Source: Nitrosarchaeum sp. (GTDB lineage: Archaea > Thermoproteota > Nitrososphaeria > Nitrososphaerales > Nitrosopumilaceae). Taken from it: a DNA stretch of 64,000 nucleotides. The translations under genes were made by a program, and so were the position numbers. The DNA is taken from assembly GCA_965223865.1 (NCBI GenBank), contig OZ245020.1, positions 1,504,001 to 1,568,000 on the forward strand, given 5' to 3'. The notes under the pieces were generated by a model that was not told where the DNA came from, did not search any database, and worked only from the letters and a program-made list of their open reading frames with translations. Below, piece after piece: positions 1 to 64,000 of the stretch. Every line of letters begins with the position of its first letter. Position 1 is the first letter of the stretch.

Positions 1-2
1 TC

Positions 3-257
3 AAAAATGGTCTGAAAGGTTCTGGTCCTCTGGGATTCCAAGCAGGTATTGCAGCTGGAGCACCGGGTGATGCAAACTATTCACCAATGTGGAGAATCTT
101 CATGATAGGCTGGGATGATCCTTCTAGTGCTCAATTGCTAGAAACCATCGATGACATAAATGCATACAAAGAAGCAGGTTTGATCGACATCGGTATTGCC
201 AGACCAATGAATAGCGATCATATAGTAAACTGCCCATTCATCGACCCATTCCAATAG
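3..257 (+). CDS. 3' end of a conserved thaumarchaeal protein (GPLGFQ...YSPMW...VNCP domain), partial
   Basis: Manual translation KNGLKGSGPLGFQAGIAAGAPGDANYSPMWR...HIVNCPFIDPFQ*, open from the window edge and followed by a T-rich tract. Confidence 0.75.
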   Translation, partial: KNGLKGSGPLGFQAGIAAGAPGDANYSPMWRIFMIGWDDPSSAQLLETIDDINAYKEAGLIDIGIARPMNSDHIVNCPFIDPFQ

Positions 258-363
258 AATCACAAATTCTTTTTTCTATTTTTCAATACAATTAACATTT
301 GTTAGTTTTTTTTAAAAAATTAAAACAAAATTAAAGGGAATTTGTAGATTCCTTTATCTTTCT

Positions 364-759
364 TTGATAGAATATGATGTCATGAGTATGGCTGGATTGT
401 ATATGCTAAATACCGATGCATATACTGAAGAGAAGATAAAGCAAGCACTAGAAATGTTGTTGATAGATAGAAGAAATCAGTTCAGAGAATTAGCAGCTGT
501 AATACTTCCAAATCCAAAGGCCTTAACTACTATGCCTCATTGGGAGGAATTTGTTTTGAATTTTTGTCTAGATGTTGAAGAATCATTTAAGACATGGTCT
601 GGAAAATCTTCATTGCAAAAGAGTTCGCCCCAAAAAGCTTTGACCATTTTAAGACTACTTTCACGAGATAAGACTTCGATGAATCAATTGAGTCACTTTT
701 TGAATATCGCATACAATCTATCAACAGAATTCAAAGAAATCTATCGAAGACTGAAATAA
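364..759 (+). CDS. conserved hypothetical protein
   Basis: 131-aa helical ORF; the true start may be a downstream ATG. Confidence 0.7.
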   Translation: MIEYDVMSMAGLYMLNTDAYTEEKIKQALEMLLIDRRNQFRELAAVILPNPKALTTMPHWEEFVLNFCLDVEESFKTWSGKSSLQKSSPQKALTILRLLSRDKTSMNQLSHFLNIAYNLSTEFKEIYRRLK

Positions 760-920
760 CAGTCTTTAGAGATTTTAGTTTTTTTAACAGTTATAGAAAA
801 ATTCCTATCAAGAATTTGATAGCACTACAAAAGACAAATTGAAATCGAAAAAATATCAGATATAAGGTTTTACGATCCTAACTTAATAATAACAAGAAAA
901 AAATTTTTTTGGAAAATAAA

Positions 921-1172
921 ATGGCAGACGAAGAGAAACCAAAGACCCTAAAAGAAGAAGTCTTAGACAAAATTGCAGCACTAGTTACTGCTGCTTTTGG
1001 TCTAGTTGCAGCCCTAGCTTGGAATGATGCAATCAAGACTATTTTTAGAGAAGTATTTGGTGAAGAGTCAACTATTGGTCCTATGCTGCTTTATGCAATC
1101 ATAGTTACAATCATAGCTGTGATTCTAACGATCATAGTTGCAAGAGCTGTGGCAAACGCAAAAAACAAATAA
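921..1172 (+). CDS. small two-TM membrane protein (DUF5654-like)
   Basis: TAAFGLVAALAWNDAIK motif; ATG at 921. Confidence 0.8.
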   Translation: MADEEKPKTLKEEVLDKIAALVTAAFGLVAALAWNDAIKTIFREVFGEESTIGPMLLYAIIVTIIAVILTIIVARAVANAKNK

Positions 1173-1192
1173 TAAATTTTTTATTTTTTTTA

Positions 1193-1378
1193 TTACTTGA
1201 AAAATATTGCAGGTTTGTCATATGCAAACAACAATAATGAGCCCGTTAAAATTACAAATGCTGCCATGAAATAAATCACTACATGTAATATGCCAATTTT
1301 TTTGCTAAAATAGTATCCAACATACACTATGATTATTCCAAAAATAACAATTATTATCCCAAGCGTAATGTTTTCCAT
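1193..1378 (-). CDS. small two-TM membrane protein
   Basis: 61 aa with two hydrophobic segments. Confidence 0.55.
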   Translation of the reverse strand: MENITLGIIIVIFGIIIVYVGYYFSKKIGILHVVIYFMAAFVILTGSLLLFAYDKPAIFFK

Positions 1379-1684
1379 ATTATTTTTTGTTTTCTCCTTG
1401 AACCAAATTCAAAATTAACAATTTCAAAAGGAATACAAATCATATAATTGTACTAACCGGAAATACTAAGACAAAAGTGTCGGGTACTTAAGAAAATTTT
1501 CAACTAATTTCATAAATTAAAAAATTACATTTTAGCATTTTTTTGTCAAAATAATGTCTGTAATTGAGAGAAAGGACATTGTCTTTTTAATACAATATTT
1601 CCACTGATTATTAATAAAAAAAATACCCAAAAATAATAATTTAGAATTGGAAAAGATGATAACCAGAGAAAAGAAACAGAGATT

Positions 1685-2299
1685 ATGAGTGGTATTGGAT
1701 TTGTTGATTTAGAAATATTGTTTTTAGGGGTTAAAGGAAATGGAAATTTTGATGAGAATGACATCGAAGATTCAGATTTGAAGAGATTAGGAGTGGGAAG
1801 AATTTTGGATGCTTTGGCATCATTAAAAGATAGAAAATTAATTGACTTGAATAATGATGGGTCTTTTTCAATAACAAAGTTGGCAAGGCATACTTTATGG
1901 GATGAAAAAATTCCGTTATGGGTAAGGATTTTGAGAATACTAGAGGTAAAATCATTTAGTATTGAAGAAGTTTCAAATTTTTTAAAAGAAGATGAAAAGG
2001 GAATTTATGATGAGATTGAGAAGCTAAGAAAAAATCAGCTTATTCTAATGTCCCCGCAAAGAATAGAATCAAAGATAATCAAGATTTATGAAATTCTCCC
2101 AGAAGGATTAGAAAAATTAAGAGATGTTGAAAAAGAGGGATTTGAAGAACATAATTTAGAAACCCCAAAACCCGAAGTTGAAGTTCTCTCGTTAGTTAAT
2201 CAGGTCATAAAAGAGATTAATGATTCTGAAATAGCATCAGAAAAAAAAGATGCAATTACCTCTAAATTAACAAAAATAAAAGAAAAATTAGAAATTTAG
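1685..2299 (+). CDS. tandem winged-helix-like hypothetical protein
   Basis: 204 aa with two wHTH-like helix-wing units (...GSFSITKLAR; ...IYEILPEG). Confidence 0.7.
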   Translation: MSGIGFVDLEILFLGVKGNGNFDENDIEDSDLKRLGVGRILDALASLKDRKLIDLNNDGSFSITKLARHTLWDEKIPLWVRILRILEVKSFSIEEVSNFLKEDEKGIYDEIEKLRKNQLILMSPQRIESKIIKIYEILPEGLEKLRDVEKEGFEEHNLETPKPEVEVLSLVNQVIKEINDSEIASEKKDAITSKLTKIKEKLEI

Positions 2300-4024
2300 T
2301 TACTTTGAGCGAATTTTGTCATGTATCTGAGCTAGAATCAATTCTGCTTTGTTTTTGTTCTCATAAGTGTCGGAGGTCTCATCCATAATAGTATCAATTT
2401 CATAACTTTTGTCAACTAGAACATTAGCAACATGATCATCAAGCGTACCATTACCTATCAAATAATATGCAAATACAGTATTCATTTGACCAATTCTATG
2501 TAGTCTATCTTCAGCTTGTCTATGAATAGCAGGGCTCCAATCTAATTCTGCAAAAATCACATACTTTGCACGAGTTAAATTAATTCCAACATTTCCTGCA
2601 CGCAGACCTGCAATCATTAGTTTGGATTCACCTCTTTGGAATTTGTCAATTTGATCTTGGCGTAGTTTATCGGTTTGACCTCCAATAATAGATACGGGGG
2701 AAAATTCTGAGAGGCTCTCGTGAAGTAATTTGTGAATGACTTTGTGATGACAAAACACAACTACACTCTCCTCGATTTCCATAATGTTTTTTACAAAATT
2801 GATTACATGCGGAAGTTTGGCAATGCCTGCAATCTGTCTTTCGCTTTGAATTGCTCTCTGGTATGAAGCAGATTTATCAAATGCAGATTCTGCATCTTTT
2901 TGTTCTTCTTCTAATTTTGCCCATATTTTTTCTAGTTCTTCAAAATAATAATCAGTGTCAGAATCAATAACTTCTTTATACCGAACCTTATCTTTTAGCT
3001 CTTTTAGAACATCCGATTTTTTACGTCTTAGCATTACATGCTTTTGTAATTCATTACGAAGAGATGCTCTCTTGTTTTCAAGAACTATGGCCTTTCCTTT
3101 TTCATTTACATAACAGAAATACTCACAAAATTCCTTAAAGCTGCCTAATAGTCCGGGTTTAAGAATATCAACAATAGGCCAAATTTCAGAACCACGATTA
3201 TAAATTGGAGTACCAGATAATCCTATTCTGTAGATAGTAGATGAAAGGGCAGCTAGCTTTTTTACTGCTTTATATTTTTGAGTGGTTTTTGATCGTAAAT
3301 TATGTACTTCATCACAGACTATAGTTTTGATGTTTAATTTTGATAAATCATTCATACGTTTGTAAAGTAATTCATAATTGATTATGTAAAAATCTGTTTT
3401 TGGTAATTCGTCAGATTTTCCTGTTCGAATAATAGTAGAGGTAGGCGATTCAGATTCTAATATACGTCCATTTCTACTTTTTTTCTTTACAAATTTTGAG
3501 ATTTCTCTTTCCCAATTGTTCAGAGTTACTAGTGGAGCAACTACAAGTACAGGAAAGGTTTGTTTTTCTGTTGCGACATATGATAATGTTTGGACTGTTT
3601 TTCCAAGACCCATTTCATCGGCAAGTAAAGCATTACCAGAAGATTTTAACAGAAAATCTAATCCCTCTTTTTGAAAATTAAGTAATTTTCCTCTAAACTG
3701 CGTTCCAGGTTTTGCTTTTTTTAATTTATGTTTGACTGGAGGCAAAGCGGGTTTTGGAGCAAATGTTTTTACAATTTTTCTCTGCCAAGCAGTTTTTGAT
3801 AATATTTCAAGAGGATATCTATCCATAATCAATTTTATCTGCTTTACACTTTCAGAACTATCAGGAATAATTACTTCATTGATGTTTTCTCCATACCATG
3901 CTTCAGGCACTAGCCTGGAAATCATACTAACGGCTCTCTCTCCGGTAACTTTCCAGCTCCAAATTTTTGAATATTTATCTAGAACATATTCAAGTGTCCC
4001 AAAGTTTTCTATGGTTGCTTCCAT
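2300..4024 (-). CDS. SNF2-family helicase/ATPase (HARP-like)
   Basis: LLADEMGLGKT, DEVH, LSGTP and QAEDRLHRIGQ motifs. Confidence 0.93.
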   Translation of the reverse strand: MEATIENFGTLEYVLDKYSKIWSWKVTGERAVSMISRLVPEAWYGENINEVIIPDSSESVKQIKLIMDRYPLEILSKTAWQRKIVKTFAPKPALPPVKHKLKKAKPGTQFRGKLLNFQKEGLDFLLKSSGNALLADEMGLGKTVQTLSYVATEKQTFPVLVVAPLVTLNNWEREISKFVKKKSRNGRILESESPTSTIIRTGKSDELPKTDFYIINYELLYKRMNDLSKLNIKTIVCDEVHNLRSKTTQKYKAVKKLAALSSTIYRIGLSGTPIYNRGSEIWPIVDILKPGLLGSFKEFCEYFCYVNEKGKAIVLENKRASLRNELQKHVMLRRKKSDVLKELKDKVRYKEVIDSDTDYYFEELEKIWAKLEEEQKDAESAFDKSASYQRAIQSERQIAGIAKLPHVINFVKNIMEIEESVVVFCHHKVIHKLLHESLSEFSPVSIIGGQTDKLRQDQIDKFQRGESKLMIAGLRAGNVGINLTRAKYVIFAELDWSPAIHRQAEDRLHRIGQMNTVFAYYLIGNGTLDDHVANVLVDKSYEIDTIMDETSDTYENKNKAELILAQIHDKIRSK

Positions 4025-4176
4025 AATTTGTCGATTGGACGTTTTTTTGACTTATGAATCTTCATGTTTTAATCGATCATTGGAGATGATCAGTAAAAAG
4101 GACAATAGTTAAAATAGAACAATATTACTACGACTTTGCTGAAATTTTCAGTTCTCCATATTAGAAAATTAGATGT

Positions 4177-4311
4177 TTAATGAGGTTTGTCTACTGGATG
4201 AGGCTCTGTATTTTCATCATGACAATCACAACTGCAAAGATGAGTAGAATGATTATTTAAGCAATCAATGCATTCATAATGCTTTCTTGTTTCACACGCA
4301 CCGCAAATCAT
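4177..4311 (-). CDS. Cys/His-rich microprotein (44 aa)
   Basis: Manual translation MICGACETRKHYECIDCLNNHSTHLCSCDCHDENTEPHPVDKPH*; same Cys/His pattern as the ORFs at 55571 and 60863. Confidence 0.7.
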   Translation of the reverse strand: MICGACETRKHYECIDCLNNHSTHLCSCDCHDENTEPHPVDKPH

Positions 4312-4365
4312 ATCCTGTATGTAATTTGTAATAGAAAGATTTGAATTTTTTCTATGTTATTATTC

Positions 4366-5025
4366 CTAATACTCTACTTCACTTCTCTGAAGAAGGCTTC
4401 CAGTAAGATCCACATATCCTTGGGGATCTAGTTCTTTGGCGAAATTTTTGTCAATATTGATTAGATAAATTGAATGCAGATGAGCATTTAAAATGTCATC
4501 ACATTCTATGGGGGGGTTTTTGTAATATCTATCACAAAGAGTCTTTACTTTTTTGACCTCAGATTCTTTTCTGGCATTTGGAGGCAGAAGGAAAATTTTT
4601 GGAATTGGAATAAGACCTATTACAGGTGTTGCCAATGAAAATTTTGTGCAGAACTGACTATATCTGGCAATTTTACTCATGATTCTTGCAGTATAGTAGT
4701 CAATTGTATCCATTGCATGATCAGGAGGAGTAAACCCTGTTTCAATTTCAATAATGGTGTTTCCGCCACCTTTCTTTGCAAATATATCACAAACTAAAAT
4801 ATCAGATACTTGTTTTTCCACCTCTACGGCATATCCACGAGCAATAAGATTTGAGGCACATATCAATTCCAAAACAGAATGATTAATTTTTACCAGATTT
4901 TTTTGATACATTTCAATTAGTTGATGTCTCACATAATTTAGTTTAGGCAAATTGTTTTCAGATAAATTTTCTGATAACCTATCAGTGACCTCATATACAT
5001 CGTTGCGGAATTTTTCTAAATCCAT
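4366..5025 (-). CDS. conserved hypothetical protein, possible PD-(D/E)XK fold
   Basis: 219 aa; CDIFAKK...IIEIETG pattern. Confidence 0.7.
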   Translation of the reverse strand: MDLEKFRNDVYEVTDRLSENLSENNLPKLNYVRHQLIEMYQKNLVKINHSVLELICASNLIARGYAVEVEKQVSDILVCDIFAKKGGGNTIIEIETGFTPPDHAMDTIDYYTARIMSKIARYSQFCTKFSLATPVIGLIPIPKIFLLPPNARKESEVKKVKTLCDRYYKNPPIECDDILNAHLHSIYLINIDKNFAKELDPQGYVDLTGSLLQRSEVEY

Positions 5026-5382
5026 GTATTCATGGTAATTTATCCTAGGGGTTTAAGAACTTGAATGGGTTTTAGAACTTGACAAAATATCTGAAAACAA
5101 CTAATTTACTAAATTACAGAGATGAATAATTTATCAATTCTATGCGTATCTTATAACCAAAAATACAATAATTACAGTATACAAATAGACATATCATTAT
5201 CTTATCCATCATATAGAGAGAAAATGTATTCAGTAAGTTATGAAATGACACTCAATTTTGAAGTTGACAAGTGTGCAAAGAATGTAATTTTAAAAGAAAT
5301 ACTGAAGGTTTAAAATCTCTCTGTTTTGCATGGCAGTATTTTTCAAAACAATTTTTAATCCAGAAAAAGTTCAAAAATTGAG

Positions 5383-5718
5383 TTGAAGATATACCACAAG
5401 CCTACATGTATAACCTGTAAAAAAACAATAACCGAATTTGAAAGAATGAATGCAGATATTGAGAAAAGAGACTTTTTCAAAGACCCATTTTCAGAAGCAG
5501 AACTAAAAAAGATCATAAAAATGACAGGAAAAAAGCCATCTGAAATTCTCAGAAAAAGAGACAAAATGTACAAAGAATTAGACTTAGAGAATAACAAAAA
5601 AACAGACATTCAGTTAATCAAGTTAATGGTAAAGCACCCAGGGTTAATCTTGCGGCCCATTGTAATTACAAAAGAAAAGGCATACATTGGTAAAATTGAC
5701 GCCAAGAATCTAAAGTGA
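5383..5718 (+). CDS. ArsC/Spx family protein
   Basis: YHKPTCITCKK and HPGLILRPIV motifs. Confidence 0.88.
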   Translation: MKIYHKPTCITCKKTITEFERMNADIEKRDFFKDPFSEAELKKIIKMTGKKPSEILRKRDKMYKELDLENNKKTDIQLIKLMVKHPGLILRPIVITKEKAYIGKIDAKNLK

Positions 5719-5841
5719 AGCAAACTAGATGGCAATTAACAGAAAAAATATCATACTATACATGAATAGTGGTCATCATCTAAAATTTGTAAAAGCATTA
5801 AATGAATTGTTTAAAGAACCAAAGCAAAAAAAATTCTAGAG

Positions 5842-6087
5842 TCACATATCAATTTCTTGTCTGAATATTCTAACTGCTTCTAGGTGAGAGCAGTTTGCTT
5901 TTAGTCCTTTACCATGGTGAAATTTATAGAAATTTTTGAATCCAGGACACTCACATGTATCAGATGTTACAAAGTATGACTTTTCAGGATCAGAAGAGGA
6001 CTTTATCTGATACAAATCCTCATCAATTTGGACAACTCCGCCACTCTCAACTAATTTTTTTGCTTTTTTGATTGTGTTTGTACTCAT
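5842..6087 (-). CDS. SWIM zinc-finger protein
   Basis: CECPGF...CSH pattern. Confidence 0.8.
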   Translation of the reverse strand: MSTNTIKKAKKLVESGGVVQIDEDLYQIKSSSDPEKSYFVTSDTCECPGFKNFYKFHHGKGLKANCSHLEAVRIFRQEIDM

Positions 6088-6100
6088 TATATCATCAAAG

Positions 6101-6388
6101 TTATTTTTTATTCTTTAATTTTTTTACAACATTTGCCCATTCACCATCTTGGGCCATGGCATTCTCATATAGTAACTCAAATGTCCACGCAATAATCTCA
6201 CTCCAAATTGCCTTGAGGGATTCATCATCGGTCCATAAAACGCTCGTTTTAATAGCATTCATTGCCATAATGTTGTTTGCGTTTTTTGTAGGGTTTTTAC
6301 TCCATTTCTGCAATACTCTGTCACAGAACTCTAAAATCTCAGATTTTGTTAAAACAAGTTTGTCAGGATCAAAGGTCTTTTTTGCCAT
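6101..6388 (-). CDS. hypothetical protein
   Basis: 95-aa ORF co-oriented with and just upstream of the SWIM gene. Confidence 0.7.
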   Translation of the reverse strand: MAKKTFDPDKLVLTKSEILEFCDRVLQKWSKNPTKNANNIMAMNAIKTSVLWTDDESLKAIWSEIIAWTFELLYENAMAQDGEWANVVKKLKNKK

Positions 6389-6533
6389 GAATTGTTTAAA
6401 GCAGAATTACAATATATTTAATTCCAAACCTCTTATTTTCAAAACCTTGTTTATTAAGATAAATGAATCCAAGTTTACCCCATAATATCTAATTTAAGAC
6501 ATAGTTGTAATTATTATAAACTAAATAGTTCAG

Positions 6534-7595
6534 GTGCAATTATTGACTCTAAAGCGATATGTTGCAACTAGACTTGTAACTATGTTTGGAGTTTTAATGG
6601 TGACATTACTCTTAACAATTTCTCTTGTAGGATCAAATATGGATACAATTCTAAAGCAAGGAATTGTTTTTCAGGTACGTTCTGAAATTACAGAAAATCC
6701 TGCAATTGCAGAAAGTTTTTCTACAGTTGAGGAATTTGAAGCATTCATTCAAAGTCAAATAGATCAAAGGATCAAAATTCTTGGTTTAGATGAACCATGG
6801 TACTCTCCTCAAAGAATTGGCTTGACAATGTACAAAATATTGCTTTTAGATTTTGGACATGCGACATTTCTAACAAGTGATTCAGGATCTTCAGATGTCA
6901 AAGAAATAATTTTAGAAAAGCTGCCACGAACAATTTTACTTTTTACAACTGCAACAATAATTATTTCAATAATCGGTATTTTTCTAGGAGCTTTGTCCGG
7001 AAGTAGAGTAGGCTCATTTGTGGATAGAATAACTTCAAGTTTTGCAATTGTCAGCTCTAGTTTTCCTGTTTGGTGGATTGGAATGCTTATGATCTTTTTG
7101 TTTGCATTTGTCTATCAGATATTTCCAGCAAGAGCAACTCCCTCAATTACACCATCAGAACCAGGATATGTTCTAGCGTTATTGTATCACATGGCATTAC
7201 CCTTGATTACAATTGTAATGATAGGATTTGGTTCATGGGCATACTTGGTTCGAAACTTTATGGTAGGAATAATGCAAGAAGACTTTATCATCGCAAAAAA
7301 AACTATGGGAATTAGCCAAAAGAGAGTATTATACACACATGCATTGAAAAATGCAGCTCCTCCAATTATTACCATTTTAGCACTTAGTCTATCAGGCTCT
7401 TTAGGCGGAGCAATAATTACTGAAGCAGTTTTTGACTGGCCTGGTATGGGGAGGCTCTATTTTGAGGCCATAACAGTAATGGATCTTCCAGTAATCATTG
7501 GAGCCACATATGTTTTGACGGTGTTTTTCTTAGTCAGTATCTTCATTGCAGACTTGCTTTATGGCTATTTTGACCCACGTGTGAGGACACAATAA
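6534..7595 (+). CDS. peptide/nickel ABC transporter permease (DppB-like)
   Basis: EDFIIAKKTMG EAA loop, ITEAVFDWPGMG, DPRVR end. Confidence 0.92.
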   Translation: MQLLTLKRYVATRLVTMFGVLMVTLLLTISLVGSNMDTILKQGIVFQVRSEITENPAIAESFSTVEEFEAFIQSQIDQRIKILGLDEPWYSPQRIGLTMYKILLLDFGHATFLTSDSGSSDVKEIILEKLPRTILLFTTATIIISIIGIFLGALSGSRVGSFVDRITSSFAIVSSSFPVWWIGMLMIFLFAFVYQIFPARATPSITPSEPGYVLALLYHMALPLITIVMIGFGSWAYLVRNFMVGIMQEDFIIAKKTMGISQKRVLYTHALKNAAPPIITILALSLSGSLGGAIITEAVFDWPGMGRLYFEAITVMDLPVIIGATYVLTVFFLVSIFIADLLYGYFDPRVRTQ

Positions 7596-8962
7596 TGAGC
7601 AGTATTACACCTACTGAAATCAAACAAGAATTTCTAAAAAGCAAGATAGGAGTTGCAGGAATTGTTATTTTGACAATTTTAGCAATCACATCAATTATAA
7701 CAATAACTGCCATTCCATCTGAAACCCTCAGAGAATGGAACAATCCAAGTAGTTGGATCTCATATCCAAAAGTAGCAATTCCCGTTTGGGTAAATTATTT
7801 CACTAGTGAAAAAATACCAGAACATAAGATTTTAGATTTGCCAAACACAGATCAACAAAGAGTGGGCGAAATAGACCTAATTTCACATCAATTTGGAATA
7901 AATTTTGATTATGACGATTTTCCTAGTGATTTTATTTATGAATTTTCAACAAAATATTCGGATTCTCCACTATTACAAATATCAGTTATCCGACCAGATG
8001 AACAAAAATTGAATTTATTATCAACATCATTGCCAAATTCAGATTCAAAACAAATTCATCATGAGAGAATTTTTTCAACAGATAAAACAATCAAGAAAGG
8101 TCTTTTACTACAATCAGATAAATTTAATTTTTCTTTAGACAAACTATCAGCTGAAGATATTATTTTTTCAAAAACAACAAATCATGAACCACTAAAAGGT
8201 AACTACATTTTTTTGGTTACTTTGTATGGCGTAAATTCAGAAAATGAGATTTTAGAATCAAGAATCATCTTAGGAGGAAAGGCATTTGGAGTAATGGGAA
8301 CTGATGAGTTAAGGCGTGATCTTGCTGTTGGATTGCTTTGGGGAACGCCTTTGGCACTTTTCATAGGACTAGTAGTAGCTATAGCCTCTGTAATTATGGG
8401 ATTGTTGTATGGAGTGTATGCGGGATATCGAGGTAAAAAAACTGACGAAATCATGATGAGATTCAATGATGTAATTTATGCCCTTCCAGCACTTCCATTT
8501 CTCATTATTCTTTCAGTTACCATTAGCAATAGCATATTTTTGATGGTAGGTTTTTTGATGGTTTTTGGTTGGGTAGGGATTGCAAAAGTATCTCGGAGTA
8601 TGGCATTACAAATTAAGACTAGAGGATATGTCGAAGCATCAAAAATGATGGGTCAAAAAAATTCAAAAATAATTCTGAGGCACATATTACCACAATTATT
8701 ACCATATGCTTTTGCAAGTATTGCAATTTCCGTTCCTGCAGCAATTACAACTGAAGCTGGGCTTAGCTTTCTAGGTCTAGGTGATCCTTTGTTTCCAACA
8801 TGGGGTCAACTGCTACATGACGCAAATACTTATGGTGCTGCAGCAAGAGGATTATGGTGGTGGATAATGCCTCCAGGCGTAATGATTGCGATTACTGGAT
8901 TAGCATTTGTGTTTATCGGAAATGCACTTGATGCCATAGTCAATCCAAAATTAAAGAGATGA
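7595..8962 (+). CDS. peptide/nickel ABC transporter permease (DppC-like)
   Basis: GTDELRRD, YVEASKMMG, EAGLSFLGLG; translationally coupled to the previous gene. Confidence 0.92.
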   Translation: MSSITPTEIKQEFLKSKIGVAGIVILTILAITSIITITAIPSETLREWNNPSSWISYPKVAIPVWVNYFTSEKIPEHKILDLPNTDQQRVGEIDLISHQFGINFDYDDFPSDFIYEFSTKYSDSPLLQISVIRPDEQKLNLLSTSLPNSDSKQIHHERIFSTDKTIKKGLLLQSDKFNFSLDKLSAEDIIFSKTTNHEPLKGNYIFLVTLYGVNSENEILESRIILGGKAFGVMGTDELRRDLAVGLLWGTPLALFIGLVVAIASVIMGLLYGVYAGYRGKKTDEIMMRFNDVIYALPALPFLIILSVTISNSIFLMVGFLMVFGWVGIAKVSRSMALQIKTRGYVEASKMMGQKNSKIILRHILPQLLPYAFASIAISVPAAITTEAGLSFLGLGDPLFPTWGQLLHDANTYGAAARGLWWWIMPPGVMIAITGLAFVFIGNALDAIVNPKLKR

Positions 8963-9277
8963 TTAATTTGAAAAATCATATTTTTTTATTAGTTCTAGAG
9001 TAGCATCATTAAGCTTGATTGTATAAACTGCTGCATTTGGATTCTTTATTTCAGCCAAGGCTTCGGCAAATTTTGTTTTTTCATGTTCAGTCTCCCCTGC
9101 CTCATGGGCACATAATGTGAATGCCTTTAGATTTAGGTTATTTTGAAGTAAATATGAAATGAATTTTTGATAGGCCTCAGTGCTTGTCCAATCAAAGTTA
9201 TTGGCATTACAGGTTGCTATCCACACATCAACAGAATTATGAAAAATTACTTTTTTGCGTAATTCCTCTAAGGACAT
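8963..9277 (-). CDS. conserved hypothetical protein
   Basis: 104-aa ORF. Confidence 0.7.
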   Translation of the reverse strand: MSLEELRKKVIFHNSVDVWIATCNANNFDWTSTEAYQKFISYLLQNNLNLKAFTLCAHEAGETEHEKTKFAEALAEIKNPNAAVYTIKLNDATLELIKKYDFSN

Positions 9278-9288
9278 GTCAAATCAGT

Positions 9289-9612
9289 TTAGAAATCAGC
9301 ACGTTGCATTTTAGAACCACATCTAGGACATGATCCACCTTTATGCTTGTGATTACAAACCAAGCAAACATAACGTACTGCTCCTCCGCCACCACCAGAA
9401 TTCATTCCAAAAAAGCCTCCGCCGGTTCCAGTTCCAGAACCACCATAACCTCGCATGCGACTCATGTAACGTCTTCTTAGTAGCAAAGGAAACGCAATAA
9501 AAATTGCTAATGCAGCCCCTAGCCCATAGGGAAATGGCAGTACCATTTGAAGACCTATACTAATTCCTAATGATGCAAATAAGAAAATGAGATAAGTTTT
9601 GTAATTAAACAA
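9289..9612 (-). CDS. membrane protein with C-terminal zinc ribbon
   Basis: Two TM helices, Gly-rich linker, CLVC...CPRCGS. Confidence 0.8.
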   Translation of the reverse strand: MFNYKTYLIFLFASLGISIGLQMVLPFPYGLGAALAIFIAFPLLLRRRYMSRMRGYGGSGTGTGGGFFGMNSGGGGGAVRYVCLVCNHKHKGGSCPRCGSKMQRADF

Positions 9613-9696
9613 TTCATTTAAGATACCTTGAAAATCCTTATAAAGTTTTGTCAGTATTTTGACTGTTTTCCAAAGATTATAGAGATTTTTTAAAAA

Positions 9697-10110
9697 TCAC
9701 ACAATTGAAAGGTTTACGGAATTTGCGTTACTATCCCATGCAAAGATGTCATTTTCAGAATAGGGAGACTTTACAATAAGGGATACCAATCCAAAAAAAT
9801 TATGAAGATCAGTCACCGAAGGTTTTTCAGAACCACTAGGATGAGAATGGACAATTCCAACATAGCTGAGATCAAATGGCAAAAAAGAATGAGGAAACCC
9901 AGCGAAAGTAGGGCCAGTATAATTAAAGGGTGGAATTACCAACCCATTTACCATAATATGGCCATGTTTTGATTTTCCTTTTAAAATAAGTATTCCTTCG
10001 TTTGGGTGCTTCATTTGACAATAAGACAAAATGCTATCTAAAACATCCCGTTTAAGTGAGACTTTTCTTTCAATTTTTTTCTTTTTAAATAACATGTAGA
10101 GATTTTGCAT
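9697..10110 (-). CDS. JAMM/MPN+ metalloprotease
   Basis: HPNE plus HSHP-x6-S-x2-D motif. Confidence 0.88.
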   Translation of the reverse strand: MQNLYMLFKKKKIERKVSLKRDVLDSILSYCQMKHPNEGILILKGKSKHGHIMVNGLVIPPFNYTGPTFAGFPHSFLPFDLSYVGIVHSHPSGSEKPSVTDLHNFFGLVSLIVKSPYSENDIFAWDSNANSVNLSIV

Positions 10111-10116
10111 ACAGTG

Positions 10117-11403
10117 CTAATTAATTTTAAGATTTTTTTCCACAATATATCGTGTGTTTGAGAATTTTTGCAATTTAGATTCAATGTCCATTAACAATTC
10201 AGGAATTTTAGAACGGACCTGAATCATATCGTTTTCAAAGGTAATTATTTTTTGATTCTGATCCTCTTTTTGCTGGATTGCTTTTTCTAGAGTTTGTTCA
10301 ATTTCTAATAATTTGTGTCTATCAAATGAATTAATTTGGTTTTCAATGTTTTGAATTTTTCCTTTAAAATTATCTACTTGTTTTATGAATGAATCAAGCA
10401 TCTCAATTGTTTCTGTAATTTGAGACATTGATTTATCTACATCTTTAACAGAAATAGAACCTGAAAGAATTTCTTTTCGCACATTTTCTAGGATAATTAT
10501 TATCAAGTCTTTGTTTTTTGTTGCAAGTACGTCGATTGGATCTGCAACTAGCTTCATCAACAAATTTTTTTGTTCTTTATCTGAGGAGATATACTCGTAT
10601 CTTCCCATTGGTCGAGAAATTTTTGTAAATTGTGAATCAATTTGATTTTTAATTTGGGGTTTTTCAGAATTTATTTTTTCCAATGATTGTTTTAATTTAA
10701 GAAACTCACTGTATTCTTTTGAAGATTTTATTTTTTCAATAGATTCCTTAATAGAAATAATTTTGTTTTCTTGTGATTTCATTTCTATTTTTAATTCTGA
10801 GATTCTTTGTTCTTTGTGTTTTATTTCATTTTCAGAATTTGTAATTGATTTTATCAAATCATTAATTTCCTCAGAAGTGATTTTTGTATCTTCATAATTT
10901 TTTATTAATTGTTGAATTTCAGAATGGTAAGAATTCATTTGAGCAAGAATATCTTTGAGTTTACTGGCATATTTTTTTGCAAAAATATGAATTACTCGTG
11001 TTTGTCTTCCTAAAACATCACCAATTTTTTTTAGTGTTTGATTTAAAGTATAATTTAGATTTATTACATCTTCAAAGGTAGATACTTTTGGTAAGTTAGA
11101 TACGTCTTTTTTTATGACATTAATTACTTGTTTTTTCCCTCTTATGACAATAATTCCGAGATGCCTGTCAATATCATCAACATCAAGGTTATCTTTTTCT
11201 AAATTTTGTCCAATTTTAATTAAATCATTAATTAATGGATCTGTTTTATCTCGCAAGTATTTGATTTCAGCTAATGTTTGAGTAGTTCGCAGGTGAAGAA
11301 TTTCATCAACAACTTTAGGAACTTCGTGAAGAGAGATGTTTTTCTGTAGAGGAATTTCTTCAGGCCTCTTTTCTTCTTTCTTCTTTCCCCATCCAAAGAC
11401 CAT
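10117..11403 (-). CDS. long coiled-coil protein
   Basis: 428 aa, heptad-rich, no NTPase motif. Confidence 0.75.
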   Translation of the reverse strand: MVFGWGKKKEEKRPEEIPLQKNISLHEVPKVVDEILHLRTTQTLAEIKYLRDKTDPLINDLIKIGQNLEKDNLDVDDIDRHLGIIVIRGKKQVINVIKKDVSNLPKVSTFEDVINLNYTLNQTLKKIGDVLGRQTRVIHIFAKKYASKLKDILAQMNSYHSEIQQLIKNYEDTKITSEEINDLIKSITNSENEIKHKEQRISELKIEMKSQENKIISIKESIEKIKSSKEYSEFLKLKQSLEKINSEKPQIKNQIDSQFTKISRPMGRYEYISSDKEQKNLLMKLVADPIDVLATKNKDLIIIILENVRKEILSGSISVKDVDKSMSQITETIEMLDSFIKQVDNFKGKIQNIENQINSFDRHKLLEIEQTLEKAIQQKEDQNQKIITFENDMIQVRSKIPELLMDIESKLQKFSNTRYIVEKNLKIN

Positions 11404-11480
11404 TTGTTATAGTTTAACATTGGGGATTAAATGTGTTAGATGAATAAAATTTAAAATCAGTATATTTTATCAAAATAATC

Positions 11481-11942
11481 GTGGTAAAAAGTATCAAAAA
11501 ATCGTTTCATACAGGGACGGTGAAAAAAACTATTACAATTAATGCTCCAAAAGAAAAAGTTTGGAAAAAAATTAGTAATATTGTAGGACTGTCTTCATGG
11601 GTAATAGATGTCAAAAAAACAATTTATCTCTCAAAAAAGAAAAAAGATGTCGGATCTATAAGAAAAATTTTATTTAATGATGGAAATACCATTGAAGAGC
11701 ACATAGTTGCCTGGAAAACAGGAGAATATTTCACATATATTGCAACTGAAGGATTACCTCTAAGAGCATATGTTGCAACAATTTCAATTAAATCAAAAAA
11801 TAAAAAATCAGTTGATTTAACATGGCAATCCTACATTAACAGTAAAAAAATGTCAGAAAAACAATTTATCGAATTTTTGGCGTTTATGGGCTCGTTTTAT
11901 GAGGCTTCATTAGAAAATCTAAAGGCATTACTTGAAAAATAG
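11481..11942 (+). CDS. SRPBCC (START-like) protein
   Basis: ITINAPKEKVWKKI...W motif; C-terminal LENLKALLE helix. Confidence 0.85.
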   Translation: MVKSIKKSFHTGTVKKTITINAPKEKVWKKISNIVGLSSWVIDVKKTIYLSKKKKDVGSIRKILFNDGNTIEEHIVAWKTGEYFTYIATEGLPLRAYVATISIKSKNKKSVDLTWQSYINSKKMSEKQFIEFLAFMGSFYEASLENLKALLEK

Positions 11943-11995
11943 CACTAGAGATCTTGTTCCTCAAAATGTAAATACAATATTGTTAAATCAAGAAT

Positions 11996-12328
11996 ATGAG
12001 TGATACAAGATTCACCATTATTGGAGTAGCATTAATTTTTGCAGGATTTCTAATTTTTGGGATATTTGGCAGTAATTATCAAACATCCAATATAGAAATG
12101 GCTGAATTTGAAAACTGTTATGAATATTCTGAAGATAAAGAACCAGTTCCCATTAATTGTTCCTACAAAGCATTTGATCAAACAGTTTTCTTTGCAATAG
12201 TAAGTGCACTAATTGGATCTGGAGTAATTGCGCTAATTAAAGGAATAAAAGGAAAATGGGACAACGAAGTAAAACCTGAGGATATGGTAGGACCAGGTGG
12301 AGATAAAAATACAAAAAAAGAAGACTAG
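11996..12328 (+). CDS. two-TM membrane protein
   Basis: Two TMs with a Cys-Cys loop; KWD...PEDMVGPG tail. Confidence 0.75.
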   Translation: MSDTRFTIIGVALIFAGFLIFGIFGSNYQTSNIEMAEFENCYEYSEDKEPVPINCSYKAFDQTVFFAIVSALIGSGVIALIKGIKGKWDNEVKPEDMVGPGGDKNTKKED

Positions 12329-12616
12329 GTTTTTTATAATATGGATATCAGATCTTTTTTTCTAATTTTAATTCTTCATAGTCTTCAGGATTGTCTTGTT
12401 TCATTCTTTGAAAACAGATTTCTTCGTAGGGCATTTTGATCTTTTTCTATTTACAAAATTTGTATTTAACCTTAAGATGGATAGTGTTCAGCATATAGCA
12501 AGAATTCATAAAATATTCATTTGAAAATTTACTGATCTTTTCCATCTTTTTTGACGGATTCAGGAACAAGAGCCACAATCATATCAAAAAGATATTCTGG
12601 AAAAATGATAAAAATT

Positions 12617-12997
12617 CTACTTGGGTTTTTCAATTAATTCTTTGAGATTTTGAAATACTTGGCCAATCTCAGTCATTCTTTCATTAAATTGTTCATCAGT
12701 AATTTCTTCAGGTTTTATTAGAGTAATTATAATCTCAGATTCATCGCCACTTGAAACAACACGCATTGGGACGTTCCATTTTGATTCTTCATCAACATAC
12801 AAGTGATCTAAAATTCCCAAAGGTTTGTTTTCGTTAAATTTCAGCTTTGCATGCCCTCGAGGAGTTGTAAATGACCACCACCCATCTTTAGATTTTGTTG
12901 CATTAGGCATTATTTTCGGAGGAGAATTTAAAATGGCATCAAAGGCATCGCCTGTTTTCCTTTTGACAGTAAAAGTAAGAGTTCTAGAACGAGTCAC
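12617..12997 (-). CDS. SRPBCC-like protein
   Basis: GILDH...VPMRVV...LKELIE pattern. Confidence 0.78.
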   Translation of the reverse strand: MTRSRTLTFTVKRKTGDAFDAILNSPPKIMPNATKSKDGWWSFTTPRGHAKLKFNENKPLGILDHLYVDEESKWNVPMRVVSSGDESEIIITLIKPEEITDEQFNERMTEIGQVFQNLKELIEKPK

Positions 12998-13057
12998 AAG
13001 TAAAAATTCAATTGATAGTTAAAAAGGATATAGTACAAATAGATAGCAGATTTAGAA

Positions 13058-13234
13058 TTACTTGTTTAGAAATTCTTTAATTTTTTTTAGATTCGCTACG
13101 TTTGATTCATGAAACATTTCTATAGATTCAGATACAGACTCAGGCAAGACAGTTTTGATATTTTTAACCAGATCATCACCACCTGCAATCATATCGTCAA
13201 TTAATTTTTCAATTTCATTTTTTTCATGTGGCAT
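13058..13234 (-). CDS. small helical protein (58 aa)
   Basis: Manual translation MPHEKNEIEKLIDDMIAGGDDLVKNIK...KEFLNK*, directly downstream of the Lrp gene. Confidence 0.6.
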   Translation of the reverse strand: MPHEKNEIEKLIDDMIAGGDDLVKNIKTVLPESVSESIEMFHESNVANLKKIKEFLNK

Positions 13235-13251
13235 TTTATCTCAAATAAGAT

Positions 13252-13485
13252 CTAGTTTTCTTTTCGTATAAGAGTAGCAGTAGATCTAATTTTGTCAAGT
13301 TTTTGAATGTTCCATGAAACAATTTCACGAATTTTTTCAAAATTTTCGGCTTCTAGTTTTACCATCATATCATGGGTGCCTATGGTTTCAAAGACATCCT
13401 TTACTTGTTCTAGTTCACGTAACTTTTCAATAAGATCTACTTCTGCTCCTAAGTCACAGTTTATCAGGACATATGCAATTGTCAT
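13252..13485 (-). CDS. stand-alone Lrp/AsnC ligand-binding (RAM) domain
   Basis: AYVLINC...TIGTHD...IRSTATL. Confidence 0.88.
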   Translation of the reverse strand: MTIAYVLINCDLGAEVDLIEKLRELEQVKDVFETIGTHDMMVKLEAENFEKIREIVSWNIQKLDKIRSTATLIRKEN

Positions 13486-13770
13486 ATCAATATTACCTAG
13501 AATTGATTATTTTTAAGTGTGGTTACCTGAGTACTAGGATTTTGAAAAGATACTTATTTTATCCATTTTTGATGTTTCAATTTTGGACTAGTAGAAGTAC
13601 CATAGATCATATTGTATCCCCATACTTAGTGATAATTCAAATAGATTAAACCCCATACACAGCTTTGATTCCTTTTTTGAAATACATTATAAAAAAGATT
13701 AACCATATCAAATCATTCATAATCTAAATTTTTTAATCATTATTTTATATCAAAAAATATCATCAACAAT

Positions 13771-13992
13771 ATGATAATAGGTAAAATCAAAAAGGATGAA
13801 AAAAGAGTAAAATTCAATTTAGATATTAAGTGTTCAAACTGTAAAACTCAGGTTCCAGGAGGAATTCAAACATCTCAAAAATATTATGGTACTGATTCTT
13901 TTTACAAAGAAATCGAACATTTTAAGAAAAACTATCTTTGTGGTAGATGTCGTGACAAAAAAAGAGTCAATTCTAAAAAAGAAAAGATTTGA
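13771..13992 (+). CDS. small zinc-finger protein
   Basis: CSNC...LCGRCRD. Confidence 0.7.
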   Translation: MIIGKIKKDEKRVKFNLDIKCSNCKTQVPGGIQTSQKYYGTDSFYKEIEHFKKNYLCGRCRDKKRVNSKKEKI

Positions 13993-14007
13993 TTTACAAA
14001 CAAGAGA

Positions 14008-14856
14008 TTATTTCAAAAATGCCAAGCACTTTACGATGTCTGTTTTACTGATTATTCCAATTATGTTGCCATGACTTGACAATACCCCAGCTCCATTGAT
14101 ATTTTGATCCAATAGTTTTTTTCCTGTATTTGCCAAATCATCATCATAATTTACTGAGATTATGTTTTCACTCATGATTTCATGGGCCTTGGTGCTGCCA
14201 CCAAATCCAGATTCTGAAATGAATCCTTTTCTTGGGAATATTACTGAAATAACAGGATCAGTGTTGTCAAGTACATCTTCCTGCTCTCCTAGTTTGAGTG
14301 CCAGATTGAATAAATCTCTAAAGGTTATAATTCCTACTGGAATTTCATTGTGGTTTCTAAGTATAACCCTAGAAATTTTCTCATCAATCATTTTCAATAT
14401 TACTTTGTATAGAGGGGTGTCAAAATATTGCCAGGCATAATATGGAGACATATATTCGCCCACTATTCTTTCATCTGAATGTGCCTTAGAAAAATATCTG
14501 ACAAGATCAGTTTTTGTTAAAATTCCCACCACATCATCATTTGATGTTATCACCAAGGAACCAATTCCATTTTTTAACATCATTTCTGCACATTTATCAA
14601 GTTCTGTTTTTTCATCTACTGAGATTATTTTTTTGACAATTTCAGATAAGTGAATCTCATCTAGTTTTCTTTCGGTTTTGTCAGTTAGAAGAAAATATCC
14701 CAAGTCTTTTTCAGATATAAGACCGGTCATTTTGTCATTTTCAGAAACTAAAAGACGGCTTTTTTTCTCATTAATTATTTTTTTTAAGACATCTGCCAAA
14801 TTAGAATCATATTTTATTGTTCTAGGGGCATTCATGTAATCTTTAGCGTATTTCAC
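14008..14856 (-). CDS. four-CBS-domain protein
   Basis: Repeated GI(L/I)(T/S)xxD motifs. Confidence 0.9.
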   Translation of the reverse strand: MKYAKDYMNAPRTIKYDSNLADVLKKIINEKKSRLLVSENDKMTGLISEKDLGYFLLTDKTERKLDEIHLSEIVKKIISVDEKTELDKCAEMMLKNGIGSLVITSNDDVVGILTKTDLVRYFSKAHSDERIVGEYMSPYYAWQYFDTPLYKVILKMIDEKISRVILRNHNEIPVGIITFRDLFNLALKLGEQEDVLDNTDPVISVIFPRKGFISESGFGGSTKAHEIMSENIISVNYDDDLANTGKKLLDQNINGAGVLSSHGNIIGIISKTDIVKCLAFLK

Positions 14857-14954
14857 GATTTTACAAATTTAGCGAGTTATAAAAAACACCAGATAATTAC
14901 CAAGTATGAAAATCAATTTGAAAATAACAGGTTTAAAAAATTTTGTAATTAATA

Positions 14955-15135
14955 GTAGGCATTGGTTGTAGCAATACAAATCCAATGCCAACCATCGTGC
15001 TTGATGAGGAGTGCTTTCAAAATTTGTATTTAACGGCGATGAACGATTTATCAGTAGTGGTTCTAAGACATGCTTTTTAAATTGGCAATAAAGTTAGTTT
15101 CTGAATTTAATTAGCATTTTGTTATCTATGCCTAC
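14955..15135 (+). ncRNA. candidate structured RNA (or MITE)
   Basis: GGCATTGG/CCAATGCC stem with inner TTGTA-GCAA-TACAA; second stem at 15070-15117; complementary ends GTAGGCAT/ATGCCTAC; TTTAAA box at 14932. Confidence 0.45.
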
Positions 15136-15361
15136 AGAAAAAAATTGACAATTTTAGTTTGTTTTAATTAATAGTCAGGATGTTCCATAATTGCCAAATA
15201 TAGAGTGAAATTCATCAGTATCAAACAGAAATAAAATTCAAAACTTGTCAATAACAAATGAGAAGAAATGGATGTCACAATGCATAGATACTAAACGAAG
15301 ATCTTCAGAATATCAGGCATGATAATGAAAATTTAATTGATATATTACAAAGTAATAGGCA

Positions 15362-16768
15362 ATAAGAGGCAAAGTCAAAACGTCAGCAAAAACTACTATC
15401 AATCAGATAAAGAAATCAGGAGTAAAATGGATACGATTACAGTTTTGTAATCCATTTGGCTTACTTCATCAATTAAGCATCCCCGCTGAAGAATTTACAG
15501 AAGATGCATTTGTTAATGGATTTCCATTAGACGGAAGTTCAATTCTTGGCTTTACCAGTATTGATAAATCAGATATAATACTGGTTCCCGACCCTCTAAC
15601 TTTTGTTATCGTACCAGAATATTTTGATACTTTTTCAGGAGACCATAATTATTACCAAACAAAATCCGCACGAATGTTTGCAAATATACATAAAGGATTT
15701 GGGGAGGGGCAATATTCAAGAGATTCAAGACACATTGCAAATAAAGCAGAAAATTTTGCAAAGAAATGTGGATATGATAAAACTTATTGGGCATCAGAAT
15801 TGGAATTTTTCGTTTTTGATAAAATTCTAGCAACCTCAAAAATCAGTAAATCAAACAAATCAAAAATTGTTTCCGGAGAAGCACCATGGATATCTCAAAA
15901 TGAAGAATCAGCGATACAAATCAAGAAAGGATACTATCGAGATTCTCCTTCTGATACTTTAACAAATTTCCGAGATGAGGTTTGTGAAGTGCTTAGTAGT
16001 TTTGGAATAAGAACCATTGCCCATCATCACGAAGTAGCAACTGCAGGACAAAGTGAGATAGTTCTGGCACATACAAGTCTGACTAAAATGGCTGACAGTT
16101 TTGTAACTGGAGTTAAAACGATTCGTGAAGTTGCATCAAAACATGAAATGATTGCAAGTTTTAATCCAAAACCCATTCCTAACGATAATGGTTCAGCAGT
16201 TCATATCAACCAGAGCTTGTGGAAAACAAAGAACAAAAAAGACTCAAACATGTTTTATGACCCTTCTGAAAAATATGCGGAGTTAAGCCAAACAGCTCTT
16301 TACTACATTGGAGGATTATTAGAGCATGCAAAAGCTCTTTGTGCCATTACAAATCCTTCCCCTCAATCTTATAATCGACTTGTTCCAGGCTATGAGGCTC
16401 CAACAAACATTGCCTGGGGTAAAATGAATCGTTCAGTCAGTATAAGAATTCCAGCCCATCACAAAAAACGACCTGAAAACAAGAGAATAGAATACAGACC
16501 TCCTGACCCTACATCAAATATCTATCTTGCAGAGACTGCAATTTTACTTGCAGGGTTAGATGGTATAAAAAAGAAAATTCAACCTCCAGAGCCGGTGGAT
16601 GTGAATACCTACAAATTATCAGATAGAGAGATGAAAAGACTTTCAATCAAGAAGTTACCAACCTCATTAAAAGAGTCAGTAAGTGCAATTCAATCAGATA
16701 ATGAATTTTTGAAACCGGTTTTAGAGAAGGATTTTCTAGAAATGTATATTGATCATTTGATTTCATGA
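15362..16768 (+). CDS. glnA: glutamine synthetase type I, probable ATA start
   Basis: ELEFF, HHEVA, PKP, NGSAVH, RLVPGYEAP, NRS, RIEYR. The N-terminal domain (KWIRLQF...DGSSILGF...SDIILVPD) is open in frame upstream of the track's ATG at 15674. Confidence 0.88.
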   Translation: MRGKVKTSAKTTINQIKKSGVKWIRLQFCNPFGLLHQLSIPAEEFTEDAFVNGFPLDGSSILGFTSIDKSDIILVPDPLTFVIVPEYFDTFSGDHNYYQTKSARMFANIHKGFGEGQYSRDSRHIANKAENFAKKCGYDKTYWASELEFFVFDKILATSKISKSNKSKIVSGEAPWISQNEESAIQIKKGYYRDSPSDTLTNFRDEVCEVLSSFGIRTIAHHHEVATAGQSEIVLAHTSLTKMADSFVTGVKTIREVASKHEMIASFNPKPIPNDNGSAVHINQSLWKTKNKKDSNMFYDPSEKYAELSQTALYYIGGLLEHAKALCAITNPSPQSYNRLVPGYEAPTNIAWGKMNRSVSIRIPAHHKKRPENKRIEYRPPDPTSNIYLAETAILLAGLDGIKKKIQPPEPVDVNTYKLSDREMKRLSIKKLPTSLKESVSAIQSDNEFLKPVLEKDFLEMYIDHLIS

Positions 16769-16818
16769 GATGATATTTCAGAAATAATAAGGAGTGATTG
16801 AAAAACTATTTTTGCAAT

Positions 16819-16956
16819 TTAAGAACCAGACTCCAGGTGGTCACATTTTGGACAATAATATTCCTTAGGCATATTTTCCTGTTTTTGACCTCTCCGGTTT
16901 TTTTCTATAATAGATTTGAGTTCCATCGGATGATCACATTTTTTACAAATTTTCAT
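16819..16956 (-). CDS. zinc-ribbon microprotein (45 aa)
   Basis: Manual translation MKICKKCDHPMELK...YYCPKCDHLESGS*. Confidence 0.65.
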   Translation of the reverse strand: MKICKKCDHPMELKSIIEKNRRGQKQENMPKEYYCPKCDHLESGS

Positions 16957-17125
16957 TTTTTATCTACAATTAATCCTTGTTAGCAGTTTTAATGGATTTT
17001 GTTTTCCATAAGTGATCATTATACGTAGATACCACCATATCCATAATTTTATCTTGGGTTAATTTTGACTTAAATTAATTGAATGATTACTGGAAAGAGT
17101 AGATCTTCAAAATCCGCAATATTTG

Positions 17126-17977
17126 TTAAAACGATTTTTTAATTTCACCGAGTATTTTGACCTGCTCAAAGTACTCTTTTTTAGTATCTGCTCGTATGTC
17201 ACAGATTAAATGATTCAAACCAATTTTTTGATAATCCTGCATTTGTGATATTATCTCATCTAAATTTCCAATCAACCTTAGCCGTAAACTTCCATCGGTT
17301 CCTGTATAATGAGATTCAATTTTTTTATTTGCTGCAAAATTAATTCTCAAAGACCAGATATAATTGCGCTTTTTCATTTTGATTATCTTTTGTATCCCAG
17401 AGGCATATTGTTGGGAAGAGATTCCAACTGGATGCCATCCATCACCAATTGATGCGGTTCTTTTTAGTGCACCATCTGATTGTCCTCCAATCAATACAGG
17501 TGGACCATTATTGGAAATAGGCATAGGATTACAGGAGAATCCTTTCTTTGAGTATTTACCTGACCACATATTTCTCATTATTTCGATGTTTTTTTCAATA
17601 GTTTTTGTTCTATTTTTAAAATTATGACCCATTAATTCAAATTCTTTTTTGTTCCATCCAATGCCTACACCAATCATCATTCTACCGTTAGATAATGAAT
17701 CAAGAGTTGCAATCTGTTTTGCCAAAACAAAAGGCTCTCTAAGAGGAGACAGAATTATTGACGTGCCTAGTTGAACATTTTCAGTAATTGATGCTATAAA
17801 TCCCAAAGTCGTCATAGTCTCAAAAACTCTTGTCCATGGATCATTTTTTTGGTACTATGATATGATCAGAAAGCCAAATAGAATCCAATTCATTTTTTTC
17901 AATCTCTTTTGCAGAATCTTGAAGAAAATTCCTAGAAGGAAGAACCCATAATTTGAAAGAGATACTCCTATCTTCAT
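17126..17977 (-). pseudogene. LLM-class (probably F420-dependent) oxidoreductase with disrupted 5' end
   Basis: LAKQIATLDSLSNGR and GDGWHP motifs; MKIGVSLSNYG start at 17977 and the IWLSDH segment lie in different frames. Confidence 0.75.
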
Positions 17978-18229
17978 AATTAACTGACAATTAATCAGAC
18001 TTAATATTTTATCAGTTCAAAATGTCAAGAAAATTCAAACATCTCAAGCATCACAGAAAACATAGTTAGTATCCTAGACAAATTCCCAACAAGAAGATTC
18101 CTAGCCAAAATTAAAAATTGTCTTTGGTCGGATCGGTTTTTTTAAAACTTTGTGCAAGAATTGGTCAAACCTTGATGAGAAATTAAAATTAAAACCAGTG
18201 AACAAAATTAATTTTTAAACAAAAAATAT

Positions 18230-18511
18230 TCAAAGTTCTAATCCGAATGATTGAGCAATACTTGAGAATTTCGAGTAGGATTCTAAATATTGTCTGCCTT
18301 TCTCGGTTATAACAAATGTGTTTTTCCCATCAAATTCAATTCTGTTTATAAGTCCAGATCCAGTCAAATTTTCCAAGAATTTAGATAATCGTGAATGAGG
18401 TAAATTTGCCTTTGAAATCAGAGCAGTTGTTTTGATTCCTTCTTGGCCAGATTCTGCAGTAGCAGCTAAAAGATCCCCAACTATCTGCATACTAGTTCTA
18501 TAAGAAACCAC
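18230..18511 (-). CDS. winged-helix DNA-binding protein
   Basis: YRTSMQI...KANLPHSRL...ITEKGRQYL; GTG at 18511 lies about 22 nt after a TTATAAAA box. Confidence 0.85.
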   Translation of the reverse strand: MVSYRTSMQIVGDLLAATAESGQEGIKTTALISKANLPHSRLSKFLENLTGSGLINRIEFDGKNTFVITEKGRQYLESYSKFSSIAQSFGLEL

Positions 18512-18611
18512 AAAAATAATGATATTTTGTATTTTATAAGTATTGGTATTTGAAACCAATCATTACCAATCATTACCAATAGTATATATTGTGGTGTCAT
18601 AACGGAGGCAT

Positions 18612-19025
18612 ATGAGCACACAAACTCAATCAAACAATGTATATTCAATGTACAAGCAAAATGTGCAAAAATACTTTGAAAATATTTCAAAAATTACACC
18701 ACAATATTTTCAATCTATTACACAATTGCAAGACGAATGTATGAAAACTTGTGAAAAAACAATAAATGCATCAGTATCTGTGCAGCAAGAATTTGCAAAA
18801 AAGACAGGAATGACAACTGAAGTTCCAAGTAGCGCAAAAACTGCCATTACAGATATCAGCAAACAAATTGTTCAAGCAAACACCCTAAACAATCAACTGG
18901 TAAAAACCACCATTGATGCAACCGTAGAAAACATCAAAACCTACAACGAAAATGTAAATGCATTTGTTGAATTGAATAAAAATATAATCCAATCTTGGAT
19001 TACCCCATTCACACTAAAAAATTAG
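18612..19025 (+). CDS. all-helical protein, phasin-like (paralog of 33475 and 50403)
   Basis: Amphipathic Q/N/E/K-rich helices; PQYFQSITQLQ matches ASYLQSVSDLQ in the 50403 ORF. Confidence 0.65.
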   Translation: MSTQTQSNNVYSMYKQNVQKYFENISKITPQYFQSITQLQDECMKTCEKTINASVSVQQEFAKKTGMTTEVPSSAKTAITDISKQIVQANTLNNQLVKTTIDATVENIKTYNENVNAFVELNKNIIQSWITPFTLKN

Positions 19026-19186
19026 TGTGATTGATTTTTATTTTTTTAAAATTAAAATTCAGTTAAAATATCAAAAATTTTTTGAACGCTTACACTATCA
19101 TTTTTTAGTTTTGGTTTTCATCAGTTTAGTATAAAAAAATCACTTTATCTAACCTAATGAAAATTTAATTAACTATTTTAATTATA

Positions 19187-19432
19187 ATGTTTATGAAATG
19201 TTCCTTTTGCATAATTAATGAGGCAAAACATAATCCCAAACCCAGTTGGAAAATAAGTGGAAATCTTTGTTCAGAATGTTATGATTACAAATATGCTCAT
19301 GACCCCAATTCATTCATTAACAAGCCATTCTTCAAAAAAATTTTAAAATTATCCAAGCAAAAATGGGTTATTGGTATAATTGCTTTCTTGCTACTTTTCA
19401 GTGTTCTAATGAGAATCATTGTTCAAAATTAA
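19187..19432 (+). CDS. small zinc-finger membrane protein
   Basis: CSFC...LCSEC plus a C-terminal TM helix. Confidence 0.55.
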   Translation: MFMKCSFCIINEAKHNPKPSWKISGNLCSECYDYKYAHDPNSFINKPFFKKILKLSKQKWVIGIIAFLLLFSVLMRIIVQN

Positions 19433-19448
19433 TTGATAAATTTAATTT

Positions 19449-19853
19449 CTATTTTCTTTTTCTCTGTTTTTCTGAAACTACCACAGAGGTACCAGTTGCT
19501 TTAGCTACTAGAATTGGTGAATCCAATACATCACAAGCACTTTCAATTGAATTATCACCACTTGAAGAAATTACTTTGTATGCTTCAAAATTCATTTTTC
19601 TGCTAGTTTTTCCTACTTCAGTAATTTTTCCTATGATTTCTATGAAATCCCCACTATAGACTGGAGCTAAAAATTCGATTTCATCATAAGCTCGAAGAAG
19701 ACCTTCATCACCATCATACCTAATTGTTAATTCAGTAGCTAAATCTCCAAAGAGATTAAGAATTCGTGCACCATCAACGAAATTTCCAGCATAATGCGCA
19801 TCACGTGAACTCATTCTTATTCGTAATTTAGATTCTGGAAAAGAATCAGACAT
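19449..19853 (-). CDS. kal: hotdog-fold aminoacyl-CoA ammonia-lyase (3-aminobutyryl-CoA / beta-alanyl-CoA lyase family)
   Basis: [17 protein letters not shown]...FGD.ATEL...DGDEGL.RAY..IEFLAPV..GDFIE signature. Confidence 0.8.
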
Positions 19854-19905
19854 GGTAATATTCTGATCAAGTATAATGAAAGTTTTTTCATGTCAATTCC
19901 ATAGT

Positions 19906-20088
19906 AAGGTGATGTATTCATAAAACTTCGAATTAATTCTCACAATGAACAAAAGCAATTGTCTTGTATAGTATCTGAACCCTATATCCCTGGGTTATTC
20001 ATGTTAAAAGAGGCAGCCAATCTACTTACAATCAAAAAACCACAAGAAGATTTTGATTTCTTTTATTTGATACAGATCTCACATTAAT
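19906..20088 (+). pseudogene. endonuclease V gene remnant
   Basis: Translates ...VSEPYIPGLFMLKEA...QEDFD (EndoV PYIPG motif) with stops and no intact ORF. Confidence 0.5.
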
Positions 20089-20128
20089 AGAATGAAAAAG
20101 GTATTAGGTAATTTAGACAATATGTATC

Positions 20129-20446
20129 ATGGCAAAAGTAAACTCTAGCATGAGATCTATAAAAAAGAATTCAAGAACATATTCAGATTCTTCTAAAATC
20201 AAATGTCCTACATGTGGCTGTGATTCGATTTTCAATATTGATGGGGCAACATCTGGTTTTTTGTATAATTATAATTATGAATTCAAGGGCTATGGAAATT
20301 ATTCTTTTAGTCAAGAAATTATCAAAGTTCAAAAATGCCCTACATGTGACAAATTGAGATTATTCACACCGGATGGTCCTTTATCTCATTCAAAGTTCAT
20401 AGAAATAAAAAAGAAAGTAGAAAAAATAATATCAGAATACAAATAA
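20129..20446 (+). CDS. zinc-ribbon hypothetical protein
   Basis: CPTCG...CPTCD. Confidence 0.65.
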   Translation: MAKVNSSMRSIKKNSRTYSDSSKIKCPTCGCDSIFNIDGATSGFLYNYNYEFKGYGNYSFSQEIIKVQKCPTCDKLRLFTPDGPLSHSKFIEIKKKVEKIISEYK

Positions 20447-20482
20447 TTTCTAATTTAGATAATATTTTGGTAAAATATCAAT

Positions 20483-21904
20483 TCAAATTTTTGTAAATGT
20501 GATTTGAAACCCATCTGGGGTATTACCTGAAAATTGAGTATACGAATGATTCTGTACGGTTATTACATAATTCCATGGAAGTGATCCATTTAACATTCCT
20601 TGTAATCGTAGAATCTTGTTTTGTTGATCAAATTGCCAATATCCGTTTATAATTGATCTTTGATTTAATGCCTGCTCAAGCAAATCAACATAAAATTCAC
20701 CTGCCGGACTAAATTGTACTTGTCCTACACTACCAGTTAAATTATTGATAGAGAAATTCCAACTTCCAATTGGACTAAAGACAGTGGGAGTGGGCGTAGG
20801 TTCAAATTTGTTAATTTGAGAAGGTTCAGATGTCTGTGAATCTTTAATTTTTGATATGTTATCTGCGATTTCTTCTTCTAATTTACCTCCAAATTTTTCT
20901 AACAACCCTCTTAATGTTATGCTGGGAGTTTTATTGACATCTGTTTTTCGTTTTTTGGTTTCTTGTTTGGGTGCTAATTGTTGTTTGTTCATTTGCTTTT
21001 GAACTAATTCTTCTATAATCGATTTTACTGAAGATTTATCAATCTTATTTCCCATTTGTTCCTCAACTACTTTTTTGACTATCTTTTCAATAGTATCAGA
21101 ATCAACAGCATTTCCTTGGTTTGGTTTTGCTAAACTGGGATATTCGGCAAGAAAGATATCCCCACTTCCGTCAACTTTTCTTGTAGGTCTTTGATCTTGT
21201 GAGAAATCCAGCATTTTTTCATACACATAATTTCCCAAAGAATGTGGTGTGACATAACCGTCTTTATCAACTGCCGATGAATTAGAACCATTCAAACCAT
21301 TATTGATGTGATAAGTAAAGACACTATAGGAGTTATCTTTTTTTGCAAACGACTCTTGAGAGCCAAGAGATGAGGCCAACACATAACGCCCTTCACCTTC
21401 TTGCTTGAAACTATCTTCAATCTTTCTTTTTCCAATCAGTGCCTTAGATTTTTCATCTCCTTTGCTTGGAACATCTAGCGCACCACTATAGCAGCAATCA
21501 ATGATTTTTACTATCTTTGTGGAGTTACTATTCCGGGATATTTTTGAAAGATCATCATAACTATAGCCTTCAAGATCTGGTTTATCAGCCCTTGTTTCAG
21601 AGGTTACAAAATAGTAATCATTTCGTCCATGGGGGACCCCATGTCCTGAATAATATAACAATAATGTATCATTAGAATTTACATCATCTCCTCTAAAAAA
21701 TTTCTTGATAGCTTTTGTCATTTCGTAATGATCTATTCGTCCTATTAGCTTTCTTTCAGGTGGAATTTCAAATCCTATTTTTTTGAGAGTTTTAAACATT
21801 AATTCACCATCATTTTTTACAAAATCTAAATTTGGAAAGTGATCGTATTTACTAATTGCAACTATCATAGCTTTTTTTCTGTCTTGCTTTTCTGTTTTAG
21901 ACAT
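20483..21904 (-). CDS. caspase-like protease (peptidase C14) with C-terminal beta-barrel domain
   Basis: LLYYSGHG and IIDCCYSG catalytic dyad; helical linker; beta-rich C-terminus starting PIGSW. Confidence 0.9.
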   Translation of the reverse strand: MSKTEKQDRKKAMIVAISKYDHFPNLDFVKNDGELMFKTLKKIGFEIPPERKLIGRIDHYEMTKAIKKFFRGDDVNSNDTLLLYYSGHGVPHGRNDYYFVTSETRADKPDLEGYSYDDLSKISRNSNSTKIVKIIDCCYSGALDVPSKGDEKSKALIGKRKIEDSFKQEGEGRYVLASSLGSQESFAKKDNSYSVFTYHINNGLNGSNSSAVDKDGYVTPHSLGNYVYEKMLDFSQDQRPTRKVDGSGDIFLAEYPSLAKPNQGNAVDSDTIEKIVKKVVEEQMGNKIDKSSVKSIIEELVQKQMNKQQLAPKQETKKRKTDVNKTPSITLRGLLEKFGGKLEEEIADNISKIKDSQTSEPSQINKFEPTPTPTVFSPIGSWNFSINNLTGSVGQVQFSPAGEFYVDLLEQALNQRSIINGYWQFDQQNKILRLQGMLNGSLPWNYVITVQNHSYTQFSGNTPDGFQITFTKI

Positions 21905-22022
21905 TATCTAGATCATGTTTGTTTTATCAAGAATTAATTATTTTCCAAAAAAATTCAAAATCATCATTTATGAGAGAACAAGTAAATGCTGACTTTTAAT
22001 AGTTTGATTTGGAGTCTATACT

Positions 22023-22289
22023 ATGTCTGAAGAGAACAAAGTGGAATTACTCTTCTCCAAAGAAGGAATACCCACAGACACAGGATACCAAAGTAAAGGT
22101 CTCATGGAAAATAAGTTTAAGGGATTTTCCACATCTGTTGATAAAATAATTCAGCGATTTGACAAATATCAAGTTGAATCTATAGAATTATGGATACAAG
22201 CTGCTGCAGAAACAGATGGAATCCTCAAACTTCTAGTTAGTGCCAAAGGTGAAGGAGGAATGAAAATTACTTTAACCCCAAAAAATTAG
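22023..22289 (+). CDS. Pepco/Trypco-like peptidase-associated small protein
   Basis: 88 aa: helix followed by VESIELWIQAAAETDG...SAKGEGGMKITLTP amphipathic beta-hairpin; divergent from the caspase. Confidence 0.65.
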   Translation: MSEENKVELLFSKEGIPTDTGYQSKGLMENKFKGFSTSVDKIIQRFDKYQVESIELWIQAAAETDGILKLLVSAKGEGGMKITLTPKN

Positions 22290-22364
22290 ATCAAATCTTT
22301 ATTTTTTTATTTTTCTATTAAGATATAATCACGTAAACAATATTCATTAATTTTGTTACCATAA

Positions 22365-22520
22365 CTATTCCCAGAATCTCTGGCAGTTAGCAATGCACCA
22401 AGAATAATCAGACTCCTCATTTGAATCACCCATACACTTTCCGCCTTTTTCTTTTAAATGGGATTCTAACTTGTGTTCACAGTTTTTACAAATGTTTTCT
22501 ACGGGTTTAAATTCAGACAT
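22365..22520 (-). CDS. Cys/His microprotein (51 aa)
   Basis: Manual translation MSEFKPVENICKNCEHKLESH...KCMG...WCIANCQRFWE*. Confidence 0.6.
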   Translation of the reverse strand: MSEFKPVENICKNCEHKLESHLKEKGGKCMGDSNEESDYSWCIANCQRFWE

Positions 22521-22632
22521 AACATTTACTCAGAAACACATTCTAATAAATTTAAAAAAAATTAGAGAATATAATCTCAAAAATTGATTAAAAAATTTAC
22601 AATCTATAATTTAAAATTAATCAAATTTTCAC

Positions 22633-22863
22633 TTACCCTACTTTCTCACTGTAATGATACCTTAGAATATTTTTCATCAAAGGATAGTAAATCTCATTGG
22701 ATTTGTGAGATGATTTGCTGTGAGATAATAGCTTTTCACAGTACTGTCTCTCCTCTGCAGTTAACTGCGATGAATGCAGATAGTTTTTCTTTGCAGCCAA
22801 ATCATACAAGAATGAATAGTATTCTTGGAGTATCTCTTTTTCTTTTACTTCTAATAGACTCAT
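22633..22863 (-). CDS. hypothetical protein
   Basis: 76-aa ORF with ATG start. Confidence 0.55.
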   Translation of the reverse strand: MSLLEVKEKEILQEYYSFLYDLAAKKNYLHSSQLTAEERQYCEKLLSHSKSSHKSNEIYYPLMKNILRYHYSEKVG

Positions 22864-22929
22864 TTGTATTTCAAAAGTGTCATTGCAGACAAATTATTTA
22901 GGACGTATCTTACTTTTTGATTATTCTAG

Positions 22930-22975
22930 GTTCAAGATTTGAATTTTTTTAACTAGTTTAGTTCAATTTTTGAAC
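22930..22975. promoter_or_regulatory. pair of 15-bp palindromic boxes upstream of the Lrp gene
   Basis: GTTCAagattTGAAT (22930) and GTTCAattttTGAAC (22961), 31 bp apart. Confidence 0.6.
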
Positions 22976-23012
22976 ATCTGTGGGTATCTTTGCAATATGA
23001 GACTGAATAAAC

Positions 23013-23618
23013 ATGACTATGGCACAAACACTTTCCAAAAATAACATCATAATTGATGATATTGACAGACAAATTCTAAACTTGTTGATTTCAAATGCAA
23101 GAGATTCAACTAGAACTATTGTAAAGAAACTAGCAGGCATGGGAGTAAACATGTCTGAACGAGGCATAGGTAAGAGAATAGCACGACTAGAAAAACTAGG
23201 CATAATTCATGGCTATACCACAATGGTTGATCTCAATCAGGTAAACATGCCAATTTTGAGACTAGTTACTGTGAAATTTACATCTCCAAAAGACTTTGTA
23301 ACCAGACTAGAAGAGATGAAAGAGTATCTAAATGACGCACCATACTGTGACTTTTCAGCAAGAACAAATGGGAATATTGACTGGATTGAGCTGAAATTTT
23401 TCAACAATCACGAGCAGGCAAAACAAGAAGAGGATTTGTATCGAGCATGGTTTGGAGATATCATAGAAGATTACAGATCATATGACCTTGACATCCATAA
23501 AATGGGATGGCAGTTATTTGATGAGGATGATTTTAATCGGTTTATCCAAAATATGTGTAAAAGGGAAGGCTCAGAAACCTGTCCAAACATTAAACTCCAA
23601 ACTAGGAAAAAACACTAG
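23013..23618 (+). CDS. full-length Lrp/AsnC transcriptional regulator
   Basis: IDDIDRQIL...NAR...RIARLEKLGIIHGY HTH plus RAM domain. Confidence 0.88.
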   Translation: MTMAQTLSKNNIIIDDIDRQILNLLISNARDSTRTIVKKLAGMGVNMSERGIGKRIARLEKLGIIHGYTTMVDLNQVNMPILRLVTVKFTSPKDFVTRLEEMKEYLNDAPYCDFSARTNGNIDWIELKFFNNHEQAKQEEDLYRAWFGDIIEDYRSYDLDIHKMGWQLFDEDDFNRFIQNMCKREGSETCPNIKLQTRKKH

Positions 23619-23630
23619 ATAGGCACACAA

Positions 23631-23675
23631 ATTCATTTTCTGAACTGCTCTAAGAGCTCAATTCAGTTTCTGAAT
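23631..23675. promoter_or_regulatory. second pair of the same 15-bp boxes
   Basis: ATTCAttttcTGAAC (23631) and ATTCAgtttcTGAAT (23661), 30 bp apart. Confidence 0.6.
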
Positions 23676-23740
23676 AAAATGATACGATATAGTTTGCTCC
23701 ATTTCAAGTAGTTTGACAGCTACATATCATTTGAGAAAAC

Positions 23741-23959
23741 ATGAGTACCTATGATATACAACAAGTCTCTGAGAATACAAAGACAAAACTCGGAGTAATC
23801 GGTCTAGTTGCCTTACCGATAGTTGCAGCAATGTATTCCTCTGGAAGCATGGCCCTAGAACAAGTACCTCAAACACTCACAAGCGGAGTATTTCCAATTG
23901 GGTTTACCTTGTTCTCATGGGGTATTGCTGTGAAATTGGCAACAAAGTTGAGAAAGTAA
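23741..23959 (+). CDS. small two-TM membrane protein
   Basis: 72 aa with two hydrophobic segments, followed by a T-tract. Confidence 0.7.
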   Translation: MSTYDIQQVSENTKTKLGVIGLVALPIVAAMYSSGSMALEQVPQTLTSGVFPIGFTLFSWGIAVKLATKLRK

Positions 23960-24024
23960 TTACTTTTTCAATTTTTTTGTGATTAATTGTTGTGTTAATT
24001 GTCTGGAAATTATAAACAGGGATT

Positions 24025-24438
24025 TCATCCCAGATAAACTTTTTTTGGGGTATAATTAGGATCGTCTGAATATTTTTTTATAAGTTTTATAACATCGTCA
24101 ACAATTTCATGAGGTTCTAGCTCTGGTTCAGTATTTACCATGAGAAGGGCTTTAGAAGAACATGGAATTGTAAGGCGATTAATTTTACCATATTTTGTTA
24201 TTGAATACACAGGCTCTCCTACGACAGATGAATCCTGTTGGCGAGTTTTCCATCTCATGTATGAATGAATGAATGTATCTTGGGTTTTTTCTTTGTCAAA
24301 TAGTCGTGTAACCCCTTTTTGCACTTTTTCAAACAATTGCACATTTCCTGTATAATATACGCCAGAATATCTAATCTTAGAGTCTAGTTTTAGAATATCG
24401 TTATTAAGGCTGTTATAATCCACGTATGTTATTATCAT
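24025..24438 (-). CDS. roadblock/profilin-like small protein (DUF6659-like)
   Basis: ILKLDSKIRYSGV...GEPVYSITKY.K...TIP pattern shared with 28904 and 61888. Confidence 0.75.
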   Translation of the reverse strand: MIITYVDYNSLNNDILKLDSKIRYSGVYYTGNVQLFEKVQKGVTRLFDKEKTQDTFIHSYMRWKTRQQDSSVVGEPVYSITKYGKINRLTIPCSSKALLMVNTEPELEPHEIVDDVIKLIKKYSDDPNYTPKKVYLG

Positions 24439-24506
24439 AACTAGTAATTTAATTTTTTTATATAAAACGAAAATTTTTAAAAAATCAAATGATGATTTTA
24501 GAATAA

Positions 24507-25127
24507 ATGTTTAATCAAAAAATCCTTAGTGTAATTGATGAACTTCAAAAAAGATCAGATTATGAGGAAGAGCATAAGGAAGAATTATTAGAAAAAAACA
24601 GAATGCTGGCAATAACTCGTAATACCGGAGAATTTTATCATTTATTATTAAAGAGTATATCTGCAAAAAGAATTTTAGAGATAGGACTTTCACATGGATA
24701 CTCTACGCTTTGGTTTGCAGATGCTATTTTATCAGAAACCCCTTCAAAGTCTAGAATTGTCACTGTAGAAAATGATAGTTCTAAGATAAAATTCGCACAA
24801 GAGAATTTTAGGAGAACAGGAATAGAAAATGTTGTAATCATAAAACAAGGAGATGCAATTGAGATTCTAAATGAAATGTTAGAAGAATTTAAAACCACAC
24901 AAAAACCTTTTTTTGACTTTGTATTCCTTGATGCAGATAAAAAAAACAGTATAAAATATTTTGAAATGTGCCTACCCATGCTTAGAAAAAATGGCATAAT
25001 TGCAGCTGATAACGTTTTAGATATGAAAGAAATGGAGGAATATGCCAAGTATGTAAAAAATAGATCAGATATTCAAACGGTTACTTTGCCTATTGGATGG
25101 GGGCAAGAAGTCTCAATCAAATTATAG
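24507..25127 (+). CDS. O-methyltransferase
   Basis: ILEIGLSHGYS, FDFVFLDADK, ADNV. Confidence 0.9.
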   Translation: MFNQKILSVIDELQKRSDYEEEHKEELLEKNRMLAITRNTGEFYHLLLKSISAKRILEIGLSHGYSTLWFADAILSETPSKSRIVTVENDSSKIKFAQENFRRTGIENVVIIKQGDAIEILNEMLEEFKTTQKPFFDFVFLDADKKNSIKYFEMCLPMLRKNGIIAADNVLDMKEMEEYAKYVKNRSDIQTVTLPIGWGQEVSIKL

Positions 25128-25348
25128 TAAGAAGAGTTTGAAGGAATTCTTAGATTACAATCATAATAAAAGGGTAAGACATATTGAAAACACCATTCTC
25201 ATAATCTAAATATTTGTAAAAAGTAGTTCATAAAAATAGGAAAATTGAAAAAAAATGCTATTGGTGATAGAAGTAAAAGAAGAGTAAAATCAGATTCAGA
25301 ATTTAAAAAATATTTAAGATGGAATAATGGTTGTGAGAATCTTCAGAT

Positions 25349-26197
25349 ATGAATTTTGGTCTTAAACTTGCAATTGGGGTAATTGTAATGATTGTAGTAA
25401 TGGGATTAGGAGCAACAATATTTTCTCCATCAAATGAATATCTATTTGGAGAGGGAGCTGATTCATTAAATCCAGATCCATATCTGATGCACATAGACAA
25501 AGCCAAAGATGCAAAGTCTTGTGATGATGTATCTTGCAAAATTGATGCCATAGATCATTATAAAATGGCATTAGAGATAAACCCGGAGGGAAGAGCAGCA
25601 TTAGATGGGATTATAATTGAATTAATCAATTTGCATAAATTTAATGAAGCATATCAATACTATCAAAAATTAACTAAATTATATCCAGAAAGAAATTTTG
25701 TTGAAATCATCCATGCACCGTCTATGTTCTTAGGTTTGAAGCAATATGAAAATGCGCTAAGTAGTTCTAATGCATATTTAGAAAGAATAGAGGATAAAAA
25801 ATTAGAATTTGCATCTCAATATGCATTAGCATTAAGAGATAAAGCAAGAGCATTAATCGGTTTAGAACAATTTGATGAGGCTATTACAGTAATTGAGGAA
25901 TCCTATGAATTGGATCCATCTGGAAATACTCTAGTATACAAGGGAATAGTTCTGTCTCAGCTAGGAAAATATCAAGAATCACTTGAAATCTTTGAGAAAA
26001 GCAAAACAAATCATGATGGCAATTTCTTATTGCCCTTGCAAAAAGGGATTACCATGTGGAAACTAGATAGACATGATGAAGCCAAGGAAATATTAGAAAA
26101 TATTGAATCAAAGAATTCAGAATCCCATAAATTTATGGATTATGAAATAAATGATGCAAAAGAGGAGTTGAGAAGCCTAGTCAACGAACTAGAGTAA
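25349..26197 (+). CDS. membrane-anchored TPR protein
   Basis: N-terminal TM helix; repeated (K)G..L..L..Y.EA motifs. Confidence 0.82.
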   Translation: MNFGLKLAIGVIVMIVVMGLGATIFSPSNEYLFGEGADSLNPDPYLMHIDKAKDAKSCDDVSCKIDAIDHYKMALEINPEGRAALDGIIIELINLHKFNEAYQYYQKLTKLYPERNFVEIIHAPSMFLGLKQYENALSSSNAYLERIEDKKLEFASQYALALRDKARALIGLEQFDEAITVIEESYELDPSGNTLVYKGIVLSQLGKYQESLEIFEKSKTNHDGNFLLPLQKGITMWKLDRHDEAKEILENIESKNSESHKFMDYEINDAKEELRSLVNELE

Positions 26198-26347
26198 CGA
26201 CAATCTTAGAATTATTAGATTCTATTCAAAGAGAAAAGATAACAAATGAGTTGAATCAATATTGAGGAAAAATGGTTGGCAGAAAAAAAGCATACTCAGT
26301 ATTGGAAGTGTCAAAGTGATGTTTGACCATGTACATCACATAAGAGA

Positions 26348-26390
26348 ATAGATAAATCAATACGATATAGATAAATCAATACGATATAGA
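26348..26390. repeat. 19-bp tandem duplication
   Basis: ATAGATAAATCAATACGAT x2 plus ATAGA. Confidence 0.85.
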
Positions 26391-26441
26391 ATTACTCCTA
26401 ATAATTGAGAATCTTATTCATACGTTAAATAGGAAAATCTT

Positions 26442-27266
26442 GTGGATTTAACATTGCAAATCGCAGATATTGAATTAAAACAATTATTTCCTATATCATT
26501 AACGACTACTCCTGCTGTTAGTATACGCAAAGAAAACAAAATGTGGGTAGCTACAGGAATGCTTGTTCATTATCTAGAATCATTTACTGATTCTCTTGTT
26601 GTGACAGATCAGCAAGAAGAACCAATAGGAGTTTTAGGAGGATTTGAAATAATAAAAAATGTTTTTGAAAATCCGACTTCGGAATTTTTTGACGAAAAAA
26701 ATGTCAGTGACGTTATGGATGAGGAAATAGTCAGAGTATTTTCAGACACAACTCTTCGAGAATTGTTAGAGATATGGCAGAAAACACGTAGGGCATTTTG
26801 TATTTTGCCAAATTATATTGGTGGATATTCAGCGATTTCTGCAAGAAAGTTATTAGAAGTTGGTGCAAACTGCAAAACAGATCTTACAATTTCTGATCTT
26901 CCATCAAAAGAAACCATATCATTTGACTATGGAAATACAATGGGCGAGATCATAAATTCGATGATTATGAATCGTACACGAAAATTATTGCTCAAAAATT
27001 CATCTGCTTTTATTAGTGACAGAGTGATTATCCAAACAATTGCTCAAGAGTTAAACTATCTTCGTAATACTGAAAACTTTTTAGATCTAAAATTTGAAGA
27101 ATCATTTAAAGTTGAAGATATTAAATGTGTCTCAGAGGATCTCAATTTTGCGGAACTATCAAAACTAATGTTCAGTATGATGCATCCTTATGTAATTCAC
27201 AAAGATCAAGTTTATACTCCTTGGGATGTTTGCATGACATTATTATCTGATAAAGTAAATTTTTGA
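26442..27266 (+). CDS. CBS-domain protein (probable start TTG 26454)
   Basis: Paralog of 38593 (TGMLxHYLESFTDSLVV ... TPWD). Confidence 0.8.
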   Translation: MDLTLQIADIELKQLFPISLTTTPAVSIRKENKMWVATGMLVHYLESFTDSLVVTDQQEEPIGVLGGFEIIKNVFENPTSEFFDEKNVSDVMDEEIVRVFSDTTLRELLEIWQKTRRAFCILPNYIGGYSAISARKLLEVGANCKTDLTISDLPSKETISFDYGNTMGEIINSMIMNRTRKLLLKNSSAFISDRVIIQTIAQELNYLRNTENFLDLKFEESFKVEDIKCVSEDLNFAELSKLMFSMMHPYVIHKDQVYTPWDVCMTLLSDKVNF

Positions 27267-27551
27267 TAAAATTACTTTAGAATTTTTTGATTACATTTAG
27301 GAGAATAGAAACTAATCATCCATGTCTTTAAGGATGAAAATATTAGGACGTCAGATAAGAGAATATCCAAATCAGTTTAACACCTAATCCTCAGATTCTA
27401 CTCAATTTAGTTTGGTTTAGAACAAAGATCAGGAAGTATGAATGATGTTCTCTACTATTCCGTATATGTACCAAGAATATTAAAACCGGATTTTGGTTGG
27501 TTTGGAGAGTTTATCATGATAGGAGTGATATTGTTGATTTGACGGAGATTC

Positions 27552-28118
27552 TTAAGATGGTGCGTCTTGTTCAGAAAATAAGTTCTCACATCCATGTTTT
27601 TGTGCCCATGATGAATTAGAAAATTCACTGGAACCACAAAATCGATTACTAAGGTATCCTAGCTTTGCGTCAAGCAATTCTTTGTTTAGAATCATATCAT
27701 TACAGTGAACAACACCAATAAGTTTGCTGGGTCCTTCAGGAGGTTGCCCATCATCTTCATCAACCAGGGCTTTAGAGCCAACGGGACAAATAGTTTCAAT
27801 AAAATTTTTTGAATCTATTCCATCATATCCCTTTAGTGTAGGTGCAGATGCTAATGCAAATCGTATAGATTTATCATCCACATGAATGGTATTTCCATCA
27901 ACTATTTTGGTTACTGTTCCAATGAAGCATCGGGCATTTCCTGAACATTCTTGAAGAGAATATTGAGAAGTCTGAATTTCTAGGGGTTCAGCAGAGATAG
28001 GGATTGAATGTTCTTGCGTATTCTTATCAGAAGAGCGAGATTCAGGATCAGAAGTTGAAATGATAAAAATAAGTCCTATTATAGGAATTATTGCCAATCC
28101 AATCAATTTTTTGTTCAT
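27552..28118 (-). CDS. membrane-anchored thermonuclease (SNase)-like protein with degenerate active site
   Basis: GTVTKIVDGNTI...IRFA...NKELLDAKLG. Confidence 0.78.
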   Translation of the reverse strand: MNKKLIGLAIIPIIGLIFIISTSDPESRSSDKNTQEHSIPISAEPLEIQTSQYSLQECSGNARCFIGTVTKIVDGNTIHVDDKSIRFALASAPTLKGYDGIDSKNFIETICPVGSKALVDEDDGQPPEGPSKLIGVVHCNDMILNKELLDAKLGYLSNRFCGSSEFSNSSWAQKHGCENLFSEQDAPS

Positions 28119-28203
28119 AATATTTTTTACTTTTATGTGGTTAATTTTATTTTTTTTCTTTTATGTTGGATAATTCTTTGATTTCTTTTTAAGAATATGT
28201 CAT

Positions 28204-28344
28204 GTAAGAGCATAAGGTTGATGTTATGAGCCCTTCTGTTAATAATTTTAGGAATTCAAAATATGGTTTTTTTATTTACTAATACAATTACAGTTTGAAA
28301 AAGTTTTTTAATTTTTTCTTGGTTCAAATTTGGGTGGGAGCACA
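28204..28344 (+). mobile_element. integrative-element end remnant with att-like tRNA-Glu 3' fragment
   Basis: About 110 bp homologous to 53993-54106, followed by GGTTCAAATTTGGGTGGGAGCAC. Confidence 0.55.
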
Positions 28345-28463
28345 TTGTGCTGGGAATATGGTCAGTGATTTAATTTTAGAACCACAATTTAGTTCTAATT
28401 CACACAGATGATCATCCTTACATTCTTCAAAAAGTTTAGATATTTTGTTAAAGATGTGGGAAT

Positions 28464-28613
28464 ATGGGTATTGAAGCTAGAACTGTTGAAGAAATCGAAA
28501 CTGAAATTCAGCAGTGTATAAAAAAAATGCATGACAGTATCAATGACAAAGAGAAATTAGCATTTTGGGAAGGAAAACTTGCTGCACTGAGATGGGTTCG
28601 TGGAAGAGATTAG
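28464..28613 (+). CDS. small helical protein (49 aa)
   Basis: Manual translation MGIEARTVEEIETEIQ...FWEGKLAALRWVRGRD*. Confidence 0.55.
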   Translation: MGIEARTVEEIETEIQQCIKKMHDSINDKEKLAFWEGKLAALRWVRGRD

Positions 28614-28903
28614 TTTGAATAATAGCTAGCCATACTGTCTTTTATTTCTGATTTCTAAGTGGTTCTCTTGGTTGAATCCCATTCAATCTTTCCACTCATA
28701 TCAAATTCTTCATTACGAGGGGTCTCACATAATACTATCAAAACCAGTGTTCAGGCATAATGAGCAATTCAACATAAGTCATCCAGCAGGACAGTCTTTC
28801 TTCCAAATTAGAAAAAGCATTTCAATCCTTCTGACACTCATGTTAGACATATTTACAATAATGCAAAGGTGTGGCACAAATCAATTTTCATCATATCAAA
28901 AAG

Positions 28904-29272
28904 TCAGTTGTCATCACAAATATTTTTGATTAAATTTAGTATTTCAGAGATAATGTGCTGATGATTATTTTCAATATTGGTATGCACCATTAGTAGGTAC
29001 TTATCATTGATAGGAAATGATATTCTTTTCATCTTTTCGTATTCACCCATAGAATACTTGGTTTTTCCAATTCTATGTTCAATATTTTTTCGTGTGTCCC
29101 ATCTCTGTACGGCATAAAAGTGCACCATCTTTAATTCATCATCTGCGAGTATTGGAGTCATCTCTTTTCTATATCTTCCAAACATCTTCTCGCCACTCTT
29201 GCTCAAAATTACAGCATAGTGAATTGATTTGTCTAAATCCATTATTTGATCATAAAACTTTTCAAAATCCAC
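28904..29272 (-). CDS. roadblock/profilin-like small protein (DUF6659-like)
   Basis: IMDLDKSIHYAVI...IGKTKYSMGEYEKMKRISFP. Confidence 0.8.
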   Translation of the reverse strand: MDFEKFYDQIMDLDKSIHYAVILSKSGEKMFGRYRKEMTPILADDELKMVHFYAVQRWDTRKNIEHRIGKTKYSMGEYEKMKRISFPINDKYLLMVHTNIENNHQHIISEILNLIKNICDDN

Positions 29273-29517
29273 AGATTAGTTCATTTGTACTTGTTAAAAT
29301 AGGATCTTGTTTCAATTATTTATTATTTAAGAAGAAGGTATCTAATGAAATGAGGCACACATCAAATACACATTCTATAATACCAAGAATACTCTAGCAT
29401 CTCAGCTTTCTTCCAAGCCCAAATCTCATTATTGACATATTTTATGGGTGTGATCTCTTTATGCTTAAGAATATTTTTCTGACTCACTTCATCTTGATAG
29501 AAATTATTTTTAAAAAA

Positions 29518-29736
29518 TCAATATGTTAAAACAAACTGGTTTTCTAACACCTTTCTTATGGTTTCAAGATACTGTTTTCTAGTTCCCGATACTAATTTCC
29601 ATCGAGTTTGCATTTCTTGCTCAAGTGTTTCAGAGATTTCAGCAAATTCTTTTCCCGAGTCTAATTCCTCTTTTGCAATCTCCACTAATAATTGGATTTT
29701 TAGTTTTCTTCTCCAAGCATGAGAATTTTCATACAT
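29518..29736 (-). CDS. small helical hypothetical protein
   Basis: 72-aa ORF with ATG start. Confidence 0.65.
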   Translation of the reverse strand: MYENSHAWRRKLKIQLLVEIAKEELDSGKEFAEISETLEQEMQTRWKLVSGTRKQYLETIRKVLENQFVLTY

Positions 29737-30369
29737 ATTGCTATTTCTGTACTAGTATGCACTAAATAAATTACTGTGTATTTTTACAATCAAAATTATC
29801 AATTAATAGAAAGAATAAAGAGCAACATATCTATCGCATACATACCACAATTGTAAATCAATAAAACATATTCAACCTGAGCAACTGTGGCGTTGAAACT
29901 CCATTATAGAGAGTTTTTTTTGACACATCAACAAAAATTATGGATGATTTATCAGTTCTACGCAGTACTATTAATTAAAAATCACATACACATAATATGA
30001 AATCAAAAATACATGATGAAGAGTCGATAACAATAACTGGTTTGTTAGATGTGCTAACATCTGTTTGGAATGAAGAAAGATAAATTGGGTTGACATCCCT
30101 CAACAATCAATTCTTCTTCATGCTTAAAGTCAAATAAAATAATGGACTTTGTTCTCTAGATTTCTTTCAAATTACCCAGATGACTTGTGTGGGTGGTTAG
30201 AATTTTGAGTTTATTGGATAAGGATTATAAAAAAATCAAAGACAATCCATACATAAGAATAGTCTGGTAGAAGAAGATAATTTCGGTATTTACAATTCTT
30301 GTATCTACTAGTATTCTAATATGAGAAACGACATGAAGTTTATCTATTTCAGTAGAAAATTTGTAAATC

Positions 30370-30843
30370 ATGTACAAAACAATCCTTGTACCTCATGCTG
30401 GAACACCCGCTGGGGATGAGGCATTAAAACATGCTATTAGTGTTGCAAAGTGTAAGTCATCAAAAATAATCATTTTACATGTAATAGAGCCATGGTCTGA
30501 TCCAAGTTTTGGTTACTGGATAGAGCAAGAAACTACAGTCAAGGATCAGATAGACTCAATCTTTTCAAATCTCGAAGAAAGCGGCAGAAAGTTTCTTGCA
30601 GAGCGAGTGTCTCGATGCAGAAAAGAAGGTCTGTCTTGTGAGGGCATATTCAGAGTCGGGAAACCATCTGACTCTATCATAAAATACGCCAATGAAGAAA
30701 AGATAGATCTCATAATAATGGGCAAAAAGAAAAGGATTCCAAACTACAAGTCCATGTTCAAGATAGGAAGCGTAACAAAAAAAGTTCAAGAAAAAGTTGA
30801 CTGTTCAATTTTACTAGTTGATACAGATGACGAATCAGAATGA
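30370..30843 (+). CDS. universal stress protein
   Basis: YKTILVP...GKPSDSI...DLIIMG...GSV. Confidence 0.92.
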   Translation: MYKTILVPHAGTPAGDEALKHAISVAKCKSSKIIILHVIEPWSDPSFGYWIEQETTVKDQIDSIFSNLEESGRKFLAERVSRCRKEGLSCEGIFRVGKPSDSIIKYANEEKIDLIIMGKKKRIPNYKSMFKIGSVTKKVQEKVDCSILLVDTDDESE

Positions 30844-31128
30844 TACAGTTGGCACGTATCTTTCACTTGTATAACACTAAGAAGATAACAACAAAATGAA
30901 TTACATAAAAAAAGAAAAATCAAGAGATTGTCATCCCTCCCAGAACATAAAGTGGCCTATAGTACTAGCTTCTTGTATCCTTGAGCTCTTTTCTTAGTTC
31001 TATTAGTTTTCCAGCGTTCTCATTTAATTTTTACAATGATTCTTTTGCTAAAGGAGTTTCGCCTGGAAGAACGATGGTTGCAAGCTCATCATTTGTTGCA
31101 GAAATTTCTGCTTTCAAAAAATAAAGTG

Positions 31129-32418
31129 TTATGATGCTTTGATTTTTCTTTTGTTGTACAAGAGATAAAAAATGCAGCCTGCACCAATTATTCCCAATCC
31201 TACCAAAATAATTTCCAATTCAAATTGTATTGCCATATAGACAGTTACAATAAATCCAACGAGAGGCAATATGGGAAACTTTCCAATATTTACGGGAACT
31301 TTAAATGGGCGTTCCACATCTGGTTTTACGTATCTCAACAAGATTACTGCCAGGTTCACCATAGCAAATGTAATGACTATTGCAAAAACCACAATATTGG
31401 CAACAATTACAATGTCACCTACAAAAGCAAATGCGACTGACGTGAGAAAAATGTAGACTACTGCCACCCATGGGGTCCCAGTTCTTCCATGAACTCTTGC
31501 CAAAATAAGAGGTAAGGAGCCATCCTTTGCCATCCCATAAAGTATTCTTGCGCCAGCCACCAGAGTAATTAGAACGGTGCTGGCAGTGGCAAATAATGCA
31601 ATTGCAGATAGAGTAATTCCTCCTTCCATTTCCAATCCCCGTGCAGCTACATCGGCCAAAGGTGCAGTCGATTGACTCAACTCCTCCCAGTTTAGCACCT
31701 GCACAGAGGACAAAGAAACAAGAATGTAGATTACTCCCGTGATCAATACTGACAAAATTATTGCCCTAGGAAACGTCTTCTTGGGTTTTTTTACTTCCTC
31801 TGCAACATTTGCCATGTCTTCAAACCCAATAAAGGCAAAAAATATCAGAACAAATGCAAGCATTATTCCAGGTATTCCGTTTGGGGCATCAAAATAATCA
31901 ACAGAATCATTACTCTCAAAAGTAAAACCCAAGAAAATAATTATTCCAAGACCTGCAATTGTAACTAGTGCAAAAACCGTATTCATCCAAGCAGAGTGCC
32001 TTATTCCAATAAAGTTAACAAATGACAAAGCTACCAAAAGTAAAATTGCAGAGATAGTAATAGACATATCAAAAAACTGTGTTAAATATCCTCCAAACCC
32101 TAGCGCAACAGTTGCGCCAACAATCATGGAGGTAATTGCAGTTAGCCAACCAACAATAAATCCAATAAAATTGCTTTTGAATGCGTTTTTGACAAAAACA
32201 TATTCTGCAGCTGCTTTTGGAAACAGCACTGCAAGCTCTGAATAACTCAATCCTGCAAACATTGCCACTATTGCTCCAAGTCCAAAGGAGATCCACATTG
32301 CGTTGCCGGCAAACCCTGCAGCTTCGCCTATCAAGACATAGATCCCGGCACCAAGAGTCAATCCCACCCCGTACATGGTAAGCTCGAAAAGGCCCATGTG
32401 ACGTTTTAATTCAGTCAA
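31129..32418 (-). CDS. APC-family amino acid permease
   Basis: GAGIY, YSEL, FFAFIGFE, AEEVKKP. Confidence 0.92.
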   Translation of the reverse strand: MTELKRHMGLFELTMYGVGLTLGAGIYVLIGEAAGFAGNAMWISFGLGAIVAMFAGLSYSELAVLFPKAAAEYVFVKNAFKSNFIGFIVGWLTAITSMIVGATVALGFGGYLTQFFDMSITISAILLLVALSFVNFIGIRHSAWMNTVFALVTIAGLGIIIFLGFTFESNDSVDYFDAPNGIPGIMLAFVLIFFAFIGFEDMANVAEEVKKPKKTFPRAIILSVLITGVIYILVSLSSVQVLNWEELSQSTAPLADVAARGLEMEGGITLSAIALFATASTVLITLVAGARILYGMAKDGSLPLILARVHGRTGTPWVAVVYIFLTSVAFAFVGDIVIVANIVVFAIVITFAMVNLAVILLRYVKPDVERPFKVPVNIGKFPILPLVGFIVTVYMAIQFELEIILVGLGIIGAGCIFYLLYNKRKIKAS

Positions 32419-32677
32419 CTATGTTCCTGCTATCTATCAAAACAATTTTTACGTTTTTGGAATATTTGACATTATAGTTTCTTTAGAGCAGGCGTCATAC
32501 TACATGAACTAAACCACCAATACCCACATGTTTGTAAACTAGTACTTTCTTGCCCGATGCAAAAATTATAGTAATTTGTTTTGGATGAATCTTCATTAAA
32601 TTCTAAAAATGCGTCAATGTCAGAACCGAAAGTCAAGTTAATATGATTTATTCTCATTTATCAAACTGTGAACAAAA

Positions 32678-33403
32678 ATGAGTGCAGAAGAAATGCCAAA
32701 TGAAAAATTTCTGATAGTCGCATTTCCCAGTGTAGGGTTGGGGGGATCTTTTGCCATATCTTACCTAGCTGCTCAATTGCAAATGAAGGATATTGGGGAG
32801 CTGGAACTTGGAGAAATTTCCCCATCATATGTGATTAAAAATGGAGAGATATATGGTCCTATTCGCATATACAACAAAGACAACCTATATGCCATCCTGG
32901 CAGGCATTCCCTTGAGTCCTATCTCAACATATGATCTAATTATAAAATCAATAGAGTTTGCAAAAGACAATGGCATCAAAAAAATAATCATTCCAAGGGG
33001 ATTGGAGGTGGATAAAGAATACAAAAATAGACCCATGTCATTTGGTCTGGCAGCTAACAGTAATTCCAAATCTCTTTTGGATGAGTATAATCTGTCAATT
33101 GTTCCGGGAGCTACAATTCTTGGTTCTGATGCAAGTGTAATTTCTGCAATCAAAAATTCTGAAGTTTCATGCATTGTTTTGTACACTACATGCAGAATGA
33201 TGATGCCAGATGATGATGCAATCATAAAATCCATCAACACCCTTGCAGACATCATCAAAGTCAAGGTGGAGACCGAAAAATTTGAGGAGAGGTTAGAAAA
33301 GATAAGCAAAGAAAATGAGAAAGTAATAGAGGAAACTAGAAAATATTATGAAAATCTAGCTGGAAGACCTGCATCTATGCCACAACCACCAGGAGTTGCA
33401 TAA
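32678..33403 (+). CDS. PAC2-family proteasome assembly chaperone
   Basis: AFPSVGLGG...YL...PIRIY...PD..A. Confidence 0.82.
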   Translation: MSAEEMPNEKFLIVAFPSVGLGGSFAISYLAAQLQMKDIGELELGEISPSYVIKNGEIYGPIRIYNKDNLYAILAGIPLSPISTYDLIIKSIEFAKDNGIKKIIIPRGLEVDKEYKNRPMSFGLAANSNSKSLLDEYNLSIVPGATILGSDASVISAIKNSEVSCIVLYTTCRMMMPDDDAIIKSINTLADIIKVKVETEKFEERLEKISKENEKVIEETRKYYENLAGRPASMPQPPGVA

Positions 33404-33474
33404 AAGTTGCTTGTCTCAGATAAAAAATGATTTCTGGTTCAAAACTACCTGCTAGTCTTGCAACTAGCCCATAG

Positions 33475-33954
33475 TCAAATTTTTTCCTTTTCTGTTTGCT
33501 TGTTACTGTTTGTTGATTGTGATTTGTCAGATTGTGAGAATGATTTGGCATATGAATCCACCATCATATGAAAATAGCTATCAAATGATCTGATTGCTTC
33601 AATTCTTATTTTTGTATATTGGTCCAAAAGTTTGGATGTGATTTCAATATTCTGAATATAGTTATTCTTGATTGATTCAGAATTTTTCTTAATTTGTTCC
33701 AATATGTCTTGTTCTACATTTAATTTGTCAAAAAATTCCTTTTCAGCAACATAACATGTGCCAAAAATGTCATCTAAAGTATGCAAGTATTGCGTGTAAA
33801 GATTAGAGTAATTCTGGAAAAGCAGAGGTATCTGCGATTCTATTTTTTTGATGACTTCTGAGGTGTTTTCTTTCATTATTTCGCAAATCGATGAATTTTC
33901 TTGGTTGTCTTCAATGTCCTCTTTGATTTGATTTTCTTTTATTTTCATAATCAC
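33475..33954 (-). CDS. all-helical protein, phasin-like
   Basis: PLLFQNYSNLY...EKEFFDK pattern; overlaps the stop of the upstream Usp gene by 4 nt. Confidence 0.7.
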   Translation of the reverse strand: MIMKIKENQIKEDIEDNQENSSICEIMKENTSEVIKKIESQIPLLFQNYSNLYTQYLHTLDDIFGTCYVAEKEFFDKLNVEQDILEQIKKNSESIKNNYIQNIEITSKLLDQYTKIRIEAIRSFDSYFHMMVDSYAKSFSQSDKSQSTNSNKQTEKEKI

Positions 33955-34421
33955 TTTACCACCGTTACAGGAATATCTGCATGATGTATAACATGATATG
34001 ACACGCTTCCAAGCAAGACTTCTCCTACATGGCCTTTGCCAGTCATTCCAATCACAATATGATCAAATCCCTTATCATGAGCATATTGAACTACCTTATC
34101 TCCCGGCACTCCTTTTGCAACTATTCCTTGAAAACTGACAGAGTTTTCTTCACATATTTTTTTAGCATCTCCCATTATCCCATTTGCTTCTGCTAGTTGT
34201 TTTTCAGTATAGTTTTTCTCCTCAAGCGATGAAAGAGGTTTCAGTGTTTCTACAAACGACTTTGTACCCTTTTCTGAGGATATTATGTAAATACCAGTAA
34301 TTGAAGCGTTTGAAGGTATTGTAAGAGAGATTGCCTCTATTAGTGCACGTATTGAGTTATCAGAACCATCCAGCGGTACCAATATTTTGGATATCTCTTT
34401 TTGTTTCTTGTTTTTGCTCAT
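33951..34421 (-). CDS. universal stress protein
   Basis: KILVPLDGS...LLGSVS..V.HHA..PVTVVK. Confidence 0.93.
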   Translation of the reverse strand: MSKNKKQKEISKILVPLDGSDNSIRALIEAISLTIPSNASITGIYIISSEKGTKSFVETLKPLSSLEEKNYTEKQLAEANGIMGDAKKICEENSVSFQGIVAKGVPGDKVVQYAHDKGFDHIVIGMTGKGHVGEVLLGSVSYHVIHHADIPVTVVK

Positions 34422-34559
34422 ATCTTCTTCCAGATTTTAGCTATGAAATAACATACCAAAACATAAAGCATGAACACCATTCTCACAACTGAGCATGCTC
34501 TAAAAATCAAGATTGAAAATGAACATTTCATTTATCACCATGACAAAATAATCTAAAGC

Positions 34560-34736
34560 ATGAAAGACGAGGCTGAATCATTGGTGTCAGATGTTCAGAA
34601 TTATGCTGATGGACTTGTTTTGGCAATACAAAAAGGAAGAATCCAGGAGGGTTTGGAGTATGTTCAAAAAATGACCAATCATCTGGATCAAGTCAAACAG
34701 TATCTAGAATTAAAAAAATCCATTCCAGAAAACTAA
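34560..34736 (+). CDS. small helical protein (58 aa)
   Basis: Manual translation MKDEAESLVSDVQNYADGL...KSIPEN*; its TAA abuts the antiporter ATG. Confidence 0.65.
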   Translation: MKDEAESLVSDVQNYADGLVLAIQKGRIQEGLEYVQKMTNHLDQVKQYLELKKSIPEN

Positions 34737-35693
34737 ATGTCTGAAATCTGGCTAAGCGTAGTTTTGGTGGCAGTTGGCCTAGTGATGATCTACTATGGCG
34801 CAAACTGGCTCATAAACGGCTCAGTTGTAATTGCAAAGAGACTAAACATCAGCCATCTGATTATTGGTTTGACTATAGTCGCCTTTGGAACTTCAACTCC
34901 AGAGCTAACCGTAAGCCTTTCTGCAGTCCTAAGTGGCTACAATGATGTTACAATAGGAAATGTTGTAGGAAGCAACATTGCAAACATAGGATTAATTTTG
35001 GGAATTGCTGCAATTTTGAGTCCGCTGGCTGTAGCAAAAACAACAATTCGAAGAGAAATCCCAATAATGGTAATAGTCTCTGTTTTGATAATACCGCTAT
35101 CCCTTGATAACATGATATCGCAGGTGGAGGGAATTGCCATGATAGCAGGAGTTGTTTTGTTTACTGTTTTCAGTTACAGACAATCAAAAAAAGAGAAAAA
35201 ACCAGACATACCGCTAGAAACTGTTTCAAACGAAAAAGAAGTATCTTACAAAAAATCTGTTCTTAACATTGGAGCTGGGAGCGTATTTCTTATTGTAAGC
35301 TCGTTTATCACAGTGGATAATGCCGTCATTATAGCTGAAAGTTTTGGAGTTCCAAACCTGATAATTGGAATCACCTTGCTTGCAGTAGGCACATCACTTC
35401 CTGAATTGATCACCACAGTCATGGCAATAAAAAAAGGGCATGTTGATTTATCAGTCGGAAACATAATCGGAAGTAACATCTTTAACATTCTTGCAATTGC
35501 AGGGACGTCTGCTGCAGTTACTGGAATCATAGTAAATCCTGAAATTATGAGGGATTATTTGATAATGATCATATTCAGTCTTGCATTGATTCCTATAATG
35601 AAATCTGGCCTTTCAATAAACAAAGTTGAAGGAAGTCTTTTGTTAGGAGGTTACATTGCATATGCTGTGTTTTTGTTTTACACTCTAGTATGA
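34737..35693 (+). CDS. Ca2+/Na+ antiporter (YrbG family)
   Basis: Two alpha repeats GTS(T/L)PE...GN(V/I)(V/I)GSN. Confidence 0.93.
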   Translation: MSEIWLSVVLVAVGLVMIYYGANWLINGSVVIAKRLNISHLIIGLTIVAFGTSTPELTVSLSAVLSGYNDVTIGNVVGSNIANIGLILGIAAILSPLAVAKTTIRREIPIMVIVSVLIIPLSLDNMISQVEGIAMIAGVVLFTVFSYRQSKKEKKPDIPLETVSNEKEVSYKKSVLNIGAGSVFLIVSSFITVDNAVIIAESFGVPNLIIGITLLAVGTSLPELITTVMAIKKGHVDLSVGNIIGSNIFNILAIAGTSAAVTGIIVNPEIMRDYLIMIIFSLALIPIMKSGLSINKVEGSLLLGGYIAYAVFLFYTLV

Positions 35694-35714
35694 GTTCAAA
35701 AAAATAAGAAAGAA

Positions 35715-36140
35715 TTATTGAGATTTTAGGTTAGCTAATGTTTCCATTATGACTTTCATCTGTTCCATAATAATTTGTTGTAGGTCATCTAGTTTTTGAT
35801 TCAGTTGTTTAATCTCATCTCTTAACTGTTGATTTTCTTGTCTTAATTTTTCAAGCTCGGTTGAATCTGAATTACTTATCATCTTATTTCTTGAGGAAGA
35901 AGTATTGTTGTCATCAGAATCAAATCTTAGCTGTTCGTTAATTTGTTCTCTTGTAAGTTGGCTGTTCTTGACTATGGCATCTAGCATTTCTACTCTCTGC
36001 TAGTTGAGTCAATCACTGCCTCAAGTTCAACTTCTACTTTGGATGCGTTGCCTCTTTTTTCAATTTCAACTTCTAATTTATTTTCTAATTTTTGGTCACC
36101 AGAGCGTTCTATTCTTAGTTCCTTGTCTGCCTCTTCTCTA
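35715..36140 (-). pseudogene. frameshifted C-terminal remnant of a larger coiled-coil/surface protein
   Basis: ORFs 35990-36175 and 35715-35987 join by a frameshift at about 35990 (STSR/VEMLDAI); the 5' part is missing and it abuts the nitroreductase gene. Confidence 0.5.
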
Positions 36141-37178
36141 ATAAGTGAGAACTTTGTGTTTGTATAGAACGTCACTTACATCACGACGTAGTGTATGTGC
36201 TGTAGTGTCTCCATGGCCCATGCGTAACAAAATTTGTGCAAATCCCTCCTTTTCTATAATTTCCAGTAATTTTGGACGCAGTTCTGCAACTTCTATAGGT
36301 TGGCCAAAGAATGAAGCCCATAGATCTTGGCTGGCTCCGGCAAGCAAGATGTGTGCCAAAGCTTTGCCTGTAAGAACCCAATCTTTTGGCTCATCTGTCT
36401 TTGTTCCCAATATGGCTAAGATTGGAGAACCAGAGGCTAGCTGACGGTCCTTTGCAGCCTCGCCGTTTCCAACATCAAATGTGCGAACAACAAGAGTTCT
36501 AATTGAAGATTCTAAGTCACTTCGTCCATATCCATAGGCAGGTATGCCGTCTTTGCTTTTTGATTTACTGGAGCGAATCCATTTTACCAACTCTCTTCTA
36601 AATTTTCTATCTTTCATCTGTATTTTGTCTCCTTTGGAAATCAAATCGGATATGGCATTCTTTTTTTCGTCTTCTTTGATAATATGAAACCAAGTCTTGT
36701 TCTTTTTTGCAACATCTGCCATATAGTCAAGCAGAGAGTCTTCTACTTTGGTGTCATCAAATGGCATTCTGTTGGTGACTCTTTTTGGGATTGCTTTGAA
36801 TAGTTCCTTGTCTTCATCTGTGGGTTCATGTTTTTCACCTAGTCTTACAGATGCTATAATGTCAGGATTGTGAGGATCTGGAAGGATTTGTTCTTCTGCC
36901 TTGTATCCAAAGTATCTCATGGCCAGTTCAAGATGAAAGATGGCAGCACCGCAGCTAATGACCAGTTCCCTACTGCTAGGGTCTATTACTTCAAGTGCAC
37001 GAGTTTTGTCAGCGTGTAATTCTACCGTGTCGTGAATTATCTTAAAAACCCACGGTTGAGTGTTGTGTGTGGAAGGCGCCAAGATTGCATACTTGAGAAG
37101 AAACTCTAACTTTTCAAAAGGCATTTTATCATGTGGAAAGTCTTTTTCAGGTATTTCCCAGATGTTGAATTCATTCAT
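36138..37178 (-). CDS. Acg-family FMN-binding nitroreductase
   Basis: APSTHNTQPW, ISCGAA, RVTNRMPF, QPIEV, LRMGH. Confidence 0.9.
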   Translation of the reverse strand: MNEFNIWEIPEKDFPHDKMPFEKLEFLLKYAILAPSTHNTQPWVFKIIHDTVELHADKTRALEVIDPSSRELVISCGAAIFHLELAMRYFGYKAEEQILPDPHNPDIIASVRLGEKHEPTDEDKELFKAIPKRVTNRMPFDDTKVEDSLLDYMADVAKKNKTWFHIIKEDEKKNAISDLISKGDKIQMKDRKFRRELVKWIRSSKSKSKDGIPAYGYGRSDLESSIRTLVVRTFDVGNGEAAKDRQLASGSPILAILGTKTDEPKDWVLTGKALAHILLAGASQDLWASFFGQPIEVAELRPKLLEIIEKEGFAQILLRMGHGDTTAHTLRRDVSDVLYKHKVLTY

Positions 37179-37426
37179 AGAACAATCATGGTTTTTCAGA
37201 TTAAAATTTATTCTGATTAATTTCTATCTTGGAATGGGTTTTTAATAGAATGTATGATCTTTTAGGATTTTTAATGATCAAACCTTAAATCTGGTTTTGA
37301 TTATCTTTTTAGGTTACGTTTTCGAATTTGATAATACTGTATCTTTTTTTATATCGTTGTGAGAAAATGCATTATGCAAGAAACCAAGTTCGTTTTTTAC
37401 TTTAGGTCTGGTTTAGGGTTGAAAAG

Positions 37427-37804
37427 TTGGCTAGTTTAACTAAAAGAATTGGAAAATCACGAACCATAAAGACAAAGAGTGGAACTAGAGAAATAAAGAC
37501 TAGAGGTAGAGCTTTTAGAGATGTTGAAGGAAAAATCAGAACAGCTAGCCCCACATCTAGAGTAAGACAATCAATATTAGTTCCTCGAGATAAATTTACG
37601 AAAACAGAGGCAATAAAACTTTTAAAAAGAAAAGGCGCAATTACCAAAAAAATTGATGTTACCCAGAATTTCTTTAGATTTCGACAAATTAATCCATCAC
37701 TATTTGAAAAGGAGACCTTTAGAACTGTACAGGCAATAGGGTACCCAAAGGGAGTTCTTGCTGTTGGGGGAAGAATAAAACAAAAGAAAACACCATTCAA
37801 ATAA
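37427..37804 (+). CDS. highly basic protein, possibly of viral origin
   Basis: K/R-rich; QSILVP...FT..EA...L.......D.T.NFFRFRQ..P..F...FRT. Confidence 0.65.
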   Translation: MASLTKRIGKSRTIKTKSGTREIKTRGRAFRDVEGKIRTASPTSRVRQSILVPRDKFTKTEAIKLLKRKGAITKKIDVTQNFFRFRQINPSLFEKETFRTVQAIGYPKGVLAVGGRIKQKKTPFK

Positions 37805-37869
37805 TTTGAATTTGTAGCATATTAAAAATTACAAGATAACAGAAAATTCAAACTCCGGTATTTAGTAAA

Positions 37870-38085
37870 AACTAGTCAGATTGTTTTGGTGACTTGTTAA
37901 ATTGTGCAATAATATTTGCATACGAATTCATCAAGGAAGTAAAAAAAGTTGAAAAGACGTTTGGTGCATACAATGTAGTGATAAAACTAGAGGTTGAATT
38001 CGTCTCAAAGATCAAAAATATAATGTCTGAGAAGATAAGAAATAGGCAAGGAATTCAAAGTACACTGATGGTTGTAACCGTATAG
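37870..38085 (+). pseudogene. degenerate Lrp/AsnC RAM domain
   Basis: TFGAYNVVIKLE...IQSTLM retained; N-terminus disrupted. Confidence 0.55.
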
Positions 38086-38346
38086 ATGCTGCAGCAGCAA
38101 CTCTTTATCAGTAAGATCTATAAGCAAAGATCTTCTTTTTGATTTGAGATGTCTGGTTCTATTTCAAAATGGTGGGAAGGAATAAAAGAATTAAAAGATG
38201 ACATTGAATGCTATGTTTCTAATCCTGATTTGGATGCAAATGTTCTAGATGCTTGAGTATTTCACATGAGTAAAAAATCCAACTTATCATATTCACTATA
38301 GTATTTGCTGCAATGCTAGTTAAAATAAAATGGAGTTAATGGTTGC

Positions 38347-38535
38347 TTATTCCAATTTTGTTTTTGCTTTTTTGATCATTGCCATCTCTTCTTTAAGATG
38401 TTTTTTTAGAATGCGTTCATGGTCTTTTTTGTGCGAACTGTATGCCTTGTTTAATGCCTGTTTTGTTTTTGCTTTTTTTATTGCAGCATTGAATTTTTTG
38501 TGAATTGTGTTCACTTGTGCAGTATAGCTTGCCAT
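38347..38535 (-). CDS. small basic helical protein
   Basis: 62 aa, K/A/H-rich. Confidence 0.75.
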   Translation of the reverse strand: MASYTAQVNTIHKKFNAAIKKAKTKQALNKAYSSHKKDHERILKKHLKEEMAMIKKAKTKLE

Positions 38536-38592
38536 GAATGGTTTTTTTATTCATTGTTTAAATTGTATCATTAAAGCAAAAATTAGACATTC

Positions 38593-39495
38593 TTGTCTAG
38601 TTTTACATATTTTGAAAATAACAGAAAAAAAGAACTAGAGTACATTGAAGAATGCCTTAAAGAAGGAAAGAATGTTGTGGTAGATGACACAAACCTCACT
38701 CAAGCAATATGGAAGCAGCACATAGATCTTGTCAAAAGGTACAATGCCAAGGCGATTGGAATTTTCATGAACACCTCTACTGGTATGTTGATTCATTACT
38801 TGGAGTCATTTACAGATTCACTTGTTGTAACAGAAGAAAATGAAAACCCAATTGGGGTAATTGGAGGACGAGAGATAATTGAGAACGTCTTCAAAAACCC
38901 ATCTTCAGAATTTTTTGACAATACTACAGTGGAACAAATTACTGACAAAAATCTAGTAATTTTATCAGACACAACAAGCCTCGGAGAGCTTCTTGAGGCA
39001 TGGAAGAAGACAAGACGTGCATTTTCCATCATTCCAAATAATTTGGGAGGATATTCTGCAATATCTGCAAGAAAGGTACTAGAAATCGGCACAAATTGCA
39101 TTACTGATCTGACCATCTCTGAATTGCCCAAAAAAGAAGTCGTCACATTTGAGCAAGACAGCACTATCAGAGACATCATTGGTTTGATGCTGGAAAAAAA
39201 TACAAGAAAACTAGTTTTAAAAGATACAAACTATTTTATCAGTGATCGCTTGCTGATTCAAAGTATTGCACAGGAATTTGATTTTTTCAGAAATGTAAAA
39301 TTCTTAGAACACAAAGTTGAAAAGTCATTCAAGCTAGAAGAGATAAAAAAGATTTCCAAGGATGTCAATTTGGCAGAACTCTCAAAAATCATGTACACGA
39401 TGGTTCATCCTTATGTGCTTTATCAGGATCAAGTAGTCACTCCTTGGGACATCTGTATGGCATTGCAATCTGACAGGATAGAATTTTTGGGATGA
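38593..39495 (+). CDS. chimeric ORF: kinase (AAA_33-like) fragment fused to a CBS protein
   Basis: GKNVVVDDTNLT...IFMNTS joined to TGMLIHYLESFTDS..., the paralog of 26442. Confidence 0.7.
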   Translation: MSSFTYFENNRKKELEYIEECLKEGKNVVVDDTNLTQAIWKQHIDLVKRYNAKAIGIFMNTSTGMLIHYLESFTDSLVVTEENENPIGVIGGREIIENVFKNPSSEFFDNTTVEQITDKNLVILSDTTSLGELLEAWKKTRRAFSIIPNNLGGYSAISARKVLEIGTNCITDLTISELPKKEVVTFEQDSTIRDIIGLMLEKNTRKLVLKDTNYFISDRLLIQSIAQEFDFFRNVKFLEHKVEKSFKLEEIKKISKDVNLAELSKIMYTMVHPYVLYQDQVVTPWDICMALQSDRIEFLG

Positions 39496-39572
39496 GATAA
39501 ATTTCTAGTCTGGAAAGACAAATAATGTTCAAGCATACAAGAATAGAATTTCTAAATAGCCTATCTTTTGGT

Positions 39573-40574
39573 TTAAGATTTTAATGACAAAAATCCCAGC
39601 AATACACTCATGCCGATAAATACCGCTATGGTAATTATCATGTGTCGTTGAGCCTTTTCTTTTTCATAGAACTTTCTAGGAGAGATGCCACCAATAAAAA
39701 AGACAACCATCATTCCTAAAACCAAGCCAATAATGTTTGCAGCAGTAAGCGTCAATGCGCTTGAAAATATATCAAAATCCCATAATGCAATTCCTATTCC
39801 TGCCACCGCTGCAGGTGGTACCAGGGCAGCTGCAATTGCCACACCTACCAAAATTCCTGGAATGTCAGTAGACATTGCAATGCCTCCTGCCAACCCCAAT
39901 GCTATTGCAACTGCCAAAAATACTGGAGACACTGCTGTTCTGGAAAGGATTTCATCTGTCAATGGCAAGTCTGTAAATTGGATTGCAATTGCAGTCAAAA
40001 AAGCACCCGTACCAATTACAGCTATCAGTAAAATCGAACCAGATGTTAACGCCCTGAGCATCTTGTCTGTTTTTCCAACTGCAGTGTTAAATGAGAAAGC
40101 AGAAATTGGACCTAACAGAGGAGATATCAACATTGCTCCAATTACCAGCGATGCATTATTTGCAAACAGGCCAGCTGTTGCGACACCTGCAGCAATAACA
40201 ATCATGAACAAAAGATTTCTGTTAAAATTTACATTGGGTTCAATTAGGGATTGGTATTCTTCAACTAGTTTTTTCTTTTTTATCTTGACTTGCTTTGCTT
40301 CTATCTCTTTTTCCAGATTTGAGATATAGTCTGATAATGTTGCCTCAATCGACAGACTAGTGATGTATAGTTCCTTTTTACGAGTATCTATTATTTTGTG
40401 CAGTTCATTTGTTAGCGTACTTGATATAGAATCTGGACAAATTCCAGTGTACCGCAAAAGTTTTTCGTCCTCAGATATTGTAAGCTCTGCATTAAATGGA
40501 ATCTTGTATTTTTTAAAAACATACTCTACGCTCTGGCTTTGGGGCTCATAGCAAAGTGCTTCAATTTTTCTCAT
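39573..40574 (-). CDS. DUF389/TIGR00341 membrane protein
   Basis: IGAMLISPLLGP, GVAIAAALVPP. Confidence 0.9.
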   Translation of the reverse strand: MRKIEALCYEPQSQSVEYVFKKYKIPFNAELTISEDEKLLRYTGICPDSISSTLTNELHKIIDTRKKELYITSLSIEATLSDYISNLEKEIEAKQVKIKKKKLVEEYQSLIEPNVNFNRNLLFMIVIAAGVATAGLFANNASLVIGAMLISPLLGPISAFSFNTAVGKTDKMLRALTSGSILLIAVIGTGAFLTAIAIQFTDLPLTDEILSRTAVSPVFLAVAIALGLAGGIAMSTDIPGILVGVAIAAALVPPAAVAGIGIALWDFDIFSSALTLTAANIIGLVLGMMVVFFIGGISPRKFYEKEKAQRHMIITIAVFIGMSVLLGFLSLKS

Positions 40575-40987
40575 ATCTTGCCTTCCTTGGTTTCTTTTTA
40601 CGCAACATCTTTATTTCTTGTTAAAGGTTTCTTGAATGAAATTTGACAAATACTTTATCTGCAAGAGAACCATTCCATATCCATGAAAGACATAATTGAT
40701 TTTTTTATAAGTGATGTGAAAATTTATTCAAGCGGACTCTTCACTTCACTTGAAAACAATAGACATTATGAGGTTCAAGATTATTTACAAAATATGAATG
40801 ATGCATAAATTCTAAATCTCCAGATTCATCTACACATACATAGAGTTTAGGCAAATTACTAAAAATTATGTATTATGAATTTAGCTGTTATCATAATATC
40901 AAAAAGAGCTTGTCTTGCAAAGATGTAATGATGTAAATCAAAATAAAATAAACTCAAAAATTTTTTGATTAGAAAAAAAATGGGCGG

Positions 40988-41551
40988 CTATGGGATTGCT
41001 CTGCTGTACAATTTGCCTTCTAAAGCCATCTTGTACATTTCTGCAACATATGGATTCTCACCAGGAGTTTCTGCACCAAGTTCTACGAGTCTAGCATATA
41101 CTCTGACTACGTATGCTAATGCACCCATGAATGCAACTACCACACCCATGTTAAACATCCAGTGATTTGGAACTGCAAAGATTTCCTCTACGAACCAAAA
41201 GTGCCACATCTCATTGACTCCAATTGTAAACATGGTTGCAAGGTAACCAAGAATGGTCATCTTCAATCCAGTGTTAATTGAGTTATTTGGACCTCTAAGA
41301 ACTGGAACTTTTCTATCATACATAGCTGCTGCTGCCCATCCAAGAGGTAATGTAATGAAGTGGGAGTATAGCCACCAGTGTGCTGGTGTAAATGCACTAT
41401 CTCTGATAGAGGTTTGATGTAAAGAACCATCAACGAAGTTGTCTACTTCGACTGATGCTGCAGTGGATCCCATAGCAATAACGATGAGCCAGATTTTCTT
41501 TAGTCTCTGAATCTCAACTTCTTTTGGGATTAATGCGGGCATCTGTGCCAT
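40988..41551 (-). CDS. amoC: ammonia monooxygenase subunit C, stand-alone copy
   Basis: MAQMPALIPKEVEIQ start; DGSLHQ...RDSAFTPAH metal site; NEMWHFWFVEEIFAVPNHW. Confidence 0.97.
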   Translation of the reverse strand: MAQMPALIPKEVEIQRLKKIWLIVIAMGSTAASVEVDNFVDGSLHQTSIRDSAFTPAHWWLYSHFITLPLGWAAAAMYDRKVPVLRGPNNSINTGLKMTILGYLATMFTIGVNEMWHFWFVEEIFAVPNHWMFNMGVVVAFMGALAYVVRVYARLVELGAETPGENPYVAEMYKMALEGKLYSRAIP

Positions 41552-41967
41552 GGTATTAATCAAGTAAATTCGGAATATAAAGAGAAAGATAAAAAATTTA
41601 CAAATTCTTTTCAAGATTTACATCAATTATTAAGAAAATTTTTAGAAATTTTTACTAATTAAAACTCAATTATAAAATAATTAGATGGTTTAGACATGGC
41701 AATCAATTGTTAAGCATTAATGTTAAACAAACAAGTTCAACATTTTTTTACCAAATGCATGAGTCTGGCATGACAATCATCGATAGTTAGACAAAAGATG
41801 GTAATGAGATTTTTTATCATTATTTGGTTGATCAGAGTTTGGTAGATATTATGTTAGTTTGTGCATTTATTTCAATTTCTGTAATAATGTGCTCAGGAAT
41901 TCTAAGAGAAACAGTTCTTGATGTATGTCTTTTTTCTTTTTTTGTACTCTATGGTTTTAACAAATCA

Positions 41968-42478
41968 CTAAAGCATTAATTCTATTTTCCTAAAAATCAA
42001 AATATGTAATAAAATATTCATCTTCCAGCAAATCCTGACCACTGCTCTTAGAATCTCAATTATCTTCCAAGCAAATCTGTCAATATTGATGTTTGGTTCT
42101 GCAATTATTGCTATTGCATTTTTGTATATCGGAAAACTCATTATCACGACATCTTCTCGACGCGATGCTGAATACTTTACCCGCCCAAGATCATTATCAT
42201 GCTTTTTTCTTTTTGACACTGGCAGATATCTCTTTGAGTATATCATCTAGATACACTTGACTTAACAAAGTCTGCCTTCTTGCTTTCTTATCTCCTAAAA
42301 AGCCACCTGCGACTATCTTGCCAGATTCGTTTATCATTGCAGCAAATCTTATGTATTGCATTTTCAGTATTTTTTTGCATTTTTGGCCATACATCTCTTG
42401 GTACATGTTATTGTAGGAAGGTTCTTTTTTCAGACTAAATGAAGTTCTTGGTTCTTCTTCTACTAATGTCATTATCAA
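41968..42478 (-). pseudogene. frameshifted DUF6659-like gene
   Basis: IRFAAMINESGKIVAGG and LGRVKYSASRREDVVIMSFP lie in different overlapping frames. Confidence 0.7.
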
Positions 42479-42723
42479 CCCTTCAAGAAGAATACCAAGG
42501 CTGCAATACCGACAACAATGCCTATGAAAATCAGCGTATTTCTTGTTGAATAATTTCTTATCAGTTCGCTCATCATTCTAACACCCCTATAATCTACCCA
42601 AAAATAGATTAATAAGACATTCATAAAAAATATTTTAAATTTATTTAGTATTAATGATTAAATTCAACCATTTATTAAGTAAAAATTGAAATTACTTATA
42701 ATATTGTTTTGCCTCGTCTCTGT

Positions 42724-42891
42724 ATGATGTACAAACTATCATTCAAAGAAAATGACGACAATAACGATGATTACTATACTGACTGCCAACGATGTCATAA
42801 TCCGTTGCCTCACTGTCATTGCACATGTCCATACTGTGGGGAGCGTGACGAATGCGAATGTGCATTGTTTGATGCAGCTACTGGAGGATAA
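42724..42891 (+). CDS. Cys-rich small protein
   Basis: CQRC...[10 protein letters not shown]...CEC...DAATGG. Confidence 0.75.
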
Positions 42892-42899
42892 ACAACAGT

Positions 42900-43865
42900 A
42901 TGGCTCTAAAGATGTCAGATTACAAGACAAGCGTACATAATGACTGGTGTCCAGGATGTGGGGATTTTGGAATTCTCAATGCAATTCAGATGGCATTGGC
43001 AAAATTGCAGATAAAAAGAGATAAGGCCGTAATTTTTTCTGGAATTGGATGTTCAGGAAAGACCTCCCATTTTGTAAATGTCAACGGGGTCCACTTTCCG
43101 CATGGAAGATTGCTGACTGCTGCACAGGGAGCAAAAATTTGTAACCCAGAGCTTACGGTAATTGGCACTGCAGGAGACGGAGATGGTTTGGGAATTGGGG
43201 CAGGTCATTTTGTTGCTGCAGGACGGCGAAACATCGACATTACCTACCTTATCTTTGATAATGGGGTTTATGGTTTAACCAAGGGACAGGCATCACCAAC
43301 GCTAAAGCTAGGAGAAAAGACAAAGTCTCTTGAAAATCCAAATCCAAATTATGGTGTTAATCCAATTGGCCTTGCACTAGCAAGTGGATATACATTTGTC
43401 GCACGTAGCTACTCCTACAGCATGAAGCATCTTGTAGATGTCATAATGAAAGGAATAAAACACAAGGGTCTTTCTTTCATCCAGGTTTTACAGCCATGCC
43501 CTACCTACAATGATGTCAATACGAGGGATTGGTATGCAGGGTTAGACAACACGGATCCCAAAACCAACAAGTCCATACCAAGAATATACGAGCTTGAACA
43601 GACAGGATATGAACCGGTTGTAAGACAAAATACTCGGTTAGAACTGCATGAAAAACTAACTCAGGCATTAGTCAGATCACTAGAGTGGTGAGACAAGATT
43701 CCAACTGGAGTGTTCTACCAAAATCCATTCATTTCAACATATGACAGAAGAATTGAGGAAATCATTCCAAATTACATCGAAAATCCTCCAACAAAGCAGA
43801 GAATCGAAGATAGTGGAAGAACATTGACATCTGTTTCCAAACTGCTCGATTCGTTGAAAGTTTAA
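42900..43865 (+). pseudogene. 2-oxoacid:ferredoxin oxidoreductase beta subunit with in-frame TGA
   Basis: WCPGCGD, GIGCSG, GDGD, YGLTKGQ, QPCPTYN; reading continues EW*DKIPTGVFYQN to TAA at 43865. Confidence 0.85.
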
Positions 43866-44277
43866 AATTTTGAAGAGAAGATAAATTTTGTGCTACCAGT
43901 ATTCTTGATATGTGCAAATAACATTCAGATCCTGCTTGTTCTACCGTTTAATTTTAGATATTCCCGTAATTCTGAGAGAGACTTGAATTTGTCATACTCA
44001 TTGGGTTGTTATAACAGCATCCTTTAATTTTTTTCCTAAAAACATTTCTGTTTGATTACAGAAATTATTATCAATAGTCACGCTAATAGTCTAGAGCCGC
44101 AACATCTTAATCCTCAATAAATTGTGGATTTTAATTGTCCAGACAATCTTTAATAAAAAAATTTCAGAGATCCTTGAAAGATGTGATATTAAAAAGATGA
44201 TAAAATTCTAACATTTCTTGAAATCAATAATGAGAATATCAGTGGTAGTTTAAAGAATGCCAATCTTACTTTTAAGT

Positions 44278-44592
44278 ATGAAAAAACTTGAAGTGATTGT
44301 TCGGCCTGAACTAAAAGACAAGACTGTTTCTGCAATCAAAAAGAAGGGAGTTGGAGGGGTTACTACCTATCCTGTACAAGGTCTGGGCTCTGAAGACCCA
44401 CCACTGGTGGGCCAGTACTTTTCTAAAGACAAGATAATCTGTATTGTTGATGATCCTAAAGTAGATGGCATTCTTGATGCAATTGCTAATGTAGCATGCA
44501 CAGGTGAAAAAGGAGATGGTAAAGTCTTTGTAGTTCCTGTAGAAGATGCGCTTGACATTTGTACAAAGAAGCGTGGAATAGATTCTATCTAA
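44278..44592 (+). CDS. P-II family signal protein with short T-loop
   Basis: MKKLEVIVRP...TGEKGDGKVFVVPVEDA. Confidence 0.88.
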   Translation: MKKLEVIVRPELKDKTVSAIKKKGVGGVTTYPVQGLGSEDPPLVGQYFSKDKIICIVDDPKVDGILDAIANVACTGEKGDGKVFVVPVEDALDICTKKRGIDSI

Positions 44593-44792
44593 TTATGCAA
44601 AAAGATCAAGCATCATAAATGCCAGGCCAAAGATAATCATAGTCAAAAGGTATGGGACAAGAAATGAACCCACACCGTTTGTTCCCACAAGATATTGAAA
44701 TCACCATATGTTGCCAATCCTACAGCAGAGTAAATTGCTGCAAGCAAAAATTCCCAATATGACTGCCAGTGTTCTCTGTATGTTTATCTCAT
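44593..44792 (-). pseudogene. N-terminal remnant of an NSS/SNF sodium-dependent transporter
   Basis: REHW...FLLAAI.SAVGL then frameshift GNIW*FQYLVGTNG.GSFLVPY. Confidence 0.7.
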
Positions 44793-44841
44793 TTTTCTAT
44801 TGAGAAAATAATACAATATACCAAATTTGATAATCGTATAT

Positions 44842-45279
44842 TCATTTTGTACCTTTGGTAATCAGTACGGGGCACTTTGCATGTCCTAGCACTCCATTTG
44901 CAACACTTCCCAAAACAATCTTTCTAAAACCGGTTCTTCCATGAGAACCCATTACAATAAGATCAATTCTGTTGGCATCTGCAAAAGACACTATTCCATC
45001 TGAAGACGAGGGATTGTGAACTACCTTAATTGAGAGCTGTACGTTTTTGGCTTTTGCCTGATCTTCTAGTTTTTTGAGCATGGAAGTGGCAATATCTTCT
45101 TCTTCATCCTGGATTTCTTGCATTCGCGTAATAGAAATTCCAGTCGAATCAGACACCTTGGATTGTATGACAGTCATTACTATTAGTTTGGATTCAAACT
45201 TTGCTGCAATCTCCAGTGCTTTCTCAAATGCCTTTTGGGAATATCCAGAACCATCAAATGGTACAAGAATCTTTTTCAA
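44842..45279 (-). CDS. universal stress protein
   Basis: KILVPFDGS...DLIVMGSHGRTG...LGSVA. Confidence 0.95.
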   Translation of the reverse strand: MKKILVPFDGSGYSQKAFEKALEIAAKFESKLIVMTVIQSKVSDSTGISITRMQEIQDEEEDIATSMLKKLEDQAKAKNVQLSIKVVHNPSSSDGIVSFADANRIDLIVMGSHGRTGFRKIVLGSVANGVLGHAKCPVLITKGTK

Positions 45280-45326
45280 TATGAAACGAGATAGACTTTC
45301 TAGAATTTATATCCTGTAATTGATTT

Positions 45327-46643
45327 TCAGGTTGAATGTTCTTTAAGCCACTTGCCGACTTCTGGCCAAAGTTTTTTGTAAGCCGTCTTGCTAATACACA
45401 GCCCTACATGACCTGTTGGAAATTCCAGAGTTTTCTTGTCATTACTAGAAATAACATCAGTTATTGTTCTGCTTGATTCTGCAGAAACCAGATCATCGTT
45501 TGTTCCAACTATGTTCAACACGGGCATGGTAATTTTTTTGAGGTCTATCAGCTTATTTCCTAGCATCATCTTGTTTTGAATCAACAGATTATTTTTGTAA
45601 ATGTCATTTATGATCTGCTCAAAAGCCTTTCCAATGATTGGCACACTGTCATAAAGCCAAGACTCTACTGCTAAAAACTGTTTAATTTCGTTTGCACTTC
45701 TAGGCTGGCTAAAGTAAAAGAAATACTTGGAGGCAGCTTCCAGTGGATTGCGCAACCAGAATGCGATATTGAGAAACGATGATGGGACATTTCCAAACGT
45801 ATCTACAAACTTTTTGACATCAAGTTCTCTGATCCATGACTCAAGTACTGTTGGAGATTTATCAAAATCAGCTGGTGTTGCATGCAGAACAAGACTCTTT
45901 ACGTCTTTTGGGTGTAATGCAGAATAAATCAAAGACAGTATTCCGCCCCAGCAGTACCCAAACAGAATCACATTTCTAGAACCTGTAATTTCTTCTACCT
46001 TGTCTACTGCATTTTCAAGATAGTCATGTGCATAGCTTGCAAGCGACATGTTCTCCTCCTTGGCTGTGGGCATTCTCCAGTCAGTAGCGTACACATCAAA
46101 TCCTAGCTGTTGGAATTGTCTTATTACACTTGTTTGTGGAAGCAAATCCAGTATGTAGTGCCTGTTTATCAAGGAACCTACCACCAAAATTGGTGTCTTG
46201 AATTTTTGTGGCGAGTCTGTTTTGTAATGATGAACCTCGAATCTTCCCTTCATCGGGATTACCTCAGAAGGTGTTCGATTTATCGCATCTCTGACAGGTT
46301 CTACTATATTATCATAATTATAGATTACATTTTCAAGATGCTTGTATAATTTATCATGATGTATTGAAGTGGCAAATCTTGTGTATGATTTAATAAAATT
46401 TGATAGTGTTTTTGAAAAATCAGATTTTTTTAAATGATTTTGTATTTCAGCGTCAAAAATGCCTCTAACCTCGTCTTGAATCTTTTTGCCAGTAGGTTCT
46501 TCTAAATTGGAAACACGTTCTACAGCTTTGGACCAAGAATGAAAAAGTGCCATACTATATTGCATTTGAAGATTCAACGAGTTTGAAAGAAAGTTATCGT
46601 AAAGTGAAAATACATTATCAGAAATATTCTTCGAGTCTGTCAA
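45327..46643 (-). CDS. phaC: class III poly(hydroxyalkanoate) synthase with long helical N-terminal extension
   Basis: TP, PILVV.SLINR.YILDL, DW, lipase box GYCWGG, D (GTNDDLV), H (TGHVG). Confidence 0.85.
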   Translation of the reverse strand: MTDSKNISDNVFSLYDNFLSNSLNLQMQYSMALFHSWSKAVERVSNLEEPTGKKIQDEVRGIFDAEIQNHLKKSDFSKTLSNFIKSYTRFATSIHHDKLYKHLENVIYNYDNIVEPVRDAINRTPSEVIPMKGRFEVHHYKTDSPQKFKTPILVVGSLINRHYILDLLPQTSVIRQFQQLGFDVYATDWRMPTAKEENMSLASYAHDYLENAVDKVEEITGSRNVILFGYCWGGILSLIYSALHPKDVKSLVLHATPADFDKSPTVLESWIRELDVKKFVDTFGNVPSSFLNIAFWLRNPLEAASKYFFYFSQPRSANEIKQFLAVESWLYDSVPIIGKAFEQIINDIYKNNLLIQNKMMLGNKLIDLKKITMPVLNIVGTNDDLVSAESSRTITDVISSNDKKTLEFPTGHVGLCISKTAYKKLWPEVGKWLKEHST

Positions 46644-46745
46644 TTCCTACTGCTACTACGAATTATCAATATAATGTTATTTCTTATTGCCAAGCTTGAC
46701 TTTGGTTTAATAATCTAATTATCCAGTTCTTTGTAGAATATCATA

Positions 46746-49487
46746 TTGCAAGATACATCAAAAACAGAGTGGCATACATTGACAGAAGAGCAGATTGCAA
46801 CGATGCTAAGTGTCGATACTGAAAAAGGCCTTAGTACAGATGAGGCAAGCAACAGACTGCAAAAGTTTGGACCAAATACAATATCTGTAAAAAAAGAGCA
46901 AAGTTCTGTAATTTCGTTTCTTTTGCAGTTCAAGCAGCCACTGGTTTTGATTCTGATAATAGCTGGTTCCATAACTGCAATGCTGCAAGAGTGGGTTGAT
47001 ACTGGGGTAATTTTTGGTGTAGTCATAGCCAATGCGACAATTGGTTTTATTCAGGAACACAAGGCAAGTAGGGCAATTCAGGCCCTTGCGCAAATTGTAA
47101 AAACTGAAAATGTTGTAATAAGAAATGGCGAGAAGACAAGACTGCTCTCATACGAGATCGTTCCAGGAGATGTGGTTCAGCTGCGTTCAGGAGACAAGAT
47201 TCCAGCTGATATGAGACTAGTTCACACAAAGGATCTAAAAATTGACGAGTCGGTCTTGACTGGAGAATCAATCTCAGTCCAAAAGCAGACAGAGGTTTTC
47301 CCATCAAGTGCAATGTTGGCAGAACGAAAAAACATGGCTTATGGTGGAACCTTGGTCACCAACGGTTACGGCATTGGAATAGTGGTGGTTACTGGCAATG
47401 AGACTGAGACGGGTAAAATATCTCAGACTATGCGCAAGGCAGAAGAGCTGGAGACGCCCCTAACAAGAAGAATATCTCATTTTAGCAAAAATCTTCTTTT
47501 TGTAATACTTGGCCTGTCTGTTTTGACGTTTGCTTTTGGGATTTTGGTAACTCAAAGATCAGCTACAGAGCTGTTCATGGAGGTAGTTGCTCTGTCAGTG
47601 TCTGTGATTCCTGAAGGACTGCCAGCTGCAATGACCATTACGCTTGCCATAGGCGTAGGATATATGGCAAAAAGGAACTCCATAATCAGAAAACTTCCTG
47701 CAGTAGAGACACTTGGCAGTACCACAATAATCTGCTCAGACAAGACTGGCACCATCACTGAGAACCAGATGACAGTTTCTGAGATTTATGCTGGTGGCAA
47801 ATGTTACGAAGTATCAGGAACCGGTTTTCAACCAATAGGTGAAATCAAACACAATCAAGTTAACGTCAATCTCAATGAACATGAATCATTAAGAGAATGC
47901 CTGATAGCAGGATTGCTCTGCAACGATTCTGAGTTAATTCAAAAAGAGAATCTCTGGGAGGCAAAAGGTGATCCTACAGAGGTTGCCTTAATCACAGCAG
48001 CCCACAAGGCAAACCTAAAACAAACCCTAAAAGAGTCACTCTACAGGATAGATGCCATCCCATTTGAGTCACATCTCCAGTTTATGGCCACACTGCATGA
48101 TGATAATGACAATTCAAACGAAGGGAGAGTAGTCTATGTCAAGGGCTCTGTTGAAAAAATTCTTGCAATGTCAACATTCCAACTAAATGATAATGCAGAA
48201 GATGAATCCTTGACAGAAGACAACATTGCAAAATTGCATGAAACAGCAGACAGTCTGGCATCCAAAGGTCTACGGGTATTGGCATTTGCAAAAAAGAAAA
48301 CGTCAAATCAAAATCATAATGTAGAAATTTCTGATGTGAATACAGGTCTTGTTTTTCTAGGATTTCAGGCAATGATGGATCCACCAAGGCCCGAAGTGAT
48401 TGAAGCCATAAAAAAATGCCAGAACGCTGGAATACGTGTAAAAATGATAACAGGGGATAATCTAAAGACTGCAATTAGCATAGGCAAACAAATTGGTCTG
48501 AATCAAACATCTACAAAAAATAAATTGGACATAACTGCAATTACAGGCAAAGAACTGCAAGAGCACTCAGAAAAAGACCTGGCAGAAATTGCAAACAAAA
48601 CAGATGTGTTTGCAAGAGTCTTGCCAGAACAAAAATTTTCCTTGGTAAAGGCACTTCAATCCAAAGGAAACATAGTTGCCATGACCGGTGACGGAGTAAA
48701 TGATGCGTCTGCATTAAAGCAGGCAGATGTGGGAATCGCAATGGGAATAACTGGAACCGAGGTTGCAAAGGAGGCATCAGATGTGATTTTAACTGACGAT
48801 AACTTTGCATCAATCGAGGCAGCAGTCGAAGAGGGAAGAAGAATCTTAGATACTCTAATCAAGTTCATCGTCTGGACTCTTCCTACGAACTTTGGTGAGG
48901 GTTTGGTCGTATTGGCATCGATATTTGCTGGCATGCTGATGCCAATTCTGCCTGTTCAGATTTTATGGATCAACATGACTACTGCTTTGGCATTAGGGAT
49001 GATGCTCATCTTTGAGCCAAAAGAGTCCGACGTTATGGAACGGCCTCCTAGAAAACCACACTCTCCAATTCTTACAAGAGATCTGATAGTTCAGATAATC
49101 GTTGTTAGTGCATGCATTCTGATTTCAGTATATGGTCTGTTTGAGTGGTCAATTGCAGATGGCAGCACTGAAGATGAGGCAAGAACAATTGCAGTAAATA
49201 CAATTGTCATGATTGAGTTGTTCTATCTCTTTAATTGTAGATCTCTAACTAAATCCATTTTAAGAATAGGATTTTTTTCAAACAAGTTGATTTTTCTTGG
49301 AGTTGCAGTCATGATTCTATTGCAGATTACCTTCACGTATGTTCCAACAATGAATGAGATTTTCCATAGTCATCCAATTGGAATTGAATCATGGATGAAA
49401 ATAATTGGAGTGTCTCTTGTTGTTTTTATTATAATTGAATTCAAGAAATTCATTAGCAATAAAATACACTTGGTTCAGAAAACATAG
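46746..49487 (+). CDS. P-type IIA cation-transporting ATPase (CtpF-like)
   Basis: TGES, PEGL, DKTGT, KGS, DPPR, TGDN, GDGVND, WTLPTN, QILWIN. Confidence 0.93.
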   Translation: MQDTSKTEWHTLTEEQIATMLSVDTEKGLSTDEASNRLQKFGPNTISVKKEQSSVISFLLQFKQPLVLILIIAGSITAMLQEWVDTGVIFGVVIANATIGFIQEHKASRAIQALAQIVKTENVVIRNGEKTRLLSYEIVPGDVVQLRSGDKIPADMRLVHTKDLKIDESVLTGESISVQKQTEVFPSSAMLAERKNMAYGGTLVTNGYGIGIVVVTGNETETGKISQTMRKAEELETPLTRRISHFSKNLLFVILGLSVLTFAFGILVTQRSATELFMEVVALSVSVIPEGLPAAMTITLAIGVGYMAKRNSIIRKLPAVETLGSTTIICSDKTGTITENQMTVSEIYAGGKCYEVSGTGFQPIGEIKHNQVNVNLNEHESLRECLIAGLLCNDSELIQKENLWEAKGDPTEVALITAAHKANLKQTLKESLYRIDAIPFESHLQFMATLHDDNDNSNEGRVVYVKGSVEKILAMSTFQLNDNAEDESLTEDNIAKLHETADSLASKGLRVLAFAKKKTSNQNHNVEISDVNTGLVFLGFQAMMDPPRPEVIEAIKKCQNAGIRVKMITGDNLKTAISIGKQIGLNQTSTKNKLDITAITGKELQEHSEKDLAEIANKTDVFARVLPEQKFSLVKALQSKGNIVAMTGDGVNDASALKQADVGIAMGITGTEVAKEASDVILTDDNFASIEAAVEEGRRILDTLIKFIVWTLPTNFGEGLVVLASIFAGMLMPILPVQILWINMTTALALGMMLIFEPKESDVMERPPRKPHSPILTRDLIVQIIVVSACILISVYGLFEWSIADGSTEDEARTIAVNTIVMIELFYLFNCRSLTKSILRIGFFSNKLIFLGVAVMILLQITFTYVPTMNEIFHSHPIGIESWMKIIGVSLVVFIIIEFKKFISNKIHLVQKT

Positions 49488-49815
49488 CAGCATCCATACT
49501 TGGATTTTTTAGTTGAGATGTTATCAAAGAACGACTCTAAAATTATCTATACATGTTGCTAATGTTAATTAGTGTAACAAGACATGTATGTTTTTAATCA
49601 TTTTCATGATGATAATGCACATATGTTTGATTACAGTTAATTGAATTTTTTCTTATTCTCCAAAACAGAATTGACGATCTTCATAAAATCAATATGGTTT
49701 ATTTTATTTGGCATTATTACAAAGACGATACCAGTGAATGTACATATTGAAAGAAACGTCAAGTTACCACTTTCAATCAAAGTATGATTGACTTTAATTA
49801 TTTTAGAATCCAGTA

Positions 49816-50247
49816 TTATTTTACCACCAATACCTGAACCTTTGAATTATTTACTATTCCATGTGCAACGCTTCCAACATAACTTGCCTTTGATGATCCC
49901 AAACCTCTTGAACCTATAACTATGATATCAAATTTGTTCCTTGTTGCAAAGCCAACTATGGTATCTACTGCATTTTTTGATGACGCAATTTTTTCATTGA
50001 ACTCTATTCCATGACGGGCTGCGCTGATCTTGGCCGATTCCATGAACTTTTTTGCTAGTTTGCTCAAGTGTGCCCTGTAAGATTTGACATTTACTTCGTA
50101 TGATGGAGGAAATTCTGGCAGTACATGCATACCGGTAATAATTCCTTGCGATTGCCTTGCAAGCGATATGGCATGGTTTAACCCTCTAATGGAGTTTGGA
50201 GAGCCATCCAGGCCAACAAGTATTTTTTTGAATTTGTTTTGTAACAT
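49816..50247 (-). CDS. universal stress protein
   Basis: KILVGLDGS...IGSRGLG...GSVA; ATG at 50247 fits the promoter position. Confidence 0.93.
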   Translation of the reverse strand: MLQNKFKKILVGLDGSPNSIRGLNHAISLARQSQGIITGMHVLPEFPPSYEVNVKSYRAHLSKLAKKFMESAKISAARHGIEFNEKIASSKNAVDTIVGFATRNKFDIIVIGSRGLGSSKASYVGSVAHGIVNNSKVQVLVVK

Positions 50248-50402
50248 AAATACAGATCGAATTAGCAAGATAATAGCATAAGCATAAATCTCAACATGGA
50301 ATCTGGCCCTATCTTTCTCATGTATTGCCACCTGCAAACCAGATCATTTCATTTTGCTTTCCAATGACATGGTAATTTTTCTTCATGTTTCTTGTATTGT
50401 TA

Positions 50403-50879
50403 TTATTCTCTAGATGTTTGCTTGATTATTGAGGCCCAGTAATCAATTAGGTTTTTGTTTATTTTTTCAAAAGATACTGAATTTTTATTGAATGCCTCGA
50501 TATTTTTGGAAAGAATCTCAAGAGATTTGAGCACCAGTTGGTTTTGCAGATTCCAAGACATTGTAGTTTGGTCTGCAAATGACTTTGCAATCTCCATTGT
50601 TGCATCTGAGGAACTGTCGGGATTTATTCCTAGTTGTTCTGATACGGTTTGCTGAAGCAAAAGTGCATGCTCTACATTTTTTTTTCTTGATTCAATTATC
50701 TCTTGTTGAAGATCAGATACTGACTGAAGATAACTTGCAGCGTTTGCCTTTACTTCATTGAGGTATCTAGAAAGGCTGTTTTCAAAAGCGGCATATACGT
50801 CCTGGGAAATTTCTTTGGATTTTGATGATTCTTCTAATTTTTTAGGATGTTGTGGTGATGGGGATGAGGTAACGCTCAA
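50403..50879 (-). CDS. all-helical protein, phasin-like
   Basis: Similar to 18612 (YLQSVSDLQ; NQLV; NIEAFN.N..F..INKN.I..W). Confidence 0.7.
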   Translation of the reverse strand: MSVTSSPSPQHPKKLEESSKSKEISQDVYAAFENSLSRYLNEVKANAASYLQSVSDLQQEIIESRKKNVEHALLLQQTVSEQLGINPDSSSDATMEIAKSFADQTTMSWNLQNQLVLKSLEILSKNIEAFNKNSVSFEKINKNLIDYWASIIKQTSRE

Positions 50880-51438
50880 TTTGGAGAATATAATGTAATT
50901 TTAAAATTTAAAGTTTGACTAGATTTTCATTTTTGGTTTTAATTCAACCAGATGAACTCATCGAATATATTGTATCAATTTTTCAAAAGGCGAATAACAG
51001 TTTTCCAAGTATAGTACAATCCAAAGATCACACAGTTGAGGAGATTGCTCCGGTCAACTTTCCTCTTGGTTGACTGTTATTCAATAGTGTTACAGCAATG
51101 TACCTATTACAGATATTCATAAATTTCAAGAGTGAAAATATTTGATACATTGTGATACATTGTTGCGATATCTCTCAATAGTGAAAATTGTATGTCATGA
51201 TTAAGAAATGCAATAGAATATTGAAAGCGATGAGGATGTAATGCTATTTCTCCGCCATTCATAAAGTGGATTTGAGACGATTTACATTTTTGACCTTGTG
51301 ATGTGCTTCTGACGTATCTTCCTTATTCACTTGGCAGTCCTCATCAGTTTTCATAATTATAATCAGAATAGAATTCATTGTTTTTGTTTGATATTTTCAA
51401 GTTAACCTAACTAAAAATTCCCAATAATTGAGAAAGCA

Positions 51439-51954
51439 TCAAGAAATATTGAAGCTTAAATGGTCATCGTTTATCTCAAACTCCTTAACTGGGCGATTAA
51501 TTGAGTCCATGATGTCTTCTATTGCATATTTTTGAATCATACTCCACTTGTTGCCTAAACTGTGAACCATAGTATATCTTGCATCTCCTTCATCTGATTT
51601 TTTTATCTTAAATGGAATACCATGAGAGATACAGTTTTTTTTAATCGTTGCCAATGCAGACTCTAAAGTGATTTGACCGTGACGGCACATGATCTGTTTT
51701 TTCAGATCATCGGCACATATACTGCCCAATTTGTTAATGTCTTTCTTGTTTACTGAATTAACACATGTTTTGATAAATTCTGGACTCAGCCAAACATAAC
51801 GCAGATCCTGAAAATTACTATACACTTCGTTATGTCTTGCTAAAATGTTGTTGACATGGTTGTTCAGCGTTATTCTTTTTTCACGTGACTCTGTTTTAAG
51901 ACCATCTAAGGTGTCATTGTCTATTCTGAATCCCTTGACAGTATTATTGCCCAT
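51439..51954 (-). CDS. ribbon-helix-helix regulator with C-terminal ligand domain
   Basis: VKGFRIDND...ITLNNHVNNIL; HSLG.KWS. Confidence 0.72.
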   Translation of the reverse strand: MGNNTVKGFRIDNDTLDGLKTESREKRITLNNHVNNILARHNEVYSNFQDLRYVWLSPEFIKTCVNSVNKKDINKLGSICADDLKKQIMCRHGQITLESALATIKKNCISHGIPFKIKKSDEGDARYTMVHSLGNKWSMIQKYAIEDIMDSINRPVKEFEINDDHLSFNIS

Positions 51955-52182
51955 TTATGAAATTAGGGAGTTAGACACTGAAAAGTCTGTTGGTATGGAG
52001 ACTTAATTAAATAGGTTGCAGTAGTGTTGGGTTGCGGTTATGTTTTTGAGAGATTTTGTCAAATCAGAGTTATTTTGAAGCGTGTGTGATCTCAAACCCA
52101 TGGATTCTTTTTGTCATAATAGATTACCCTACAACTCTCAGAGCAAAAATATCTGGAATTTTCAAGTTCTTTTCCGCAGTTT

Positions 52183-52563
52183 TTACACTTTTGGTTCTTC
52201 ATTAAAGGCCCTACTTCTAACTATCACAATCTCTGTATCAGAACCATTCATTTTGGCATGAATCTCTTTTACGTTGCTTTTGTACAAAAAGAGCTTTTTC
52301 CCATCATCATGTATCATTCCAGAGACATCAAGCAGTTTTGCATCAATCAAGCTTTGCAGCCTTCTATAAACAGTGCTGATTGGTATTTTTGTTTCAGAGG
52401 CAAGAACAGATGCACATTTTGACTCTGACCTTGTCACATCAAGAATCTGTCTGCAATACTTGTCAGAAAGTATGTTCAAAATTTTTTCATTTAACTCTTC
52501 ATCTGTATGGTTACTAATGTAGAATGTTTTTTCTTTTGGTTTTTCAAGATATGATATCTGCAT
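52183..52563 (-). CDS. ArsR-like HTH regulator
   Basis: LSDKYCRQIL...IPISTVYRRL...DGKK.FLY.S. Confidence 0.87.
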   Translation of the reverse strand: MQISYLEKPKEKTFYISNHTDEELNEKILNILSDKYCRQILDVTRSESKCASVLASETKIPISTVYRRLQSLIDAKLLDVSGMIHDDGKKLFLYKSNVKEIHAKMNGSDTEIVIVRSRAFNEEPKV

Positions 52564-52732
52564 GGAAGAGTAACAGTAAATGAAATTTATTAAATTAGTA
52601 TACACTTTCCAACCTTGGAAGCTACTGCAACTTTGTGATACATTGTATATACAAAATTAGAGATTTTGATTTTCTTAAAAACCATAACAGAAATATGAAA
52701 AAGGTAAAAAAGAAAAAGTCAGATAAAAAAAA

Positions 52733-53035
52733 TTAGCTTGTTGGAGTCATCATAGCAGCACGTTCTTTGGCTTTCTTATCAACGGGCGCATCTATGTACT
52801 GCCCAGGTTTTGCTTGACAGTCACCTACATTTACTGAATATCCATCCAAGGTTTCAGCAATACATCCCTTGTCAGTAACTGCTATCACTTTTACCATCTC
52901 GATATTTTCTTCAGGTGCCACATACCACATTAAATATGCAAAAAGTATAACTGCACCTACACCAATAACTCCACCTATAATAAATAGGGAATTCTTACTA
53001 GATGATTTTTTTGGTTGCCTTTTGATTGCAGACAT
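52733..53035 (-). CDS. single-TM protein with OB-like domain
   Basis: TM helix followed by VIAVT..GC.AET.DG. Confidence 0.75.
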   Translation of the reverse strand: MSAIKRQPKKSSSKNSLFIIGGVIGVGAVILFAYLMWYVAPEENIEMVKVIAVTDKGCIAETLDGYSVNVGDCQAKPGQYIDAPVDKKAKERAAMMTPTS

Positions 53036-53170
53036 GAGGCAAAATTACGTGAATATCAAATAAAAAATAATAAGACATTTTCCACTAATGATTTTCATCT
53101 ATGAAAATTACAACTTAAACCATTTGGATATTGTATGTAATGCAATAACTATAAAACAAAAAAAAGAAGG

Positions 53171-53545
53171 TTATTGAACCTTCACTGAAATTGGCTGCTC
53201 TATCTTTGTAGGAGTCTTCTTTAGAAGTTCAACAGTGAGGATTCCGTTGTTCATTTTTACACTAACCTTAGAGCAGACAATCTCCTCAGGTAGTATCATC
53301 GTTCTGTAATACTTGAGGTGAGATCTCTCACTTCTGATCTGTCCTTTCTTTTTTTCTTCTTTTGATTCCTTGTGTTCAGCAGTGATTTCTATCTGGGAAC
53401 CAAAACGTTGACACTTATCTCCTCTTTTTCCATGCCTGGAATGTCTGCAGTCAGGACAAACTTGTCTCCACGATCATCTAGATCGCAAGATGTCTCTTGT
53501 GAGTTTTTGGGTAGATTCTTCCAGATTTGGAAAATGGCTTCCCAT
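53171..53545 (-). pseudogene. Hsp20 small heat-shock protein, 5'-truncated and frameshifted
   Basis: CDL.DRGD...ADIPGMEKEEI then frameshift at about 53400 to IEITAE...RSER...LPEEI...NNGILTVEL. Confidence 0.82.
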
Positions 53546-53549
53546 GTAA

Positions 53550-53911
53550 TCAGAGTCAATGCATAAGCAGACTTTGTCTCGCCCTTGTAGTTTTTTTGGG
53601 ATATTATTTTAGACAAGACAGACTCGCAGTGAGATTTTTTTGCATTCTTTAGCTTGATGTCTAATTTTGCAAACTCTTCAAGCAGCAGAGCAATACGGTC
53701 TGCATAGTAGCAGATACGGCCGTCTGAGTCCCATCAGTTTTAGCTTTTCAAGGAATTGGATTGATTTTGGACCTTCAGGTATTTTTGAAAGACGCCTTTT
53801 TGTGCATGCGATCTTTTTGGAATAGTTGTGAATGTCAAAGTCTGTATCATATGCATTATCAAGAGCAGTATTGTTGGCATTATCACTATGATTATCATCA
53901 TTGTCAGACAT
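53550..53911 (-). pseudogene. N-terminal remnant of an archaeal tyrosine integrase
   Basis: DIHNYSKKI...FLEKLKLMGL/DGRICYYADRI...YKGETKSAYALTL with a frameshift at about 53725; catalytic domain missing. Confidence 0.62.
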
Positions 53912-53992
53912 TTGATCATCTACAAATGGCTGGTTTTCATTTAAGGCCGGAATTTTGCCAGAAGGGCGCCGCAACATAATACTATACGCCAG

Positions 53993-54146
53993 GTAAGCGA
54001 TATAAGGTTTATGTTGTGACGCTCTTGTCACCAATGATTTTAGAAAATCAAAATTGGTTTTCTATATGATATAATACAATTACAACTTGAAAAAGTTTTC
54101 TAAATTAAGACAGATATTTCAAGTTCAAATCCCATTCGGTCTACCA
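53993..54146 (+). mobile_element. integrative-element end: integrase promoter region plus att-like tRNA 3' fragment
   Basis: GTTCAAATCCCATTCGGTCTACCA at 54123-54146 (T-loop, acceptor strand, ACCA); homologous to the 28204 region. Confidence 0.6.
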
Positions 54147-54260
54147 ACGTTATTTTACCATTTTTTCGGTAAAATAATGAAACTAAAAATAGATACACCA
54201 TAATTGTGGAATTCATTAGATTATAATTGTCAACAATATGGCATCTCAGAATATTTTATT

Positions 54261-55211
54261 TTATTGTTTTATTCCATATCCCATCAGTACAGAATAGCAT
54301 CCGAGTCCACATTGCTCACATATTGGTTTCATAGAATCTTTTTCTGCACTACCAATACAACATGGAAGTTTTTCTCTACCTTGGTGATCAACTGAGATTA
54401 TGGCCCAGGTAGGGCAATCAACAGGAGTTGTTCCTTTTCCGCCCCAGCTTTTCTTCATTATTTCTAGCTGGTGTTTTGGATTTACGATATAATCTTTATA
54501 TTGATTTGATTTTAGTTCTAGCAATCTATCTATTACTCTATCTCGTTCTTTTCCAAATGGCATCCATAATGGATCGTTTTTCATAAATGGAGTGTGAAAT
54601 TGGAATCCAATTTTATTGGAATAATCCTTCCAATCATCAATTACATTTTCTATGGTTTTGTAGTTTTTAGAGTTAATAGTCATGGTTATCCAGATGTCTT
54701 TCCATGCATTTTTGCCATTTGATTGAACATAATCAATAACATTTTTCCTAGTGTTCTCCCATGCATTATCGCCACGAATTTGATTGTGAATTTTTTTGTC
54801 GCCATCAATTGATATCCAATAAAAGTAGATGTTTTTGAGATATGGAATTGGGTATGTTCCATTTGTAACAACGCATGCTCTTTTTGGGAATTCCTTTACA
54901 AACAACTCTACAACGTCCTTTCTCATCAGAGGCTCACCTCCCACAAGGGTCAACATAAAGACATGATTTTTCTTAAATTTCTCATCGATGATGCTTTTCC
55001 ATTGCTCCAGAGTCAGATCTTTTTCTTCCTTTCTATTTAGCCACCAGTAACAGTGCTCACAGTGTAAATTGCATACGTTGATTATATCAGCAGACCCATA
55101 AAACGGACTTTTTTTGTTAAACAGTTTGTAACCTGCAAACTTTAACCCAAGATGAAAATACAAAGGAGACTCTTGAAGAATCTGTTTGAAGCCACGACCC
55201 ATTATCTCCAT
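54261..55211 (-). CDS. radical SAM protein
   Basis: CNLHCEHC, GGEP, TNG, SIDG and a C-terminal Cys cluster. Confidence 0.92.
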   Translation of the reverse strand: MEIMGRGFKQILQESPLYFHLGLKFAGYKLFNKKSPFYGSADIINVCNLHCEHCYWWLNRKEEKDLTLEQWKSIIDEKFKKNHVFMLTLVGGEPLMRKDVVELFVKEFPKRACVVTNGTYPIPYLKNIYFYWISIDGDKKIHNQIRGDNAWENTRKNVIDYVQSNGKNAWKDIWITMTINSKNYKTIENVIDDWKDYSNKIGFQFHTPFMKNDPLWMPFGKERDRVIDRLLELKSNQYKDYIVNPKHQLEIMKKSWGGKGTTPVDCPTWAIISVDHQGREKLPCCIGSAEKDSMKPICEQCGLGCYSVLMGYGIKQ

Positions 55212-55370
55212 TATTCTTTTTTTGGAATTTCAAAAATTTAACACTTGTTCAAAAATACGACTAAAATGATCCTTATCTTAAAGATTTTCAAATAGTGAAG
55301 ATATTTTTTCAACTTTTGTTTTTAATGAAAAATTTTCTTTCCTTAAATATCAATTAATGTATCATAATGT

Positions 55371-55508
55371 ATGCCACAACTACAAATTACTAAAGCAACG
55401 ATGACTCGAATGAAGGATATTGTAGGAACGATCAATGTACACGATGGGGACTATCTGGTAAACGAAATGATTGACATTTTTGAAAAGAAAATCAGGAATT
55501 TGAGCTAG
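55371..55508 (+). CDS. small RHH-like protein (45 aa)
   Basis: Manual translation MPQLQITKATMTRMKDIV...VNEMIDIFEKKIRNLS*. Confidence 0.45.
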   Translation: MPQLQITKATMTRMKDIVGTINVHDGDYLVNEMIDIFEKKIRNLS

Positions 55509-55570
55509 ATAATGCTACAATTTCTTGCACTCTTATTACCTCTAAATTTCATAAAAGAAGGAATCAACTA

Positions 55571-55666
55571 ATGGTAATTTGCAACAAATGCTATAATGCT
55601 CATCATGATCAGTGCATGGGAAAAGCTGGAATGTTTGACTGTGGTTGCAAGTGTTTTAAAAAATAA
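55571..55666 (+). CDS. Cys6/His microprotein (31 aa)
   Basis: MVICNKCYNAHHDQCMGKAGMFDCGCKCFKK*; near-identical paralog at 60863. Confidence 0.75.
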   Translation: MVICNKCYNAHHDQCMGKAGMFDCGCKCFKK

Positions 55667-55811
55667 AGTCAAATCTATCATAAGGTAATTCGATGATATG
55701 TTTACGATGAAATTTAGTATTGCTTGTTTTAATTACATTCATTTTGATCAAACATAACGACTTATTACGCCATAGTCAAGAAACCATGTGAATGATTTTC
55801 TTGGAGATTAA

Positions 55812-56051
55812 ATGCCTTCAGAGATAGACAGATTTCTACAAGATTGTTTTAAAAAAACCATTTTGATAAAACTCAAAGATAACCGGATTATTCGTGGAAC
55901 TTTGCATTCCTTTGATGAACAGATGAATCTTTCCTTGATTAATGCAGAAGACATTACAGAAAAAAACAAGCCTGTAAATCTTAATAAGATAATACTGCGA
56001 GGAAGTATGATTATGACTGTATCTACTTTAGATAAATCAAGTCAATCATAA
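55812..56051 (+). CDS. Lsm/SmAP RNA-binding protein
   Basis: IKLK...RGTL.SFDEQMNL.L..AE...IILRGS. Confidence 0.88.
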   Translation: MPSEIDRFLQDCFKKTILIKLKDNRIIRGTLHSFDEQMNLSLINAEDITEKNKPVNLNKIILRGSMIMTVSTLDKSSQS

Positions 56052-56105
56052 TCTGAGTAGTGAATAACAATTACTGTTTGATAATTTTGATAAGGAAAAT
56101 ACTGA

Positions 56106-56204
56106 TTATTTTCCAATTTCTCCAGCACATTTTGATGAACATGTTGAATCGTCAATCAAACTTTCATATTCCCTACCGCAATGAACGCATTTTCTAAAAG
56201 ACAT
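56106..56204 (-). CDS. TRASH-like zinc-finger microprotein (32 aa)
   Basis: MSFRKCVHCGREYESLIDDSTCSSKCAGEIGK*. Confidence 0.6.
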   Translation of the reverse strand: MSFRKCVHCGREYESLIDDSTCSSKCAGEIGK

Positions 56205-56351
56205 GTATTGTTTACGTATTCATTCTATAAAAGAAAACAAAATTTCTCAGTTGAATTTATTTATCTAATTCTATGTGCAAGGGGCAAAAAATCTTTTTTT
56301 CAAATACAAAATATGTAAGACCAAGTGCATTCTTCCATTTTTAATGTAAAA

Positions 56352-56449
56352 TTAACTCGTTTTGTGGCTTTTTTCATGTTCTAGAACTTTATCAAAAGTA
56401 TCGATAAACCTATCCACCGGAATTTGCATTTTGGGCAATTCCAATTCAA
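56352..56449 (-). pseudogene. frameshifted C2H2 microprotein
   Basis: (M)NWNCPKCKFRWIG / IDTFDKVLEHEKSH, one T missing; paralog of 60754 and 61690. Confidence 0.6.
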
Positions 56450-56667
56450 TTTTTATTCTTTCCTTGCGTGAGACAATTAATACATAATGCCTGAATGTTT
56501 GTTTTTGCATTGTTTCTAACATCTCCATCAATATATCCAAATTCTGGCAAGTTTGATATGTTGAATTTTTTTTCACATTTTTTACATTTGTGTTTTTGTA
56601 ATGACAAGACAGTCTGTTTTTGAGTATTGTTAAATTCTTTTTGTATCATAATGTTGTCTATTTCCAT
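56446..56667 (-). CDS. degenerate HNH-like zinc protein
   Basis: CKKC...YIDGD..NN...N.QALCINC; both His residues substituted. Confidence 0.65.
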   Translation of the reverse strand: MEIDNIMIQKEFNNTQKQTVLSLQKHKCKKCEKKFNISNLPEFGYIDGDVRNNAKTNIQALCINCLTQGKNKN

Positions 56668-57218
56668 ACTATAATAGAGTGCTGGTTGAGATGAGATTAC
56701 TTTTTTAATTTTTTCAAAAACAAAATGAAAATAAATTTTATTTTATTTCATAAAATATTGTTAGGCTAGTTATGCAATGTTTCTTTGATACCTAACAGAA
56801 CTGTTTCCCTTTCAAAGTTTTCAGGGATTGATTTTAGAATTTGTTTTGCTTTCATCTCAATACTGTATGGGTGTTGCACAGTAATATACCACACACATTA
56901 GTCACTTTACTACGGGATTTACTTTTACACAAGTATCAATCAAGATGTGATTTAGGCACAATCATCTGCCATTTCTTCATCTTTGATATTTTTTGGATCT
57001 AAAATATTGAGATGATACAGAATTGATTTTCTGTGAGACATTTTACATCAAATTATGGCTATGATGCCCAGTAAAACAATAAACGGGATACCAAATGCCA
57101 TTCCTACTTTTTTATTTTTCATATCCTTATCTTTTCTTCTGTTATATTAACAGGACGAACCAATGATATTTTTGTAAAAATACCAACCCTTCTTATAGTT
57201 GAGACATCCTGCAAAGAT

Positions 57219-57359
57219 ATGTCACAAGACAGAAAAATGTACAAATGTACATGCAATGACTGCGGCAAAGATTCAGAAGTTCCTTTTGAACCAAAACAAG
57301 GAAGACCTGTATATTGTCGAGAATGTTTTCCAAAACATCGTAATAGTAGAAGATTTTAG
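57219..57359 (+). CDS. CxxC-x17-CxxC domain microprotein
   Basis: MSQDRKMYKCTCNDCGKDSEVPFEPKQGRPVYCRECFPKHR...*. Confidence 0.88.
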   Translation: MSQDRKMYKCTCNDCGKDSEVPFEPKQGRPVYCRECFPKHRNSRRF

Positions 57360-57573
57360 ATTGGTTTTGTTTAATTAATTTTGAACTCAATTATTTCAGA
57401 TATTCTCAAAACCTCTTTTCTTTTTGATTTATGGAATATGAATTTATTATTTAAACGAAAGAAATTTTCTTGCACATTCAATACAACAAAACTCTCTATT
57501 TTTGCTTTCTAGTTCTTTTTTTACAAGTCAAACAATTTCGCATATCTAGTAATTTTTCCTCAATTTTAGAAGG

Positions 57574-59778
57574 TTATCCATAATATGATGCCGGAATTTT
57601 TTCCATGATCTTCAGGTCTTTTTGTACTCTCACTTTTTTTGTGGCTTCCTCAAAATGTCTCGAAGTTACTTTGATTTTTTCTATGTGTTTTTCTACATCT
57701 TTCTGACCAATGTGTTTTGCAAGAAACTCATGGATGACAAGAGATACTGCAGTGTTTGCAATTGATGCGACATCTGCTCCACTTAGACCATCAGTTGTAC
57801 CTGCAATCTTTTCTAGATCTACATAGTCTGGATTGATTCCAGATTCATTCTTTGTATTTCTGTCAATAGGAATTACTTTTGTGGTTATCTCCAGTATCTT
57901 CTTTCTACCTTCTTTATCTGGTATTGGTACAAGTATTATTTTGTCAAACCGTCCTGGTCTAAGGAGAGCTGTATCAAGCATATCTGCTCTATTTGTTGCT
58001 GCTAACACTACAACTCCGTAAAGGCTTTCCATGCCATCCATCTCAGTTAAGAGTTGACTGACAACTCTTTCAGTGCCTGCAGCATCTCCACCTCCGCCTC
58101 TAATTGGAGCAATAGAGTCAATTTCATCAAAAAATACGACACATGGCGAGGCCTGTCTTGCTCTTTTGAAAATTTCTCTTATTCCACGTTCTGATTCTCC
58201 AACCCATTTTGATAGTAATTCAGGACCTTTTACTGAGATAAAATTAGATTCGCTTTCTGTTGCTATTGCTTTTGCCAACATGGTTTTTCCAGTTCCACTT
58301 GATCCGTGAAGCAAAATTCCTCGCGGCATCCTATGATTCATCTTACTGTAAAGATTTGGATACTTTAATGGCCACTCTACTGCCTCCTGTAGCTCACGCT
58401 TGATATTGTGTAGTCCTCCTATATCATCCCAAGATACATCCGGACTTTCAATAAAGACTTCGCGCATTCCAGCTGGTGTAACTTCTTGTAGGGCGTTTTG
58501 ATAATCTTCATAATTTACAACAAGTTTTTCCAAAACTTTAGCTGATATTTTTTCATCTGCTAAATCAATTTCTGGCAATAGTCTTCTCAAACACTTCATT
58601 GCTGCTTCTTTACACAGATATTCTAAATCAGCTCCCACGTGTCCATGACTTATTGCAGCAATTTTTTTCAAGTTTACATTTTCTGCAAGTGGCATATTTC
58701 TGGTATGGATTAAGAGTATGTCATACCTTCCTTTCTTGTCAGGTATTCTGATCTCAATTTCTCTATCAAATCTACCTGGCCTTCTAAGGGCAGGATCTAA
58801 TGCGTTTGGTCTGTTTGTAGCTGCAATGACAATTACCTTGCCTCTTGCTTCCAAACCATCCATTATCGAAAGAAGCTGGGAAACCACTCTTCTTTCAACT
58901 TCTCCTGATACTTCATCTCTTTTTGGAGCGATGGAATCAATCTCATCAATAAAGATAATTGAAGGAGCATTTGCTTTTGCTTCTTTGAAAATTTCTCGTA
59001 CCCTTGCCTCACTATCTCCATAAAATTTACTCATGATTTCAGGACCAGAGATGCTGATAAAGTGAGCGTTGCTCTCGTTTGCTACCGCTTTTGCCAAAAG
59101 AGTTTTGCCGGTTCCAGGAACTCCAAAAAGCAATACTCCTTTTGGAGCTTCAACCCCAAGCTTTTCGAAAATTTCTGGGTGTCTTAGTGGAAGCTCAATC
59201 ATTTCTTTTATTTTTTTTACCTCATCAGTCAAACCGCCAATATCTTCATATGATATTAGTGGGACACCTCGCAAAGATTCGGTTTTTTCCTCAATCTGAA
59301 ATAATGTCTTGGGAGTAACAATTACTGCCTCAGCATTTTTAGGAATGACTCCCAATACCTGAAATGCCAATCTTCCCCCAAAGTATGGCACCATTATGTT
59401 ATCGTCTTTTATCAGAGGTATGTTTTCTAGACAGTCTGCAAGGTACTTTTCATCAATTGATGGAATAGAGTCAAGTGGTGCAACTATGATTTTTTCTGCA
59501 GGAACTGCCTTTATTTTTTGAACTTGAATGCTGTCAGATATTGCTGTTCCAGAATTGTTTCTTGTAAGGCCTTCAAGTCGAGCGATTCCCTTTTTTTCAT
59601 CTGCTGGATATAGCGGTAGGCATTTTGCAACGGTTCTTCTTTTCCCTTTTATTTCTACAACATCACCTGTTGCTGCACCAAGTAAACCCATAGAATCGTA
59701 ATCAATACGGACTATGCTTCTTCCAACATCACGAGAATATGCTTCAAGTACTTTGAGTGAAATAGAATTTTTAGTTAT
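57574..59778 (-). CDS. cdc48: Cdc48/VCP AAA ATPase, probable ATA start
   Basis: Two AAA modules. The conserved N-terminus [18 protein letters not shown] lies in frame upstream of ATG 59691 and begins at ATA 59778. Confidence 0.92.
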
Positions 59779-59970
59779 ATGTTATACTCTTGTTCCTGAG
59801 CATTATACCTTGCTATCTTGATATTCTTACCCTTTTCCACTGTGAGATGTTAATTATCTAGTATTTCGCATGTCCTCTAAGATAGTATTCATTGAGGCAT
59901 TCAATACAGCAAAATTCGCTATTGAACAGCTCGAATTCTTTGTCACAGTTTTTGCATTTAAGATTCATAA

Positions 59971-60231
59971 TCATTGCAGAGTTGGTTCATAATGTAATGT
60001 CAAAGTACTTTTTACATTTGCCAATGTTCTAATTTTTTGCATGATGAATCTCTGTAAATGAATCGATGTGATTGACTCAGCTTTTGCTATGATATCATAT
60101 GCACCACATGTTCCTTGAATTTCCTTGATGTAATCAAATTGTTTGATCTGAGTTATTACGTCATTAACTTTATCATTATGACAAGTAATCAACAAGTATG
60201 CAGTGTTAGAGGTTATGATGAGAACACCCAC
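59971..60231 (-). CDS. stand-alone Lrp/AsnC RAM domain
   Basis: AYLLITC...GAYDIIAK...IR....VKSTLTL. Confidence 0.8.
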   Translation of the reverse strand: MGVLIITSNTAYLLITCHNDKVNDVITQIKQFDYIKEIQGTCGAYDIIAKAESITSIHLQRFIMQKIRTLANVKSTLTLHYEPTLQ

Positions 60232-60525
60232 GTGAGTGCCATTATTACACCAACACTTGATAGATAAAATGTGTAATAGCTTTTCTTGTGTCTAAATATC
60301 ATTTTAAGAAATCACTACTTTTTTGATTTGGTTCTTACACAATCCTATGCTACAGTTGTGACAAAAATATTCACCGCAGAAATTATTGCATCCGCAATTA
60401 CATGTACATGAATAATCATTCAAGAGTTGAGCCTTCTTTGATGTCATGGTTTGCAATTGATACTGCAACTGCTCTTGTTGTTTTATTTTCTTTGTTTTTC
60501 ATATCATATATAGAAACTTCTTCTT

Positions 60526-60613
60526 ATATATACCGGCATATGAAAATTTATAGAATCTTATAAAAATATATAGAAAATTAGGCATAAAATCTGGAAATAA
60601 AGCCGGTATATAT
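60526..60613. promoter_or_regulatory. identical divergent BRE/TATA elements (12-bp inverted repeat)
   Basis: ATATATACCGGC (60526) and GCCGGTATATAT (60602). Confidence 0.55.
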
Positions 60614-60753
60614 CCAAGATAAAGTCAATCTATCCAGGTTAAGAAAAATTATTGAAAAACTGAAATTTGGCTCTTGTAAAAATGAGACACTTGATAACGT
60701 AGACACAGGCAAAAAATCTGAAAAAAAACAAATAACGGATGTGGAAGAATAAA

Positions 60754-60873
60754 ATGAAATATCATTGCAAGCAATGCAATTTTCAGTGGGAAGGATGGAT
60801 GGATACGTTTGAAAAAGTAATCATCCATGAAAAGACCCACATAAAGAAGGACTTGACAAACAATGATTTGTAA
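60754..60873 (+). CDS. C2H2 zinc-finger microprotein (39 aa)
   Basis: MKYHCKQCNFQWEGWMDTFEKVIIHEKTH...*. Confidence 0.72.
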   Translation: MKYHCKQCNFQWEGWMDTFEKVIIHEKTHIKKDLTNNDL

Positions 60874-60955
60874 TAAATGCTACAATGAGCACCATGATCA
60901 GTGCATGGGAAAAGCTGGAATGTTTGATTGTAGCTGCAAATGTTTTAAAAAATGA
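60863..60955 (+). CDS. Cys6/His microprotein (30 aa)
   Basis: MICNKCYNEHHDQCMGKAGMFDCSCKCFKK*. Confidence 0.75.
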   Translation: MICNKCYNEHHDQCMGKAGMFDCSCKCFKK

Positions 60956-61291
60956 TCTGAAATATGTTACCAACATGTATGCACTATGCATCATTTGACA
61001 ATCATAAATAGAGTCATAAATTATCCGTCAAATGGTTAATGGTCAGGAGGATAATCCAGAACCACTAACTATAGAAGTAATCCCTTTATGGCATGTATCA
61101 TGGTATAAAAGAATGGTCAGGCAAACACCAAACAAATTTTAAAAAAAACTGTTCTTTTTACCCTATTTTGTGATGTTTTTGAAGTTATGATTGTTGGGCA
61201 TGCTCTTTTAATTTTGAGAACGGATTTTCGTGATAACTTTTATCAAATTAGTGTAATTTAGACAAATAATCAATATCTTATAGTACTTTCA

Positions 61292-61489
61292 ATGTTATAC
61301 AATATGGCAAACTATTTGGGAGATAACAACAAAAGGCAAGTTCATGATCTTCTTAATCAAAAAGAAAATTGTCAAATTGATGAAATCATGATAGTACACA
61401 AGCGGCGTTTCATTCCAGATACTTTTACGCAGGCAAATTCTGAAGGATATGAAAGTTGTATTTGGTGCATTGGTAACTCTCAAGAGTAA
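61292..61489 (+). CDS. small metal-binding protein (Ada metal-site-like)
   Basis: YLG.....VH......C...A..EGY..C.WC. Confidence 0.7.
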   Translation: MLYNMANYLGDNNKRQVHDLLNQKENCQIDEIMIVHKRRFIPDTFTQANSEGYESCIWCIGNSQE

Positions 61490-61574
61490 CACAATTATCG
61501 AAAATAATGTGAAATTTAGGTATAAAACTACAAAATTACGTTGATATATATCAAAGAGAAGCATTGTCAAAGTC

Positions 61575-61706
61575 ATGTTTAAAAAAATAATTAAAAAATT
61601 AGAATTTGGTTTTTGCAAGACGAAAGTTACCGATGATATGGATAAAAGCAAAAATTTGAAAAAAGAGACCAGAGGAAAAAGTGAAATAAATGAAATATCA
61701 ATGTAA
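61575..61706 (+). CDS. basic microprotein (43 aa)
   Basis: MFKKIIKKLEFGFCK...; a degenerate paralog at 60636-60752 has lost its start (AGG). Confidence 0.45.
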   Translation: MFKKIIKKLEFGFCKTKVTDDMDKSKNLKKETRGKSEINEISM

Positions 61707-61806
61707 ATATTGTAGTTTTCATTGGGTAGGAACTTCGTATAGTTTTGATGAGGTACGTGATCATGAAAAAACTCATTTGGAAAAAGCAAGTAAATCTGAT
61801 TTATGA
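61690..61806 (+). CDS. C2H2 zinc-finger microprotein (38 aa)
   Basis: MKYQCKYCSFHWVGTSYSFDEVRDHEKTH...*. Confidence 0.72.
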   Translation: MKYQCKYCSFHWVGTSYSFDEVRDHEKTHLEKASKSDL

Positions 61807-61887
61807 TACAAAGAAATAATTTCAGCTTGCCGTAAAGTTTGTAATTGTACCTAAAGGTTTCATTTAATTTTTAAGGCGAATTATCTG

Positions 61888-62277
61888 TTATTGTGGTTTG
61901 TTGAGAATCTTCAATTTTTGCAGAATATCTTCAATGATAGGTTCAATCTTTGCATTGGGCTCTACAGATATCAACACAAGATAATCACTAACTGGAATTG
62001 TGATTATTGCTACATTCTTTCTCTTTGATACAATGTAATCTAGTGGTCCTAATGTGCCATCAAGATCTTTTTTCATGAATAATTCCAGTGCATGCTCCAT
62101 ACACATCTTGTACTGATCAATCTCTGCAATTGGAACAATTCCTTTTTTGTAATCTCCTATCACAAGATGACCCATATCGTTTATGACTCCAACAAACCTG
62201 ATCTCTGGCAAACTCAAAATGTACTTGCTTGCAGATTCCCAATCTGAAGTATCTTCAAAGAATAATTTTGACATCAC
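61888..62277 (-). CDS. roadblock/profilin-like small protein (DUF6659-like)
   Basis: IRFVGVINDMG...LGPLDY...RK.V..ITIP. Confidence 0.8.
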   Translation of the reverse strand: MMSKLFFEDTSDWESASKYILSLPEIRFVGVINDMGHLVIGDYKKGIVPIAEIDQYKMCMEHALELFMKKDLDGTLGPLDYIVSKRKNVAIITIPVSDYLVLISVEPNAKIEPIIEDILQKLKILNKPQ

Positions 62278-62364
62278 ATTGTATGGTTGTTGTTTGTATT
62301 AAGGCTTTAATTGATTTTTCAGAAAGTGGTTATCATCAACAAGGGTCATAATTACTACTTCAAT

Positions 62365-62677
62365 CTAAAAATCTACTGGAATGTGCTTGCTTTGCTTTAA
62401 CCACTCAACTTGCGGCAAGGTATAGCGCCATAAAATATCTCCTCGTCCTTCTGCACCAAAATCCCATGGTGCAATAATAACAATGTCATTGTCTCTTATC
62501 CAAACTCTTCTCTTCAATTTTCCTCGAATTCTTCCTCTTCTAGCAACGTCATCACCACACTTTACCATGACATTTTCTCCACCCATCATTTTGATTACTC
62601 TTCCAAACATCTCAACCTTCTTCAGGCAGTCTTATTTCTTTTAATGCACTTTCATTTTTTACTTGACGTTTACCCAT
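62365..62677 (-). pseudogene. eif1a: translation initiation factor aIF-1A with +1 frameshift
   Basis: MGKRQVKNESALKEIRLPEEG, extra T at about 62614, then EMFGRV...RIRGKLKRRVWIR...PWDF. Confidence 0.85.
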
Positions 62678-63056
62678 AAGGAAAAAATTACTGTAATCGC
62701 AGTTAATAGTGTTTCATTTTGAAATTTTGATCAATTCAAAATTTACTTTCAGTTTATCACATGAAAATTTCATCAATATACTGAACATAATTCTACTTCA
62801 TAATTCGGCAGGTAATATTCATCATGTTTTGAGGAAAATCAGAGAGAACCCGTTGATATAATCATTAGCACAACTCTATAATTCTCAAAGTACATAACAC
62901 TTTGTCATACAAGATATCATCAACTCAAAAGATTACATTACTAATCTAGAAAAACATAATTCAAAAAAGAAAATTCAGATTATCCTTATGGCAACTACAA
63001 AAAAACCATTTGATAATGCAAATTATCACAAATCCATTCAGGAATTATAGTATTAT

Positions 63057-63980
63057 CTACAGATTTTTGTTCTGGTCTAATCTTAGACCCTTGTATCGAT
63101 TTCTGATAGTTACCTCAGTAACGTTTGCAGCTTCGGCAATATCTCGTTGAGTTATATTTTCACCATTTTTTACACATGACAGATAAAGTGCAGCTGCTGC
63201 AAGTCCCATTGGATCCTTGCCTGATGATTCTTCATGTTCTTTGGCAATTTTGAGTACTTTGGATGCATTCCGTTTTGTCTTTTCTGCTATTCCAAGCTTG
63301 CTTGCAATCTTTGCAATACATTGAATTGGATCAACAACTGGCATCTTTAGTTCCAATTCATGATATATCATTCTGTAACATCTGGCAATGTCTTTTTTTG
63401 GAATATTTCCTGCATCTGAAACGTCCTTTAGTGTTCTAGGGGTTTCTGTATCTCTGCATGCAGCATAAAGTGCAGATGCAATAAGTGCTGAGATTGAACG
63501 GCCTCTTACAAGACCCTTGTCAAGGGCTTTTCTGTAGATATATGACGCCTTTTCTATTACTGCATCAGAAAGAGAAAGTTTGTCTTTTAGTCGAGACAAT
63601 TCAGTTAATGCTTGCCTGAGATTTCTGTCTGTAGATGCATTAACTTTACTTCTACTGTCCCAGGTTCTCAACCTCTCAATGGTACTTTTCATAGTAGATG
63701 TGAGTGGCTTTCCAGACGAATCTCGATTTAGAGGATTGATTGTGGTGGCAAGTCCTCTATCATGCATGGCAAGGGATGTTGGAGCCCCGGTTCTTGTGGG
63801 ATCTGTACTGTTGCCATCTTTAGAAAATGATCTCCATTCGGGTCCAGAATCTTGCAACATCTCAGAAATGACATATCCGCATTTTCCGCAAAATCTTTCT
63901 CCCGTATCTCCATCAGTTAACATGGAATTTTTCCCACAGCGTTTGCAGACAGTATCAGTATTGATAATTTTTAGTACCAT
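63057..63980 (-). CDS. tfb: transcription initiation factor IIB
   Basis: Zn ribbon CKRC/CGKCG, GPEWRSF, RGRSI, VTEVTIRNRY. Confidence 0.96.
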   Translation of the reverse strand: MVLKIINTDTVCKRCGKNSMLTDGDTGERFCGKCGYVISEMLQDSGPEWRSFSKDGNSTDPTRTGAPTSLAMHDRGLATTINPLNRDSSGKPLTSTMKSTIERLRTWDSRSKVNASTDRNLRQALTELSRLKDKLSLSDAVIEKASYIYRKALDKGLVRGRSISALIASALYAACRDTETPRTLKDVSDAGNIPKKDIARCYRMIYHELELKMPVVDPIQCIAKIASKLGIAEKTKRNASKVLKIAKEHEESSGKDPMGLAAAALYLSCVKNGENITQRDIAEAANVTEVTIRNRYKGLRLDQNKNL

Positions 63981-64000
63981 AAATAAGATCAATGTGAGTC

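Follow-up and report, generated by a model that had tools for sequence, protein, structure and literature searches.

The window, a 64,000-nucleotide stretch of the genome of Nitrosarchaeum sp., carries a recurrent dyad before genes of several families, and the thirteen strings listed for it in the original prediction are all present (13/13). Scores given for individual sites come from a model built on counts from promoters outside the window, with the window-derived consensus as its starting point. On the minus strand, a 22-bp box at 14894–14915, with a probable third unit extending to ~14927, precedes the 4xCBS gene 14008–14856 (score 16.6, TATA at 13). On the plus strand, a weak box at 26396–26411 lies before the CBS gene 26442–27266 (score 5.8, p 0.026), and a box at 30313–30327, identical in the relative G004, before the Usp gene 30370–30843 (score 7.6, p 0.012). 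Two boxes are arranged back to back: 34480–34495 (−; score 10.1; also identical in G004) serves the Usp gene 33951–34421, followed by a 159-aa ORF (33475–33954) for which no family match was found, whilst 34504–34519 (+; score 13.2) precedes a 58-aa ORF (34560–34736) and a Na/Ca antiporter gene ending at 35693. A weaker box with an N3 spacer (37221–37235, −; score 7.3) stands before the Acg-family FMN oxidoreductase gene 36138–37178, which matches NF047509 above the cut-off; a possible further weak box (38529–38544, +; score 6.7, TATA at 12), absent from the first list, precedes the CBS gene 38593–39495.

In the right-hand part of the window, boxes lie before the P-II gene 44278–44592 (44221–44236, +; score 9.1, TATA at 12) and the Usp genes 44842–45279 (45324–45338, −, N3 type; score 11.9) and 49816–50247 (50288–50302, −; score 12.4), so that, as had been claimed, all four Usp genes of the window carry one (4/4). 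A weak box at 46687–46702 (−; score 6.1, p 0.024) is located between a class III phaC-like gene (45327–46643, −) and the gene of a P-type cation ATPase (+), which ends at 49487. The box at 50924–50939 (−; score 13.0) precedes a phasin-like gene (50403–50879), a label that we treat as a lead only, with a putative phasin cluster, of low recognition value, among its atlas neighbours. A CsmR-family winged-helix regulator with the recognition helix IPISTVYRR is encoded at 52183–52563 (−), the start codon ATG at 52563 giving 126 aa; the box before it (52606–52621, −; score 8.6, TATA at 12, 48 nt to the ATG) makes it a candidate for autoregulation. Finally, a three-unit array with a 13-bp period (53076–53110, −; dyad scores 11.9 and 16.8) precedes the gene for a 100-aa small membrane protein (52733–53035). 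The strongest sites are those at 14897, 34504, 50924, 50288, 45324, 53079 and 34480, and the weakest those at 26396, 46687, 37221 and 30313. No box lies within promoter range of the window's cdc48.

The element is a ~22-bp box, tgAWWWYCA-N4-TGRAAWT, with the dyad core WWWYCA-N4-TGRAAW; some sites comprise three units with a 13-bp period. The palindrome first described is present, but the element is longer, and of the two spacers proposed N4 holds (21 versus 6.0 expected, p 1e-6) whereas N3 alone does not (6 versus 3.1, p 0.09). Every site lies 11–14 nt upstream of a TATA-like box in gene orientation, as predicted, with 37221 placed best at 14–15. A matrix trained solely on the 13 window sites was applied to 842 TATA-anchored promoters outside the window, where scores of at least 11 occur at 15/2526 positions with spacers of 11–13 and at 18/31154 with other spacers (p 5e-11). 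An equal frequency in housekeeping promoters, which would have undermined the prediction, was looked for: scores of at least 7 are found in 0/39 named housekeeping promoters and in 0/150 promoters from evenly spread regions. In the reverse test with the out-of-window model, all 13 sites have empirical p values of at most 0.026 against 4210 wrong-spacing windows. The box at its fixed distance before TATA is confirmed as a genuine promoter element. The earlier caution about AT-richness was apt in this genome of 34% GC: beyond the window, matches to a loose consensus paired with a crude regex for TATA are hardly enriched, and this way of scanning was abandoned as a detection method for its weak signal there. 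EM for sites was limited to 5% because an uncapped, free-spacer EM drifted to ~230 sites.

Genome-wide the box marks roughly 30–60 promoters, so that the original estimate of about 13 was too low. Target families are CBS, Usp, Hsp20, PAC2, P-II and cupredoxins, with a spare thermosome also among the targets; outside the window, 4/25 scored Usp genes have a box. The densest 64-kb bin, which holds 16 of the 92 candidate sites, is that overlapping the window's right half. A third unit lies 13 bp upstream in 17/92 candidate sites, and such arrays precede two paralogues of the winged-helix factor, a rhodanese, a cupredoxin-domain gene and small membrane proteins, as well as CBS and Usp genes. The BRE of box promoters is purine-poor (purine 0.37 versus 0.54 at −6 to −2, p 4e-6), and the placement of the box upstream of such a BRE supports an activator-like geometry. 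We found no published description of a regulon of this kind in the literature.

The box recurs across Nitrososphaerales. Across the full set of GTDB species genomes, exact matches fall at 38 loci, of which 17 are archaeal and 15 of these are titled Thaumarchaeota or Nitrososphaerales-level. The anticipated conservation upstream of orthologues is borne out by a same-offset box at 13/15 Hsp20 loci of the top family and at 17/29 Usp loci. The box is conserved in genomes of 45–65% GC, and GC-rich deep families also have it, with a reversed-pattern control near zero (for example 16 versus 0 in G290); targets in these deep lineages include three FAD flavoproteins, a molybdopterin oxidoreductase, the ferredoxin of an oxoacid:ferredoxin oxidoreductase and DsrE-like proteins. 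In G004, too close a relative to inform, box positions show 3/96 mismatches versus 42/720 in the flanks. Acg was dropped as a comparative anchor: among 40 relatives, a full-length copy turned up in just 1 other. In one family (f15) the factor family is present in 38/38 genomes, yet the box is found at only 1/13 Hsp20 loci; three genomes without the factor family (G029, G293 and G307) have one pattern match each.

The gene at 52183, named as an 'ArsR' among the candidate binders in the original prediction, turns out to encode a member of the most likely binding family. The factor has 11 paralogues in the genome, four of which share an identical IPISTVYRR helix, and is homologous to CsmR (HVO_1209) of Haloferax volcanii: CsmR of L227 matches the family profile over residues 6–107 (E 4e-24), pairwise identity is 22–32%, its 8 best BLAST matches in the genome are paralogues, and the recognition-helix signature IPxxTxYRR is common to both. 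The family tree, in which the long branch of CsmR attaches to a second such branch, does not place CsmR, and a one-to-one orthologue relation is no more than possible. The model of the factor (pLDDT 85.7) has Phr (PDB 2P4W), the closest solved fold, as its top PDB match (TM-score 0.74 over the query, identity 16%). Phr, which is longer (~200 aa), likewise controls hsp20 genes, but is a repressor that binds at the start site. The predicted homodimer (0.52 versus 0.00 for the best control; contacts agreeing at 100%, pLDDT at least 86) has a β-strand interface at residues 90–99; 20/30 solved pairs and 1/23 single chains reach the mark applied, in which resemblance to structures already solved may play a part. 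CsmR is itself described as a ~110-aa winged helix with a C-terminal β dimer interface and a Phr-like fold, reported as the top match (PMC13286277, in excerpt), the architecture predicted here.

The CsmR ChIP-seq box, TATCA-N4-TGATA, lies upstream of BRE/TATA (PMC13286277, in excerpt), and its N4 spacer and position match those of our box, as compared via the published consensus and scoring of L227 rather than a matrix of published sites. In L227 the promoter site before arlA1 takes second place among ~4300 positions under a model trained on ammonia-oxidising archaea, and four haloarchaeal paralogues lacking the helix signature have no such promoter boxes. The half-site here (TGRAAW) is A/G-richer, and the three-unit arrays and number of paralogues also differ from CsmR. 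The targets differ too, being stress and dormancy genes here versus archaella and chemotaxis for CsmR; in our genome (99.98% complete) we found no archaellin match and, via PF06745, no full-length KaiC-like CirA partner, only two partial matches. Taken together, the homology and the likeness of the sites make it likely that the box is the docking site of a CsmR-family protein.

One paralogue, G000:C1:420648-420980, is conserved within a CBS-regulator-Usp-LDH island, and its best 30 orthologue loci have a fixed-position box in 30/30, a CBS gene in 29 and LDH in 25. In 162 genomes with this paralogue, matches with right and wrong spacing number 537 versus 253, compared with 111 versus 103 in 88 genomes without it; within genus g13 alone the figures are 182 versus 111 and 65 versus 60. 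Wrong spacing (356 matches, 250 genomes) served as the control because a reversed-pattern control (131 matches) was too lenient. Usp matches per genome have a median of 9 with the conserved paralogue and 1 without (82 versus 51 genomes), its presence dividing Nitrosopumilaceae into Usp-rich and Usp-poor genomes. The factor gene sits within an island of targets, such that co-loss could yield co-occurrence, and kin genomes are not independent. This paralogue is the most probable master copy, with the window's paralogue and those in mobile cargo probably reading the same or a three-unit box locally. No box lies upstream of the conserved paralogue itself, and a strong box is also lacking before several island genes of induced families (LDH, DnaJ, P-II g470 and Usp g461).

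Box, position, conservation, co-occurrence with the factor and homology to CsmR were computed directly; the mechanism that we propose from them is conditional. A CsmR-family dimer would bind the dyad about one helical turn upstream of TATA and, at promoters that are mostly leaderless with a poor BRE, would most likely help TFB/TBP loading. A dormancy-type set (Usp, CBS, Hsp20, the proteasome chaperone PAC2, a spare thermosome, P-II, Acg, PHA storage and cation pumps) would be switched on under limited respiration, for which low oxygen is the most likely cause. We consider this explanation, taken whole, to be probable; activation is on balance favoured over repression, and low oxygen or energy limitation is a slightly better than even choice of signal. 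In a sponge thaumarchaeal symbiont, UspA, HSP20, DnaJ, two CBS, LDH/MDH, TPR, P-II and two regulators are induced in in-situ hypoxia, but not in anoxia, versus normoxia (p<0.1, 17–20 genes; 10.1101/2023.02.27.530229), and the box target families appear to match this set at the level of gene family rather than promoter. The iron dependence of CBS and Usp proteins in N. maritimus, where a second MDH, a CNNM protein and P-II increased alongside them (PMC12974425), and the redox enzymes among deep-lineage targets also speak for this choice of signal. The DosR regulon of Mycobacterium tuberculosis and the lxa locus of Burkholderia cenocepacia similarly place several Usp, α-crystallin/Hsp20, an Acg-type nitroreductase, a cation P-type ATPase and genes for storage-polymer synthesis under a common motif within an island (PMC3721108, in excerpt). 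Such gene content under one motif is found here, the ATPase and phaC sharing only a weak box. The linked factor, however, is a CsmR-type wHTH and not a two-component or Fnr/Crp-type regulator; the lxa motif, TGA-N6-TCA, has opposite polarity and different spacing; and low-oxygen induction, shown for DosR and lxa (PMC3721108, in excerpt), is a prediction here.

A partly overlapping explanation, which we regard as possible without favouring it, is that several paralogues with different signals use the box, the 13 sites then falling into two or more regulons, one of Usp/CBS genes and one of copper or envelope genes with three-unit arrays. The 11 paralogues with their shared helix, the genes that the arrays precede, and the plastocyanin, DUF302 and SHOCT genes adjoining haloarchaeal relatives are consistent with this. 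Three-unit sites also occur at CBS and Usp genes, however, and are no closer to paralogues than two-unit sites (6/17 versus 20/75 within 10 kb), so that the arrays are not supported as paralogue-local sites. Of the 'one unidentified activator' first proposed, the shared regulator site stands but a single factor is not supported, given 11 paralogues and at least two site types.

That the CsmR-family protein is a repressor or dual regulator, released by stress, is less likely than activation. Phr and ArsR-type folds, to which it is akin, are mostly repressors. Moreover, deletion of csmR in Haloferax raises its targets, although the authors infer positive control from box position (PMC13286277, in excerpt), and the position of our box leaves BRE, TATA and the start uncovered, with the purine-poor BRE likewise pointing away from repression.

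It is improbable that the same box and factor family respond to heat or protein damage as an archaeal heat-shock regulon. The Hsp20s, PAC2 and spare thermosome among the targets, the fold of the heat-shock regulator Phr, and the rise of UspA, CBS and Hsp20 at 32 °C in N. maritimus would suit such a signal, and the authors of the latter work interpret their data as heat stress (PMC12974425). Yet expression of the CBS and Usp proteins is confined to 32 °C under Fe-replete conditions and is off at 32 °C under Fe limitation, and thermosome alpha is flat (PMC12974425). The box-free cdc48 and the poor fit of Acg, PHA genes and deep-lineage redox enzymes also argue against heat.

Still less probable is another reader, either an Lrp/AsnC protein like CopR of Pyrococcus furiosus or double-HTH, HVO_0163-like proteins. 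CopR is an activator whose motif, TTNNCAWWWTGNNAA, lies directly upstream of BRE and forms a similar dyad, TTNNCA...TGNNAA, but it has an N3 spacer, where N4 dominates here, and is an Lrp/AsnC octamer with a TRASH domain and a copper signal (PMC7830388, in excerpt). HVO_0163-like genes lie near three box clusters, and an AsnC-type HTH is induced in one symbiont. Among 67 motif-selected archaeal loci, however, the CsmR-type family recurs in 9, the double-HTH type in 1 and the window's Lrp has no BLAST match, and the spacing-specific excess tracks the CsmR-type paralogue. The copper motifs of N. viennensis were set aside, as their sequences differ from the box (PMC7785015, in excerpt). That the matches arise by chance from AT-richness, or that the box is a general core-promoter element read by one of the many TFBs, could draw on the low GC content, the high background of the loose pattern and the 13 TFB-like genes of the genome, but is very improbable and already contradicted by out-of-sample enrichment, the housekeeping promoters, dyad symmetry and conservation at high GC.

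Returning to activation by a CsmR-family dimer under limited respiration, the broadest form of this proposal, to which we give slightly less than even weight, is an order-wide hypoxia/dormancy regulon of Nitrososphaerales, among them the nitrifiers that dominate the ocean, convergent with bacterial DosR and Fnr-type regulons, under a 110-residue CsmR-family activator without a recognisable sensor domain. The same protein–DNA pair, which serves motility in haloarchaea, would have been rewired from that role, controlling anaerobic redox enzymes in deep lineages that do not nitrify and Usp/CBS/Hsp20 dormancy genes in ammonia oxidisers. This would answer the remark, in the available text of PMC13286277, on csmR relatives with another role in Nitrosopumilaceae, and the 'heat' proteins of N. 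maritimus could be reinterpreted accordingly. Ammonia-oxidising archaea are globally important nitrifiers and thrive at the edges of oxygen-minimum zones; in the literature we found no transcription factor or regulon for their low-oxygen response. Since the amo and nirK-like genes have no box, the role of the regulon would be protection of the cell and not the tuning of nitrification. The protein family, the box and the list of targets are now open to in vitro test, and a marker set is on offer for oxygen stress in metatranscriptomes. The regulon may be the low-oxygen switch of ammonia-oxidising archaea.

The box, a WWWYCA-N4-TGRAAW dyad upstream of TATA, is a real, conserved regulatory element. 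All 13 palindromes listed by the original prediction are found in the window at the proposed fixed position, the proximal half ending 11–14 nt 5′ of a TATA-like box in gene orientation; at most of these sites the start codon lies 46–50 nt from the proximal half-site end, consistent with leaderless promoters. The accompanying warning over AT-richness was well founded, as a loose pattern gave an unconvincing result beyond the window, and the positional test carries the evidence. A matrix trained on the 13 window sites only, when applied to 842 TATA-anchored promoters outside the window, reached scores of at least 11 at 15 of 2526 positions with spacers of 11–13 versus 18 of 31154 elsewhere (p = 5e-11), and scores of at least 7 at 36 versus 120 positions, respectively. 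A score of 7 is reached neither by any of 39 housekeeping promoters, identified through NCBIfam names, nor by any of the 150 scored promoters (of 155) from 20 evenly spread regions; the proposed refutation, an equal match frequency in housekeeping promoters, therefore fails to refute the box. Conversely, when a model was built from counts on promoters outside the window, all 13 sites had p ≤ 0.026; this check is not fully independent, as that model started from a window-derived consensus.

Of the two spacers originally allowed, N4 is well supported (21 versus 6.0 expected) and N3 is minor (6 versus 3.1). The full element of approximately 22 bp, tgAWWWYCA-N4-TGRAAWT, consists of 9-bp units recurring with a 13-bp period; a third unit is present in 17 of 92 candidate sites, including window 53076–53110, and spacings of 24–27 form a second maximum in the histogram. 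A frameshifted Hsp20 gene in two reading frames (window 53174–53616, −) lies just upstream of this three-unit array. The BRE region has a purine fraction of 0.37 in 39 box promoters and 0.54 in 832 others (p = 4e-6); a purine-poor BRE would be expected at promoters to which TFB is recruited by an activator (Ptr2-type activation).

The genome under study (G000; 2.01 Mb, 34% GC, 99.98% complete) holds amoA, and therefore belongs to an ammonia-oxidising archaeon (AOA); the window is its interval C1:1504001–1568000, and close homologues carry database names indicative of Nitrosopumilaceae. Its 2157 genes were called with an in-house codon-usage script, from which the g### numbers derive, so start codons are approximate. 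Outside the window, sites at −45 to −51 precede 70 of 1698 genes, the counts for two control intervals being 33 and 44; we estimate 30–60 true box promoters. At the same threshold a site precedes 6/16 CBS, 4/25 Usp, 2/7 Hsp20 and 6/42 cupredoxin-like genes, and none of 10 TFB genes; further targets are PAC2, a spare thermosome, nitroreductase, CNNM, P-II and rhodanese genes. No box was found at the amo cluster, the nirK-like gene or the core phaEC pair. Large expansions in the genome affect Usp-domain ORFs (41, fragments counted), TFB-like genes (13), Hsp20 matches (12) and thermosome-like genes (6).

Within the window, the labels Acg (NF047509), Na/Ca antiporter and class III PhaC-like hold, the last scoring below cut-off, whilst ‘phasin-like’ stays a lead only. 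The extra class III phaC-like gene (45327–46643, −) lacks an adjoining phaE; the sole phaE match in the genome (C1:1214826–1215185) adjoins another phaC. The Acg-family gene (36138–37178, −) is full length in one of 40 relatives searched (G038, a genome of another family; 45% identity), suggesting that it may have been acquired recently, together with its weak box. A stand-alone second amoC copy (40988–41551, −) lies inside the stress island, the main amo cluster being at C1:690–693 kb; no box was found at promoter distance from this copy. Apparent signs of decay at the island edge are a DUF6659 gene split in two pieces (41968–42478, −) and a 2-oxoacid:ferredoxin oxidoreductase beta gene (42900–43691, +) that stands alone and falls short of the model length. 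To the right of the window, G000:C1:1568001–1600000 (records L054 and L055) contains numerous boxes, frequently three-unit arrays at divergent promoters, alongside two paralogues of the candidate factor discussed below; this region is mobile cargo already wired for the box regulon.

Across relatives, a box at the same offset precedes 13 of the 15 top-scoring family Hsp20 genes (one from this genome) and 17 of 29 Usp loci (three not scorable), but in family f15 only 1 of 13 Hsp20 genes. Of the 151 genomes searched in the order, 73 contain a match to a stricter pattern, and GC-rich deep families have a sharp consensus with TTTAW 12 nt away. An exact-pattern scan of all GTDB species genomes returned 38 loci, 21 scattered bacterial and 17 archaeal, 15 of the latter titled Thaumarchaeota or Nitrososphaerales-level. 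Deep-lineage targets include Hsp20, Usp, CBS, DsrE-like, ArsR and DUF7521 genes, and, among redox functions, three FAD flavoproteins, a molybdopterin oxidoreductase and an oxoacid:ferredoxin oxidoreductase ferredoxin.

The candidate reader of the box is a family of small winged-helix proteins with 11 members in the genome, to which the originally nominated window ‘ArsR’ (52183–52563, −) belongs. In ORF clustering of 67 motif-selected archaeal loci this family ranked third (9 loci), behind CBS and Usp. The conserved paralogue g460 (C1:420648–420980) is 82–100% identical across its 30 best orthologues, whose loci have a fixed-position box in 30/30, a CBS gene in 29/30 and an LDH gene in 25/30. 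Among 250 family genomes, with wrong-spacing matches as the control, the 162 with the g460 type have 537 right-spacing versus 253 wrong-spacing matches, and the 88 in which it was not found 111 versus 103; this comparison is weakened because the genomes are related and the island may be lost as a whole. Inside one genus the figures are 182 versus 111 with the g460 type and 65 versus 60 without. Median Usp matches are 9 with the g460 type and 1 without. Where the g460 type is missing, one or two members of the family are mostly retained, possibly corresponding to a tandem pair at C1:1254880–1255567 (L099:14880–15567 in the retrieved record); that pair has diverged, with altered recognition helices, and may serve a distinct, core role. 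The window Lrp/AsnC-type gene (23013–23618, +) is a weaker candidate, with no BLAST match in the 67 motif-selected loci; its protein is 100% identical to that of C1:1718104–1718709, and the pair is, judged by this identity, a recent duplication.

The predicted g460 structure (pLDDT 85.7) matches Phr best, as does CsmR. Modelling supports a g460 homodimer with an interface of beta strands 90–99, which scored 0.52, the best control scoring 0.00. That mark, attained by 20/30 solved pairs and 1/23 single chains, may stem from resemblance to already solved structures. No sensor domain is evident in the factor, and a search of the genome for a full-length KaiC-type partner found none; one DUF7521 gene adjoins another factor paralogue. 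In deep Nitrososphaerales (records L145, L146, L164 and L187) a box and a gene for a DUF7521 membrane protein, a candidate sensor or anti-activator, come immediately after the factor gene.

Both the box type and the protein family are already known, since 2026, from Haloferax. H. volcanii CsmR (HVO_1209) is reported to bind TATCA(N4)TGATA 5′ of BRE and TATA; its targets rise upon csmR deletion, although the authors nonetheless argue for activation, and relatives with another role are mentioned in Nitrosopumilaceae (PMC13286277). Using a pattern derived from the primers of that report, we retrieved csmR, standing before two archaellin genes, from two metagenome records. CsmR matches the family profile (E = 4e-24), its eight best BLAST matches in the genome under study are family paralogues, and its recognition helix is nearly the same as that of the AOA family. 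In the family tree, CsmR sits on a long branch that joins a second long branch. On the csmR-bearing record L227, the AOA-trained box model ranks the site upstream of cheY first and that upstream of arlA1 second of about 4300 positions. Four plasmid-borne haloarchaeal paralogues lack the helix signature, and no boxes of this type were found at their promoters.

We infer that the factor binds the box, and likewise infer the sign of control and the signal. For N. maritimus, detection of several CBS and Usp proteins is reported at 32 °C under Fe-replete conditions only, and not at 32 °C under Fe limitation; a second MDH, CNNM and P-II also rose at 32 °C relative to 27 °C. The authors interpret these data as heat stress and report that ammonia starvation, copper and peroxide elicited no response (PMC12974425). 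Oxygen drawdown in the fastest cultures would fit better than temperature alone. In a sponge thaumarchaeal symbiont under in-situ hypoxia, 19 of 20 changed genes were up, including UspA, HSP20, DnaJ, two CBS, LDH/MDH, TPR, P-II and two regulators; the list for a second symbiont was similar, and the comparison of anoxia with normoxia showed no such rise (10.1101/2023.02.27.530229). The g460 island itself comprises CBS, Usp, LDH, DnaJ and P-II genes, and the box gene set parallels the DosR and lxa gene sets (PMC3721108). In the open-access literature searched, we found no description of this regulon of ammonia oxidisers or of its probable role at low oxygen.

Follow-up and report, generated by a model that had tools for sequence, protein, structure and literature searches.

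A caspase-family protease and a divergently encoded 88-residue protein as a candidate protease-gated cell-death module in Nitrosarchaeum

In the window analyzed here (the whole 64,000-nucleotide stretch of the Nitrosarchaeum sp. contig), the list of open reading frames and the Pfam search delimit a gene for a 473-aa caspase-family (C14) protease on the minus strand (20483..21904). The protein matches Peptidase_C14 (PF00656) with 68.2 bits (cut-off 21.4, E 1.1e-18) over residues 9-208, and it is the only Peptidase_C14 match in the genome. According to Pfam and NF047832, the catalytic domain spans residues 9-231 (21212..21880, minus strand). The initial annotation had described a protease with an intact His/Cys dyad, and an alignment of 11 caspases confirmed it: His88 (SGHG, codon at 21641..21643, minus strand) and Cys138 (DCCYSG, 21491..21493, minus strand) are invariant in all 11. 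Asp136, two residues ahead of the cysteine, is also invariant, and C137 is replaced by Ser in two of the aligned sequences. Judged by its Pfam match and its dyad, the protein is predicted to be an active enzyme. The nearest named subfamily of the catalytic domain is NF047832, ‘caspase, EACC1-associated type’, with 114.8 bits against a curated cut-off of 140, and PADLOC gave a generic caspase match only.

Downstream of the catalytic domain there is a charged linker, presumably helical (20990..21091, minus strand), with two similar 13-residue motifs, IEKIVKKVVEEQM (residues 272-284) and VKSIIEELVQKQM (residues 293-305). This stretch is kept in the close protease homologues of the 11-sequence alignment. 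Both motifs of what had been called a duplicated helical linker are therefore present, but by our own count they are identical at only 4 of 13 positions, so that duplication is a weak statement. The C-terminal domain (residues 370-473; 20486..20797, minus strand) is predicted by AlphaFold2 with a pLDDT of 93.2 as an eight-stranded, lipocalin-like beta-barrel, a candidate sensor. VIA-align superposed the model on designed beta-barrels (Z 11.6), ToxS (10.9) and the lipocalin-like proteins 4qrl and 3hty (10.2-10.3), covering 89-97 of the 104 residues, while the best Foldseek E-value was 4.6e-4. According to these structure-search scores, the term ‘lipocalin-like’ is valid for the modelled barrel, which can be placed in the lipocalin-like or calycin fold at the fold level only, with no ligand implied; to that extent, the domain proposed at first stood up to both model confidence and superposition. 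No sequence family was detected for the barrel, which is common to only about ten caspases, closely related and archaeal.

On the plus strand, separated from the protease by a 118-bp spacer (21905..22022), lies a gene for an 88-aa protein (22023..22289) whose family has no Pfam or NCBIfam model. Both ORFs and the spacer agree with the divergent layout and 118-bp gap given initially. The spacers of close relatives measure 114-159 bp, and the one described here presumably holds the promoters of both genes. Regarding the neighborhood, the genes around the pair are housekeeping-like and no recognizable defence island was seen. By genome comparison, the stretch 20729..22362 is replaced by 4 bp in a genome of the same genus (G030). 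This single 1,634-bp deletion event takes caspase codons 1-392, the spacer and the entire small ORF, and the remaining 3' end of the caspase gene is frameshifted.

The small ORF has 26 close homologues and 225 representative relatives at E ≤ 1e-3, all 24 sequences aligned share its start Met, and its named relatives are archaeal. Some relatives begin with a segment that resembles a signal peptide. On sequence grounds, it is a genuine gene. As a control, 100 family members were scanned against NCBIfam and no family came up in more than 2 of them; a word-indexed search with a broad profile (A2) returned 53 proteins, none of them with a precomputed Pfam domain. PADLOC matched the ORF to PbeC at E 0.02, a weak hit that we regarded as noise.

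The AlphaFold2 monomer of the small protein (pLDDT 72) starts with a strand at residues 6-11 (VELLFS; 22038..22055, plus strand), conserved across the family as h-E/Q-L-h-F-P. Segment 15-32 falls below a pLDDT of 50 and is predicted to be disordered, and the only helices are short ones at 29-32 and 39-45. The alignment and the model both define a four-strand C-terminal region (residues 49-86; 22167..22280, plus strand), with strands at 49-56, 58-64, 67-72 and 80-86 around an invariant SAKGEGG turn; instead of the long Gly/Ala beta-hairpin first described, the model shows two hairpins. Within the linker, 48 of the 49 unique homologues have K or R at position 25 and 43 have G at position 26, and this K/R followed by a small residue is the sole conserved pair of an otherwise variable disordered segment. 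The basic residue of QSKG that had been put forward as a cleavage point is thus conserved and lies where the model is disordered, and K25-G26 (codons at 22095..22100, plus strand) is the putative scissile bond. The small protein contains no hydrophobic transmembrane stretch. With the monomer as query, Foldseek found nothing in the PDB at E ≤ 0.001 and a wide VIA-align search gave a best Z of only 2.7. A four-copy multimer prediction with alignment A2 reached ipSAE values of 0.23 and 0.25, against a mark of 0.42, which counts neither for nor against ring formation.

To look at the genomic context of the family, we ran the locus search with a narrower alignment of 20 sequences (A5), the diversity of A2 being too great for it. 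Since A5 was the query, the 73 metagenome loci found cover the SAKGEGG subfamily only, and they include many short contigs and some near-duplicate loci. In 46 of the 73, the small gene has a C14 caspase no more than 600 bp away, the adjacent pairs being divergent (24), tandem with the small gene first (21) or convergent (1); the divergent layout is hence not unusual in this family, contrary to the initial view. Two further loci have a caspase at 1.1 and 3.5 kb, and a CHAT peptidase adjoins the small gene in 4 of the 25 loci without a C14 match. The expected pairing with a peptidase was therefore found, and the association of the small ORF with clan-CD peptidases is real.

All 19 partner ORFs scanned from the metagenomes carry an N-terminal Peptidase_C14 domain, while their C-termini contain TPR (8), NHL (4), pentapeptide, PKD/Big_9/cadherin, Big_5 or SIR2_2 domains, with none recognized in seven. 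One partner caspase has a 1578-aa ATPase-like tail, and SIR2_2 is found in the partner at locus L068. NF047832 matched 21 of the 21 C14 partner caspases tested, including this protease, at 104-132 bits, below the 140-bit cut-off, with alignments running from profile position 2 to about 208 of 211. We also analyzed ten loci on genome contigs, from nine distinct genomes (L009 is the locus of genome G165). The small gene has a caspase next to it in L008, L009, L011 (frameshifted) and probably L015, and one at 2.3 kb in L017. Three Nitrososphaera loci, G094, G528 and G221 carry the small gene but show no caspase beside it. In four of the five caspase-unlinked genomes no caspase of this type was detected at E ≤ 1e-10, with two genomes lacking a completeness figure. 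The pairing is not obligatory. The small gene was present in 4 of 201 family genomes and in 3 of 401 phylum genomes searched.

Regarding the identity of the small protein, the initial annotation had related it to Pepco/Trypco. Pepco (PF24393) is the top Pfam match of the 88-aa ORF, at 13.6 bits (E 0.096) against a gathering cut-off of 27, and sub-threshold Pepco matches also came from five of the 24 close members and six of the 99 representatives, the best at 18.0 bits. Trypco1 (PF19493, cut-off 24.6) did not match the ORF itself; it recurs below threshold in 1 of 24 close members and 4 of 99 representatives, at 17.2 bits at best. These alignments land on the C-terminal strands, mostly reaching or nearing the last profile positions, and they are the only recurrent family signal of the small protein, always under the cut-off. 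An Atlas feature search, which serves as a lead only, ranked a Trypco1 cluster second and a Pepco cluster third (0.84).

For profile comparisons only one Trypco1 sequence was obtained, bona fide and archaeal. Profile A1 matched it in the expected register with 3.5 bits (E 0.005, for a single comparison), while hhalign of the family profile against it gave a probability of 0.7% and BLASTP found no match. PF19493 exceeded its cut-off in 1 of 401 phylum genomes and in none of five actinobacterial plasmid records, and PF24393 in none of the 401 genomes and none of four such records (L101, at >8 Mb, being excluded). Using the Trypco1 sequence and its trypsin-like neighbor as tblastn queries against plasmids yielded no match. 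In its own genome (G508), this true Trypco1 adjoins a trypsin-like protease fused to a P-loop ATPase; the partners found for our family are C14 or CHAT peptidases, with no trypsin-like neighbor of the Trypco1 kind. As for EACC1 (PF19953, cut-off 23.6 bits), it gave no match to the 88-aa ORF at E ≤ 1 and none genome-wide at E ≤ 10. When the caspase domain was used as a tblastn query, it retrieved actinobacterial plasmid caspases with a Pfam-positive EACC1 gene immediately upstream. Aligning A2 by hhalign with five EACC1-position proteins, four with a PF19953 match and three of these above the cut-off, gave a probability of 4% from a thin EACC1 profile. Membership in the Pfam families Pepco, Trypco1 or EACC1 is thus not supported, every gathering threshold having been missed. 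With scores under these thresholds and profile comparisons that are negative or weak, homology to Pepco/Trypco is suggestive only: the recurrent signal of the initial proposal stands, the assignment to the family does not. The small protein does resemble Pepco in being a small non-enzymatic protein beside a peptidase with varied C-termini, and EACC1 in its pairing with a caspase-first protein of variable C-terminus.

We favor, with a probability of about 55%, the reading that the two genes form a protease-gated module for cell death or dormancy, of the bacterial conflict-system kind, in which a cut at K25-G26 would free a membrane-damaging fragment. The caspase probably cuts the small protein to kill or arrest the infected cell, and the small protein is probably a protease-gated, pore-forming death effector released by N-terminal cleavage. 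We infer that the caspase would stay inactive until the barrel, or oligomerization driven by the barrel, registers a signal. Once activated, it would cut its 88-aa partner in the disordered linker, after K25 and before G26, freeing a 63-residue fragment that consists of a short helix and four beta-strands around the Gly-rich turn. This fragment would lose the conserved N-terminal strand, which may act as a removable inhibitory strand, and could then oligomerize through its own strands and damage the membrane.

Such a course would have bacterial precedents. A small constant protein next to a caspase with a variable C-terminus is a pattern described by Kaur 2020 (PMC7159879) and Evans 2025 (10.1101/2025.11.14.688446), whose accounts also establish the principle of a protease with a small pore-former in bacteria; the protease-triggered pore-former of the initial annotation is therefore not new as a principle. 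The EACC1-caspase pair (‘System 4’ in the description of Kaur 2020) likewise has a constant small gene beside a caspase-first gene with a highly variable end, and the EACC1-associated NF047832 is the best named match of the protease domain in all partner caspases tested. As Evans 2025 describe it, an N-terminal strand-bearing piece is removed from EACC1 and a C-terminal fragment of about 7 kDa is freed to oligomerize, which is the mechanism we propose for the small protein. The latter differs from EACC1 in lacking any PF19953 signal, and its gene is divergent, unlike that of EACC1, for which a 5' position in a tandem pair is described. The putative cut would also follow Lys/Arg here, whereas in the account of Evans 2025 the EACC1-associated caspase is modelled to cut after Asp (Asp49 of EACC1), and because of this the P1 specificity of our protease is uncertain. 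Orthocaspases are described as cleaving after basic residues (PMC6426788), and LcCaspase, according to Evans 2025, cuts LcHydrolase after Arg and before Gly. There a neighboring effector is licensed by a cut at a basic residue-Gly pair (R-G), as it would be here (K/R-G). LcHydrolase, however, is an enzyme zymogen cut twice, while the 88-aa partner described here is non-enzymatic and offers only one candidate site.

With Pepco, Trypco1 and Trypco2 the small protein shares a strand-rich C-terminal half, and the expected role of a protease-licensed membrane toxin is also theirs. The published descriptions define Pepco by a constitutive, denaturation-resistant 9-10-mer beta-barrel. Pepco has an N-terminal amphipathic helix and the trypsin-like Avs4 as a partner, whereas the small protein is modelled with an N-terminal strand and a disordered linker bearing the K/R-G pair, and it is paired with a caspase of EACC1-associated type. 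In bacterial gasdermin systems, a caspase-like protease cuts an inhibitory piece off the pore-former of a neighboring gene. This inhibitory peptide is C-terminal, in contrast to the N-terminal lid proposed for the 88-aa protein, and gasdermins are far bigger; PDB searches with the small protein gave no sequence or fold match. The literature searched contained no paper that connects a small partner protein with caspases of Nitrosopumilus, Thaumarchaeota or Nitrososphaeria, and such archaeal homologues may already be listed in the supplements to Kaur 2020 and Evans 2025.

A bolder form of this reading, to which we give a low probability, would make these proteins a separate class of caspase-gated pore formers centered on ammonia-oxidizing archaea, kin to Pepco/Trypco at the superfamily level or convergent with them. 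The cut at K25-G26 would then remove an N-terminal lid, as opposed to the C-terminal tail removed in Pepco. In the version described here, a small molecule bound by the barrel would switch on the protease directly, making it a metabolite-sensing caspase on a single polypeptide that protects its archaeal host from viruses.

One could argue that the small protein is no lethal substrate but serves the protease as regulator, adaptor or sensor, with the C-terminal domain of the protease or its cellular targets as the effector. It might be a pseudo-substrate or inhibitor keeping the caspase quiet, or a membrane-associated sensor switching it on, a role of the kind proposed for EACC1 in the account of Kaur 2020. 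The small protein is indeed constant while the caspase C-termini vary, and some of these may be effector domains, such as the SIR2_2 at L068. However, the variable C-termini are mostly binding repeats (TPR, NHL, PKD, pentapeptide) or the lipocalin-like barrel rather than enzymes, and a conserved basic-small pair in a disordered linker suits a substrate. In the experiments reported by Evans 2025, moreover, cleaved Pepco and EACC1 proved to be the toxic component. We consider a regulatory role rather unlikely.

It is unlikely as well that the small protein is a canonical Pepco, in spite of the sub-threshold matches that place its last strands at the end of the Pepco profile. Of the 49 unique homologues, 42 have K85, all have P86 and 45 have K/R87, and Pepco activation is, in the description of Evans 2025, exact to one residue. 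Yet the 88-aa protein and its closest relatives have T at position 85, some of them have S at 87, and the Pfam cut-off is missed. SsPepco, as Evans 2025 report, sheds a charged, Pro-rich 2-kDa tail after a conserved Ile. The small protein lacks both that tail and that site: it ends one residue past K87, its relatives have tails of about 0-6 residues, and several of them (P0020, L038, L039, L049 and L050) stop exactly at the K of LKPK.

A role outside immunity, in which the caspase processes a small structural, signalling or stress protein, for instance under nutrient or oxidative stress or in virus-free regulated cell death, seems less likely still. It would agree with the housekeeping-like surroundings, and the available literature ties orthocaspases and metacaspases to stress responses in cyanobacteria and phytoplankton. 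By contrast, the comparable bacterial modules described by Evans 2025 are triggered by phage. The patchy distribution of the small gene, the recent deletion of the pair in a close relative and the shuffling of C-terminal domains while protease and partner stay constant are typical marks of conflict systems, not of housekeeping. Finally, a chance adjacency of two unrelated genes, which the genomes with the small gene alone might suggest, is extremely improbable and already contradicted by the linkage to C14 or CHAT peptidases (46 of 73 loci and four more, in three gene orders for the caspase) and by the joint loss of both genes.

Ammonia-oxidizing archaea are among the most abundant microbes of oceans and soils and, to our knowledge, little is known about their resistance to viruses. 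If the protease-gated reading is true, the logic of a protease-licensed pore-former, elucidated in 2025 with Pepco and EACC1 from bacteria and echoing the caspase-gasdermin pair of animals, would extend to these organisms, and the module would employ a small-protein family that current domain libraries miss. The pair is compact and testable, with a 473-aa protease, an 88-aa putative substrate and a single predicted cut site, and its naturally varied candidate sensor domains (lipocalin-like barrel, TPR, NHL, pentapeptide) suit asking what such proteases sense. Besides, a family profile could give a name to no fewer than 225 representative proteins that so far go unnamed or are called ‘hypothetical’.

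The caspase gene, which encodes a 473-aa C14 protease, occupies positions 20483-21904 on the minus strand, while the 88-aa small ORF lies at 22023-22289 on the plus strand. The two are divergent with a spacer of 118 bp, exactly as the initial annotation had placed them. The 473-aa ORF matched Pfam Peptidase_C14 over residues 9-208 (E 1.1e-18), the sole C14 match genome-wide. Its top NCBIfam match was NF047832 (‘caspase, EACC1-associated type’), with 114.8 bits versus a cut-off of 140. The His/Cys dyad proved intact: neither His88 (SGHG) nor Cys138 (DCCYSG) varies when the caspase is aligned with ten relatives. We take the D-C-C-x-S-G motif to resemble the pocket of basic-specific metacaspases. 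As to the duplicated linker, both motifs exist (residues 272-284 and 293-305 of the minus-strand caspase), but the repeat is weak, since a manual count gave 4/13 identities.

The C-terminal 104 residues of the caspase had been described as a lipocalin-like domain, and structure prediction supports this, giving eight strands (pLDDT 93.2) that match designed beta-barrels at Z 11.6, ToxS at Z 10.9 and lipocalin-like proteins at Z 10.2-10.3, 89-97 residues being aligned across the matches. The best Foldseek match had an E of 4.6e-4, and Atlas features agree with a lipocalin-like barrel, as a lead only. Within our searches, the domain was confined to a group of about ten archaeal caspases closely related to one another. 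The barrel is the candidate input domain for the protease. Its top structural matches include ToxS and VtrC, barrels that sense bile salts, so a small-molecule signal is conceivable, bearing in mind that likeness of fold does not show the same function.

The strongest result of our analysis is the linkage of the small gene to peptidases, for which the gene neighbourhood in other genomes was analyzed. Scanning metagenome contigs with a 20-sequence alignment of the small protein gave 73 loci, and a local caspase-domain HMM detected a C14 caspase in 48 of them. In 46 of the 73, at most 600 bp separate the caspase from the small gene, with the two in divergent (24), tandem with the small gene first (21) or convergent (1) orientation. 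Regarding the 25 C14-negative loci, neighbours were scanned from 19; a CHAT peptidase adjoins the small gene in four of the 25, one locus has a divergent SIR2_2 gene and another has TIR_2 and an integrase nearby. Many of the remaining C14-negative contigs have flanks below 1 kb, and several loci are near-duplicates. Among species genomes, a caspase adjoins the small gene in one Nitrosarchaeum and one Nitrosopumilus; in Nitrososphaeraceae, one genome has an adjacent frameshifted caspase, another probably an adjacent one, and a third has it 2.3 kb away. An adjacent caspase is absent from three Nitrososphaera genomes and from genomes G094, G528 and G221. Four of five genomes searched that lack an adjacent caspase have none of this type genome-wide (E<=1e-10), so either the pairing is not obligatory or those small genes are orphans. 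G094, a member of Nitrosopumilaceae, has no caspase of this type at that threshold; there (locus L006 7163-8559; G094:C1, about 930.2-931.6 kb) an 89-aa homologue and a calcineurin-like metallophosphoesterase gene (PF00149) overlap at the latter's stop codon, and Evans 2025 (bioRxiv 10.1101/2025.11.14.688446) lists a metallophosphoesterase among protease-associated proteins.

The partner caspases have the N-terminal protease in common and differ in their downstream domains. Among 19 C-termini we found TPR in eight, NHL in four and nothing recognised in seven, with single cases of pentapeptide, PKD/Big_9/cadherin, Big_5 and SIR2_2; one partner carries a 1578-aa ATPase-like tail. SIR2_2 is fused behind the caspase domain in locus L068 (1406-3010) and is a separate divergent neighbour of the small gene in L034 (956-1852), whose contig has no caspase. 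In L008 (a Nitrosarchaeum sp. LAS73 contig), the two ORFs immediately past the caspase (2977-4380; 144 and 168 aa) gave us the impression of tail-tube proteins from a phage or a contractile system. The 21 C14 partner caspases tested all matched NF047832, with scores of 104-132 bits that stay below 140 throughout. A tblastn search with the window caspase domain retrieved actinobacterial plasmid caspases, and the small ORF or stretch just upstream matched Pfam EACC1 over its cut-off in four of the five actinobacterial records examined, the fifth being below. This confirms the window protease as sister to the EACC1-associated type.

The 88-aa ORF is a genuine gene, with 26 close homologues, of which the named ones are all labelled Nitrosarchaeum. 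A profile of 24 close homologues retrieved 225 representative proteins at E<=1e-3, 110 of them at E<=1e-10 (1.84 billion searched). The family has an N-terminal strand with the motif h-E/Q-L-h-F-P, a variable linker and the motif F..Y.V.SIELWI.G..ET.G..KL.VSAKGEGG.K..LKPK. AlphaFold2 (100-row alignment, pLDDT 72) predicted a strand at residues 6-11, disorder at 15-32, short helices at 29-32 and 39-45, and further strands at 49-56, 58-64, 67-72 and 80-86; searches of solved structures with the monomer model returned nothing similar. Many of the more distant relatives (P0106, P0117, P0119, P0129, P0133 and others) open with a hydrophobic stretch resembling a signal peptide and so point to exported or periplasmic forms of the family.

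The profile search did not bear out the proposed Pepco/Trypco membership. No Pfam or NCBIfam model reached its cut-off in the family, and the top Pfam match of the window ORF was Pepco at 13.6 bits (E 0.096, cut-off 27). Below threshold, Pepco recurred in 5 of the 24 close members and Trypco1 in one; among 99 representatives scanned (from the 149 newly listed among 150 matches listed, with fragments removed), they recurred in six and four, respectively. These alignments cover the C-terminal strands of the query and mostly end at or near the final profile positions. As a noise control, each NCBIfam family recurs in at most 2 of 100 members; among the close 24, however, the unrelated ApeA_NTD1 recurs five times as well. 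In the Atlas, a Trypco1 and a Pepco cluster ranked second and third (0.84), a lead only. The one bona fide Trypco1 available for comparison (43.6 bits) comes from G508, a Thermoproteota genome, where the canonical gene lies 3 bp upstream of an ORF fusing a trypsin-like protease to a P-loop ATPase (locus L107 38-1839; G508:C142), an Avs-like archaeal module. Against this protein, the close-family HMM aligned in the expected register (3.5 bits, E 0.005, single comparison), hhalign gave 0.7% probability and BLASTP nothing. EACC1 was not detected in the window ORF or its own genome, and hhalign gave 4% against five actinobacterial EACC1-position proteins, four of which match PF19953, three over the cut-off. 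The failed thresholds and profile tests count against the Pepco/Trypco reading. Still, since chance would rarely make the best noise-level match one of the two or three families, among 24,736, that co-occur with peptidases, remote kinship to Pepco/Trypco seems likely.

The small gene turned up in 4 of 201 family genomes and 3 of 401 phylum genomes searched. In G030, the nearest genome of the same genus, the flanks are about 88% identical and 4 bp replace 1,634 bp (window 20729-22362), so that codons 1-392 of the caspase are gone together with the spacer and the small ORF; the residual 3' end of the caspase is broken over three reading frames. This joint deletion with its remnant indicates that the common ancestor of the two genomes had the pair, which was then lost in one piece. 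A 105-aa ORF with two CxxC pairs and weak zinc-ribbon matches (20129-20446) converges on the caspase, 36 bp from its stop, and is probably not part of the module, as G030 retains it. The neighbours are housekeeping-like (glutamine synthetase, thioesterase, methyltransferase, CBS and Usp proteins), and the surroundings form no recognisable defence island. Just downstream of the small ORF, 22619-23996 (1,378 bp), containing a 76-aa ORF and an AsnC-type HTH ORF (23013-23618), has a 100% identical copy in the same genome (G000:C1:1717710-1719087) and two copies of about 88% identity in G030; it may be mobile or a product of recent duplication. Farther away, where the GC content of the window is lowest (27.3% at 10-12 kb), a Prok-JAB ORF (PF14464, E 7.1e-11; 9697-10110, minus) adjoins a 428-aa ORF with no Pfam match (10117-11403, minus); together they may form a distinct conflict or ubiquitin-like module.

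How might the protease act on the small protein? According to Evans 2025, Pepco assembles beforehand into a 9-10-mer barrel, and losing a 2-kDa tail from its C-terminus, past a conserved Ile, activates it. EACC1, in the same study, is monomeric: its N-terminal piece pairs with the C-terminal strands, and the 7-kDa C-terminal fragment left after cleavage forms membrane pores. The window protein has no tail like Pepco's: it stops one residue past K87, and some relatives stop at that K. Among 49 unique near-full-length proteins (65 aligned), K/R25 is present in 48, followed by G26 in 43, the sole conserved pair in the disordered linker. Together with the basic specificity of orthocaspases (PMC6426788) and the conserved Arg-Gly sites at which a caspase-like protease cuts a hydrolase partner (Evans 2025), this leads us to propose that the caspase would cut at K25-G26. 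Such a cut would split off the 25-residue N-terminal strand and set free a strand-rich fragment of 63 residues (estimated at about 6.8 kDa), which would oligomerise and damage the membrane. For the EACC1-associated caspase, Evans 2025 models a cut after Asp, which makes the basic P1 (K25) proposed here uncertain. The proposed activation would follow the logic of EACC1, with a Pepco-like flavour in sequence.

Overall, the observation of a caspase beside a small putative effector is confirmed, and its interpretation as a candidate protease-triggered cell-death defence is supported in part. Our literature searches turned up nothing published on a pair of this kind in these archaea; the supplementary tables of Kaur 2020 (eLife, PMC7159879) and Evans 2025 may list homologues. 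From these two studies, the principle is already known in bacteria. What is new is a small-protein family modelled by no library, its concentration in ammonia-oxidising archaea among named relatives, an activation geometry predicted to be unlike that of Pepco and, on the protease, a candidate lipocalin-like sensor.
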